A stretch of DNA of 63,920 nucleotides, filler included, from Octopus bimaculoides (GCF_001194135.2; 4 parts of 4 records of this genome joined end to end with filler, not necessarily neighbours in it); one strand, 5' to 3'; shown: positions 1 through 63,920, counted from the whole stretch's first letter. Notes: a model not told the origin generated them from the letters alone. Numbers and translations are program-made.

Positions 1-99
1 ATATATATATATATATATATATAAGCAAAGTAGCTAGTAGCTATATATGTGTATATATATTCTTTTATTCTCTTATATGTTTCAGCCTCGAGTGTAATT

Positions 100-1122
100 A
101 CCTTTTAAATGGCCAACTCTATGGATTTGGCTTTGGTGAAGGAGGAAGTTCGATACTACTGCCCTTCTTAGCGTTAGCTCTGCTATCTCCCATATGGATA
201 GGGCATATAATACCTTCCTTTAACTTTTTGAGAAGGCTCCCTGTTGTGAGGAAGCTCTGGAAGAGAATCTGAAGTGGTCTAGCTAGAGCCCCTTCTAGCT
301 AGAGCCCCTTCTAGCTAGAGCCCCTTCTTTAAGAGGATTGCGGGGAATCTATCGGGGTCTGTTACTGAGCTTGAGCTCATCTCATCAATGGCTGATATCA
401 CATCAGTTTCTTCTATGTTGATACTGTCAATAATTATTTTGTTGCGAATATCTGCGGAGCCAAAGAACTCATCAGGCATAGCTACTTGCAAGTGCCCCAC
501 TGGGGTGGTGAAAGTACTCTTGTATTGCACGTTCAGTATTTGACTGATCCTCTGGGAGTCTGCAATCTGTGAGCCATTTTCTTCAAGTAGTGGCCCTATT
601 TTGTACTTAATATTTTTGACAGCCCTGACCTCCTTTTCTGCCCTCTTCTTTTCAATGTTCGTCTGAGGTAGGATCGTTTGTTATCCTTTATTGGCCCGTT
701 TAGACGATTTGAGATTTTTGCTCGTCGCCTCATTAGAATCCGCTTATCTCTGGGTATTATATTTTTCTGCCGGTTTCGCATTCTCTAGAGCAAACCTAAT
801 GCAGATGTCATGCATGTTGTAACTTTATGTCAATGTAAATGTCTTCTGTTGAGAGACTGTCAGACCAGTTATGTTCCATGACCTCTTTCGCAATACCCTT
901 CCAATCAGCTTTGTGAAAGTTCATGCTGGAGAGAAGTTGAGTGCTTCTAGAAGCCTGCATGTTTGTAGTCTTCTGCAGACCATACATTGTTAGTTCTATT
1001 AAGTTATGGTCCGAGAAATTCATCGGTGTCACCCCAAGATTATGGATGAGCACCGTGTTGTTTGTGAAACAGAGGTCCAGGACATTTTCCCCCTTGCTGA
1101 GTGGAGAACTATTTGCTCCATA
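100..1122 (-). mobile_element. Decayed non-LTR retrotransposon (LINE) ORF2 fragment, copy B: endonuclease C-terminus to the pre-RT linker
   Basis: Minus-strand translation gives RGENVLDLCFTNN...TPMNFSDHNLIEL (APE C-terminal LDL/SDH motifs), then FTTPV and DPDRFPAILLKKG. It is broken by stops and frameshifts and is homologous to 2253-3260. Confidence 0.85.
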
Positions 1123-1124
1123 AA

Positions 1125-3270
1125 CAGTATGTTAGTGAGATTCTGCATGCCCCTAGCCATGGAGTAGCATATCTGAGAGAATGTAGCACTCAGGCCATTT
1201 AACATAAGGGAGGTTGAAAAGCCCTAAAAGAATGTTGGGAGAGTGGCCTTCCACGATTTTCTAGATGTATATCACTGCATATCTTTCATTCTAGGGAGAG
1301 GAGTTTTAATTTTTTCAATTTTTCCCAGTAGCTGACATGTTGCATTGAGACGATTTTCTCAGTGTAGCTTTGCTGGATTGCTTCGAATTCCGCCGTGAAT
1401 TTTATAGTGTGGTAACCATAATTGGGAGCAGTAGTCAAAGCGGCTGAGGACGTATGTCCTCCAAAGGACCATCAATGTATCCTTTTCTCTTGTTTTCAAA
1501 GTTCGGATGATTCATCCGTCTGCATTTTATTACCAAATTGGTAATATACTCTTGAAAAAATGCATCATTGCTCATGTCAATGCCCAGGTCACACACTGAT
1601 TTTGATTCAGGGATTTCAATTCCTCCCAGGCCAGTCCTGTCACATGTCGTTTAGCTTTGTGTGCTGGTAGGGTAGGGTCTGTGATTTTCTTGCATTAAAC
1701 GGCATGTTGTAGTCCTCAGCCCACCTGTATGTTGCGTCTAACTCCCGTTGCAGACGTGCAATATTTCCAGGATTTTATATTGTCTGAGAGACTTTTGTGT
1801 CATCTGCATAGCTAGCAAGGGTGACTACCTGAGCAGTGAAGGCATGCCTGTGAGTGCCACTATGAATAGCAGTGGCCCTAAGACAGTGCCTTGTGGAACA
1901 CCACTTGCTATTTGTGTTTCCTTGGAGGTGGCTCCGTTGTCAACCACTGCCTGATGTCTATCTTTTAGAAAGTCGTGCAGCCATTCTCAAAGTTTTCCAT
2001 CTATGCCGAGATCACGCAGTTTGTGACATGGTCTAGGTCATGCCATGGTCGAGGTCGACTTTGCCAAAGGCTTATGCAAAGTCGAGATATGTCAGATCCA
2101 CGCTTGAGTCATTCAGCAGCTGTTTTAACACTCAGTCGTAGTGTTGCAAGAGATGTGTTAGACAAGCTTCTACTTGATCGAAATCCATGCTGGGTGTCAG
2201 TGAGCAAGTCATTTTCTTCAAGGAACGCGATTAGACTATTCGTTCTATGACTTTACTGTTGTGAGGTCAGAGAGATAGACTTATAATTTTTAGCATCCGC
2301 TCTGCTTCCTCTCTTATGAATAGAACATATTATCCTTTCCTTCACTTTGTCTGGGAGTTTACCATTTGCAAGGAAGCTCTGGAAGAGAAGTTTCAGTGGT
2401 TTTGCAAGGGCTCGTTTGCACGATTTGAGAAGGACCGCTGGAAATCCATTAGGGCCAGCAACTGAGTTTGTGTCAGCCTCTTCTATGGCCAGTATTACAT
2501 CTTCTTCAATGTTTATGTACTCAATTTTTGCCTCTTTGGTTAGAGGTAAAATGGCAAAGAACTCTGCTGGTTTGTTCACTTGCCTGTATTCCAGAGGTGT
2601 AGTGAACACACTCTGAAACTGTTTGTTCAGTATTTCACTTATCCTCACTGGTTTCCTGCAATGGAGTCATCTTTTTGCAAGAGGGGTCCTATATTGTGGC
2701 GTACTGAGGCTGTTTCTTTAGCAAACTTAAAGAAAGCTTTAGGGTTCGACTTGATATTCTCTATAACCCAAGCTTCTTTATTCGCTCTCTCCTTTTCATG
2801 AGACTCATGCAGACGTTTCTCAATTTCCAATAGCGCTCTTTCTAGGTGTGACTTCTCGTCACTTTTGGGGTGCTTGCTCAGGCGGTTCGCAATTTTTGCC
2901 TGTCGTCTCCTAAGGATCTTCCTTTCCCCAGGGATCCTATTTTTGTGTATGTTGGCCTTGCACAATGGGACAGTGTGGACACGAAATGCTTGCGTTTCAT
3001 AATAATGTCTAGTGTGGAGAGACATTTAGGCCAATCCTGTTTGAAGATCTCTTTCTCAATCAACTGCCAATTTGCTTTATGAAAATTTAGTTTAGAGAGA
3101 TTTTAGGTGCTTCTTTTAGGCTGTATGTCTGCAAGAGATTTTGGTCCATACACAGACAGCTCTATTATGCTGTGATCCGCGATCAACGTCGGTGTCACTT
3201 TAACATTATGGATAATGTCCATATTGTTTGTGAAGCAGAGATCCAGTATATTATTTGCCCTGGTTGGTTG
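1125..3270 (-). mobile_element. Decayed LINE ORF2, copy A: endonuclease C-terminus, RT domain and 3' end
   Basis: PTRANNILDLCFTNN..ADH, GPNGFPAVLLKSCK, KNYKSISLTS, TQHGFRSSR, QGTVLGPLLF and a YADD-like motif, all on the minus strand with many frameshifts. Confidence 0.9.
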
Positions 3271-3555
3271 TAGCACTGACGTTTATAGCACTGTGCTGCT
3301 GACATCTCTTCCAGCTGGCTAACGACACACATTCTGTGTCCGATTAATATTTGCGAGGGGTGGGGGGGTCATCGCTCCCATCCCGTATATAGGACGCTAC
3401 ACTTGGTTGGCAATTATATGTTACGATTCCGTATTGCTACTGTTTATATCTCGCTCAGAGATTTGATATAACTTATTTCTCCTTTTTCAAGATCAGCGAC
3501 GGTTTGTCGCCGGGAAAAGCATATAGTATTTAGCGAGTGGAGTGAGTTTTCATTA

Positions 3556-3602
3556 ACACACGCTGAAGACGAGTAACCACCCAGAAACTCGAGTCCGTGT
3601 GT
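3556..3602 (+). ncRNA. Minimal type I hammerhead ribozyme-like motif (family H1)
   Basis: Stem I ACACACG/CGTGTGT (7 bp), core CTGAAGA, 14-nt stem II with 2 mismatches, GAAA, palindromic stem III ACTCGAGT, GTC cleavage triplet (C3595). Confidence 0.75.
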
Positions 3603-3693
3603 ATCACGTAAGGCTAGAGATGGGAGCGATGACTGAATTACGACGTGCTTGTCTCACAGAGAACGTTTCCAGTTACTTTTGGGTACTCCCTCG

Positions 3694-3694
3694 A

Positions 3695-3725
<31 letters not shown>

Positions 3726-3777
3726 TATATATAGAAAGAGAGAGATACACACATCTATACATAGCCATACACACGCG

Positions 3778-3818
<41 letters not shown>

Positions 3819-3937
3819 ACACACACGCTCACTCACAGAGTTTTAAAGAATAATCAGAAAGATTGTTGGTGGTGTTTCAATCATTTCATTACGGTCATCT
3901 CGGAAGTCAATAATCAATAACCTCAGATAGCATGTTG

Positions 3938-3999
<62 letters not shown>

Positions 4000-4030
4000 G
4001 CGCATATATACATGCATACACACACACTCA
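3694..4030. repeat. (GATA)n and (CA)n microsatellites
   Basis: Direct reading of the sequence. Confidence 0.95.
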
Positions 4031-4269
4031 TAAAAAATATATGCATATCTGTGTATGTTTATGTGTGAGAGCGTGCATCTGTACATTAAAAAAGGACAAA
4101 GAATTATAAACGAGAATTATTTTCTTCATTTAACAAGTCTGTATAGTTTTCTTTCCTCCATAATTTTCAGGTAGTTTCTACGTCAGCTCCAGAAGCGTGA
4201 CGTCATAGACGGTTAGCAATGTATGGATGCTCTAGTGTTATAATTGGTATCTTTTGTGTCGGATGTTAT

Positions 4270-5301
4270 TTAGTTAGATGTTGTGTTCTTTCCAAGCTGG
4301 TAGTTAGTAACTTTTTGAACTTTTAGTGATGTGAGTATCTGAGCGAATGTTGAAGTAATTTATAGTTGTGTAATGTCTTATAACTGGTTAAATTATTCAA
4401 CTTCAGTCATTATTTCATGCATTCTTAAAAGCTTACCGTGACTAATGTTCTTTGCTGGATGCACCAACCGTTGTTTTTGTTATTGATATTCTATTGTTAA
4501 CTTGTTATAGTTTTAGATAATTTGCTTCCTGCTAACCTTCCTGGTCCAAATCCTGTCGTAACCAACTTTGCCTTTTCCTTCTTTCTGGTTCAATATCATA
4601 CCAGTCCTGTACTGGAGCCAGTCCTGGATAGGGATGGGCTCTGTCAGGTTTGAAATTGTCACGGACAAAAGCACTAGAATTTTACACTAAATAGGTTCTA
4701 TATTCCTTGATTGAATTCTGCTGAAATTGGCTCTGCTTTTAATCTTTCTGAGTTCGAAAGAGTACTATTTTATTTGTTAAAATCTCGAACCTGGAGATTC
4801 TGGTTCCCATGGCGGAAATGTGACTGATATCCCAAGACTTTCTTATGGATGCTGCACAAGTTCGCCACAAGTTTAACTCTACCCCCATCCCAGCAACTGC
4901 TGGTGCTCATTTCACTTGAGTAGTCTGGATCAACACAAAATGAAGCAGTAAAAATTTTTTAACAAGTGGAAAATCTTGAAGGATTTAGGGTCTAACTTTA
5001 GGACTGAAAGTTATACTAAAACCCGAACTGGAGTCCCCATGATTGTACTGAAGGTACCCTGCTCTTCATCTAGAATAAAGACCCGATTTTGTAAAAGCTA
5101 GGAGTTCAGTTGCTCGTTGATCATGTGTATTAGCTTTTCATTACCTTGCCAAATAAGAACTTCAGTAATTGACCATCTTTGTTCTCTCACTGTAACTCAA
5201 ATGCATCTATAGTCAAGACATTTAATTCTGGTTCATTTAAATGAATACGAAATGTAAAACAACTCACGAATGCAAACACCAAACGCAAACACCAAAAGCA
5301 T
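4270..5301 (-). CDS. Candidate small multi-exon gene for a secreted protein (exons about 5301-5268, 4673-4537, 4490 or 4454-4437, 4338-4270)
   Basis: GT-AG sites join in frame to give MLLVFAFGVCILLLSVTISNLTEPIPIQDWLQYRTGMILNQKEGKGKVGYDRIWTRK...ILTSLKVQKVTNYQLGKNTTSN*. The signal-peptide-like N-terminus is only created by the splice. No homology recognised. Confidence 0.35.
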
Positions 5302-5640
5302 TGCATAATTGCCGAGTGTTTCTTTACCTCGTGGTGCTGAATTCAAAAGCTCCAATGAAAATAACCATATTTGTGAAAAAACAAACGACAGCTAGCCAGG
5401 TAGAGAGAGAGGGGGAGGGAGAGAAAATTAGTTAACTAGCAACGATATTTTTTTTTTTAAGGCATCAGAAAAACTTGTCAGATGGCAGCTAACTTCAATG
5501 CGAAAGGCCACATAGAAGTTAACATTTAAATTTTTTTTAAAATGGAGAAAAAGATATACTGCTAAACCTCTTATTTTATAAAATATGATGGTAGTCTCTC
5601 GTAGTTCCAGAAAGACGTTCTGCAATTTAGTTGTTGTTGT

Positions 5641-5856
5641 AAGGCAGCAAACTGGCAGAAACGTGAGTAAGCCGGGCGAAATGCTTAGCGGTATTTCGTC
5701 TGCCGTTACGTTCTGAATTCAAACTCCGCCGAGGTCGACTTTGCCTTTCATCCTTTCGAGGTCGATAAATTAAGTACCAGTTGCGTACTGGGGGTCGATC
5801 TAATCGACTGGCCCCCTCCCCCAAAATTTTGGGCCTCGTGCCTAGAGTAGAAAATA
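5641..5856 (+). mobile_element. SINE family B (GGCGGTGAGCTGGCAGAAACG...GAGTTCAAATTCC...GGGGTCGAT)
   Basis: B-box-like GTTCAAA motif; near-identical to 36047-36272, with further copies at 53.1, 58.7, 59.3-59.7 and 61.3-62.1 kb. Confidence 0.85.
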
Positions 5857-5924
5857 ATTTTTTTCTTGTTGTACGACTTGCACAAAAGCTTTCCTTTATA
5901 GTGATCAAATGTCTATGCTGTACA

Positions 5925-6112
5925 TTAGTTCACTCCTTCCATCAAATCCACGTTGCCTAACAGGTGTACTGTGTGCCACACGTCAGGTCTCGAAGTGATC
6001 GCAGAGCAACGTGAGATGAAGTATTTGGCTCAAGAACACAACGCATCATTCGTTCCAGGAATTGAACCCACGATCTCGCGTGCAACACCCTAACCACTAG
6101 GTCATGCGCCCT
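5925..6112 (-). mobile_element. tRNA-derived SINE family C fragment
   Basis: tRNA-like head on the minus strand (TAGTGGTTAGGG...GGTTCAATTCC); related to 27730-28095 and 31725-31982. Confidence 0.65.
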
Positions 6113-6949
6113 TAGTTTATAAAATACAATTATTTATAAAAGCAATAAACTTTATAAAAAGGGTGAACGGCAGAGCTTCGGAATAATAAACACGACCGTG
6201 ATTAAAAATTCTTTCGAAAATTACTTTGGATTTATGTTTTGAATACAACAGTAATTATTTTAAACGATAAATTTACAAGTGAAGATAAAGTAATATAAAT
6301 AAATATTTACAAAATTCGCCAACTTGTTTAAAATAAAGGCTATATGTAAAATTAAATCGGCAAAAATCTATTCAGATACAATAATTTTCCCTCAAACGCT
6401 TTGCATCTTTCAGAAGGCCATACTTAACCCTTCCCATGACCGTTGTTTTGTTTCCTCAACTCTAGTTTTGTGAGAGATGAAGAAGTATAGCATGACTTGT
6501 ATAAAGAAAGGAAAAACTTTATTCAGACCAGAAATTTGGCCGAACGATTACAAGAGAGTGGACTCCGCTAAAGATCAGGTTGTTATGTTAAAAAGGGCGA
6601 CAAATTACGACCCCTTCTGTAGAAATAGTTCAGCTTAAAGATAAATGAGACCTGTAAGGCTTATCTATACATCCTTAGAAGTCTTCGATATTATCCCTAA
6701 GACAGAATGGATTATGGAACTTACTATGATACTACATGGAGACGAAATCTTGAAATGGTGCCCTTATATCTAAAGAGGTTATGGGGCTAGCTATTTTACG
6801 TGTTTTGCCAACCAATAAATGTTATCACACGCAACAAGGAGAGCGGTTTTATTCTTCTACTTATATAACTTACATCCTTATACATATTTACTTATATGTT
6901 GCATGAGACACGCCAATGCATCCAAGTCGTCCGAAGATAAATATGGTTA

Positions 6950-6990
6950 AACATGTGTGTGTGTGTGTGTATGTGTGTGTGCGTGCGTGC

Positions 6991-7027
<37 letters not shown>

Positions 7028-7296
7028 CGTGTACAAACGGGCATTCAAACACAAGCAACAAGACAAAATAGAATAAAAACAATAAAGAAGAAGAAGAAGA
7101 AGAAGAAGAAGAAGAAGAAGAAGAAGAAGAAGAAGAAGAAGAATGCCAAATGAAGGGAAAATAGTCAAAAGAGGAACGAAGAGAAAGAGGAAAACACACA
7201 CACACATGTATATATGTATATTTATATACATATATATGTATATATATATGTGTGTGTGATATATATACCTGTGTATATATATACAAATATGCATAC

Positions 7297-7327
<31 letters not shown>

Positions 7328-7370
7328 TGCATGTATGAATGTATGTATGTATGTGTGTATGTATGTATAT
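6950..7370. repeat. Microsatellite cluster: (TG)n, (GAA)n about 20 units, (TATG)n
   Basis: Direct reading; explains the spurious low-complexity ORFs. Confidence 0.95.
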
Positions 7371-8019
7371 GAACACAGAGGGCGAAAGAGTTAGAAATAG
7401 ATAGAGAACGAGACAGGGAATCGGAGAGCTTGAAAGATACAGAATGTAAGAAACTTATATAAAAAGGTAGGGAGAGGAAAGACAAAAAATGTGAACGGAA
7501 AAAGAGACAGTAACAATAGAGAGAAACATAAAGCGACAAATAAAGAGAAAAGGAGAAAATGCTTGAAAGGAAACAGGAATAGAGACGGAGTGAGATAAAC
7601 AGAAAGCGGCTGATTGAGAGAAAGAAAGAGGTTGAGATAGAGAGGGGAAGAGAGAGTGAAAGGGAAAGTGAGTAAGTGAGAAACTATCCTTTGTGGTTCA
7701 AGCCTTTGTAAAATGCCAATATTGAAACGTCCAGTTCAGAGAAATCTGAAAGAACCGTGAAAAACCGTGCAAGTGAGCGGAAAATGTTTTACGTCTTTCC
7801 TGGTCACCTGATTCGTTGGTTCGTACGACAATGGCAAAACAGTTCAAGCCAACATGGCTGCTCTATTAGCTACTGTCGTGTGCTTCAATGAGTTCAACTC
7901 TAGCTCACTCTATCTCTTTCCCTCCCTCTATCTACCTCTCTATCTCCCTCCCACTTTCTCTCGTTTTCTCTCTTTCACTCAAGCTTTCTCTTCATATCAT
8001 TTACTTTTATAGAATATAA

Positions 8020-8050
<31 letters not shown>

Positions 8051-8133
8051 AGTGAGTGAGTGTGTGTGTGTGTGCGCGTGTGTGTACAGAGGTGTGTGAG
8101 TGAATGTGTGTGTGTGTGTGCGCGTGTGTGTAC

Positions 8134-8178
<45 letters not shown>

Positions 8179-9005
8179 NNNNNNNNNNNNNNNNNNNNNN
8201 NNNNNNNNNNNNNNNNNNNNNNNNNNNNNNNNNNNNNNNNNNNNNNNNNNNNNNNNNNNNNNNNNNNNNNNNNNNNNNNNNNNNNNNNNNNNNNNNNNNN
8301 NNNNNNNNNNNNNNNNNNNNNNNNNNNNNNNNNNNNNNNNNNNNNNNNNNNNNNNNNNNNNNNNNNNNNNNNNNNNNNNNNNNNNNNNNNNNNNNNNNNN
8401 NNNNNNNNNNNNNNNNNNNNNNNNNNNNNNNNNNNNNNNNNNNNNNNNNNNNNNNNNNNNNNNNNNNNNNNNNNNNNNNNNNNNNNNNNNNNNNNNNNNN
8501 NNNNNNNNNNNNNNNNNNNNNNNNNNNNNNNNNNNNNNNNNNNNNNNNNNNNNNNNNNNNNNNNNNNNNNNNNNNNNNNNNNNNNNNNNNNNNNNNNNNN
8601 NNNNNNNNNNNNNNNNNNNNNNNNNNNNNNNNNNNNNNNNNNNNNNNNNNNNNNNNNNNNNNNNNNNNNNNNNNNNNNNNNNNNNNNNNNNNNNNNNNNN
8701 NNNNNNNNNNNNNNNNNNNNNNNNNNNNNNNNNNNNNNNNNNNNNNNNNNNNNNATATATATATATATATATATACGAATATATATTGAATACACGTGTG
8801 TGTGTGTATATATTTACATATATATACAGAGAGAGAGAGATAAAGAGAGAGAGAAAGAGAGAGAAATACATGCTTACATACATACATACATACATACTAA
8901 CTCTAACGCACATGGGTTTCGTGTGTGTATCTTTTGAGTGTGTGAGAGCGTGAGTAAGCTTCTACACGTATGTTCCTGTGATGCATCTGGTTGTGTTTGG
9001 TCAAG

Positions 9006-9059
<54 letters not shown>

Positions 9060-10394
9060 TGTGTATGTATGTGTGCGTGTATGCACACATATGTACCAAT
9101 GTTCGCACGCTTTAAGGAAACTTGGGGTGTAATAGTTGAACCATATACCAACATACAAACACATACATATATACACATGATTTACTAGCTGTGAATATAT
9201 GTAGAATATATGTAACAGTGTATAAACCAACAGATACGAAACGTAAAATAGAATACAATTAATATTTTCCACCTGGTTTCACAGATTTTCTCACTTTCTT
9301 CGCTAAATTGCCTATATTTTTGGACACCAACTTTTATATCTTCGTGCGTGTGTGTGTGTGCGTATGTGTGAGAGAGAGAGTGTGTGAGTATGTGTGCAAA
9401 TACATGCATGTAGGTAATACGCATAATAATTTACACTTCATATATCTTTATACATATAAACGAGAGTGCGTGCACACACATTTATGTGTGTGTATATGTA
9501 TTGTATGTATAAATACATATATACTTACAAATATGTGTTTGCGTGTATGTATGTATATACATATATATATGCATAAGTATGTATATATGTGTGCGTGTAC
9601 ATATATATATACACATACACACACACACACACACAAGCACACAAACACACACATGCACAGACACACACGCACACACACACACACATACACACACACAACA
9701 CACACCTTTTACCTTATATGGTTTCCTTGTTTCAATCCTTAGACTGCTACCATGGTAGGGTATCTCCTTGAAAGGGTTTAGTTGACCAAATCGAACGCAG
9801 TACGTATTCCATTTTTTTAAGCGTGTAACTTATTCTATCGATATCTTATATCGAACTGCATCAAAAATATCTTACAAAGTTTTCTTGCAAATTGTATTCA
9901 CAGATTTCGGTCGATCTGACTCCATGCTACAAGTCAAGTGTGATTCAATTCAAAACCAAGTAGTCTTCAAGCGAATTTCTAAATCATTCAGAAAAGAAAT
10001 ATGTGCGCTCTGTGTGTGCATATGTGTGTGCACGCGTGTGTGCGTCTATGTGTGTGTACGCGCGCGCGCGCATGTGTGGAAGGTGTTCTTGTTAATGTAA
10101 TGTGCGGACACAAACATATTTATGTATGAGGCTCTATGAGGACGTGCTTGCGTGTGTGCAGGCGTGCGCTTATGCGTATTTTGTAAGGATGCATTTGTGC
10201 AAGTATACATGAGACGGTAAAGCGATGAACTTAACATAAACCATTCCCCCACACCCCCAAAAACGTCCTCTACTACCCCACCAGAAAAAACTACAGAGCT
10301 TAGACGCGACTCACATAAGGGCATTGAACATAATTCTGAATTGGTGTTGCCATTACACTCACAAACACTATAGAATGCTCGATTGTCATATTTT

Positions 10395-10880
10395 CAATGG
10401 TTTATTCAAGAGTGTCCTTGACTTTGAGAGGCTGCCTGAGAATGGTGAGTTGATATGAACTGTATCCAGCCTAAATATCTGTGAGTCGATATTTGCAGTG
10501 AAAACGTGTAAGGAGTTGAAATTCCAGACGATTGGAGATCTGCAGAGGAACGACTAGGATAAATTATTGGTACTAGGTCTAGTGGGTAAGATACGATATG
10601 AGTGATAAGAGGAAGAGGGAAGATTATGGACGGGCTTCGATGGAAGGGAGTATGCAACAAGCTGGCTTACTGGAACAGAGGCCGTTGTAATAGGGATAGA
10701 ATGAACACAGTAAGAAGGCATTGCGCATACGGTTGCAGATTATAGCGTATTGGTGAATAAGTATTTTTCTAATCAGTCGAATGACCTGCTTTTGTAGGGT
10801 ATTTTCGAGGTCTCCAGTCATAGAAGCAGTGCAGGTTTGATATGAGGTATCTAGATTGCATATGGATAGCACCTGTATTT
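10395..10880 (-). mobile_element. 3' fragment of a CR1/L2-like LINE
   Basis: Minus-strand remnants resembling the post-RT C-terminal FYRYYNGLCSSKLA motif and STHRY..QLT; heavily decayed. Confidence 0.55.
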
Positions 10881-10890
10881 GTGAAAGATA

Positions 10891-10937
<47 letters not shown>

Positions 10938-11369
10938 AAGAGAGAGATCAAAGTGGTATCATCTGTATGAGAATGAGCGCCGTTAGAAATGTTAACAAAC
11001 GTGTATCACACACTCTTTGTCCTGCACACTGCACATGAAGAAGAGTGTATGAGACACAGATGAAACTTAGGACACAAGAGAATTGATAATGTATAGAGTA
11101 CAGATCGTCCTGTAAACTCTAACGCATTGTTAAAATGTAAGAAGAGATATAAGAAGCATATAAGTCTAGCTAATCCATAAAGCTGACAAATATACCATAA
11201 CCAATGATTTCCAGACACTGTTTCTTCTTTATGCTTCATATCTCGCTTCTGTTTCTTTGAACTACCTAGCTGTATACACTTCTAACACGAGTTGACAAAA
11301 TGTACTAATCAATTAATTAACAATGCGCTATAAAGTATTTGAGACGGGAATAGTTTTAAAATATATGTT

Positions 11370-11490
11370 ATTGGCACTCCGTCGCTTACGACGTCGCGGG
11401 TTCCAGTTGATCTGATCAACTGAACAGCCTGCTCGTGAAATTAACGTGCAAGTGGCTGAGCACTCCACAGACACGTGTACCCTTAACGAC
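11370..11490 (-). mobile_element. SINE family C, 3' portion
   Basis: TTGGCACTCCGTCGCTTACGACGTC...CACGTGTACCCTTAACG, nearly identical to 27731-27848. Confidence 0.85.
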
Positions 11491-11717
11491 CATGAGGAAT
11501 CCATTGGTGCGACTCCCAGATTGCTATCTTGTAAGGTGTGGATTTCTATAGATGCAACACACACACACACGCACACACACATACACACACACACTCACAA
11601 ATTCAGCTTTACAATATGTATAGATGTATCAAACAGTTCATTATTCATTTATTCCATCATTTTTTTTTTCAAAGTCCTTATTTTATAATTTTATATATCT
11701 CACTTTCCTTTACATTA

Positions 11718-12142
11718 GACTAGCAGAGATACCCGGCCTTGCTCGGGATTAAAACGGCATAGATTTTTATTGCTTTACTTGTTTCAGTCATGTGACTGCG
11801 GCCATGGTGGAGCACCGTCGTTGATCGAAATAATAGGTGATCGTTTGCGAAGGATCGTATCTACAGTGAACACTTAGGATTTTTGCTCTGATAACTTCTG
11901 CTCTCTCCCATGTTCACGCACGACCAGCTATATGTCGCTATGAGTAGAGCAACGGATTCAGCAAATTTGGAAATTAGTTGTGGAGAAACGGAGAATATCG
12001 ATTATATTGTGTATCACTCACTAAAAAGACGAAATTTTAAAAATCTGTTATCTCTCTGTCTCTCTTTACACCGTCGCTAGAAGGGGACTTAACTCATGGT
12101 CCGACAGGAAAATTGTTAGAAGTTATGGTTTTAAATTATTTT
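11718..12142 (+). mobile_element. Possible Helentron/HINE-like non-autonomous element
   Basis: Begins ACTAGCAGAGATACCCGGCCTTGCTCGGG, resembling HINE-type termini with a short hairpin; the other end is lost in a gap. Confidence 0.35.
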
Positions 12143-12619
12143 NNNNNNNNNNNNNNNNNNNNNNNNNNNNNNNNNNNNNNNNNNNNNNNNNNNNNNNNNN
12201 NNNNNNNNNNNNNNNNNNNNNNNNNNNNNNNNNNNNNNNNNNNNNNNNNNNNNNNNNNNNNNNNNNNNNNNNNNNNNNNNNNNNNNNNNNNNNNNNNNNN
12301 NNNNNNNNNNNNNNNNNNNNNNNNNNNNNNNNNNNNNNNNNNNNNNNNNNNNNNNNNNNNNNNNNNNNNNNNNNNNNNNNNNNNNNNNNNNNNNNNNNNN
12401 NNNNNNNNNNNNNNNNNNNNNNNNNNNNNNNNNNNNNNNNNNNNNNNNNNNNNNNNNNNNNNNNNNNNNNNNNNNNNNNNNNNNNNNNNNNNNNNNNNNN
12501 NNNNNNNNNNNNNNNNNNNNNNNNNNNNNNNNNNNNNNNNNNNNNNNNNNNNNNNNNNNNNNNNNNNNNNNNNNNNNNNNNNNAAATCCTTCATTGCACG
12601 GTTTAGGCGCTAACTTCAC

Positions 12620-13870
12620 CTTAATTACATTTTACATTTTCATGATCTTTTTTTCAATTTCTACATTTTTTCTGTACTGTATTATAGTTCTTGCTAGTTT
12701 TCTCTTCGGTGTTACTTTCTGATTTCCATCACTAATCTCTTCTGCTGTTGCTGATGTTTCCATCTTTCCCTTCTCTGCTTGCCTCTCACGCGATGTTGTT
12801 GTCACTTCTCTTCTATCTTCCTTTTTTTCTGCTCTTTTACTTTCTCCTCCGTGCTAATTGCTGGTATCGCTCTCTGTTTTCTCTCTTCGTCTTTCTCGCT
12901 TAATTTTGCCGACGTCTCATTTCTTTTCTGCCCGTTCGCTTTTCCTCCTTTTGGTAACCCTTGTCTCTCCTCTACACTTTTCTTTTCTTTGTGGGATTCT
13001 TTGGTGGTGAGTCCATATTTTCTTGTCTTTTCTTCCTCTTCACCATTGTGTATCTTTCTTCCATATTTTCCACTGGCCTCTGCTCCTCTATGCCTTGCAC
13101 GTCTACCTCTTCTTGCTGTTCCATCTCCGTCACCTTCTCTTTGTGTTTCTGGGGACACTTAGTTCCCTTGTTCCACATTGATAGCATACGGGAGGTCTTC
13201 CTTCCACTACAACTCTCAGCTTCATCTCGTCTGGCAACACCAATTTCTCTGCAATTTTGTGGAGGTCTGGTAAACTGATGTGAACCGACACCTCAAGGCC
13301 GTATCCCTACCAATGTACCTCCGTAGTTCTTGTAATTTTCAGCATTTTGGTACCCTCTTCTGTATTAAAGAGGATGGCTGCCACCAGTCACGCCACGTCA
13401 ATTTCCGGGGGCACTCTACCACTCCTCACTCTGGCCGCACGTTTCCCACACTAGGTTGGTAGTAGTACCCACTCAGTTGATCTCAAAGGCACAGTGGAAT
13501 GTTTTATCGCTTCTTCTTCACTCACGAAGTGTACCTCCACTATGCCGTATTTCTTTCCTTTGGTGTTGTACGTCGTTAGATCTTTGACTTCTCTCAAGCA
13601 TTCTTCGACTGCCTCTACTACTGCTATTTCAACTCTTTTTGTTGCAATAGACAGCGTTCTGTATATAACAGACCGCTCTGTCTTTTCAATAACTTCCTCA
13701 GGTGACGTCAGCCTCAGGCTGTCTCCTTCCTTTCTTAACAGTTCATTGTACTTCTTGAAATTTGTTTCTTCCAGCTAAATTTCTCTAACTTTCAAGACAT
13801 CCGCCGTTAAACCTTTCCCAGTCACTGCAGCGTAACTGCCTGCTGGAACTGGTTGACATTCCATAACGAT
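12620..13870 (-). mobile_element. Decayed gag-like/ORF1 element, copy 1 (RRM-like region, zinc knuckle, charged tail)
   Basis: KKYGIVEVHFVSEEEAIKH, EGRPPVCYQCG and a K/E-rich tail; several stop codons; homologous to 14300-15250. Confidence 0.7.
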
Positions 13871-14299
13871 ATTATCCACAACTTCACCCATAAATAGGGA
13901 AGAAAAAATAAAAATTCAGGTAACAATAAATTCAATAATTCAGTAATATAACAGTTAGGTGCGGTAGACCTTCAACAATTTAACAATAACAAGACTTACA
14001 TGAAGCGAACACACATTAATTGCAACAGGGAATCAAATGACTCGACACAACACCAACGTCCTGATTTCTTTTATAAGGCACAAGGCCTCTATAAAGACGG
14101 AACAACACAAAAAAACAGACAAAATAATACAATGGGGTACATAAAAACACATATCGAATGAAATTATGGATACAATGAAAAAATGAGGATGGGATGGCTT
14201 ACCTGCCCCTCCCCCCCATAAGCAGATAGTTTCATTTTACTGTTTTTAAATAGTTTTACTTAGTTCAATATCCTGTCTTGCATCTGTTGGTTTTCATTT

Positions 14300-15250
14300 T
14301 TTTCCTTTTTTTCTTAAACAAAGTCACTGTTTAAACCATATATTCCAATATATCTTCGAATGCCACCACCGGCGGCAACACATCGTGAAGAAACTGTACC
14401 ATTGTCACATCTATCTTTTCCCCCAAACAACTCCTTCAATCTTTCTCCTCTTTCTCTTTCCAGCAGGACAGCTTTCATATCTTCATTGTCCTCCTTGGGC
14501 GCCAATTTAATCTTAATTACGTCCTTCATCTTTGCAATTTTTTTTCTATCCTTACACTTTTTGTGTATTGTATTACAGTATGTCTTAGATTTTTCCCTTT
14601 TGGTGTCACTCTCTGTTTTCTTTCACCAATCTCTTCTTCTGTCACTGATATTCCTATCTCTGTATGTCTCTCATTCTCTCTTTCATTTTCCTTTTTCTTT
14701 AGTACTCTCTCCTGCTTGCTAGATGATGGTAACGGTCTCTGCGTTAGCTCCTGTTGACCTTTCATTTTTTTCTCTGCTTGTTCGTTTTTCCATGTTTTCC
14801 ACTCTGCGTCTCCTCTTCAATTGCCTTTCTTTTCTTCCTAGGACTCATTGGTGGTGAGTCTGTGTTACTTTTCTTCCTCTTTACTACTGTATACTGTTCT
14901 TTCATTTTTGCTCCTCTACGGTTAAACCCTCTTCTTCTTGACGTTCCTTCTCTATCTCCTCCTCTTCCTGTTTCCGGAGACACTTAGCTTTCATATGTCC
15001 CCTTACTCCACATAGATAGCATACGGGAGGTCTTACTTCCACCACAATTCTCAACCTCGTCACATCCGGTAGTACCAGTTCCTCTGCAATTTTGTGGAGA
15101 TCTGGTAAGCTTATATGAACCGATACCTCCAGTCCATATCCCCAACAATTCACTTCCGTAGTTCTTGTGATCTTCAATATTAGTGTGCCGTCCTCAATGC
15201 ATGAAGTGTAATTGTTGGGCCTAAGGCCCAATGAAGAGCCCTCCAAAGGA
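14300..15250 (-). mobile_element. Decayed gag-like/ORF1 element, copy 2 (CX2CX4HX4C knuckle)
   Basis: VRPPVCYLCGVRGHMKAKC is a canonical CCHC knuckle; the sequence aligns with copy 1 from LKITRTTEV onward. Confidence 0.75.
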
Positions 15251-15295
15251 GCTAGCTTAAAAGCCGCCCTATCAAGCGGCTTTTAAGCTAGTGTG

Positions 15296-15330
<35 letters not shown>

Positions 15331-15390
15331 ATGTATATATGTATATGATACGTATATTAATGTATATATGCATATGTCCATATACATACA

Positions 15391-15434
<44 letters not shown>

Positions 15435-15588
15435 GTAGTATATTGCCACTTAAGTGTGGCTGACCCCTAGGGGTGGATGTTACTGTTGCTTTTAGCCCCA
15501 GGAGGACATCTCCTCCAGCTGGCTTATCGACACACTACTGTGTCCTGTTTGCCAAGGGAAGTTATCCCTCCCATCATGATCTGTAGCA

Positions 15589-15633
15589 CGAACGGACCCG
15601 GGTTTCAGGGTTATTTCCCTTCGTCGGCGTTCG
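15589..15633 (-). ncRNA. Hammerhead-like motif H1 (U4C core variant)
   Basis: CGAACG-CCGACGA-AGGG AAATAA CCCT-GAAA-CCCGGGT-C-CGTTCG: all three stems pair perfectly. Confidence 0.75.
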
Positions 15634-15803
15634 ATAGCCACTGATCTTTGATGAGAGAGATAAAATCTTGGCAATCTTATATCTACTTTTCCAGTGAAAT
15701 TCTTCACTGATATCGAAAAGGTGAAAGCATTGCTTGTTTTCACTGGAAAAGTAGATATAAGATTGCCAAGATTTTATTTCTCTCATCAAAGATCAGTGGC
15801 TAT

Positions 15804-15848
15804 CGAACGCCGACGAAAGGAAATAACCCTGAAACCCGGGTCCGTTCG
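15804..15848 (+). ncRNA. Hammerhead-like motif H1 (U4C core variant), mirror copy
   Basis: Same as 15589-15633 except for one stem II mismatch; GTC site at C15842. Confidence 0.7.
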
Positions 15849-16287
15849 TGCTACAGATCATGATGGGAGGGATAACTTCCCTTGGCAAACAGGACACAGT
15901 AGTGTGTCGATAAGCCAGCTGGAGGAGATGTCCTCCTGGGGCTAAAAGCAACAGTAACATCCACCCCTAGGGATCAGCCACACTTAAGTGGCAATATACG
16001 ACACTTTATCGTGCAGTTACTGTTAATACTTCATTTAGAGAANNNNNNNNNNNNNNNNNNNNNNNNNNNNNNNNNNNNNNNNNNNNNNNNNNNNNNNNNN
16101 NNNNNNNNNNNNNNNNNNNNNNNNNNNNNNNNNNNNNNNNNNNNNNNNNNNNNNNNNNNNNNNNNNNNNNNNNNNNNNNNNNNNNNNNNNNNNNNNNNNN
16201 NNNNNNNNNNNNNNNNNNNNNNNNNNNNNNNNNNNNNNNNNNNNNNNNNNNNNNNNNNNNNNNNNNNNNNNNNNNNNNNNNNNNNGC

Positions 16288-16577
16288 ACTATATATTTGG
16301 TGTTCACTTGCTTCAGGTTTATTTTATACTAATCGAATTTCGGCCAGAGTTCTTTCGTCACACTTCTGAGACCTCATCAGTGGTCCTTCGCTTTCTTCTT
16401 TCTTTTTTGTGTGTCTTTCCTTACTAATGATCAGCCATTTTGGAAAGACACACAAAAAAAAAGAAAGAAGAAAACAAAGGATCACTGATGAGGTCACAGA
16501 AGTGTGACGAAAGAATTCTGGCCGAAATACGATTAGTATAAAATAAAGGTGAAGCAAGTGAAACCAAATATATAGTA
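16288..16577. repeat. Inverted-repeat element with about 135-bp arms and a 21-bp spacer, carrying a hammerhead-like motif (family H2) in each arm
   Basis: Arms at 16288-16420 and 16442-16577 are reverse complementary. Motifs CTGATGA-G-GTCACA GAAG TGTGAC-GAAAG lie at 16479-16523 (+) and 16342-16386 (-). Confidence 0.85.
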
Positions 16578-16675
16578 CGTGTGTTTTTATTGGCTAAACT
16601 AGCAACATAACCATCCCCAGGTACAACAATATCTGTTTCAACACACGAATTCACATTAAAAATCATGCAAAACGA

Positions 16676-16711
<36 letters not shown>

Positions 16712-17225
16712 ATAATTAAAATTAGGGTTCAGCAAAAATTGCTTCACCACATACCGAAAATTAGAAATAGCAGTAAGTATGTATGTATATATGTATATAT
16801 ACATATATGTATGTATATATANNNNNNNNNNNNNNNNNNNNNNNNNNNNNNNNNNNNNNNNNNNNNNNNNNNNNNNNNNNNNNNNNNNNNNNNNNNNNNN
16901 NNNNNNNNNNNNNNNNNNNNNNNNNNNNNNNNNNNNNNNNNNNNNNNNNNNNNNNNNNNNNNNNNNNNNNNNNNNNNNNNNNNNNNNNNNNNNNNNNNNN
17001 NNNNNNNNNNNNNNNNNNNNNNNNNNNNNNNNNNNNNNNNNNNNNNNNNNNNNNNNNNNNNNNNNNNNNNNNNNNNNNNNNNNNNNNNNNNNNNNNNNNN
17101 NNNNNNNNNNNNNNNNNNNNNNNNNNNNNNNNNNNNNNNNNNNNNNNNNNNNNNNNNNNNNNNNNNNNNNNNNNNNNNNNNNNNNNNNNNNNNNNNNNNN
17201 NNNNNNNNNNNNNNNNNNNNNNNNN

Positions 17226-17264
<39 letters not shown>

Positions 17265-17450
17265 CATATATATATTTATGCATCAACGAAAAAATCCAGT
17301 GAAATACATGAAGGTAGAGTCAGCAGCGGTTCAATGGAGTGCTGGTATGTGGATGAGGAGAGGTGCTGGAAGTTCGGGAAGTCGTTCAGATATGCAAGTC
17401 CAAAGAGTAGGAAGTTCAGTCAGGATCAAACTAAGGTAACCACGTGAGCG

Positions 17451-17850
17451 TATAATATATAGTTAAAATTAATAGAAAAGAAAAAGACGAAGACAGGTGT
17501 ATGAACAACAAAGAAGTGTATAAGTTTGACGCTTGGGAAAATGAAAAAGTCTTTTACGTTTCGAGCCTATGCTCTTCAACAGAAAGGAAAAAGAGAAAAT
17601 CAAAAGAAGGAGTAGATTTCGTTGGACCGCTGAAATCTACAAAATCTCCATGATGGACCGCTGAAATCTACAAGTTTTTTTTTCATTCTTTCTCTGCTGA
17701 TTTTCTCTTATTCCTTTTTGTTGAAAAGCGTAGGCTTGAAACGTAAAAGACTTTTGCATTTTCCCCGAGCGTCAAACTAATGCACTTGCTTGTTGTTCAT
17801 ACACCTGTCTTCGTCTTTTGTTTTTCTATAAATTTCAACTATATTTATAT
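17451..17850. repeat. Inverted-repeat element with about 150-bp arms, carrying a hammerhead-like motif (family H3) in each arm
   Basis: Arms at about 17451-17605 and 17690-17850. Motifs at 17551-17586 (-) and 17714-17749 (+). A central direct repeat TGGACCGCTGAAATCTACA occurs twice. Confidence 0.85.
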
Positions 17851-18148
17851 ATGTATGTATGAATGTTTGTATGTATGTATGTATGTATGTATGTATGTAT
17901 GTATGTATGCGTATATATATATATAATTGAAGAAATTTGGGTCAAGAAGGAGTACCGTTGGACATTTATTTATTATTCGCTACAATTATTTCGATGCAAC
18001 GTAGTTATCCAAGAATACAAGTATTTGATTATGAAATTGCTTGTTTGCATAATGAGATTTTGTTGTGTTTCCGCAGGTGATATACGAGTGTTGTCTCCGT
18101 TAGTTTAAAATCGTCGACTTCAAGGCCATCTCCTCTGTTTGTCGTGGT

Positions 18149-18705
18149 TTATAATATAGGTGGCCCGTTAGCAATTAAAATATAGGGGCAAGTTAATAAA
18201 CAAGGTTACAAATTAATACCGGCAATTTCTAGGAAAAAGAGTGAAAAACGACTCGAATAGCCACACAAAGCACTAACTAATTTACGAAAAGCGAGGAAGC
18301 ACGCTAAGAGCACCTTTCCATGGTGAGATAAACACACGAAATGAAGTAAACAGAAATATCCTTATCACGTGATTTCGAACTCTGATCATTATAATCTTAG
18401 ATCTCATCAGAAGATCTCGCTGTTACTCCGGGTTAAAGGGTACAACGCCTCATACAACGCATGAGAAAAACCGTTGAAAGCTGGCGCTAATTCAAAACTG
18501 TCGAAGTGTATAGTATAAATACAATAAGATATTATAATATATTTAGCGTGTCTCCTCGCTTTTCGTAAATTCATAAGGTTAATGCCTTGTGTTGCTATTC
18601 GAGTTGTTTTTCACTCTTATTTCTAGCAATTGCCGGTACTAATTTGTATCCTTATTTATTAACTTGCCTTTATGTTTTAATTGCTAACAGGCTACCTATA
18701 TTATA
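18149..18705. mobile_element. MITE-like element with about 155-bp imperfect terminal inverted repeats and an internal hammerhead-like motif (H4)
   Basis: 18149-18307 is roughly the reverse complement of 18543-18705. Internal minus-strand ATCTT-CTGATGA-(27 nt)-GAAATCACGTGATA-AGGAT at 18358-18415. Confidence 0.75.
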
Positions 18706-18750
18706 ATATATTTAATATCTTATAGTATCTTACTGTGTGTATACACATAT

Positions 18751-19145
18751 GGGCGCTGGAGTGGCTGTGTGGTAAGTAGCTTGCTTACCAACCATATGGC
18801 TCCAGGTTCAGTCTCACTGCGTGGCACCTTGGGCAAGTGTCTTCTACTACAGCCACGGACCGACCAAAGCCTTGTGGGCGGATTTGGTAGGCGGAAACTG
18901 AAATAAGCTCGTCGTATATATATAATATGTATGTGTGTATTTGTGTGTTTGTGTGTGTCCGCCCCACCATCGCTTAACAACCGATGTTGGTATGTTTACG
19001 TCCCCGTAACCTAGCAGTTCGGCAAAAGTGCCGATAGAATAAGTACTAGGCTTACAAAAGAATAAGTCCTGGGGTGAATTTGTTCGACTAAAGGTGGTGT
19101 TCCAGCATGGCCAGTCAAATGATTGAAACAAATAGAAGAATAAAA

Positions 19146-19148
<3 letters not shown>
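18751..19148 (+). mobile_element. tRNA-derived SINE family A, full length
   Basis: A-box TGGCTGTGTGG, B-box GGTTCAGTC, CCTTGGGCAAG core, internal (TA)/(TG) tract, 3' CAGTCAAATGA(C/T)TGAAAC; at least 8 copies in the window. Confidence 0.9.
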
Positions 19149-19198
<50 letters not shown>

Positions 19199-19705
19199 CA
19201 CATACACATACGTACAACGGTGTTTGTGTATGCGTGTACCTTGTTATGGGAATTAGGTCATTCATATTCTCATATCGCGCATATTACAAAATATGAACTG
19301 CGTAACAAAATGCGTCGAGTGGACGAATAATAGTAAATTGAAGCAAAAATGTAACTAAATGAGAAAACCACAGAAGAAAATAAATTTGGGAACTGTTGCA
19401 CTGCTGGATGAAGATTGGCTTGAAATATTTTAAGACAAAAAAGAAAAACACAAATAGAACAGAGTATGGTATAAGGTTCGGATGTAATCAAAGAATGAGT
19501 TAAGAAATGTATTCCGGGTAAGTCCCTTAGGACGGTCTTATCTAAAGAAATAAATGTCAGGCGTTGGCGGATAGAGAACATAAAATGGCAGGTTTTGTAT
19601 TTCCGGGTAACTGGGAAATCATAATCTACTGGCTACTAAGTTAATAGGTTGAGCGGTTGATATGCAAATATTTATGAATATGTGTTTTTACGAGATGTAT
19701 GTATC

Positions 19706-19758
<53 letters not shown>

Positions 19759-20045
19759 CATGCATACATACAATACACATACCTCGCTCTTTCTCTTCTC
19801 TCTCTTTTTCTGCATAATATATCTGTGTGTTCCCTCATGTATATATGCATATATACATGTATTTACATATGTATATATACATGCATACATACATGCAAAC
19901 ATACATAGATACACGCATACACGTTTGGATGTATGCATGTTTATGTATATATATATATGTATACATATATATATGTATATGTATTTATGTGTGTACATAT
20001 ATATATATATTATACGCACATACACACATATATATACATATAGAG

Positions 20046-20084
<39 letters not shown>

Positions 20085-20171
20085 TAGAGAGATAGAGAGA
20101 TAGACGCGAATATTTCATACTTTGAGAAAACAAAGTTGAGAAGCATGTATTTTCAAATCGATAACGTGTCA

Positions 20172-20203
<32 letters not shown>

Positions 20204-21008
20204 GTGTGTACATGTTTAATGTATATGCGTATGTAAGTGTATGTGTGTGTGTGTACATATTCATATATATGTACACACTTGCGTACACATACATTCACAC
20301 ACTCACACACTTACACATGCATACATTCGTCATGGCCAAGTCCAGCGATTGTTATAAGTTAAAGAACATAACATCTAGATATATTTATTTATGGACATAG
20401 CTTTGCAACGAAGTCGTTTTGGCTTCGGACTCGCAGCGCAGAACCTGTGACAAGTATTTCTTATTGCCTCAGATTAACCAATTCTCTGTAAATGCAATAT
20501 TTTTCTTCAGCCCAAGGACTCATAAGACCGTTCCTTCCTGAACGAGACGCCGTTCTGTTGCAGAGTTAAGGCTAACAATTTTGCGATTCGGTTGGCTCGT
20601 CTCCATGCGAGTAGAGTATGTAAATTAATGTATGTAATGTATAATATTAACGTATGTAAATTGATACTGGAAAATACTTCTCCTACCCCACCCACACCCA
20701 AAAAGAAAAAATTTCATGTGAAAGAATTTTTGTTTTTTAAATCAGAAAAAATAGGCGGAAAATGTTATCTATCCCTGAACTTAAATTCATTTTACTAAGC
20801 TCGAAAGATTTATTTGAGAGGCTTTTCTCATATACTAGCATACCCGTGTCGTCGAAAATGCCAACATTTGTGTTGATGATAGAAAATGGGCATCAAAAGG
20901 ATGAGAGGAACCACTGATCAATGTCAGCAATCTAGCAAATATATGTATGTATACAAAACTGAAGCAAGCACTTGAACAGATATAGTTGTAACAGTTGAAA
21001 ATATTTTC

Positions 21009-21042
<34 letters not shown>

Positions 21043-21734
21043 NNNNNNNNNNNNNNNNNNNNNNNNNNNNNNNNNNNNNNNNNNNNNNNNNNNNNNNNNN
21101 NNNNNNNNNNNNNNNNNNNNNNNNNNNNNNNNNNNNNNNNNNNNNNNNNNNNNNNNNNNNNNNNNNNNNNNNNNNNNNNNNNNNNNNNNNNNNNNNNNNN
21201 NNNNNNNNNNNNNNNNNNNNNNNNNNNNNNNNNNNNNNNNNNNNNNNNNNNNNNNNNNNNNNNNNNNNNNNNNNNNNNNNNNNNNNNNNNNNNNNNNNNN
21301 NNNNNNNNNNNNNNNNNNNNNNNNNNNNNNNNNNNNNNNNNNNNNNNNNNNNNNNNNNNNNNNNNNNNNNNNNNNNNNNNNNNNNNNNNNNNNNNNNNNN
21401 NNNNNNNNNNNNNNNNNNNNNNNNNNNNNNNNNNNNNNNNNNNNNNNNNNNNNNNNNNNNNNNNNNNNNNNNNNNNNNNNNNNNNNNNNNNNNNATCAGA
21501 CAAATTTTGCACAGTGGATGCTCTTCCTGTTACCAACCCTTAGCACTTTTCAAGTAAGAAAATATTTCACCGTACCCAAACATAATTACATGGACGATTG
21601 AAAACAAAGAACACCTTTTGCATGACATTGACTCTCGCTTACAACTATTACCTAATGTCAAGGCAATGGGAAAGTAAAACACTGAAACACACACACGCAT
21701 ATGCATACACACACACACATATATATAGTAAAGT

Positions 21735-22290
21735 TAATATGCCAACAGAATGTGGCTGTCCTATAAAGGACGATGTTACTGTTGTTTTAATCCCGTATAG
21801 CATTAGCAAGGGATGTCATTGCTCCCATCTAGCCCTACGTGATACTCACAGACCTGGGTTTCTAGGTGGTTACCCTTCTTCCGTGTAACAAAACCACAAG
21901 CTAGCGACAAAAGATCTCTCCACTTGCAAATACTACATACTCTTTAAGCCACACACTTTCACTGATCTCGTATAGAGAAAAAAATTGTTTTAAACCTCTG
22001 AGCGAGAGGTATACAGTAACAGTACCGAATAGTAATTTTTTATGCCAACAGTATGTGGCAGTCCTATAAAGGACGATGTTACTGTTATTTTAACCCCAGG
22101 AAAACATCTTTTCGAGCTGGCTATCAACACACAATACGTGTCCATATAGCATTTGCAAGGAAGGTCATCGCTCTTATCTCTAGCCTTAAATGATACTCAC
22201 AGACCTAGGTTTCTGTGTGGTCACCTGTCCTCAGTGTGATAAAACTACAAGCTAGCAACGAAAGCTCTCTCCACTCGCAAATACTATATA
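21735..22290 (-). repeat. Two tandem, diverged copies of the H1-bearing element
   Basis: 21735-21960 and 22020-22290 are homologous to each other and to the 15.4-kb arm. Hammerhead motifs at 21846-21888 and 22197-22239 on the minus strand. Confidence 0.8.
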
Positions 22291-22399
22291 TTCTTTATAT
22301 ATATATATATTTATGATGTGTTTGTGTAGATATGTATATACCCATATATATATATATATATATGTGTATGTATATATACAAATGTACGCATCGCATCTA

Positions 22400-22945
22400 A
22401 AGGCGTAGCTGTGTCGTAAGAAGCTTGCTTCCAAGTCATATGGTTCCGGGTTTAGTCCCACTGCGTGGCACTTGTGAGTGGATTTACTAGATGGAAACTG
22501 AAAGGAGCCCAATGTATGTATGTGTGTGTGCGTGTGTGTATGTGAGTTACAGAGGGGGAGCGCTAAGCAGAGATAAGTAAATTACAGAGCTGATGTAGGT
22601 GAATACACACCGTTTGTCAACAAACGGGATTTATTTTCCGTGACAAAACCCGGTGAGTAGCTTATTCACTGGTTCGAACGTGCCTCAAGCATATTCACAC
22701 TAATAACATTACAATGTGTGTGTATGTGTGTCATTATGTCTGTATTTGACTCCCACCACGGCTTGACAACCGATGTTGGTGTGTTTACATCCCTGTAGCT
22801 TATCGGTTCGACAAAAGATACCAATAGAATAAGTACTAAGCTTACAAAGAATAAGTCCTGGAGTCGATTTCTTCGACTAAAAGACCTTTTAAGGTGGTGC
22901 ACCAGCATGGCCGCAGTCAAATGACTGAAGCAAGTAAAAGAATAC
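22400..22945 (+). mobile_element. SINE family A, degenerate and interrupted
   Basis: Head at 22400-22510 and tail at 22745-22945. Confidence 0.75.
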
Positions 22946-23600
22946 ACACACACACACGCACACGCACACACGCACACGCACACAGACACACACACACACA
23001 CACANNNNNNNNNNNNNNNNNNNNNNNNNNNNNNNNNNNNNNNNNNNNNNNNNNNNNNNNNNNNNNNNNNNNNNNNNNNNNNNNNNNNNNNNNNNNNNNN
23101 NNNNNNNNNNNNNNNNNNNNNNNNNNNNNNNNNNNNNNNNNNNNNNNNNNNNNNNNNNNNNNNNNNNNNNNNNNNNNNNNNNNNNNNNNNNNNNNNNNNN
23201 NNNNNNNNNNNNNNNNNNNNNNNNNNNNNNNNNNNNNNNNNNNNNNNNNNNNNNNNNNNNNNNNNNNNNNNNNNNNNNNNNNNNNNNNNNNNNNNNNNNN
23301 NNNNNNNNNNNNNNNNNNNNNNNNNNNNNNNNNNNNNNNNNNNNNNNNNNNNNNNNNNNNNNNNNNNNNNNNNNNNNNNNNNNNNNNNNNNNNNNNNNNN
23401 NNNNNNNNNNNNNNNNNNNNNNNNNNNNNNNNNNNNNNNNNNNNNNNNNNNNNNNNNNNNNNNNNNNNNNNNNNNNNNNNNNNNNNNNNNNNNNNNNNNN
23501 NNNNNNNNNNNNNNNNNNNNNNNNNNNNNNNNNNNNNNNNNNNNNNNNNNNNNNNNNNNNNNNNNNNNNNNNNNNNNNNNNNNNNNNNNNNNNNNNNNNN

Positions 23601-24467
23601 AAAAACCTGCTCGTCGAAACAAAACTCCGGAAGAAAACCAAAACTTTCAGATAGGGACCATCGGACTCTTACGCGAATTGTTAGAAAGGATCACAAAAAT
23701 ACAGCTCCCAAAATTACTGCAGAGCTTAATGACCACCTTGAGCACTGTTCTTCGGGAGCTGCACAAAGCCAGATTTCACGGAGGGCTGCAATCAGAAAAC
23801 CACTACTTTCAAAACAAACGTTGCAAAGCGTTTAGAGTGGAGTAAAAGCCTACAGAATTGGTCTCTAGAGCAATGGAAGACTGTTATTTTCTCGGACAAG
23901 TCATCCGTTACCTTATTTTCGACAACCGGCCGAGTATCCGTGTGGAATCAACCAAAAGACGCATTTGACCCAGACTGCTTTCTTCCAACTGTTAAACATG
24001 GAGAAGGATCTGTGAGGATCTGGGGGGCTATATCTAGGAAATCTGCCGGCTCAATGGTTTTCCTTCATGGCATAATTAATAGTCAAGACTATTTAAGCAT
24101 TTTGTCTGATTAAATTCATCCTATGGTTACGGAACTGTTTCCGGAGGGAAACGGAATCTTTCAGGATGATAATGCACCAATTCACACAGCTAAAGTGGTT
24201 ACTGAATGGCACGAGGAACATTCTAGTGAAGTTGAACATCTTATCTGGCCACCACAGTCCCCAGATCTCAATATTATTGAACATTTATGGTGCATTTTAG
24301 AAAAACAAGTAAAGAGTCGATATCCTCCACCATCATCACTACAAGAACTGGAGACTGTATTAACTGAAGAATGGACAAAAATTCCTTTGGAAACAATTCA
24401 AACTTTGTACGAGTCCATAACTCGTAGAATTCAAGCTGCAATTAGTGCCAAAGGCGGTGCTACCCCA
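23601..24467 (+). pseudogene. Tc1-family DD34E transposase, inactivated
   Basis: SGRKPKLSDRDHR, RKPLL, FSD, FQDDNAPIHTA, WPPQSPDLNIIEHLW; contains a frameshift and an in-frame stop; both ends lie in gaps. Confidence 0.92.
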
Positions 24468-24511
24468 NNNNNNNNNNNNNNNNNNNNNNNNNNNNNNNNN
24501 NNNNNNNNNNN

Positions 24512-24523
24512 TTAATTAATTAA
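24512..24523. other. Artificial scaffold-join linker TTAATTAATTAA within an N gap (also at 47539-47550 and 62818-62829)
   Basis: Identical 12-mer centred in three 100-nt gaps; it puts stop codons in all six frames. Confidence 0.9.
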
Positions 24524-24567
24524 NNNNNNNNNNNNNNNNNNNNNNNNNNNNNNNNNNNNNNNNNNNN

Positions 24568-24628
<61 letters not shown>

Positions 24629-25977
24629 ATTTAGCTATTCAATGGATTGGTTTATAGGTTTGGCATCTTTTGAAAACATGACAGTTAAATACAGTTTATT
24701 GGTTTTTATAAAGAGTGGTATATTTTTTTTTTTACTTAATTTACATATTGGTTTACAATGCTGTAGTATGACCATAGCCAACTAACTAGAATTAGTCAAA
24801 GAGTAACATTTTGGGGGGCATTTTAGTTCTGAATAGCAATTTGTTTATTAAGTAATATTAGTAACAAGCAAATTATTAGAGGTCATTTTATTTGGATTGA
24901 TCCCTAAGTATTACTGGTGATATGTGCATGCTAATTTAGAGTATTTCTGCAGTATAACCTTTCCTCTTTATTTAATGTTGGGAAAATACATACACACACT
25001 CAATTGGGTGTAAGACACACACACACACACACACACAAGCAGTCTGACAAAGCTAATCACAGGTGGAACTTTTAAGTCGTTATCAAGCTTTCCTTAATGA
25101 AAATAAATTAAATCTATTGATCATTTTTACAATTAATGGTTGATTGTCTCTTTGTGGATGATTTTGCATAAAATACATACATTTGGATGAATATAATTTT
25201 TTTGAGAAACTATAAGTAAAGATCACCATGAACATCATAACAGATGTGAAACCGGTTGAGAAATATGTAGAAAAACTAAAGAAATTTAAGTGTACATTTT
25301 CAACTTAAATTCTTTTCTTTTTTCTCTGTGTGTGTGGAGATAGAGGGGAGGTGGGAAGAAAGAACTATAGATTATATACAGACCATATAATCATCTTAAG
25401 ACAACTACAAATTAATGAAAGCTACTATAATCAATACTGAAGTGAATTATCACTTCGAAACTACTTACTACTCTCATTGTTACAATAAAAACTATCACTC
25501 CTTCTAACATCTCAAGCTACCAATAACTTTCATAGACAAACCAGTTCTTTTTAAAGACATCAGCCTTATCCTCCAAATAACATTTAAGAAGAAACACAAC
25601 ACAGTTTTATTAGTAAGGTGTAATACTCCACTTGAAAACAAAAACAAAAAGATTAACTATCCTAGACAATTAATACCTACCAATGTTTATTAATTAGATC
25701 ACCTAGAATTAATCACCAACACTTCATACAAATATATCTTTTATAAAATGCTAGTTAGAATCTTATCTATTGTTTCTAATTTTCCTCTCCTATATCAAGG
25801 TTCTAAGGTTCTTCACTCAACAAGTGTGTATATACTACAGTGTTTTAACATTGTATTGTTATTATATCAATGAACTTTTATTGACAATGTAATTTAGAAG
25901 AGACACCAAGATGTAATCTATAAAACAGGATGTGTGTTGTGAGTTAACAGCTTATTTTATCATTTATCTTTATTTCT

Positions 25978-26372
25978 ACTTATTTCAGTCATTTGACAGC
26001 GGCCATGCTGGGGCACCACCCTGAAGAAGTTTTAGTCATCAGAATTGACCTTAGTACTTTTTTTTTTAAGCCTGGTATTTATTCTATCAGTCTCTTTTGC
26101 TGAACTGCTAAATTATGGATGTGTAAATACACCAACACAGGTTGTCAAGTAGTGGTTGGGGACAAACACAAAGCAACACATACACACACACACACATATA
26201 TCTATATATAACAGGCTTCTTTCAGTTTCCATCTACCAAATCGACTCAATAAACTTTGGTGAGCTCAAGGCTATAGTAGAAATCACTTGCCCAAGGTGGC
26301 ATGCAACAGATTTGAACCCAGAACCATGTGGTTGGGAAGCAAACTTCTTACCATAGAGCTACACCTGTGCCT
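25978..26372 (-). mobile_element. SINE family A, CpG-decayed
   Basis: Reverse complement of the family A consensus with many CG to TG/CA changes. Confidence 0.85.
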
Positions 26373-27517
26373 ACAAGCCATGCCTGCACCTACAAGCTAT
26401 ACCTGCACCAAATAAAAATTATTTTCTCTCAGCTTTTTAGTGTGATTGATAACAATACCAAAAGAAAATGTAGTTCCACTGACTGATAAATATTTCAGAA
26501 ACCCTAGTGATTTAAATGATAAAATACCTCAGTTCACATAGAAATAAAGCTAATCTTATTTATATTCATTTGTTTTCCTTCGTTAGAATATTTTCATTTA
26601 TTTTCACAGTTCAGGACTAAGATTTGATTGCTAACTTCAACAAATAGCCTTCAGAAAGATTACTTAATGACTTCAGAGGAAAGAAATCTTAAACAATTAT
26701 TTCTAACACAGGAATAATGTACAGGATGCAGCAGAAGAACCATCCATATTCTGTAGGGTCATTCATGTGGTACTAGTGAAGGAAGACAGGTGGTAACAGT
26801 GTCTTCAAGTAGCCCTTTTTTTTTTTTTTTTAAGTTACCATCACAGTTTAAAGCAGCATTTGCAGTATGTTTGCTGCTACAACATTTATCAAAAATGTAA
26901 ACTACGGGAGGCTTTTTGGCTGCACCCCTATTATAAAACAAAAGGAAGCTGTTGATAAGCAGAACTCCAAATCTAATCTTCATTCTGTTTAAAATATTTG
27001 AATTCACTACTATCATTAATGCTTTGAGAATGGCATGAATATCACAACTCCAATTTTGTGAAAAATAATTTACCCCATGAACAATATTCGTTTAATCGTT
27101 TAATGTCCGCTTTCCATGCTAGCATGGGTTGGACATATTCATGAAGCTTAATGTTTAGAAGAAGAAAATGGATAGCTGTGATGTTCAAGCATTTCTCAGA
27201 TATTTTTAGATTCAAATTAATATTGATTTCATATCTATATTTCCTTCCGTTTATTTATATAGCTTCTTTTTTTTTCTTCTATTTATAATTCTTTTTTTTT
27301 TTTTATGCAGAAAAATCCTTGACAATTGACCGATTATCTAAGAGAATTGTTCAACAAGGGTCTGAAAACACAGAATGCAAGTTAAAACATTCGATAGAGA
27401 CAGGAAAAAAATTGTCAGAGAAAAGTAAGAAAGCATCAAAGATTAATTTGGGCAAACCAAAGAGATTAGTAAGGTGATACAATAAGGCGGTTTGAAGTAG
27501 AGTAACATAATACTCAC

Positions 27518-27632
27518 TCTGTTTCTTTGCGAGAAGCCTAAGGGCCATGTTTTCCTGCTTCAGACGAGTATTAGTGTTCTGTATGTAACGAATGTAGTCA
27601 ATGGCTTTACGCAGGATAGCAGATTTATTTAA
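27518..27632 (-). CDS. SREBP: SREBP exon: helix 2 and leucine zipper
   Basis: [38 protein letters not shown]; TTGCAG acceptor, GTGAGT donor, phase 0 in and phase 1 out. Confidence 0.97.
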
Positions 27633-27729
27633 CTGCAACATAATAAAGGAAAAAATCATATATATATATATTATAAGTAAAATGTTGAATACAGTAAAAT
27701 GGGTATTGTAAATGTTGTTGTTGTTGTTG

Positions 27730-28095
27730 TTGGCACTCCGTCGCTTACAACGTCGAGGGTTCCAATTGATCTGATCAACGGAACAGCCTGCTCATGAAAT
27801 TAACGTGCAAATGGCTGAGCACTCCACAGACACGTGTACCCTTAACGTAGTTTTCGGGGATATTCAGCATGACAAGGTGACCCTTTCAATTACAGGCAAA
27901 ACAGAAACAGGAAGTAAGAGTGAGAGAAAGTTGTGGTGGAAGAGTATAGCAGGGTTCGCCACCATCCCCTGCCGGAGCCTCGTGGAGCTTTAGGTGTTTT
28001 CGCTCAATAAACACTCACAACGCCTGGTCTGGGAATCAAAACCGCGATCCTATGACCGCGAGTCCGCTGCCCTAACCACTGGGCCATTGCACTTC
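27730..28095 (-). mobile_element. tRNA-derived SINE family C, near full length
   Basis: Minus-strand head GCAATGGCCCAGTGGTTAGGGCAGCGGACTCGCGGTC...TTGATTCCC; ends at a (CAA)n tail. Confidence 0.85.
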
Positions 28096-28496
28096 CACAT
28101 TGTAAGTGTAAGACGTGTGTATATCAATCTTAAGTTGCCAAATCTGTACACTCTTTAAACATTCATAGATACACAGACACACACACACATTGACAATACA
28201 TGACATGCTGACAAATGGTTTCTGTCCACCTGTTCCACTGACGAAACATTGGTCAACCTGAGGCCACCTGATGACACCTGCCCAAGATGCCAGGCAGTAA
28301 GACAGAATGCAAATTCACATGGTTACAAAGCAACTCTACGTTCACAAAAACATGCCTATGTCCATGTGTATCCATTTTTACAAAGGCAGAGATTTGGTTC
28401 TTATTTCTAGCAGGTCAAGTGACAGCATAAAGGATCTCCAGTTAGCTTGTCAAATAGAGTTTAAAGCAAAATAGAAAAGAACAAATTTCAACATAC

Positions 28497-28799
28497 CTTT
28501 GCTTCAGTTCCAACAACCAGGTTCTTCAGTTCAATTATCTTATCATTAATACTAAGGCGATAACGTTTCTCAATCGCATTGTGAGCTGTTCTCTTCTCTC
28601 CTCTATTCTTTTTCAGTGGACTAGTGTTTAGTCGGTTGATAGGCAGCTTGTCTCCTTCACCAACCATTTGCAGAGGAATGCTTGTGGTCAGTATTGTGTT
28701 GCCACTGGTCACTAGAGAATTTGATGCTGGTGGACTGGTCAATGCCACAACATTACCATTAACTTCCTGGGGTTTTATCAGTTGAGACTGAATAAGGAG
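28497..28799 (-). CDS. SREBP: SREBP exon: basic region and helix 1
   Basis: DKLPINRL...[34 protein letters not shown]; the Tyr in EKRYR is SREBP-diagnostic; 303 bp, TTTCAG/GTATGT. Confidence 0.97.
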
Positions 28800-30452
28800 C
28801 TGAAACAACAGGGAAATTGAATTACAGGTGTGTGTGTGTGTGTGCATGGGCCTAGTGCAGCCTTCTTGCTCGCCAGCCATCATTCAAGCCATCCAACCCA
28901 TGCCAGCATGGAAAGCGAACGTTAAACAACAATGATGATGATGGTGCGCTACGGTGGATTATTTAAGACTTGGCTCTTATTTCTAGCAGGTAGATGCTCA
29001 TTATGCATCATTACGATATTTCATAGCTCGATAAAGCTATCATAACTGCGTTCCACCAATGCTACTACTGGTGATATCATCAAATTTTAAATTTATCCCC
29101 AGATGATATGAACATTAGTGACATCTAACTTCAAATCTCAGTGTTTNNNNNNNNNNNNNNNNNNNNNNNNNNNNNNNNNNNNNNNNNNNNNNNNNNNNNN
29201 NNNNNNNNNNNNNNNNNNNNNNNNNNNNNNNNNNNNNNNNNNNNNNNNNNNNNNNNNNNNNNNNNNNNNNNNNNNNNNNNNNNNNNNNNNNNNNNNNNNN
29301 NNNNNNNNNNNNNNNNNNNNNNNNNNNNNNNNNNNNNNNNNNNNNNNNNNNNNNNNNNNNNNNNNNNNNNNNNNNNNNNNNNNNNNNNNNNNNNNNNNNN
29401 NNNNNNNNNNNNNNNNNNNNNNNNNTATATATATATATATATTCGGGAGTCACATTGATATCACAAAAAATAGCAAAAATATTTATATCAATCAAAGAAA
29501 AGAAGGAATTAATGAAAAATAAAAAATATAATAACTGTATAGATATGGAAAAAAAGATGTAATATAGATTCAGCTGAGGTAAGAACGATCTTATTTTTAA
29601 AAAATCCTCTTTTCAATAAAAAATCAGAAAGAACTACTTGTAACTATAAAATATACAAAAACATGCATTTTCAACACATTATGTCTACATTAAAATTTCT
29701 ATTGTAATTATGTAACTATTTAACTCGAACACACCACCAAAATCATGGGCAACATATGAACAATATCTAATCTTTACATCTCCAACTTTTGTTTAGATTT
29801 TTTTGTCTACTTTCGTTAAGATTTTTTAATATTTTTCATTTTATATACAATTGAAAGCAACTAGGGTTTATTTTACCATTAAAAATTTTGTAACTAAATT
29901 AATTATAAAATAACTAGATAATATCTTGACTAAAATTACTGATCCTGAAAGATTAACATTATTAATAGCCCTAAACCAAAAATAGCAATAATAATACATT
30001 TTTTTAACCTATTTCTAGCTTGACTTAAGATATGTTATAAGATAATTTTATATTAATAATTAAGATATGTTATAAGATAATTTTATATTAATAATTAACA
30101 GATACATGTATGAATGAGGATATTGATATACTTGTCTGCAGTGTGTGCATGTGCATGTTAGGGACTCTTTGCATTGCACTCTGTAAAGTGAGAGGAGTTC
30201 GAAGACAGATAACATTAAGAGGAGAAAACTATTTAGTTGTGCCAAAAACATACCAGCCTCTCAAGAGCTGCTGCATCCACAAACTCTTTAAAGAAGTTGA
30301 TGTTAGGAAGGGCATCCAACAGCAGTAGAAACTATACCCAAAATGAAATGAATGAACAAGGTGTGATCTCTGCCCTGGGGTGGATGCAAGGCAATAACAC
30401 CAAATAACAACTGCATATATATATATATATATATATAGTAACATCCACCTAT

Positions 30453-30626
30453 AGGTGCAGGAGTGGTTGTGTGGTAAGTACCTTGCTTACCAACCACATG
30501 GTTCCGGGTTCATTCTCACTGCATGGCACCTTGGGCAAGTGTCTTCTACTATAGCTTCGGGCTGACCAAAGCCTTGTGAGTGGATTTGGTAGACGGAAAC
30601 TGAAAGAAGCCTGTCGTATATATGTG

Positions 30627-30657
<31 letters not shown>

Positions 30658-30860
30658 TTGTGTTTGTCCATCCCAACATTGCTTGACAACCGATGCTGGT
30701 GAGTTTACGTCCCCATAACTTAGCGGTTCGGCAAAAAGAGACCGATAGAATAAGTACTAGGCTTACAAAGAATAAGTCCTGGAGTTGATTTGCTCGACTA
30801 AAGACGGTGCTCCAGCATGGCCACAGTCAAATGACTGAAACAATTAAAAGAGTAAAAGAG
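30453..30860 (+). mobile_element. SINE family A, full length
   Basis: Matches 18751-19148 end to end. Confidence 0.9.
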
Positions 30861-31096
30861 TATTGTGTGTCTCCTCTCTCTGTCACCACACTTAACACTT
30901 GCCTAGTTCTTGCTCTTCAGTACTGTAATCGTCTGGTATCTTTCTCAAACACTTTTACTCCATAGACCAGCTAATAGATATTCAAGCTGATCAGAAACCA
31001 CATCAAGGCCAAAGGGGCTTAGCCAATAACATAACCTGCTTACTGTTTCATCTATTATGTAAAGAAGACACAAGAAGACTGAAGGAGAATGGTTAC

Positions 31097-31429
31097 CTGA
31101 TGTAACTGCTGCATGTTAACCGGGCTGGTTGTAGTAACATTTTGTAGAGAGGAAATACCATTTGATGTTACATTCACATTCACAGGCTGCTGTTGTTGCT
31201 GTGGTTGTTGTTGTTGTGGCTGTTGTTGCTGTGGTGGTTGTGGTGGAAGCTGCTGCTGCTGTTGATGATGATGATGAGGCTGTACAACTGTTTGTGGAGA
31301 CGTTGCAACGACCGCTTGGGGCACAACTTGTTGAAGTGGTTGTTGCTGTTGTTGTGGTTGTACTACTGCTGTTGCCGTTGTTGCTTGTTGTTGCGGAAGT
31401 TGTTGTTGATGGAGGAGCAAGTTGATTTG
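31097..31429 (-). CDS. SREBP: SREBP exon, Q/T/V-rich
   Basis: QINLLLHQQQLPQQQ...VNMQQLHQ; 333 bp, phase 0/0, TTGTAG/GTAACC; in frame with the flanking exons. Confidence 0.85.
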
Positions 31430-31724
31430 CTACAAAAATATTTAAAAAAAAAAAAAAAAATTATAAAAGAATACTGCAACAAAATGCGGTCGGTAACACT
31501 ATAACACTGACCAAACAGATTGAAAGAAAAAGTAAACTTTCAAAGCCGTTTAACTGTTCAGAATATTGGTCTGCAGTCTGCTACAATAGATGAAAACAGA
31601 AACAACCAGATGGTTCTACTGTAAAATTGTTTTTATTATAACTCAACATAAAAACAAACATATATATGCATATATATGTGTGTGTGTGTGTGTGTATGGG
31701 AAATCAAAATTGAACCAAATTCGA

Positions 31725-31982
31725 TGACTGGCACCCGTGCCAGTGGAGCGCTAACAGCACCATCCGAGCGTGATCATTGCCAGAAGAGCTGACTGTACCC
31801 CTAACATAGGTCTCAGGGAGATTCAGCGTGACAAGGCTAGCCCTTTGAAATACAGGTACTACTCATTTTTGCCAGTTGAGTGAACTGGAGCAACATGAAA
31901 TAAAGTGTCTTGCGTCGCCAGGAATTGAACTCATGACCTTACGATGGTGAGCCAAATGACCTAACCACCAAGCCACGCACCT
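31725..31982 (-). mobile_element. SINE family C-related fragment
   Basis: GGGAGATTCAGCGTGACAAGGC...GAATTGAAC...CTAACCAC, similar to 5925-6112 and 27850-28095. Confidence 0.7.
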
Positions 31983-32099
31983 TTATTCTTGACAATAGTT
32001 CACAACCAATGATGGGGGCATATAGGGGTGAAGGTGATGCAGATGTTTCTAAAATTCCAGGCACAAACAGAAAACAAAGAGAAAAAGGCAATAATTTAC

Positions 32100-32448
32100 C
32101 TGAGCATTTTGTAACGATGTCGTTGGTGTAAGGCTGACAATTGGTTGTTGTACAGCAGAAGTCACAGCAACGGCTTGTAATTGGGGTTGGTTGATGAGCA
32201 TAGCTTGTGCTAGCTGCTGCTGCTGCTGTTGTTGTTGTTGCTGCTGTTGTTGTTGCTGTTGTTGTTGCTGTTGCTGCTGCTGTTGTTGTTGTTGCTGTTG
32301 TTGCTGCTGCTGTTGTTGTTGATGTTGGTACAGATGTTGTAGCTGTTCCTNNNNNNNNNNNNNNNNNNNNNNNNNNNNNNNNNNNNNNNNNNNNNNNNNN
32401 NNNNNNNNNNNNNNNNNNNNNNNNTGTTGCTGCTGCTGCTGCTGCTGC

Positions 32449-32494
<46 letters not shown>

Positions 32495-33004
32495 GCTGCT
32501 GCTGCTGTGGTGGTGGTGGTGGTGGTGGTGGTGCTGATAAAATCTGTGGAGTCTGCACAATAGAACCAGTGTTGACCACACTGGTTACTTCCATCGGTTG
32601 TGGCTGTGAAGGAACCGGTGTTTGTATTTTAAGCTCATCTTTATGTTGTTGGGAAGCCAACAAGGATGCTTTTAGTTTAGCAAGGGCCAACAACTGGTCA
32701 TCAGTCAAATTGATGCAGTCAGGGAGATTCTTATCAGAAGCAGGAGCTACTTCAGTTTTTATGAATGTGTCAGAGACCTGTTGGTTTTCAACGCTTTTCT
32801 GCGGAATCACCGTAGTCCCAACATTAGATACAACAGGAGAAGTCTTTGCAGCGTCTTCTTTCTCAGGTTTGACAAAATTAAATGAATTAACCAAGTCTTC
32901 AGAAAGTAATTCTGGATCTTGTTTGATGTTGAAATTGAGTTGACCTCCAAAGAGATCATTTTCTGGAAGATTCTGTCCATCAGGATAGATATATTTTATC
33001 ATAT
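32100..33004 (-). CDS. SREBP: SREBP exon 2 equivalent (acidic start followed by long poly-Q tracts; contains a 74-nt gap)
   Basis: TTTCAG|ATATGATAAAA gives (D)MIKYIYPDGQNLPENDLF in phase 1, matching the vertebrate exon 1/2 junction (D|MLQ...DLF); donor CAG|GTAAAT. Confidence 0.85.
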
Positions 33005-33300
33005 CTGAAAAAAACATGAAAGAAAGACAAATATTATATTTTTTTTGTTTCAAATCTGTTCCTTTATTCTAAAACTTTTTTTAATTTAATTTTGTTGTTT
33101 GCTAAAATACAGAAAGAAAATTTTTTTGAAATATCACACATATTATATAAATATTAACTTCATATTTTGGTATATTGTGTGTAAGTACCTCGGGAAAATG
33201 AAGAAAACGGGCTATAACTTGTAAAATAGAAGATTTGGATGGTATGAAGATGTAATGCAGTTAGGAATGAATATTTGTTAACACATAAAGATAATAAACA

Positions 33301-33341
<41 letters not shown>

Positions 33342-35097
33342 CTAAAGTAAAATATTTGTAATACAGGAAGACAGGCTAATGTAGATCAGTCTGACTTATT
33401 GAATATGAATTGTAACACAGAAAATCAACTGAGACACTGGAGCAAGATGTAGTCTTCGAACCTACTGAATCCTGTTAAAGTGTGCAGCCCACAAAAACCA
33501 GGTGTGCAATAATGCTGGTGGTGATGACGGTGATGATCAACAAATTAAACCTACTTAAAATTATTTCCTCTATGATAACATTGGCACTGAGTAATCCTTC
33601 ACAAGCAAGAGACATGGAGAATATCCCAGCAGAGAATTGACTGACATTAGAACAATGAAAAACAAGAGTTGACCATAGCAGAATATGAACTCAGAACCTA
33701 AAGGAATAAAACTTTATGCCATAAACATATTTAGTACATCTTCTTACTGTTTATGTTCTTGCTCCCTAAAGAATTAATAATGAGAGAACTGACTGCTTCT
33801 AGTGTGTAATCAAGATAATCAGCGGAATTATCTCAAAGTATTGTACTTTATGTTGACATATTAAGATAACAAACATACACATATACATACACACTTGCAT
33901 ACATGTGTGTGTGTGTGTGTGTGTGTGCGTGAGAGAGAGAATGTGTAGGTTTGTGAGTGAGGCTTTAAATCAAAGAGTCTAGTTTAATAATTAACTATTA
34001 AATAATGATAATTGAGTCACAGAATATATCCAAGTAATCATAATATATTTATAAACTTATCAGTTTGCATGTTTTACACAACAGCTATTTATGGCACTAA
34101 CCAAAAAACTGACTAGTCAGTAAATGTCAGCATGCTTCTTTTGATGTACAATGGAGTTTCACAAGAAAGAACAAGATGAACACACACACACACACACATA
34201 TATATTATATAATAATAATAATTATAGTAATCCTTTTGTAAGATTTCATCAACCCACATTTCTGAAGCCTGTTCGTATGCATAAACCAGAAAAGAGATAA
34301 TTTATCAAAGTCCTCTATGCAGATCAATGAGATAGCTAAACAAAGAGCAATTTAAATAGTTATTGTACATATGCTATCACTGAAGGTCAAGTGTGATAGT
34401 CCTTCACATAGATATATTTAATGTCAAGTGACTGACCAGCTTGTCATGGCAGAGTATAAAGGAGAAGAATGGTCTTTGATGTGTGAATAACTAGAATCTC
34501 GAGATATGGCTCATTACTAGACAATGGAGAGGCAGGAAGATAAAACTTCCAAAAACTGATTGTGTATATTATAGTGCTATAACACGGAAGTCAAATACAG
34601 AATAGCATTTCATACTATTTGTTAGCAGTCGCTGCTTAAAAATATTTATCTCTATTTCATTATACATCAAACATATGCAGCTTCAATTTAATTCTAGCTA
34701 AAAACTGTAATGTAAACAGATTATCAAGTCTAGTGACTATCTCTTTTAACTGACAAATCAAGAATGTCTAGTTGTTGATTAACCACAGATCTGTTGTCAT
34801 CAAACACACCTATGATCCATGATATTCCCATCATGACTATCCTATGTTTCTTATGTGCTAGGAACTCACAAACACATTATCCAACATGTCCTTTTTTAAG
34901 ACAGTAGAGTGTGATCTGAGGGCAGTTTGTTATCAAGGAAGTTCAGAAATGTTCAGTCAGTGCCTTCATCAGAGGAAATTCATGCTGAAAACATGGAATT
35001 CACCATTTGCCGACTAAGGAAAAGCTACCAAACTCAGACATCTTTAGCAGGTGCAGTGTAGACATAACTGGTACTGGTATATATACACACACACATA

Positions 35098-35765
35098 TAT
35101 ACAAGTTCTGATCAATAACTATCTAGACTGTTGCCATAGTAATGAAGCTAAAAGCACACAGAGTGAAGCTGCTTGGCATAGATTGACCTTGAACTCTGCT
35201 GTGCATGAGCACTAAGTTTTAATGTTCTAGCTTATTTCCACTGTTTACAGTAGTACTTGGAAGGAAGGTGTGTAGCATGTGATTATCGCATTGACCATGA
35301 CAGGGAAGGTTGTCACAGTCAGAAGCCTACACAAAATTGCAGAAAGTGTATGGAGAGGAATGTATGAGCTGCACACAAGTGTAGGAATGGTTCAGACATT
35401 TCAAGGATGGCCATAAAGATGTCGATGTTGATGAACGTTCTGGGAAACCCCGCAACCAGCACAACTGAGAAAAACATTGGTGTGCATGCAACTGTGAGGG
35501 GAAGGGGAAATCATTGAATCACCATCCAGGAGCTATCAGAGGATGTGCAAATTAGTTACAGTTCAGTTCAGTCCATTATCATAGAAGATTCAGATACGAG
35601 ACGTGTGTCTGCCAAGTTTGTGCCAAAACTGCTTTCAGCTGACCAGAAAGACAATCAGGTTTCAGTTGCACATTGTGTCGAGAATGATAAAAAAAAATTT
35701 TTTGAAAACTTTGCATAGGCCTCTGAGCAGGCATCGCCAAACTTTTAGCAAAATTTGATGCACAT
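35098..35765 (+). mobile_element. Mariner-type transposon remnant (transposase N-terminal HTH region)
   Basis: AYTKLQKVYGEECMS, WF..FKDG, DVDVDERSGKP, TIQELSEDVQISY, RRVSAKFVPKLL; frameshifted. Confidence 0.85.
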
Positions 35766-36046
35766 AATTTATATTATATAATATGATATTAAATAATAAT
35801 ATAATAAATTCCTAGCATCCCCCAATCCACTGCCTTCCTCCCAACAATGCCTCCTTTTTCTCTACCGCCGCTCCCCCCATCGCCCCCTTAGGAACCAGTG
35901 CCCACCTGGAACCGTCTCAATGCCCACTGGGGTCATGGAGCTGTGGCACCCACTTTGAGAAACTATGATGTAAATCATTGCTTAGACAAGTTAGTGTAGT
36001 ATAGTTAAACAGAAGTAGCAATAGTATGATAATAGTTAAACACAAA

Positions 36047-36272
36047 GGCGGTGAGCTGGCAGAAACGTTAGCACGCCGGGCGAAATGTTTAGCGGTATTT
36101 CGTCTGCCGCTACGTTCTGAGTTCAAATTCCGCCGAGGTCGACTTTGCCTTTCATCCTTTCGGGGTCGATAAATTAAGTACCAGTTATACACTGGGGTCG
36201 ATGTAATCGACTTAATCCCTTTGTCTGTCCTTGTTTGTCCCCTTTATGTTTAGCCCCTGTGGGCAATAAAAA
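36047..36272 (+). mobile_element. SINE family B, young copy
   Basis: Near-identical to 5641-5856 and retains nearly all CpGs despite CpG-poor flanks. Confidence 0.9.
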
Positions 36273-36628
36273 AAAACAGTTAAACACAAGGCGCCAGCCA
36301 ACGTTGTTTTTCTATCATTATTATTCTTGTAAATCCTTGATCAGACCAATTCAGAAATTATTTTTTATTTGCCTCTACTTTCTAAAGAAATGAGGGTTGG
36401 GTAGCTTTTACAACTTTTGATTTAATACCTGTAAAGCACAAGTTTTTTCAGAATCTTTTCTTTTACTGTTATGATTCCACCATTTTTACAACTCAACCAT
36501 AGGTGGTATCTCTTACCAACAAGTTTCACTCAAATTTGAACACCTGCTGCTAGAAACCAATAGTGTAGCAACTGAAATTTATCATTCTATTATTTACAAA
36601 TCTGTTCTGTCTTCAAATATTTATTTAA

Positions 36629-36843
36629 CCCTTTAGGATTCAGATTTCTCAGTCAAATGTAATGCTTATTATTCATTCACGTTGCTTTGAAGTAATCATG
36701 TATTATCTCACAGCTTTGGGATTTCGATGATATCGTAGTTTAATTTTAAAATAACATTGTAGGGTAGGTGTGAGATCTGGCTGGTTCAACATAAAACCGG
36801 CAGAATATTTGGGCCAAATACGGTTGGTTTGAATGCTAAAGGG
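36629..36843. mobile_element. piggyBac-type MITE (TTAA target site, CCCTTTAG...CTAAAGGG ends)
   Basis: TTAA at 36625-28 and 36844-47; terminal inverted repeat CCCTTTAG(G/C)ATTCA; a related copy lies at 56695-56878. Confidence 0.8.
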
Positions 36844-38037
36844 TTAAGTCAATCTTAAGTGTTCCGATCAGTCTTAAGTGTTCCAAATCATTTATCCCAA
36901 AGCACAAAATTTAACTTTAATACATGACACAATGGAATCTCTACATTGTCACTCTAACTGTTAGAAATAATAGCCAAGTCTTGCGTAAATTACAGGCTAC
37001 CATCATTAAAAAGAAACTGATTGAATTAATGTGTTTCTAATTGCAGGAAAAAGTACGATGAAGGCTGCATCACCTTGGGTCATAGGTATTTTGCATTTAA
37101 TCAGCACTGAGATGGAGCTAAACAATAAATAACATTCAACTGCTGGTCGCTTAAAATTCTTGTCCCTACAGAAAAAAGAACCTTGGTCCCTTTTAAGTTC
37201 CAGCAATTTTCATAGATTATTTGCAATTTAAGGAGTTTTCCACATGTAAATTAGCATCTTATATTATGAAGAAATCTATAAGAGTAAACTATATAACAGA
37301 AGAGTTTTATATGTGTAATGAATGTGGATATTTTCCTTTAGGACAAAACTCTACATCAAAGAGTAAAGCTTTTCATGAAGGAACTCACTGAAATCAGAAA
37401 TCAACTCAAACCCATTACAATAAATGTATGTGTGGTGAGTTGTGGTGTGTTTTAGTACGCAACAAATTATAAATACACCCTTTAAAACAATAACTAGACA
37501 GCTTCAGTTCAAATGAGCAATATTTATTAATAGCTCATTTAAGCCATTGTTATTCATTTTCATTTACTGATGATCATTCCTATTTAATTAATTCAATCAG
37601 CTTAATGTTAAGAGAAAATCTGTGTTTGAACTAAAACCAAATAACATATAGGAGAAGACTTGTTGGAAATATTGATCAGTTTGTAGGCATGAGTTCTTTG
37701 GTTTACCACTTAATCTAAATAAGACAGAAATACTATTTCAGCCAGAACTCATGAAATACAGTGGAATGAAGTAGAAAGTGACTTGATATATGTGATTCAG
37801 AAAAGAAAATGACATGTAGAATTATGATAAAGGCAGTTGGTAAATTGTGTAAAAGACTAACCAGATTTATGGTTTAGACAACACTTACACAAGATAACCT
37901 CTATAACCCTTGAGATACCAACTACCTGAGACTGTCTTTGGCTTTATGATACCAAGTGATTTACATTAAAATCTTCCATCAAAATTACATTTTAATTAAT
38001 GTTCCAAACACCCAATTTAATAATAATGTTATTTTAC

Positions 38038-38244
38038 TCTTTTACTCATTTCAGTTATTTGACTGCGGCCATGCTGGAGCACCGCCTTTAGTCGAGCAAA
38101 TCAACCCCAGGACTCATTCTTTGTAAGCCTAGTACTTATGCTATCGGTCTCTTTTGCCGAACCGCTAAGTTATGGGGACGTAAACACACCAGCATCGGTT
38201 GTCAAGCGATGCTGGGGGGGAAAAACACAGACACACAAACACAC

Positions 38245-38276
<32 letters not shown>

Positions 38277-38440
38277 GACGAGCTTCTTTCAGTTTCTGTC
38301 TACCAAATCTACTCACAAGGCTTTGGTCGGCCCAAGGCTATAGTAGAAGACACTTGCCCAAGGTGCCACGCAGTGGGACTGAACCCGGAACCATGTGGTT
38401 CGTAAGCAAGCTACTTACCACACAGCCACTCCTACGCCTA
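38038..38440 (-). mobile_element. SINE family A, full length
   Basis: Reverse complement of 30453-30860. Confidence 0.9.
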
Positions 38441-39129
38441 CTTAATTTACTTAATTCTTCATTATTTTCAAAATTAATTGAAACAAGGGCAGTATATTTC
38501 AACAGAAATATAACAATGTGGATAAATGGCAATTGGAATAGCTTCAACAATTTCTCAACTTTTGAAAATTCAACTTGTCTTAAGTCCCTACAAATACACC
38601 CAACTGGTTATATTTGATTGGATATGCAGAGCATATGTAACAGCTGAATACTACAAGATCAAATCAGTGCTGTACATGAAAAGATATTTCCTAAATTGCA
38701 CTAGTTTCTCTTACCTTCAAATGAGTAAATAAGACTGAATTTGAACCTGTAAATCTTCAATAGCGGAAATAATTACATTTAAAAAAAAAAAAAATTAAAT
38801 GGACAGAGAGAATTTTCAATCTTTTGTCAAGCAGCTGAGAATAGTGAGGTTGGTCAAGAAGGAGAACCAACCCTAAGCCAACTTTAACAAAATGGTATGG
38901 TAAAAGAAACAAAATTTTTAGACAAAACAATCTTTATTTAAGTAAGCAGTTGTCAGATTCTTTAGTAACTCTTCAAATAGATGATTGAGGAGATAAAAAT
39001 GGCATTAAACACATTTAATCAATAATAACTAGTTAGTTTGTAATTATACAAAAACAGAATGTTTAACGACAACAGAGTTAAAAGAAAATAAAAGACATCT
39101 AAAGAAAGTGGCAAACTAAATAAGCTTTA

Positions 39130-39490
39130 CTTATCCAGTTTTATTCCAGCTATTGGACTGTGGCCATGCTGGGACACTGCCTTGAACAAAATAGATCCAG
39201 TACTTATTTTAAAGTCTGGTACGTATTCTACCAGTATCCCTTGCTGAACTGCTAAGTTATAGGAAGGTAAACAAACCAACACCACTTGTCCAGTGATGAG
39301 GGACAAATGCAAATATGAACACACACACACACACACATACACATATAGGCTTCCACACATTTTCCATCTACTATATTCACTTATAAGGCATTGGTTGGCC
39401 CAGGACTATAGCAAAGGTGCCATGCAAAGGGACTGAACTTGAAATCACATGGTTACAAAGCAAACTTGTTAATCACACAGTTGTGCTTCC
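39130..39490 (-). mobile_element. SINE family A, degenerate
   Basis: Recognisable head and tail with heavy CpG decay. Confidence 0.75.
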
Positions 39491-40371
39491 ACCTGAAGTG
39501 AAAATAAGTTTGGTGTTGACAGCTGACATTACTCAAGTATTCTGTTGTCAACTTCTGATCGAAGATTTGTCGTTTCATTGGGGTAATAAGAAAAAAACTT
39601 AAAAGCATTAAAACCTATACTTCAGTCAGTTACTGGGCTGTGACAACATGTCACAGCTCCTTATCTCCAAGTACAAGATAACATTCATGATAACAACTAA
39701 AGAATTAAGTTTCAATGAACACCAACACTATATAAGCTGATGTATAAGTAAGCTGTTGTATAACGCCATGTTAGTGTTGATTGAGTAAAGGTATCCCAGC
39801 TACAACCATCCCATCTTTCAGTACATTTACATCTTTCTTTTAAACCAGTATGGTAGTTTATGGAGAGGTTTAACTTCTATTTCTAGCAGGTCAGATAACC
39901 ATGTAGAAGCTGGATTGATGAGTCAGAAGTAGGATATTGATCTAGACAAGCTATTTAAATAGTTTGCTATTTGATTAAGAGTGACCTTACAACCACTGGG
40001 ATGAAAAGGTCAGAGGTTAAACCATATAGAGAGCGTTAGTCACTACCCTAGGCTGCATCAGACATAGCTGTTGCCTATGTGATGCACTCTATGATAAGAA
40101 CTAACTAGGGTTACAAATACATTTTTGAGAACCTCAACAGGTTGTAGGCCCATATCTGAAAGCCTGTTCAGTGGTGTTCATTCATTTCCAGATTAACTAT
40201 GAGCAAATATTACATAGTAAGTGAAGTGAAATGGTACCATCAGGAACCAAACCTTACATCATATTGTCAACTGGTGGCACTTCTGCAACTGGGATTAAAC
40301 AACCACCTTAAAAATATACTGAGAAAAGGCTACACTCCTACTTCCAAAGCAGGACTTTTTGATAGACAGCA

Positions 40372-40670
40372 TCATCATCATCATTTAATGTCCACTTTCC
40401 ATGCTAGCATGGGTTGGACGATTTGACTGGCGACTGGCGAAACAGATGGCTACACCAGACTCCAATCTGATCTGGCAGAGTTTCTACAGCTGGATGCCCT
40501 TCCTAACACCAACCACTCTGAGAGTGCAGTGGGTGCTTTTTACGTGCCACCGGCACGAGGGCCGGTCTGGTGATACTGGCAATGGCCACACTCAAATGGT
40601 GTTTTTTATGTGCCACCTGCACAGGAGTCAGCCAATGTTTTGTTCACATGCCACCAGCACAAGTGCCACA
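40372..40670 (-). mobile_element. Retroposon family D with (GAT)n tail
   Basis: CATCATCAT..TTTAATGTCCACTTTCCATGCTAGCATGGGTTGGACG; copies at 28.85, 42.05, 45.46 and 53.25 kb. Confidence 0.85.
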
Positions 40671-41962
40671 ACAAAGAAAAAATATGCCAATGTCGATGAT
40701 AATATGAACAACTAATCATCATTTATCACAGTTATCCCAATTAAAACATGAAATTACCAGTTGATTGATCCTCTCTCTTTATAGCTCTATTATATACTCT
40801 ATCAGGCAGTGACAAGGTTTATTCAACACAAATATTCTAATTGTCCACTAACAAAGACACACATGATATTCCAACTATCAGTTTGTAAAGTGACAAGAGG
40901 TAGTTATCTATAAGTACATTGCACTTGATGTATTTCTGAATTAACATATGATAAAGAAAATACTTTTAGAAAAAGTCTATTTCTGAATTAACAACATATG
41001 TGAATGAGAATTTTAATGACATTAAAAACCAATAGTAGCTTAGAAAAAAAAAACTTTACTAAACCAAAGAAGATGTTATCAAATATCGCATGAAAAATAA
41101 TTCAATTATCTTTTTTTATCACATTGCAGTTTATCAGCAGACCAGCAGTAATAATATTACTGCATCATCAAATTCAGAATACTAACATGGATTTGTGATA
41201 CAATATTGATTTTAATTAGCAAGACAAAACAAAACATAAATAAACACAACGGAAAAAAAAAAAAGACAGAGAAATATTAATTCATGGAGATATTTCCCAA
41301 ACTGATGAAACACAGATAACTTCATATGCCAAGAGCAAAAACTAGACCAAAAATTAGACCTAACAATTGAAAGAATCTCATGTCAGTTTTAACAGTTTGA
41401 AGTTAAATTATTTTTATGAAAATGGTTAGGTTGACCAGAGGCCATCAAATTTATTAATTGCAGACATTAACAAATTTTAATAAAATATTTAAAACAATAA
41501 CATGGAAGTCATGATAACCATTTAAATATACTCTTATATTCATTTTTATTTTGTGAAAGTATCATATATTGGTGATAAAAAACGCTGTACACTGACAAAC
41601 TAGTCAGTGATACAATTCTGTCACAACTGGATGGTGTAGAAGAGTGTCCTTAACCAGGTCTTAGACATACAATTAAATTTTTGCATATTTTAGAGTATAT
41701 AACAGCTTCACAAAATAAACAGGATACAACAGCAAATGTGTGTTCATTTTAAATGGTTATTAAGTACTTAACAAGTGCCACTATAGAAATGATTTGTTTG
41801 TTTCCAGTTTTCTGTGAAAATGGGTTTGACCACAAGGAAATATTACTTTGCTTGCTAAACAAGTGAGAGTGGACAGCAGGGGGGGTATTAGGTAACAGAA
41901 AATCTGCCTCAACAAAATCTGTCTTCCCCATGCAAGCATGAAAAAGTGAACATTGAAATAAT

Positions 41963-42027
<65 letters not shown>

Positions 42028-42802
42028 ACACATGTGCATGTGTGTAAGGGCATCCAGCCATAGAAACCATGCCAAATCAGACTAGAGTCTGGTGCAGCTC
42101 ACCAGCTTTGATCACACCGCCCAACCCATGCCAACATGGACAGCAGATGTTAAATGATGATGATGATGATGATGATGATGATGGGGGCAGGGTGAACACA
42201 CACACATCAATCTACTGGGAAGATAATAAATGTATACTGAAAACCTCAAAGACAGAATCCTAAATGTCCTGAGTTCTGGAACTATTGAAGCCAACTCAAT
42301 GCATCCCATTCCAGTATCATCTGATCTCTGACACCCAATATTCTTGAGTGGCTAACTTTTCCTTGCAATGATTCATTTCAACACCAATACCAACATTATT
42401 TCTGCAAGACTAAGTTCTGCAATGGTTTCTTTGGTGTAGAACTAATATCAAGTATTGTAGGAAAAGAAATATAGCAAATTCAATCGACTTTAGCGTATTA
42501 CTAGTTTTTATTTTATCAACACCTTGAACACCAGCGAGATTTGAACTCAGAATACAGAGGATGAAATGAATATCATGAGACACTGAATCTAGCAGTCAAC
42601 TATTTTAGCCAAGTACTCACCCTTATCTCCCTAATTTTCTCTACCACCCACAGCATGGGATTGACACAAAGCATTACCGTAGTAAGAGTGTAAGATGTAT
42701 GGACACCTATAATTAATTCACTAAGTATACATATATGCTTCAGACAACACACAATGGAATATATCATATCAGAAGGTATTGAGGAAATCTTTGACTATTT
42801 TT

Positions 42803-42833
42803 CCACGTTTTATCACGTGTATTCACACGTGAT
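42803..42833. promoter_or_regulatory. Candidate paired E-box element (ATCACGTGT-ATTC-ACACGTGAT)
   Basis: Two ATCACGTG sites form a 9-bp inverted repeat, with CCACGT at 42803 and a further CACGTG near 43207, all in CpG-poor unique DNA. Confidence 0.4.
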
Positions 42834-44354
42834 CACCATCAAATCCAGTGATGAAGAAAGATCAATATTCAGATAACATGAGGCAATTGAAATGCCATAA
42901 AATCTGTGAGCAGACGAGAATAAAGCAAGGGTAAAGGTCAATGAACTTTAACAGTGAGTTTAAGAAAGACTTCAAAAAATAAATACATATAAAGATATAT
43001 ATCATTATTGTTGTATGTCGGGATGGTGTTTTTTTTTGTTGTTGTTTTTTTGTTTGGGATTTTTTTTTTTTTTTTGCCAAATAAACACAGGCACAATATA
43101 TTTGTTCTTCATTCATTTATTACTGTCCTTATTCTAACTCATGTTCATTGTCCCAAAATCAATCGTCACACATCAGTGACACCTCTTCAACGACACTTTC
43201 CATCTTCACGTGTGCTCTTGGTCCATTTATTTCATTCTATTTATCATTATTATATTATCCTTTTTACTTTCTTTTTTTTTTGTCTTGCAAGACTCAGAGT
43301 TGACTGAAGCAGATTTTCTATAACTGGATGTCCTCCCTCCCACCAACCCTCACCTGTTTCCAAACAAGATAATATTTCCCCATGACTAGACATTTTCACA
43401 GAAGATTGCAAATGAAACCTGCTGCTTGTATGACGATGATGGTCACTTATGATTGCATGATGACAAGATAAAGACACATACAAAATGCATACAGAAATAC
43501 AAACATACAAAGATGTAAAACTCTGCAATCTCTCTGTAATTTCTTCCTGTCAACTTTTCCTTAAAGAAGGACATTGTCCAAAGCATAAAATTTTCCACTC
43601 TCCACATCAAGTGCATTAAAATCTTTTTTGTTGATTTTACTAAACAATACAAGGCTTACCAACACACACCAACACTAGTCTCTTTGGAGTCTCCAGATGA
43701 ATACCACAGTCAATTTGCCTTTTCATGATGTATTTGCATAAATGACTATTTTAATCTAATACTGCTTCTGTTACATATAACAAATTTTCATTCAACCATC
43801 CAGCTAACTACAACACCAGTGATTTTTCAATCACTATTTTCCTATATCAGTGACAACAGTTGTCAATGGATACTTGCTACTGATAAGGCCCAAAAAGACG
43901 GAAATATGTATCTAGCATCTTTTTCTTTTTTCAGTAATACATCTATCTATCGTGCCATCTAGTTTAACACCACTAACTTTTGTGTGCCTTTTGTGAAACA
44001 AACTCAATTAAAGCATTTTAATCAGACTACAAGTTCTTGTCAATGTTTTTCCTGAAGGTGTCCACACCCTAGCAACCACATCAATGTCATCAGCCTTTGT
44101 TTTTCTTGGTTTATATGCAAATTAATTCATTACATATCTCCACAGCAATGTTCAGGCCTGAGCAAGGTGGTGTGAAGGAGAAAATACGCAGTATGTTCTG
44201 CTTTTCTACATGGCTGATTTAGTCCAAGAAAAGGCAAGCACTAATACAGCTTGGTGCCAAAGTTGGTATATTAGTAACTAGAATAGTTTATAAATAATAT
44301 TAGATTGCCTTAAGGGATTAATACCTGACATCATCTCATGGTCTGCTTCTTTAA

Positions 44355-44561
44355 CCCTTTCATTACTGTATATATTTTGAGATGCTGTGTTTCTTTCAAT
44401 TACTTTAAATGTAATAAAGAATTTAGTAAAATAACTCAGCTAGTGTTAGGAACATAAATTGTGACTAAGGTTTAGTGGAAGGTTTTAATTGAAAACTTAT
44501 GAAAACAAGACATTTGTATTCAGAACAAGAACCGGTTTCAGCCGGGTTGGTAACGAAAGGG
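44355..44561. mobile_element. piggyBac-type MITE
   Basis: TTAA|CCCTTTCATTAC ... GTAACGAAAGGG|TTAA. Confidence 0.8.
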
Positions 44562-45454
44562 TTAAGCTTTTCTTTATAGTCAGAAACATAGATGAGATCC
44601 AATGTTAATGAAAGTTGAGATAACTGAAATATTGTGGGACGAGCCTGAGTACAGCTAACTTTATTAGTATTAAAGTCAGAGAAGGAAGGACAGGACTTTC
44701 AAGGCTGATAGAGGGACAAAAAATAAAAAGGAAGAAAGTATGACTCGTGAATTGTTACAGTGGAGAAACAATGCATTGAATTATCATCAATCCAGAGACA
44801 GGTCTGAATATTTTGCAAAAGTGTCAACTTAACTCGATGCATGCACGAGCCAAGAGGATTAAATCTATCCCTGAACTTGTCAACTTTACAGTGTTCCTAC
44901 TGCTGTGATTGTTGAGTGTTTCTTACAGCTAGGTAGACTGCTTTTTTTTTTTCAAAGGATACTTAAGTATCTTGACCATGGATTATTAACCTGTCAGTTG
45001 ATTGTTTAATATCTGAGTAAGTCAACTATCCAAAGAGTTACTACAGAAACATATTAACATTGTAATAACACATTAAATATGCAAAATATCTAATATATAA
45101 ATATGGTTTCAGACGGACACACAGTTAAATATTTAAGAAACAATGCTCAAAGTAAAGACTTGTTTGAAATATAATCCATAACAGAAAATAAAATATTCCA
45201 CAACAGATTAACTTAACCCAAACTGACAATTCTAGCAAGAAATTTTCACCATACATAGCCATCATCACTATCAATTTAAGCTCTCTATATACATAGTAGA
45301 AGAAATTAGATGCGTTTCAAGAACACCTTCTTTCTGTTTCCCTTTGTCTTCTATAATACTTCTGTCGGAGCTACATTATATCAGATCACAAACTACCTTC
45401 TCCAGATTGTTCTATCACACTGGGAATAACTTAAGTTTTATACATCAACATTGT

Positions 45455-45850
45455 TTAACGTCTGCTTTCCATGCTGGCATGGATTGGACGGTTTGACTGA
45501 GGACTGGCAAGCCAGTGGGCTGCACTAGGATTCAATCTGATCTGGCAAGGTTTCTACAGCTGTATGTCCTTCCTAATGCCAACCACTCTGAGAATGTAGT
45601 GGGTGCTTTTTATGTGCCACCAGCACGGGAGCCAGTCAGGGGGCATGGGCATCGACCATGTTCAGATGGTGCTTTTTACACTCCACCAGCATGGGGAGCC
45701 AGTCAGGTGACACTAGCATCGACCCATGCTCAAACAGTGCTTATTACGTGCCACCAGCAGGGGTGCCAGTTAGGTGGCACCGGCCATGACTATGATTTTG
45801 ATTTCACTTGACTCAACAGGTCTTCTCAAGCATATCATATCACCTGACAA
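45455..45850 (-). mobile_element. Retroposon family D, long copy
   Basis: Homologous to 40372-40670. Confidence 0.8.
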
Positions 45851-45914
45851 TTCATGGTTACTTTTAAATAGGCCGATAGGTGAAAATCCACAAAGTAGAA
45901 ACGGTACTGTACTC

Positions 45915-46292
45915 TTTACTCTTTTACTTGTTTCAGTCATTTGACTGTGGCCATGCTGGAGCACCGCCTTTAGTCGAGCAAATCGACCTAAGGACTTCTT
46001 CTGTGTAAGCCTAGTACTTATTCTATTGGTCTCTTTTGCCAAACCGCTAAGTTATGGGGACATAAACACACCAGCATCAGTTGTCAAGCGGGGGGACAAA
46101 CACAGACACACAAACATATACATACACATACATATATACGACAGGTTTCTTTCAGTTTCCGTCTACCAAATCCACTCACAAGGCTTTGGTTGGCCCGAGG
46201 CTGTAGTAGAAGACACTTGCCCAAGGTGCCATGCAGTGGGACTGAACCTGGAACCATGTGGTTGGTAAGCAAGCTACTTACCACACAGCCAC
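45915..46292 (-). mobile_element. SINE family A, full length
   Basis: Matches 38038-38440. Confidence 0.9.
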
Positions 46293-47339
46293 TCCTACAC
46301 CTATATATACATAAACAGCATTAAAGTCTTCAACAAACATTGCTAAGAGACAACTATCATACTCAGACCAATTTGTGTGGTGGTCACTACCAGGTTTCAC
46401 AAGAAAGGATGGGAGAGTAGAGGAAATATAACAGGCTTAGACTGCCACACTGCATTCGAAACAATAAACCACTCTTGCCAGAGTGCAGTCTTCAGTCAAG
46501 CAGAGCCATGGAATATCCATATTGCTAAATCTATAGGCCTGCTAAGTAGGTCAAACCAAGAGCTACAACTAATAAACTAATAACAAATAAAATGTTAGTC
46601 CTAATTAGCATACAGATTAAGGTAATATTTCTTTTTTTAGATAATCTCAACCCTGCCATCTGACCCTAGATAATCATAATCCATAAAAAAAGTTATAATC
46701 TATAGATTAAAAATCCAATAATCTGGGAAGGCATTTATAAAGAATACTAATAATGATACCAATAACGATTATCATAAATTAGGGGAGGAAAGAAAATACA
46801 AATGGTTGTTGCCCCTAGCAATAGGTTAAGGTAGTTTAAGGACAAGGAAACAAGTAAGGTTATGAACAGATAATGGATATAAAGGATCCCCTTCCTCATT
46901 TATACACCTCCGCCCCCACACACACAATCATCATCAAATAGTAATTTAAGCTTTCCAATAAATACAAGTAGACTAGCAAACACACACATGCGCTCATATA
47001 TATATTTGTTATATGCACAATATATAAACCAGCAATTGAACATCTCATAGTTAGTTGCTCAACCTGGTAGAAATAACAGCCAAATCTCCCTCTAATTATT
47101 CCCTACTGTCTTAAAAACACTGAACAATACAGTCTTACATATACAAAAAAGACAAGTTTGTCATGGCTGGAATCCCTCTGATGATAGAGATCTGCTAGAT
47201 CAAGGTTTGACTCAAGGCTAAACAACAAATAATATACACATGCAGAGATACATACCCATACATATACACATATATAAACACATATACATACATACATATA
47301 TATATGATTGACCGCTAGCTCCAAAAACTTTTTTTATTC

Positions 47340-47494
47340 TCTCTCTGTTTATTTCCTCGTGTTCCTATCTGTTGCAGAGCACAGGCTTGAAATGTAAAAG
47401 ACTTTCTCACCTTCCCAACCATTATATTAATACACCTGCTTGTTGTTTATACACCTGTCTCTGTCTTTTGTTTCTCTGTAATTTTCAGCTATAT
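47340..47494 (+). repeat. Solo degenerate arm of the H3 inverted-repeat family
   Basis: CTGTTGC-A-GAGC ACAG GCTT-GAAATGTAAAAG...ATACACCTGTCT, homologous to 17700-17850. Confidence 0.75.
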
Positions 47495-48396
47495 NNNNNN
47501 NNNNNNNNNNNNNNNNNNNNNNNNNNNNNNNNNNNNNNTTAATTAATTAANNNNNNNNNNNNNNNNNNNNNNNNNNNNNNNNNNNNNNNNNNNNTTCTCT
47601 CTCTCTTTCTCTCTCTCTCTCTATATATATATGTATATGTATATATATATATACACACACACACACACTTATAAAGTATTGTCTTGAGTCCAAGGACTCA
47701 TAGCCCCAGTTACCAAATTTCCATGGTGTACAAGTAACTGAGGTCTTACCATTCCTCCTCAATGGGGTGCCAGTCTGTCGCCTGTTTACTCATTTACAGC
47801 TGAGTGGACTGGGGCAGCCTGAAATATATGTATATCATCAATTTAGCATCTCCTTGATTACGTGGGTCAGATGATACTTGTTGAGGTAGAATTTTCAACA
47901 GCTGGATGCTCTTCCTGTCACCAACTCTCATCTGTTTCTAAGGGAGGTAATATTTCTCCCTAGTGCAGGCATGCTTTCACTGAAGACTGCAAACAAGTAT
48001 GACCCAGGTCCTTATCTACAATTAACATGCACAATATCAACACAAACAAGCACATCATCATCATCATCATCTTCATCTTCATTCAAAATGTCTGTGGAAT
48101 GGCCTCATCAGTCATTAATAAATATCAATTACATTGTGTTCTGCCTCTATCTATCTCTCTTGATAATTTGTCCACCACAGAGTCCAGGATCTAGCCAAAA
48201 TGGTGAAAAGGTTCCTGTATGTACTTTCTATTTTCTACTCACCAACCTCCCTTTTTGCTTCATGGTTCTCCTGTTCAAGGCAGATCAATCAGTTTGGCCC
48301 AAGGGTTTCTTTCTATTTATTCTCCTTGCATGTCTCTAGACCTGTTTTCCTTTTTATCCTCAACTTTTTTTAATACTTTGTAAAAGGATTGCACTG

Positions 48397-48429
<33 letters not shown>

Positions 48430-51400
48430 TTATATTTGTATCTATATATGCATGTATACATCTATGTGTAAGCACATATATAGATAAATATAGAAACACA
48501 TACATATAAACATATATAAAGAAGATAAAGATACAAAAGTAAAACAAGGAAAGTTATGTGGAGCAGACAAACATATAGCTAGTAAAATGTGTGATGGAAA
48601 AGTGTAGAAATATAAAGCGAAACAACTATCACCAAAGAAGTGTACATATATTCAGATACATTCATAGATGCCTTTAAGAAAGGCATCCAACCATAGAAAC
48701 CATGCCAAAGCAGACAATAGAACTAATTAATATTGTTACCTGAATAATTAAATTTAATAGGGTTATTTTATCAATGACCTTATGATGTTTGTGATTTGCA
48801 GGAAATTGGAAAGAGATAAAATTTAAGTACTCTAGCAGTGTGATAATAGGCATTTAAGTTAAAGACTATAACACATAGGATAAGTGTGTGTGTGTGTGTA
48901 TATATATATACATATATATATACACACATATATATATTTATTTATTTTGCCTAATAAATTCAACATGCATTGCATAACTTTTTCTCATTTGTATATCCAA
49001 AAGCACACACACACGCACACACAGTCACATTGGGAACAAACTGGAAGTCGGATAATATATTCTTTAATGGAATTTATATCATTACTCTAGAACCTGAGGT
49101 TTCATTTTGGCAAATTTCAACAATTATTCTACACAGATTTAACTAGAATTAAGACCACAAACAACACATTGCCATTATTGTTGACAAATCACACACTTAA
49201 CTATAAATGGCTGAATATCCTTTGTGACTTAACCTTTTTGTTACCATATTTTGATTGAAATACAAACCCTTAAATGAAATAAGTTTGTCATTATTGAGCA
49301 GATATTTGGAACATAACACAATTTTCTTATGGAAAGTTTTAATATAATTCACTTTAAAAGAAGAAATTTGCTCCATAGGACTGGGACAGTCTCTGACATG
49401 TTATCAAAGATTAAACTGGAGTTGAATAATTGTTGACATTTATTATGATAAACTCAAGAGTTCTAGAATATTGAATTCCATATATATATATGTGTTTGTG
49501 GTGGTTTTATTGAAACATTGTGTGGAATAACTTNNNNNNNNNNNNNNNNNNNNNNNNNNNNNNNNNNNNNNNNNNNNNNNNNNNNNNNNNNNNNNNNNNN
49601 NNNNNNNNNNNNNNNNNNNNNNNNNNNNNNNNNNNNNNNNNNNNNNNNNNNNNNNNNNNNNNNNNNNNNNNNNNNNNNNNNNNNNNNNNNNNNNNNNNNN
49701 NNCTCACATTGTTCCAGCCGCACACAACCACCTTCTTTAATGTATATATATATGTGTATATATATGTGTGTATATATATATATATGTATGTATATGTATA
49801 TATGATTTTTCCCTCCTTTTCTCTTCCTTTGTTATGTATGAGTTGTGTTTAGTTTCTTGGGGGGGGGCCTGTAAATTTGAAGCTGTGACTTTGCTAATCA
49901 CTCACCTGTAACATTTGGTTGAAGCTCATTGTCAGTGGGGCGGTCACATAACAGAGTTATGTACCTTGATTCAAGGGGTCATAATACATTACCCATAATG
50001 CAAAATTTGGAGCAATGAACACCTCCCTGTCACCCACCACCCGACTGAGTGGTTAGATTGCTGCCAGCCTCCTTCCAGTTTCAATCCTGTCATCTCTTGG
50101 CACAACTCAAGACTATCGTAGCACAGACCTTTGTCCAACATGTTGAGTAATGGGATTGAACCAAAGACATCAGGGTTGCAAGCTAAACTTTTCAACCGTT
50201 CAGTGATTCATCTGGGTTTCCTCTCCCACCCTCACACCCACTCATAATATTACTACTTCCCCCCCNNNNNNNNNNGCCCCTCCTACTGCCCTCTGAAATA
50301 TATTCTTTAAAAAACCGAACACAACTTGTCAATCTAAGTTTGCCACCTCCCTTTATATTCAGCTGTTGTCTTGGTGACGGGAATCAAACGCTAAGGTCCA
50401 GGAGCTTGCTTAAATCTTTATACACATATAATATATATATATATAGTATATATATGTATATATATATATTTAATGTATTTATATGGTAACTCTAAGTATT
50501 TTTTTCTAATCTTTATAAAACAGTTCTGCAGTGTATTTTTAAAACGATATTTATTGTAATACATTTGTAAATGACGTATATTGAAGAACGGTTGTAAAGC
50601 GATATTTATTGTTTGGTGCAAACAGTTGAAGCAATGCTGAATTTAAATAGCGCCATCTATACTTAATCCGCGTGCACTTGACTTCTAGCATGCATAGGTG
50701 CATTATGTTGCCATATGAGTTTTCTCCCCTGTAGCTGCAGTTGCACTGTGTCACATTGAAAGAGGAGAAAACTCATAAAGACACACGCTGTTCCTCCTGC
50801 TTGCTAATGGTTAGTAAGTGCATATACCATTGACAAGCCAGATTTTGTCTCAGCATGTGGCTGGCTGTGAGTACACGTCATTGGCATGGACTAAGAAAGC
50901 AGGAATGCATCTGGCGTTCTCATTGTCTGCTGCCAGACTCGGTCTTTCCATATCACTTTGACTGCAGCAAGTCTTTTGAAGGTTTTTTTTTTTCTCTATT
51001 TAAACAGAACATGTCCATGGGAGATTTTATCTCAGACAAAATCCACAGCATCTTACCTATCAATGGTGTACATACATTGAGATACAAGTCAGGGAGTGGC
51101 ACTTCCTCACACAGCTGTCCTCATCCATACGTAGCACATGACCATACCAGCGGCCCAGAGGCATCACATTTGATGCTTCTTATGCCTAACTTTTCTCTCT
51201 GGGTACTTACACTCTGTCGTGTGTGCACACTGACATTACACATCCAACAGATCATGCTAGCTTCATTTCTTTCAAGCCTACGCATTCAACTGGAACCCAC
51301 ATCATCGTAACTAACAGGGTACCAGGGGAGGGGATATATGTGTGTATGCATATATATATATATATATATATACTTGGGAATTATATATATATATATGTAT

Positions 51401-51508
51401 GTATGTATGAACTTCTTGGTGCATAGATACCTGACCCGTGCCTCCATATATATATATGACAAGGGAAACTGTGAGATAACGGTTTGTCATCTTTTCTCTG
51501 TTTTCCAG

Positions 51509-51666
51509 AACCAGGACAATGATACACTGAAGGAATTGTTGAAGTGCAATGTGGACAAGTCTGTGAAGATGACCGTTTACAGCAGCAAGAGTCAGTCAGT
51601 ACGTGAGGTGACGATCACTCCGAGCCATAAATGGGGGGGACAAGGATTGCTGGGCGTCAGTATTCG
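51509..51666 (+). CDS. GORASP2: GRASP55/65 exon (PDZ1 C-terminal half)
   Basis: [53 protein letters not shown]; TTCCAG/GTGAGT. Confidence 0.97.
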
Positions 51667-51719
51667 GTGAGTATTTTTCTTTCACTGCACATCTCTCTCT
51701 CTTCTCTCTCTCTCTGTAT

Positions 51720-52170
51720 GTAACTACCTGTCTATATCTATCTATCTGTATCTATCTATGTCTATCTATTTATCCATCTGTCTATCTATCTATGTCTATC
51801 TATTTATCTGTCTATCTATCTATCTATCTATCTATTTATCTGTCTATCTATCTATCTATTTATCTGTCTATCTATCTATCTATCTATTTATCTGTCTATC
51901 TATCTATCTATCTATTTATCTGTCTATCTATCTATCTATCTATCTATCTATTTATCTGTCTATCTATCTATCTATCTATTTATCTGTCTATCTATCTATC
52001 TATTTATTTATCTGTCTATCTATCTATCTATCTATCTATTTATCTGTCTATCTATCTATGTATCTATTTATCTATCTATGTCTATCTATCCATCTATCTA
52101 TTTATCTGTTTATCTATCAATGTATCTATCTCCATATGTCTGTCTATCTGCCTATGTCTATCTATCCATC
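51720..52170. repeat. Compound (TATC)n satellite with TTTATCTG interruptions
   Basis: Direct reading of the sequence. Confidence 0.95.
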
Positions 52171-52956
52171 TCTCTGTTTGCCTCTCTTGTTCCCTCGTCT
52201 GCTTATGACTGCTTCCTAATGGCTGCAGTTGTGATGTAGTGGAAATATGATTAAACAAAAAGAGACAAAAAAAGACAACACAAGAAGGACAAGTTTGAAC
52301 AAATGTTGTGTTCCTTCATTTAATGCTTAAATGAAGGAAGGGGAAATTACACGGTGCATTCCAGACGTTTTTCAAACTTTCTCAGGAGAGACATTTATTC
52401 ATCTCAAGGAAATACCAAACTCTAATCTCCTTCAAAGTAGGATGGTCCTCTGACTCCAATGCACTTGTTGTATCACACCAGCCACTTGACGAAGGCCCCA
52501 TGGAAGCCCTCCAGAGTGATGGTGTCCAGGTCCCATCTCACAGCCTCCTGAGGTTCTCTTTCGACTTGGGGAACAACCAGAAGTCTGAACTGTAGGGAGA
52601 GAGAGAGGGACAGTTCTGATGTCCATCCCTGTCTAGGGGTCGGTTATCAAGATGCTCGTCACTTGGTATGCTGGGAACAAACTTTGAGCATGATCAGATC
52701 TTTATGAATAATTCCGTGTACAGATGCCCCACCAACTGCTCAAAACTGTATGTGTATTGCCTTTGTAGACACATAATGGTTTCCATCCAGAAAATTGGGA
52801 AATACGTAAATATATATTTAGGACTTTGTTTAGCAAGATTCCTGATGTGAAATCATTTGTTGAAACAGATATTGTTATATTTCATGATGGTCAAAGTGCT
52901 TGTGTTTATTTGGCAAAAAAGAAAAAAAAAACAAATGACCATCCCAAAATAGAACA

Positions 52957-53001
<45 letters not shown>

Positions 53002-53014
53002 TTCTCTTCTCTAG

Positions 53015-53060
53015 ATTCTGCTCTTTTGAAGGTGCTAACGAAAATGTGTGGCACATTTTG
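53015..53060 (+). CDS. GORASP2: GRASP55/65 exon
   Basis: (R)FCSFEGANENVWHIL; 46 bp, phase 2 in and phase 0 out. Confidence 0.97.
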
Positions 53061-53139
53061 GTGAGTCTTCAACTTTCCCTTGCTTTTTGATTTTCATTTA
53101 CAATATTGTTCTGTTCTCTCTTTTCTCCCCCGCCCCCTT

Positions 53140-53512
53140 ACTTGCTGGCAGAATTGCTAAAGCATCAGAAGAAATGCCTTGCAGGTATTTGTTCCATTAC
53201 TTTATGTTCTGAGTTCAAATTCCATCGAGGTCGATTTTTACCTTTCATCCTCTCTGAGTGGTTGGCGTTAGGAAGGGCATCCAGCTGTAGAAACTCTGCC
53301 AAATCAGACTGGAGCCTGGTGTTGCCATCCGGTTTCACCAGTCCTCAGTCAAATCGTCCAACCCATGCTAGCATGGAAAGCGGACGTTAAACGATGATGA
53401 TGATGATGATGATGATCCTTTCTAGGTCGATAAGTACCAGTTGAGTATTGGGATCAATATAGTTAATTTATCCCCTTCCCTGAAATTGCTGGCCTTGTGC
53501 CAGAATTTGAAA
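53140..53512 (+). mobile_element. SINE family B interrupted by a family D insertion (53252-53419)
   Basis: The family B sequence resumes exactly after the insert; ATCCT flanks both sides. Confidence 0.8.
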
Positions 53513-53985
53513 TTATTACTTCTGCCTTAGTGAAGGCGGAGGTATTGTTTTCAGTCGTGTTTGTTTGTTTGTTTTTCTGTGGACAAGATATCCCAAGAAC
53601 TGTTGGATGGATTCGGATGAAACTTTCAGGGATGTTTGGCCTCATGACTGGCACGAACTGATTAGATTTGGGGATTAATCTGGTACCGAACAAGGATTCT
53701 GGCTAATCATTGAGAGGACATTGGTGTTGCCTTGGCAGAGGTTTGCATTCTCTGTGTGCTCCTGTTATTATTATTATTATTATTAACTTCAGAATCGGTA
53801 GAGCACAAGTCCAAATGCCTTTGTGATATTTTAGTTTCACCTAATAACATTCTGAGCTCTAATCACATCCAAGGAGTGGTCGTTTCCTCCTGTATCTCTG
53901 CAAGTTCTTGCTTCAGCTGGATACCAGTAATATACTTGGTTTAATCAACTCTACTTAATCCACTGTTATTGTTGTTATTTAACAG

Positions 53986-54072
53986 GAGGTTCACCCCAAC
54001 TCACCTGCTGACCTGGCCAGTCTACGATCCAACACAGATTACATCATTGGGGCAGATTCTGTATTACACGAG
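53986..54072 (+). CDS. GORASP2: GRASP55/65 exon (PDZ2)
   Basis: EVHPNSPADLASLRSNTDYIIGADSVLHE; 87 bp. Confidence 0.97.
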
Positions 54073-54566
54073 GTAAGTTCTCTGTCTGTCTCTCTCTCTC
54101 TCTCTCTGTCCTCCTTTTTCTCTGTTGCATGTCTTCTTGCTTCACAGTCTTATCTCATTGCTTCAGCTGTGACCATCTGTGTGTGTGTGAGATTACATAT
54201 TTGTCTGCGTAGTAGGATGTTTGCTTGTGTGTGTGTGTGAGAAAGAGAGAAAAAGAGGGAGGCAGAGATTAAATGTTGGTCTGTGTATGGTGTGTCTCTC
54301 TGTGTTGTGTGTGGTTGTGATTTTGTTTCTGCAGAGTTGTCTGTCTGTCTGTCTGTTTTTTCCCCTTCAGCCACTCACACAATCATCACTTCTTACTCTG
54401 CATTACTAATTCTACCTCTACCCTGCTGCTACATACGACCACCACACTCACTACATCCCAGCCACCACTCCTACTAATACCCCTGCTGCCACCTATCATG
54501 TACTTCCTCTGCTGTGTTAATCACTAATCTCTACATAAACGTGTCTGTGTATGTTTTTCGTTGCAG

Positions 54567-54697
54567 TCTGAAGATCTGTTCACATTAATAGAGTCTTATG
54601 AAGGTAAACCTCTCAAGTTGTATGTCTACAACACTGACACAGACAGCTGCCGTGAGGTGACCATCACCCCAAATAACCAGTGGGGTGGCGAAGGAAG
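54567..54697 (+). CDS. GORASP2: GRASP55/65 exon (PDZ2)
   Basis: [43 protein letters not shown](S); 131 bp. Confidence 0.97.
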
Positions 54698-55228
54698 GTA
54701 ACTATCTGAATATCTCAAACCTTTTTGCTCTTGATTGTCAAATTGCTATTTTTCTTTCTGGATTAGAATCAACAAAGTTTAGTAACCTAAATTCAAGGAA
54801 GCTGGATCAGATCTTTAAATAACCAGGGGTGTAATGAAGGATGTTGGGTTTTCATTCTTCCTTTATATGTTACCCTGGGGGAAGGCCTTCCTCTCCCAAG
54901 TCTTGTTGGTTTTGAATACTCATTGGTGCTTCTGTAACTTTGCCCTTTTTTTTTTCTTCTAAGTAGAGGTGTTGGTCCTACAAAATCTCATTGTTACCCC
55001 TGGGAAGAGGTGGTCCATATTAGTTTGGCTCCTAACCTTTGACCTGTACAGCATAGGAGGCCCTAGCAGGAGCTTAAGCTCCACTGGCCAAGCTCTCAGG
55101 GTCACCCACACAAACTCATTCTTACCTCTGGGAACAGCTGGTCCCTATCAGTCTGGCCTCTCTATCCTTTGACCTGTCCAGCATGGGAGACTCTGTGGCA
55201 CAGCTCCCTTGAAGCACAAGGCATCGTA

Positions 55229-56370
55229 TCGCAACAAGGACTGGACTTTATGCAAGTTGCTGCACAGTGGGACTGAAGCTAAGACCCAGAAGTTTACAAA
55301 ATTAGCTTCTTGACCACGCAGCTGTGCCTGTCCTATGAGGATCAGCTTTCTCCCTCCTTCCCACCAGCCTTGACCACACAACTGTGCCTATGCTATGAGG
55401 ATCGGCTTTCTCCCTCCTTCCCACCGGCCTTGACCACACAACTGTGCCTATGCTATGAGGATCGGCTTTCTCCCTCCNNNNNNNNNNNNNNNNNNNNNNN
55501 NNNNNNNNNNNNNNNNNNNNNNNNNNNNNNNNNNNNNNNNNNNNNNNNNNNNNNNNNNNNNNNNNNNNNNNNNNNNNNNNNNNNNNNNNNNNNNNNNNNN
55601 NNNNNNNNNNNNNNNNNNNNNNNNNNNNNNNNNNNNNNNNNNNNNNNNNNNNNNNNNNNNNNNNNNNNNNNNNNNNNNNNNNNNNNNNNNNNNNNNNNNN
55701 NNNNNNNNNNNNNNNNNNNNNNNNNNNNNNNNNNNNNNNNNNNNNNNNNNNNNNNNNNNNNNNNNNNNNNNNNNNNNNNNNNNNNNNNNNNNNNNNNNNN
55801 NNNNNNNNNNNNNNNNNNNNNNNNNNNNNNNNNNNNNNNNNNNNNNNNNNNNNNNNNNNNNNNNNNNNNNNNNNNNNNNNNNNNNNNNNNNNNNNNNNNN
55901 NNNNNNNNNNNNNNNNNNNNNNNNNNNNNNNNNNNNNNNNNNNNNNNNNNNNNNNNNNNNNNNNNNNNNNNNNNNNNNNNNNNNNNNNNNNNNNNNNNNN
56001 NNNNNNNNNNNNNNNNNNNNNNNNNNNNNNNNNNNNNNNNNNNNNNNNNNNNNNNNNNNNNNNNNNNNNNNNNNNNNNNNNNNNNNNNNNNNNNNNNNNN
56101 NNNNNNNNNNNNNNNNNNNNNNNNNNNNNNNNNNNNNNNNNNNNNNNNNNNNNNNNNNNNNNNNNNNNNNNNNNNNNNNNNNNNNNNNNNNNNNNNNNNN
56201 NNNNNNNNNNNNNNNNNNNNNNNNNNNNAACAAGGACTGGACTTTATGCAAGTTGCTGCACAGTGGGACTGAAGCTAAGAACCAGAAGTTTACAAAATTA
56301 GCTTGACCACGCAGCTGTGCCTGTGCTATGAGGATCAGCTTTCTCCCTCCTTCCCACCGGCTTTGACCCC
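55229..56370. repeat. 60-bp minisatellite, with a roughly 140-bp block duplicated across a gap
   Basis: Unit CCTTGACCACACAACTGTGCCTATGCTATGAGGATCGGCTTTCTCCCTCCTTCCCACCGG; 55229-55370 recurs at 56229-56370. Confidence 0.85.
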
Positions 56371-56515
56371 TCAACTAAGTGGGGTATATATACTTTAAAA
56401 CTTGTTGCTCTATTCTGCATTATTAAATGTTGTTGCTACATTATTGAAATCATAAATTTACTGAATGCCAATGTTTTCTTCTGTTTTCGTTTCTTTTGCT
56501 CTGCATCTCTCACAG

Positions 56516-56645
56516 TCTTGGTTGTGGTATTGGTTTTGGCTACCTGCACAGAATTCCTAAACGTCAGTTCCCATCAAATATGAACGTCACTACATCGGTA
56601 ACAGCACCTGAAGCACCCACTAAGACTGTTGATGGATTTTCTGAG
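56516..56645 (+). CDS. GORASP2: GRASP55/65 exon (end of GRASP domain)
   Basis: LGCGIGFGYLHRIPKRQF...DGFSE; 130 bp. Confidence 0.97.
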
Positions 56646-56694
56646 GTTTGTAGATCACAGCTATCATTAACTCTTTCATTGGTTTTTACATTAA

Positions 56695-56878
56695 CCTGTT
56701 AGCATTTAAACTGGCTGCATCTGGCCTCTCACACCTACCCTATAATGTCATTCTAAAAAATATACCCTCACATCATTGAAATCTCGAAGTTATGAGACAA
56801 TGCATGATTAATTAAGAATACAAAAAATCAATGTAAATGAAAAGAATTACATTTGACAAGAATCTGAATGCTAAATGG
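56695..56878. mobile_element. piggyBac-type MITE of the same family as 36629-36843, reverse orientation
   Basis: TTAA|CCTGTTAGCATT...GAATGCTAAATGG|TTAA. Confidence 0.7.
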
Positions 56879-57131
56879 TTAATTAATAACTAGAATGTTT
56901 TTATGAGATTCCAAAAATGTTAAGGTGTCATTGAAAAATTAGCTGCAAAGCCAAAAAAAAAAAAAGGATTCTTTTTCAATTCTCAGATTTGTAGCATAAG
57001 AAGAAAAGTATCTGTGTTGTTTTTCTCAATTATCAGATTTTTTTATATGTTAGACCACTGGTTTTAAATTGAAATTAATATTCAATTTATCACCCTCAGT
57101 ATATAAATATATGTATATATATATGTATATA

Positions 57132-57206
<75 letters not shown>

Positions 57207-57801
57207 ATGTTAGTGTGTTTATGTCCCTGTAACTTAGCGGTTCAGCCAAAGAGTTATAGAATGGACTATCTGGTTTTAAAAATAGGTACTGGGGTTGATT
57301 CATTCGATGGAAAAAGAAAATTGTTCAAGGCAGTGCCCCAGCATGGCCACAGTCTAATGACTGGAACGAGAAGATAAAAGATGTGTGTCTACATGTGATG
57401 TCTACATGTAGATGTGTGTCTACATGTGATGATTGTAAATGAGCAATGACTATGACAAAAGCCATGTTAATTTCTAGTCCTCCATGAGGAAATAATCTCT
57501 TGCATTGGAGACGAGAAGGACAACTGACCATAGAAACTCTGCCTCAACAAATTCCATTTGACCCATGCAAGTAATGGCCAAGTGGACATTGAAATCGCCA
57601 ATATGTTATACTTTCGCTACATGGTGTCTGGTAATGTGGTTCTGTATCATTTCATTGCATGTGCTGAACTGGTATAGCTGTACAGGAGGATAGTCACATG
57701 TAGGATACTGTAACAAGGAGTGGCTGTATGGAGTGTAGTCACATGTCTAAGGTTGTACATGTATCCACAAATTATCTCTACTGTCTTTTTTTTTCCTGTA
57801 G

Positions 57802-57871
57802 GTGTCGCTATCATCAACACCTCAGCCTGCTGGATTGGTGCAAGGCATGGCTAATATGTCACTGAATACAG
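57802..57871 (+). CDS. GORASP2: GRASP55/65 exon (SPR tail)
   Basis: VSLSSTPQPAGLVQGMANMSLNT; CTGTAG/GTATGT; similar to the vertebrate FxEVQLS junction; phases consistent. Confidence 0.85.
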
Positions 57872-58694
57872 GTATGTATGTCTTCTCTAATAACCACCAT
57901 CACTTCCACTGCCCCATGTCTCCATGTCACAACAACACGGAGACAGGTCTTGTGTGAGTTCAATCTCAAAGCTACCAATTACCAAAACAAATACACCATG
58001 GGTCTGCATCTTTCTCTTTTTCTCTGGCCACAGCTTTGAATCCAAAACTGGTATTGATTTTTTTTTTTTAAAACCTTTTGTTCATAATGTATCTGGGACT
58101 ACATCACGTAATGCAGTGGTTCCCAAAGTGGAAAGTACTGCCCCTGTAGGAGCGGGGGAAAGAACCAGGAGGTCACTGAAGAAAAGAGGGGGCCAAAATA
58201 ATGGGTTAAGTTTTAATTGGGGAATACAGTTGTTTTGAATTCGTTTCAGAAAGTGGTCNNNNNNNNNNNNNNNNNNNNNNNNNNNNNNNNNNNNNNNNNN
58301 NNNNNNNNNNNNNNNNNNNNNNNNNNNNNNNNNNNNNNNNNNNNNNNNNNNNNNNNNNNNNNNNNNNNNNNNNNNNNNNNNNNNNNNNNNNNNNNNNNNN
58401 NNNNNNNNNNNNNNNNNNNNNNNNNNNNNNNNNNNNNNNNNNNNNNNNNNNNNNNNNNNNNNNNNTGTGGCCCAAATGCCAAGGGGGCAGCTGCCAGAAG
58501 AATCTTGGGGACCACTAATCCAATGCATAGTGTAGTAATTAGTATTCACACCTATAATTATTGCTGTCCAGCCCCTGGCCAGTTCTGACCCTACAAGCCT
58601 TTCATTAAATATGTTCCAGCTGTATCCATCCCATTTTTTTTATTCAGTCATAGTTTATCTGGGACTACATTTTCTGATGTATAATAGACCAGTT

Positions 58695-59514
58695 GGTTGT
58701 AGTAAGGCAGTAAACTGACTGATTTGTTAGTGCATTGGGTAAAAGGCTCTGCAGCATTTTGTCCATCTTTGCGTTCTGAGTTCAATTTCGGCCATGGTCG
58801 ACTTTACTTTATATCTGTTTCTGGGTCAATAAGTACCAGTTAACGACTGGGGTCGATTTAATCGACTAGTTCCCTCCCACAAAATTGCTGGGTTTGTCTT
58901 AAACATAGAAATCGATATGTTATTTAGAGTTACAAACCTGTTTAGCCCAGGTTAGTCCTACTCCAGCAGACCAATTAACCGAGTGTTCCAACAGGAATCA
59001 TCTTCTTTTTTCACCAGACACATTGTATCTTGGACTACATTATCTCATGTACAGTAAAGCATGGCCCTCTTATTTAATTGGGGTCTCACTTGAACAGTGA
59101 GAAAAATCTTTAGGCTTTGTAGCAAAGTTACCTCCCTTGAAAGAATTTGTCAAGTAGCTATGAGTTGTCTCCCTTTACAATGACGTAACGCTGTTAGATT
59201 TTTGCATTTTATGATAATTATATTCATTGTTTTTGTATACTTAATACATTGACTCTACATTTCTATACAGTATACATGTGGGTGTGAGTGTGTCCCACCC
59301 GTTTCTGCATAACATGTAGCATTGTCTCCCATGACTTGTTTTTATTGATTCTTTGCAGGGTCTTACCAGTCGAGGTTGACTTTGCCTTTCGTCCTTTTGG
59401 GATCGATAAATTAAGTACCAGTTGAACACTGGGGTTCGATGTAATCGACTCATCCCCACCTCCCCAAAGCTGCCCTTGTGGCAAAAATTTGAAATAATAA
59501 CAATAATAATAATA

Positions 59515-59546
<32 letters not shown>

Positions 59547-59760
59547 GATGGTGAGCTGTCAGAATTGTAAACACACCAGGAGAAATGCTTAGCGGTATTT
59601 CGTCCATTCTTATGTCCTGAGTTCAAATTCTGCTGAGATCGACTTTGCCTTTTTGGGGTCGATCAATAAAGTACCAGTGAAACACTGGGGTCGATGTGAT
59701 TGACCAGTCCCTTCCCCACAAAAAAATTTCAGGCTTTCTGCCTTTTAGTAGAAAGTATTA
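58695..59760 (+). mobile_element. Several degenerate SINE family B copies
   Basis: Repeated GAGTTCAA...GACTTTGCCTTT...AGTACCAGT..CACTGGGGTCGAT blocks at 58.7-58.9, 59.35-59.5 and 59.55-59.76 kb. Confidence 0.8.
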
Positions 59761-60019
59761 TTATTATTGACTCAAATTTTGGCACAAGGCTGACAATTTT
59801 GTGGGGAACAAAAAGGTCCTCTACTGGATTTGATTTTTCTTAACACCTGGAAGGATGCAAAGTTCACTTTGGCAGGATTAATGCTGTCTCTTGGAAGTTC
59901 TCAGTATAAATAATATATTGTCATTTAATTTTATAATAAAAGCCCCCAAAAAACAAACTGTATTTGTCCTGTGTCTCTTTTTTCTTCTGTTGAGTAGTGT
60001 TTCCTTTTTGTATTTGCAG

Positions 60020-60136
60020 GCGTCCCAACTATCCCTGTGTTAAACAATCCAGTTGATGCAATGTCTGGGGCCAGTGGAGTTCCAGGCCAGATGCCTTTCT
60101 CCACACCCTTAACATTTCCACCAGGTTCAGCATCAA
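60020..60136 (+). CDS. GORASP2: GRASP55/65 exon (SPR tail)
   Basis: GVPTIPVLNNPVDAMSGASGVPGQMPFSTPLTFPPGSAS; TTGCAG acceptor; donor GTAGGT (an alternative in-phase donor exists at 60124). Confidence 0.8.
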
Positions 60137-60897
60137 GTAGGTCCTTACTTTACTTCTTGTTGTTTAATCCCAGTGACTCAGTTGATCTCATGATTAAAAA
60201 TAGTCCAGCCATGACCACCCCTCATATCTTTGTTTTCATGTCCACATTTTCATTTTAGCCATTGAAAATCTGTTTCAATAAACTATACATTGTTTGTATT
60301 ATGCAAAAGTGTCGTAAGTCCAAAATGTTGCTTTTTCTCAGAAAGCACAAAAATAGTTTCACCATTCCATAGCAGAACCATTCTACTACTCTTTGACAAT
60401 TTTTGATATCTTGGCATCTGAAGCAGCTGGAGATACGATACTTTGACCAAAAGAACCAGCTTTTACAAGCAAAAATAAATATTGCAAAAAAAACCGCATT
60501 TGGTCAAATTTGGACATACGAGAGTAACATAATAGCAAAGAGATGTGTGTCTGATGAGATTCTTTTAGTTTCATGTGGCTTCAGTCAGCCCAGGGCTATA
60601 GTAGAAGACACTTGCCCAGTGCCATGCAATGGGACTGAACCTGGAACCATGTGGTTCAGAAGCAAACTTCTTAAACACACACCTGCATATATATTGAAAG
60701 CAAAAACACAATCCAGAGGACAGGTTTTTTCTTAATAATAATAATAATTCTGGGCAATTTGATCACCACATTAATAGTGTAGGTCATTAATCAGTTGGGG
60801 TGGGCATTGGAATGCGATCAAAGTTACCTCTAAATACCTGAACACCTTCTGATCCTCCAGTGGTTTTATTGTCTGTCTGTTTGTCTCTCTCTTCCAG

Positions 60898-61077
60898 CTC
60901 TGCCGCCACCAACAGCCATGCTAAACTTACCAAACCTAGCATCACTTCCTCCACTGACCACTCCAATATCTATACCTGGATTCCCAACCATACCCCCCAC
61001 GTTCTCTACATCAGCAATCAACCCTGGCGTTGTCGGAGGGGCAGCTGCAGCTGGGGCAGGAACGGTTGCAGGAGGAG
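60898..61077 (+). CDS. GORASP2: GRASP55/65 exon (SPR tail)
   Basis: LPPPTAMLNLPNLASLPPLTTPISIPGFPTIPP...AGTVAGG; TTCCAG/GTGAGT, phase 1/1. Confidence 0.88.
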
Positions 61078-62228
61078 GTGAGTCTAATTACCTTTATCTT
61101 TTACTTGTTTCAGTTAATTGGCCACGGGCATGCTGGAGCATCGCCTTGGAGAATTTCAGTCAAGCAAATCAAACCCCACGACTTATTCTTTAAAGCTTGG
61201 TACTTATTTTATCAGTTCCTTTAGCTGAACTGCTAAGTGGCAGGGATGTAAACACACCAACACTGGTTGACAAGCACAAAGACGCACGACAAGCTAAAAT
61301 TACATTGACCCCCAAATAATTACTGGGGGTCAATGTAATTAACTAGTCCCCTTCCCGAAACTTTCAGACCTTGTGCATATAAGAGAAAGCATTATTAAGT
61401 ACCAGTTGCATACTGGGATCAATTTAATCCACTTTGCCCTTCTCTCAAAACTGATGGTGCCTTGTCTTCACTTTGAATCAGATGACAAAAACATCCACAG
61501 CCCCTTCTGCAGCAGTTTTGTATCTGTTTGTGTTGCGCTTGATATAAATATCTGCTATCACTCACGGAATTTACTGTTGCATCCAGCCATGCCAGTTTCA
61601 TTGAATATATTGTGCTTGTAGTGATGACAATTTACATAAACAGTTCATGCTTTAAACTGGTTGGCATAAATATACGCCAAACTGTATTTTTTTAATATTA
61701 TAATTGCTGATCTCAGCTGAGATGATTACCGTCAGTGCAACCTAAGCCATTGGCTGGTGAGTTGGCAGAATCATCAATCGTTACATTCTGAGTTCAAATA
61801 CTGATGGGACCGTCTTTGCCTTTCATCCTTTTGGGGTTAGTAACATTAGCACTAGTAGAACACTGGGGCCAATTCAACTTGGCCCCTCCCCAGAGTTGCG
61901 GGTTTTTGTAATTAATTTGTAATTATTAATATAATTAAGGCGTCGAACTGGCAAGATTGTTTCTGCATCAAACAAAATGCCTCACAGCATTTCTTCTGGA
62001 TTTTACTGAGTTCAAATGTCACAGAGGTAGACTTTGCCTTTCAGAGTCAATAAATTCAGTACCAGTTATGTATTGAGGTTGATATAATCAATTTGCCCCC
62101 TCCCCTTAAATCTTTATTATTATTATTATTAAAATCGTTATGATTATGATTAGGTTTTAAGAAAGTAGATGTCTTACTTTTAATTACCATTTGATTTTTT
62201 TATTTTGTTAAAATTTTTAATATTTCAG

Positions 62229-62584
62229 CCACTGTGCCTCTCACCACAGGAATGGTAGGACCACCCATCACTACTGGAATGATGGCACCTCCTGCTTTCA
62301 GCACAGGAATGGTTCCACCTCTAATTAGCTTACCAAATCTGTCAGCATCTATGATGCCTTCCAGTACAGTGCCAGCCAGCAGTATCTCCACATTGCCCGG
62401 TATGACGTATTCCTCCATACCCGCGACACTGCCAACAGCCACAGCGACTCCAGTGGCAAACGAAGGAGCTAGTGAAGGTGTGTCGCTGACGCAAAGCCAT
62501 GTGTCTGCGCAGCCCCAAGCTGCAGAGCTGACTGCACGGACCAATGAACTGGAGGAGAAAAAGGGTGTAATGGCAGCTTCTTAA
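62229..62584 (+). CDS. GORASP2: GRASP55/65 terminal coding exon
   Basis: TTTCAG acceptor in phase 1; TVPLTTGMVGPP...ELEEKKGVMAAS*, followed by A/T-rich sequence. Confidence 0.88.
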
Positions 62585-62673
62585 CACCTGATCAAACGCG
62601 CGGCTAAAGTTTTTGAACCAAACAGTGGAAGGATGTAAAAATAACAAAAAAAAAACACACCTATATTTATATA

Positions 62674-62705
<32 letters not shown>

Positions 62706-63161
62706 AATAAATAGCAATTTGAAGAAAAAAAACTTGATCTTTTATGGGCAAAACAAAAACACTTCAGTTGTTTNNNNNNNNNNNNNNNNNNNNNNNNNNN
62801 NNNNNNNNNNNNNNNNNTTAATTAATTAANNNNNNNNNNNNNNNNNNNNNNNNNNNNNNNNNNNNNNNNNNNNGTGTTTCGTTAAGAAAATACTGGTGCC
62901 CCCGTTTTGAACTAGATCCAAAAATACTGATTGAATCAATGCGATAGGTCCTGCAGTCAGCTTGGAACAATGAAAATTGTTTTGGGACAAACAAAATATA
63001 CTCATATATTCATTACAACATATATGTGTGTGNNNNNNNNNNGGGACAAACAAAATATACTCATATATTCATTACAACATATATGTGTGTGTGACAAGTG
63101 TATGTGTACATACTTGCATGTATGTACGTATGTGTGTGTATGTGNNNNNNNNNNNNNNNNN

Positions 63162-63195
<34 letters not shown>

Positions 63196-63239
63196 CCACT
63201 GATTTGGTTCGGTTTTCTCCACACTGATTCAAAACAATC

Positions 63240-63920
63240 TTTCTAGCATTCTATTCTAGTTTTGATGTGAGCTGTTGTAGGTTTTGATCATCTTCAGAGA
63301 GTAGGGTGATATCATCAGCAAAGTCCAGAGCTTTCAATCACATCTATTTGTCTCCATGGTGTTCCGCCATTGGCCACGTTTTCTACTCACTTTAAGACTA
63401 AGTCTACAGCCAGAAAAAAAAANNNNNNNNNNAAAAAAAAACAGCAGTAGTGACAGATTGCTGCCTTGTCTTACTCCAGTAAGAGGCCGAAGAATTTTGT
63501 TTTCTCTGCTGCCATTCGAACGCAGCATCGTGGATTGGAGTAAAATTTTAAAAAACATATCGATAAACCGTTCAGGCATGTCATTACAAATGATAGTTGT
63601 TTGACTACAACAATCATAAAGTTCAATAAGCAAAATATAGAGACAATAGACACATATTTAGGTAGCATCAACAGTAACAAGGGTAATATTGCGACTAATG
63701 TCAACCATGGAGTTGGCAAAACCCCGGCCGTATTCCAGAGAGTGTGAGCTGTCCGGTCTTCCAACACCATCAGCTTACATAGATCTGGTTTTATTACCCT
63801 ATAGTTCTGCCAACGGTTCTTTATACTAGTGAGGCATGGAAGAGCACCGTAAAAGTCGGCAACAGAATATTCGGATCTTTTTTAAAACGGGGGCCACGTT
63901 TTTCATTAACGAAACACTTT
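63240..63920 (-). mobile_element. RTE-like LINE reverse transcriptase fragment, decayed
   Basis: TGVRQGSNLSLLLF and LKALDFADDITLLS on the minus strand, with stops and gaps. Confidence 0.85.

Follow-up and report, generated by a model that had tools for sequence, protein, structure and literature searches.

Hammerhead-type modules in a family of short noncoding octopus repeats

Five hammerhead-type motifs in the window (the whole stretch of octopus DNA analyzed here, 63,920 nucleotides with filler included) are homologous parts of a single noncoding repeat of about 350 nt, family H1, and have common flanks. We consider it probable (roughly 0.75) that H1 represents ~350-nt nonautonomous octopus retroelements of the non-LTR retrozyme/Penelope-like-derivative class and that the copies here are mostly relics. 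The hammerhead retrozyme kind has already been described in many animals, and H1 is a cephalopod addition to it.

A repeat family with five hammerhead-type modules

A custom descriptor (helix I of at least 4 bp, CNGANGA, N6-29, GAAA, N2-11, U-H, and helix I') recovered exactly the five H1 motifs reported in the first-pass annotation, together with one unrelated match at 18358-18415 on the minus strand. In coordinates, strand, and layout, every subsegment of the five proved to be as that annotation had written it, and the two cleavage sites that it predicted, C3595 and C15842, are correctly placed (Table 1). Repeats of this DNA are shared with Octopus bimaculoides, where the H1 family is present, and a spurious O. 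bimaculoides ORF in UniProt corresponds to a U2-type copy translated in antisense; both observations bear out the earlier proposal of a nonautonomous, noncoding cephalopod family with hammerhead-type modules. The GC content of H1 is 0.40 to 0.46, and its units hold no genuine ORF; the frames that are open across them (96 aa at 21598-21888 and ~55 aa over U2/U3) received no support from any family or homologue. Comparisons within H1 rest on five copies that amount to about four independent lineages.

Table 1. Hammerhead-type modules, long hairpins, and repeat copies of family H1 in the window
Feature	Position	Strand	Description
U1 module	3556..3602	+	Core CUGAAGA / GAAA / GUC; C17 at 3595; helix I 7 bp; palindrome ACUCGAGU; helix II lost
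U2 module	15589..15633	-	All three helices canonical; helix II AGGG/CCCU with loop AAAUAA; core CCGACGA, C at position 4; palindrome ACCCGGGU; C17 at 15595
U3 module	15804..15848	+	Mirror copy of U2; palindrome ACCCGGGU; C17 at 15842
U4 module	21846..21888	-	Core CGGAAGA, G at position 4; helix II GGGU/ACCU; palindrome ACCCAGGU imperfect, one mismatch; C17 at 21851
U5 module	22197..22239	-	Core CUGAGGA; palindrome ACCUAGGU; helix II nearly lost; C17 at 22202
Long hairpin (extended helix I)	15763..15888	+	U3 module at tip; z = -5.7
Long hairpin, U5 equivalent	22146-22287	-	z = -4.1
U1 locus, sense part	3388..3690	+	Last ~45 nt of one unit, then U1 unit; ends at (GATA)n
Inverted 5'-truncated copy beside U1 unit	3290..3386	-	"Post" and X segments only, no hammerhead; outer (3') limit near 3290 approximate
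Left copy of head-to-head pair	15428..15737	-	Carries U2; outward 3' end adjoins (TA)n
Right copy of head-to-head pair	15738..16042	+	Carries U3; 3' end continues into start of next unit
Partial head-to-tail tandem	21725..22297	-	~1.6 units; 351 nt between two predicted cleavage sites

Geometry and conservation of the module

The 45-nt H1 module follows the 45-position geometry of the Rfam model Hammerhead_1 (RF00163) without indels, in the order 6-bp helix I, CUGANGA, 14-nt helix II with its loop, GAAA, 2-bp helix III with a palindromic tetraloop, and GUC; the RF00163 consensus and H1 are identical at 23 of 45 positions. This is the architecture of canonical metazoan type I hammerheads and not that of the minimal hammerheads (min-HHRs) of Penelope-like elements, so the label "minimal" given earlier to these motifs has to be dropped. 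Among the core positions scored (C3 U4 G5 A6 N7 G8 A9, G12 A13 A14, A15.1-U16.1, and H17), 11 of 12 are invariant in four independent lineages; among the remaining aligned columns the share is 35% (Fisher p = 2e-4). Position 4 retains U only in U1 and U5; U2 and U3 have C there, and copy U4 has G. At 10.1-11.1, U2 and U3 have A-U and the other three copies C·A or A·A, and none has G-C.

Helices I (5 to 7 bp) and III are present in all five copies. Compensatory pairs, with changes on both sides, make up 3 of 6 in helix I and 2 of 2 in the inner palindrome, and 15.2-16.2 and loop 3 are palindromic in every copy apart from the one mismatch in U4. The first-pass annotation had held that stem I changes in pairs and that stem III stays palindromic while its sequence changes. 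For both stems the preserved pairing stands, but the change of the basal helix I pair from G-C to A-U and that of helix III from CCGG to CUAG or CCAG are as expected from CpG deamination of both strands, and the copies showing these changes, U4 and U5, are CpG depleted (observed/expected, 0.43 to 0.49). The H1 consensus restores a canonical hammerhead, and its minimum free energy (MFE) homodimer, like those of U2 and U3, is a double hammerhead.

These observations have to be weighed against the possibility that H1 is a foldback, MITE-like, or SINE-like hairpin repeat in which CNGANGA, GAAA, and GUC succeed one another by chance, with no ribozyme ancestry. The descriptor of the first-pass annotation had been loosened post hoc at position 4. 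The relaxed descriptor used here matches dinucleotide-shuffled sequence 0.11 to 0.26 times per window versus the 6 matches observed, and since the five copies share an ancestor, their number by itself is weak support: one founder match per window has a probability of about 10%. A further point in favor of chance is that Rfam fails to recognize the copies: none was detected at the gathering threshold of 34 bits, the best RF00163 score despite the equal architecture being 14.3 bits for U1, in a match that skips helix II. A 57-nt search with U2 gave no RF00163 match at E <= 10, and a 521-nt search covering U4 and U5 gave none. Chance is favored, too, by two other hammerhead-like sites in the window, at 16477-16525 and 18358-18415, that lack structural support. 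A fortuitous origin, however, leaves unaccounted for the exact 45-position match to RF00163, the consensus that folds as a double hammerhead, the bias of the fold to the sense strand, and a genomic arrangement like that of known hammerhead-bearing elements. The invariance of the core across lineages, together with the pairing of helix I, constitutes a nonrandom signal beyond the descriptor count. Moreover, a covariance model (R1) built from the five copies, as the first-pass annotation had proposed, independently retrieved, from an unrelated animal contig (L002), three type I hammerheads of near-canonical form at E of about 1e-7; these score 32.3 bits with Rfam. We regard chance resemblance as decidedly unlikely.

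Helix II and an alternative inner helix

The earlier claim of covarying stems is not supported for the 14-nt stem II: only 65% of the helix II cells are paired, compensatory changes are absent among them, and a real hairpin is found only in U2 and U4, the helix being broken in three of the five copies. Its hairpin energy is -3.9 kcal/mol in U2, -2.8 in U4, -1.2 in U5, -0.7 in U3 (where a single G-to-A change weakens it), and 0 in U1, and its length is at most 4 bp in the copies and 5 bp in the consensus. The U2/U3 pair alone keeps all three helices, allowing for the weakened helix II of U3, and has C for U at core position 4. A canonical core and an intact helix II do not occur together in any H1 copy here.

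RNAalifold instead favors a helix in which GGGU, GAGU, or AGGU, the 5' strand of helix II, pairs with ACCC, ACUC, or ACCU, the palindrome's 5' half; this helix also appears in the MFE folds of U1 and U4. With 85% of its cells paired and two compensatory pairs, it fares better than helix II and might be taken to mean that the conserved structure is the long hairpin plus this inner helix and not a hammerhead, with a role, for instance, in RT recognition or as a ribozyme-masking switch. However, the substitutions involved have already been counted in the palindrome, those in U5 are all CpG-type transitions, and only three sequences are informative. The complementarity is also a trivial consequence of the sequence that helix II (GGG/CCC) has in common with helix III (CCCGGG), and the invariant CUGANGA and GAAA boxes would be left unexplained. 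We find this reading very improbable.

The long hairpin

Helix I continues into a 27-pair hairpin with seven compensatory pairs. In this extended helix, 93.8% of the cells are paired, versus 38 to 51% when the partner strand is slid. The long hairpin is no longer present in U1 (z = -0.5). In all five copies, the sense strand is more stable than the antisense strand by 6 to 16 kcal/mol, and in U4 and U5, G-U pairs are clearly more numerous on the sense strand; the bias of the fold toward the sense strand points to pairing at the level of RNA rather than DNA. The 351-nt monomer is highly self-paired, with a fold of -101.5 kcal/mol (z = -3.5).

Decay of the copies

Identity in the module is close to that in the flanks (79% versus 77 to 79% for U5/U4 and 71% versus 59 to 64% for U5/U1). 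Since divergence between copies is about equal in the module and in its flanks, selection acted on source elements and not on the inserted copies, which does not support the view that structure is selected in these copies while sequence drifts. The copies here look like relics in different states of decay, most of them worn.

This bears directly on whether all five copies might be working ribozymes under ongoing purifying selection on structure, each cleaving itself as a dimer. The core boxes kept in every copy, the continued pairing of helices I and III, and the double-hammerhead folds of the U2 and U3 dimers are what one would expect of such ribozymes. A module no better conserved than its flanks is not, and neither are the loss of helix II in U1, its weakness in U3 and U5, substitutions of the core U at position 4 in copies U2, U3, and U4, the missing long hairpin of U1, or the CpG decay of U4 and U5. 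Furthermore, published dimeric animal hammerheads of this kind cleave poorly even if intact. We judge it very improbable that all five are active.

Insertion of the U2/U3 lineage was recent: only 4 mismatches separate its arms over 272 positions, and its CpG content shows no decay. Along with all three helices, it retains the long hairpin. We entertain as an unlikely possibility that this lineage is still mobile and self-cleaving as a natural core variant (C4, A10.1-U11.1), in which the H1-specific complementarity between the 5' strand of helix II and the palindrome could then switch the RNA between a masked monomeric and an active dimeric state. If so, it would be a variant at a core position that is usually treated as invariant.

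Relationship to retrozymes and Penelope-like elements

The non-LTR retrozymes of animals, which include satellite 2 of newt and axolotl and the Sm-alpha type I hammerhead repeats of Schistosoma, form head-to-tail tandems of 170 to 400 bp that are low in GC, noncoding, and devoid of LTR, PBS, and PPT; their hammerheads have a helix I of about 6 bp, a helix II of about 4 bp, and a helix III of 1 to 2 bp with a palindromic loop, and their expression yields unit-length RNA in both linear and circular form (Cervera and de la Pena 2020, PMC7229834). Cephalopods are not mentioned among the species described in that study (PMC7229834); for the giant squid genome, Rfam reports 235 RF00163 matches. H1 is like these retrozymes in its type I geometry, in a palindromic tetraloop on helix III that implies dimeric action, and in a self-paired 351-nt unit of comparable composition without ORFs, LTRs, or PBS. 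Unlike them, it occurs as only 1.6 tandem units plus head-to-head pairs and not as long arrays, and its modules lie below the Rfam threshold, with substitutions of the core U at position 4 and a broken helix II.

The min-HHRs of Penelope-like elements have a bulged nucleotide, a G10.1-C11.1 pair, a helix II of 6 to 8 bp, and a helix I of 4 to 5 bp, and sit in pseudo-LTRs that flank an ORF for an RT plus GIY-YIG enzyme (Cervera and de la Pena 2014, PMC4209133). H1 shares with them the palindromic 15.2-16.2 and loop 3, with dimeric action expected, motifs paired on opposite strands (published spacing, 100 to 700 bp), and strong sequence variation within a genome accompanied by compensatory changes. 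It differs in the absence of G10.1-C11.1, in a helix III that is real if short, in a helix II of at most 4 bp, and in a helix I that continues into the hairpin of ~27 pairs. No ORF for a Penelope-like RT/GIY-YIG protein was found within the window, whether between or near the H1 copies. The coding remnants in the window are an RT fragment of LINE type, a CCHC ORF, and a Tc1 transposase remnant only.

Proposed life cycle and genomic arrangement

Each H1 unit bears its 45-nt type I hammerhead module where the long hairpin ends in its tip, and we infer the following life cycle. A transcript longer than one unit would be made. Since so short a helix III would not hold in a monomer, two modules would join by way of the 8-nt palindrome to form a double hammerhead. 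Each module would then cut after C17, releasing a monomer of ~351 nt, and a host RNA ligase might circularize this highly self-paired RNA. A Penelope-like RT/GIY-YIG enzyme acting in trans could finally copy the monomer into microsatellites of the (TA)n type, which would leave partial tandems and inverted, 5'-truncated copies.

Such arrangements are present at the three loci, whose distances and relative orientation depend on scaffolding. In the partial tandem, which TRF did not call, a 5'-truncated unit with U5 is followed by a full unit with U4, and (TA)n lies on both sides. In the head-to-head pair, the left copy extends 38 nt further 5' than its right partner, and the unit downstream of U3 is cut by a gap at 16043; no other motif or unit meets an N run. 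At the third locus, the U1 unit has a 14-nt deletion in its upstream arm. Of the three loci, the tandem array and the head-to-head palindrome are the two that lie beside (TA)n. This combination of a partial tandem, head-to-head 5'-truncated partners, and (TA)n matches the pattern of Penelope-like elements, which often insert at microsatellites as partial tandems and inverted 5'-truncated copies. With their layout resembling that of Penelope-like or retrozyme insertions, the copies support the earlier suggestion of ribozyme-bearing retroelements. Of the six N runs in the piece, four have a microsatellite adjoining them on one side or both.

The H1 repeat and its hammerhead-type modules

The first-pass annotation had placed five hammerhead motifs in the piece from NC_068983.1, and both direct reading and a custom descriptor scan recovered all of them exactly (U1 to U5 in the table). 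All five modules belong to a single repeat of about 350 nt, H1, whose unit on the hammerhead-sense strand comprises a 5' spacer (UAUUCGGUACUGUUACUGUAUACC…), an "up" segment (AUAUAGUAUUUGCGAGUGGAGAGA…), the 45-nt module, a "post" segment (GUAUCACGUAAGGCUAGAGAUGGGAGCGAUGAC…), segments X and D15, and a 3' end (…GUUGGCAUA…ACUUUAC). We distinguished two subfamilies, one formed by the U1, U4, and U5 copies, which are mutually 70 to 82% identical, and the other by U2 and U3, with flanks 44 to 65% identical to the others. In 300 dinucleotide shuffles of the piece, the descriptor matched 0.26 times per piece when helix I had to reach 4 bp and 0.11 times when it had to reach 5 bp; the real sequence has six matches. 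Because the five motifs share descent, this count alone is weak evidence, and the loose descriptor is expected to seed a family by chance in about 1 of 10 windows. The sixth match (18358-18415) is unrelated to the five motifs and is probably a chance occurrence or heavily decayed.

Microsatellites of the (TG)n, (TATG)n, (TA)n, (GA)n, and (GATA)n types are dense over the piece and coincide with assembly gaps, four of the six runs of N abutting a microsatellite on at least one side. No motif or repeat unit spans a gap, and the sole unit that reaches one is that after U3 (gap at 16043); the spacing and orientation among the three H1 loci depend on scaffolding.

Features of the H1 family, of the control and related loci, and of other elements in the piece (helix II energy of the Rfam consensus, -3.5 kcal/mol)
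Feature	Position (strand)	Helix II (kcal/mol)	Description
U1	3556-3602 (+)	0	Helix I ACACACG/CGUGUGU; core CUGAAGA; 14-nt CGAGUAACCACCCA; GAAA; loop 3 CUCGAG; site UC; core canonical, helix II not
U2	15589-15633 (-)	-3.9	Helix I CGAACG/CGUUCG; core CCGACGA; 14-nt AGGGAAAUAACCCU; GAAA; loop 3 CCCGGG; site UC; helices present, C at position 4
U3	15804-15848 (+)	-0.7	14-nt AAGGAAAUAACCCU (base 2 A, not G); all other segments as in U2; same C at position 4, helix II weakened
U4	21846-21888 (-)	-2.8	Helix I UUACA/UGUGA; core CGGAAGA; 14-nt AGGGUAACCACCUA; GAAA; loop 3 CCCAGG; site UC; G at position 4, palindrome imperfect
U5	22197-22239 (-)	-1.2	Helix I UCACA/UGUGA; core CUGAGGA; 14-nt CAGGUGACCACACA; GAAA; loop 3 CCUAGG; site UC; core canonical, helix II not
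H1, U1 locus	~3290-3386 (-), inverted copy		Inverted copy truncated just 3' of expected module position, then tail of one unit, then unit with U1; ends at (GATA)n
H1, head-to-head pair	15428-15737 (-), 15738-16042 (+)		Copies with U2 and U3; 5' ends central, 3' ends outward
H1, partial tandem	21725-22297 (-)		5'-truncated unit with U5, then full unit with U4; (TA)n on both sides
Extra descriptor match	18358-18415 (-)		CUGAUGA … GAAA, 10-nt palindrome AUCACGUGAU, then UA; helix II 27 nt, badly paired; local fold z = +0.2; in longer copy of inverted pair (arms 18149-18277 and 18578-18706, 129 nt, 88%), between the arms
Control hammerheads, L002	6480-7138		GCAUCA CUGACGA GCUCUAAUAAGAGC GAAA CUCGAG UC UGGUGU
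H1 junction, L003 (CM046603.1)	2914-3330 (-)		~85 nt: D15, 3' end, first 24 nt of 5' spacer
Second head-to-head pair	16303-16408, 16457-16562		106-nt arms, 92% complementary
Hammerhead-like motif	16477-16525 (+), mirrored ~16346-16386		CUGAUGA, bulged G, 5-bp helix II (GUCAC/GUGAC), GAAA, palindrome AGAAUUCU
LINE-type element, decayed	1313-3273 (-)		RT fragment 2253-3025 (-), ORFs 2253-2648 and 2645-3025
Tc1/mariner remnant	23601-24467 (+)		DDE_3, E = 5e-13; frameshifted; cut by gap 23005-23600 and by piece edge
Short repeat	18758-18918, 22402-22471		Two copies, 83% identical; also L003 3393-3553, L004 ~12143-12220
Direct repeats	13027-13360, 14868-15195		1.84 kb apart, 79% identical; ORF 14902-15246 (-)
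Inverted repeat	17457-17541, 17760-17844		85 nt, 88%, 218-nt spacer

A canonical type I architecture

The Rfam Hammerhead_1 model (RF00163) has 45 positions, namely, a 6-bp helix I, a 7-nt box, 4 bp + 6 nt + 4 bp, GAA, a four-pair palindromic helix III, one nucleotide, and 6 bp. H1 fits this model with zero indels and is identical to its consensus at 23 of 45 positions. Judged from sequence, its architecture is that of the canonical metazoan type I hammerhead, with a helix I of 6 bp, a helix II of 4 bp, and a helix III of 1 to 2 bp with a small palindromic loop (Cervera and de la Pena). The designation "minimal" in the first-pass annotation has to be abandoned, in that the minimal hammerhead of Penelope-like elements (PLEs) is marked by a bulged nucleotide after A9, a G10.1-C11.1 pair, and a helix II of 6 to 8 bp (Cervera and de la Pena, PMC4209133), all three of which are missing from H1.

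With U2 left out as the twin of U3, 11 of the 12 core positions are invariant across four independent lineages versus 40 of 114 other aligned columns (Fisher p = 2e-4). The exception is core nucleotide 4: copies U1 and U5 have the canonical U there, U2 and U3 carry C, and copy U4 carries G. The uridine at this position makes the uridine turn, and its replacement lowers the activity of minimal hammerheads. Dimeric animal hammerheads, even when intact, are reported to be poor cleavers in vitro. A canonical core and an intact helix II do not occur together in any copy of the window; in the majority consensus, CUGAAGA is regained along with a perfect palindrome and a helix II of 5 bp.

At the Rfam gathering threshold, searches of the whole piece and of narrow windows retrieved no hammerhead match. 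At E <= 10 in narrow windows, the only Hammerhead_1 match was that of U1, which skipped helix II and reached 14.3 bits against a threshold of 34; U2 received no score in these narrow searches. The whole-piece E-value run returned dozens of spurious subthreshold "miRNA" matches (mir-297, mir-466, and others) from microsatellites. As a positive control, we used a locus from another animal (L002; ENA ERZ25067582, contig ctg10737_22x_l) with three near-canonical type I hammerheads laid out like those of H1, in a 360-nt tandem plus an inverted copy. These hammerheads score 28.7 to 32.3 bits with Hammerhead_1, slightly below the gathering score of 34. R1, a covariance model built from the five H1 copies only, detects them with E values of about 1e-7 and has no other match in 106 kb.

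Helices, covariation, and CpG decay

Near the core, helix I shows changes on both sides in three of its six pairs, with 93% of cells paired. The complementarity of "up" to "post" extends helix I into a long hairpin with the module at its tip, and RNAalifold also predicts this hairpin from an ordinary MAFFT alignment. The z scores of this hairpin are -5.7 for U3, -4.1 for U5, -1.2 for U4, and -0.5 for U1, the last of which carries a 14-nt deletion. Over the 27 pairs of the extended helix I, 93.8% of cells are paired versus 38 to 51% with a slid partner, and there are 7 compensatory and 12 one-sided (mostly G-U) changes. The sense fold beats the antisense fold by 6 to 16 kcal/mol in all five copies, with G-U pairs clearly more numerous in U4 and U5. 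This strand bias of the predicted fold points to selection on the RNA of the hammerhead-sense strand.

In helix III, the outer two pairs are constant and the inner two positions of the 8-nt palindrome vary on both sides. Since these inner positions cannot pair intramolecularly, a dimeric mode of action fits. The minimum-energy homodimer is a textbook double hammerhead for U2, U3, and the H1 consensus, as it is for a true hammerhead of another animal. Helix II is the weak point, with 65% of cells paired and zero compensatory changes.

The stem covariation claimed in the first-pass annotation survives in part. Two of its examples are explicable by neutral CpG deamination on both strands, which is expected to turn the helix I base ACG…CGU into ACA…UGU and helix III CCGG into CCAG or CUAG. 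The CpG observed/expected ratio is 0.43 to 0.49 in U4 and U5, the carriers of those changes, 0.9 in U2 and U3, and 1.4 in U1. The other changes are not of the CpG type, and those at helix I positions 4 and 5, in the extended hairpin, and at positions 3/6 of the U1 palindrome (U-A for C-G) do look compensatory. The module diverges between copies about as much as its flanks, and selection therefore acted on transcribed source elements, with inserted copies left to drift.

Three copies, U1, U4, and U5, have a 5' strand of helix II (GAGU, GGGU, and AGGU, respectively) that matches the 5' half of the palindrome (ACUC, ACCC, and ACCU) as a perfect complement and follows its changes (positions 15 to 18 versus 31 to 34 of the 45-nt module alignment). 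This alternative helix is 85% paired, with two compensatory pairs, and is favored over helix II by folding programs. It may be a masking conformer, as modeled from three sequences only, or a by-product of the GGG/CCC common to helices II and III together with CpG decay in U5. We consider it unlikely that the young U2/U3 lineage represents a still-active natural C4 variant of the core, possibly with a monomer/dimer switch.

Insertion layout and a possible life cycle

In the partial tandem, 351 nt separate the predicted cleavage sites; TRF did not report this tandem. The monomer between these sites is strongly self-paired (z = -3.5), and retrozyme RNAs have likewise been reported to be highly self-paired. 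The arms of the head-to-head pair (272 nt) differ at four positions, and the left copy is longer by 38 nt. We considered whether the palindrome (15428-16009) might be an assembly artifact, but these differences and the left excess favor a real inverted insertion. The pair has (TA)n at its left end, and its right copy runs on into the start of a further unit before the gap. In the literature, PLE insertions are recognized by partial tandems flanked by an inverted copy that is truncated at its 5' end, by microsatellite target sites, and by the assembly trouble that results; opposite-strand pairs 100 to 700 bp apart have been noted for PLE hammerheads.

An ORF search, with Pfam run on the ORFs of the window, yielded no RT or GIY-YIG ORF that would belong to such an element. 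A SINE reading was set aside; no tRNA-like or internal-promoter head could be discerned by eye in the unit, ARAGORN recovered no tRNA-like sequence from the window, and the geometry of the module is specific.

By analogy with the named families, an H1 element would be transcribed at more than unit length, and two modules would pair via the palindrome, each cleaving after C17, the predicted cleavage-site nucleotide, which lies at 3595 (+) in U1, 15595 (-) in U2, 15842 (+) in U3, 21851 (-) in U4, and 22202 (-) in U5. A host RNA ligase might then join the ~351-nt monomer, and a PLE-type RT/endonuclease acting in trans might insert it by target-primed reverse transcription at (TA)n.

Host, relatives, and significance

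An antisense-translation profile of H1 retrieved one database protein, UniRef A0A0L8IHK6_OCTBM (P0095; 54 aa), which matches the antisense frame of U2 almost completely (compare 15470-15637, + strand, of the window). This near-identity indicates that H1 exists in O. bimaculoides, in agreement with the cephalopod origin previously proposed, and that this "uncharacterized protein" is a spurious ORF. When JGI metagenome contigs were scanned for the exact pattern, four matches came up, all by chance and in GC-rich bacterial contigs. The loci reached through Tc1 transposase homologues (L001 and L002) come from other animals and added no further H1 member. Two O. bimaculoides loci (L003 and L004; 40 kb), reached through the best named relatives of the LINE-type RT fragment, share several repeats with the window at 68 to 88% identity; they contain no hammerhead module, only a match of about 85 nt to the 3' part of the unit. 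In L003, this match spans a unit junction and is directly followed by an RT-like C-terminal ORF (…LDEIRAIDVKTRKIITSTHNFYINCDVDCLYLKHKHGSRGITSI…), for which Pfam retrieved nothing, and then by a 1.4-kb gap. The arrangement may be a clue to an autonomous partner or a mere nested insertion.

Non-LTR retrozymes are the best-fitting relatives of H1. PLE minimal hammerheads resemble it in insertion behavior and differ in the module, and RF00163 shares its geometry with the score threshold unmet. The earlier observation of the motifs stands and its interpretation does so in part, the module architecture being canonical rather than minimal and helix II being without covariation. Animal genomes are well known to carry type I hammerheads within short repeats, tandem or inverted, and H1 is therefore an additional cephalopod family of an already known kind, adding no new principle. 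Cephalopods are unmentioned in the retrozyme paper (Cervera and de la Pena 2020, PMC7229834), as are ribozymes in a recent O. vulgaris repeat annotation. The giant squid genome has 235 type I hammerhead matches by Rfam; because H1 goes undetected at curated thresholds, such cephalopod counts probably miss diverged retrozyme families. The arrangement of copies in tandem and head to head, next to (TA)n at two of the three loci, lends support to a recently proposed mobilization of animal retrozymes by PLEs; such insertions also accompany assembly gaps.

Other elements in the window

Each arm of the second head-to-head inverted pair carries a hammerhead-like motif different from that of H1. Its helix II has the signature of PLE minimal hammerheads; it has a G after the palindrome, which makes it not cleavable, lacks a clear helix I, and has no Rfam match. 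The ORFs of the LINE-type element share 57 to 68% identity with an ENA protein that bears RVT_1 and with O. bimaculoides LOC106872847 and LOC106872446, the best named relatives of the fragment being two O. bimaculoides proteins (57 to 64% identity); its DNA is 68 to 73% identical to L003 and L004. The short repeat found in two copies resembles a tRNA-derived SINE head by eye, and ARAGORN recovered no tRNA-like structure in it. The region flanked by the direct repeats contains K/E-rich ORFs and a weak ORF with a CCHC zinc knuckle, and it may be what remains of a gag-like part of another retroelement. Finally, the 85-nt inverted repeat, of MITE-like or foldback-like type, has a further match in L004 at 5514-5688.
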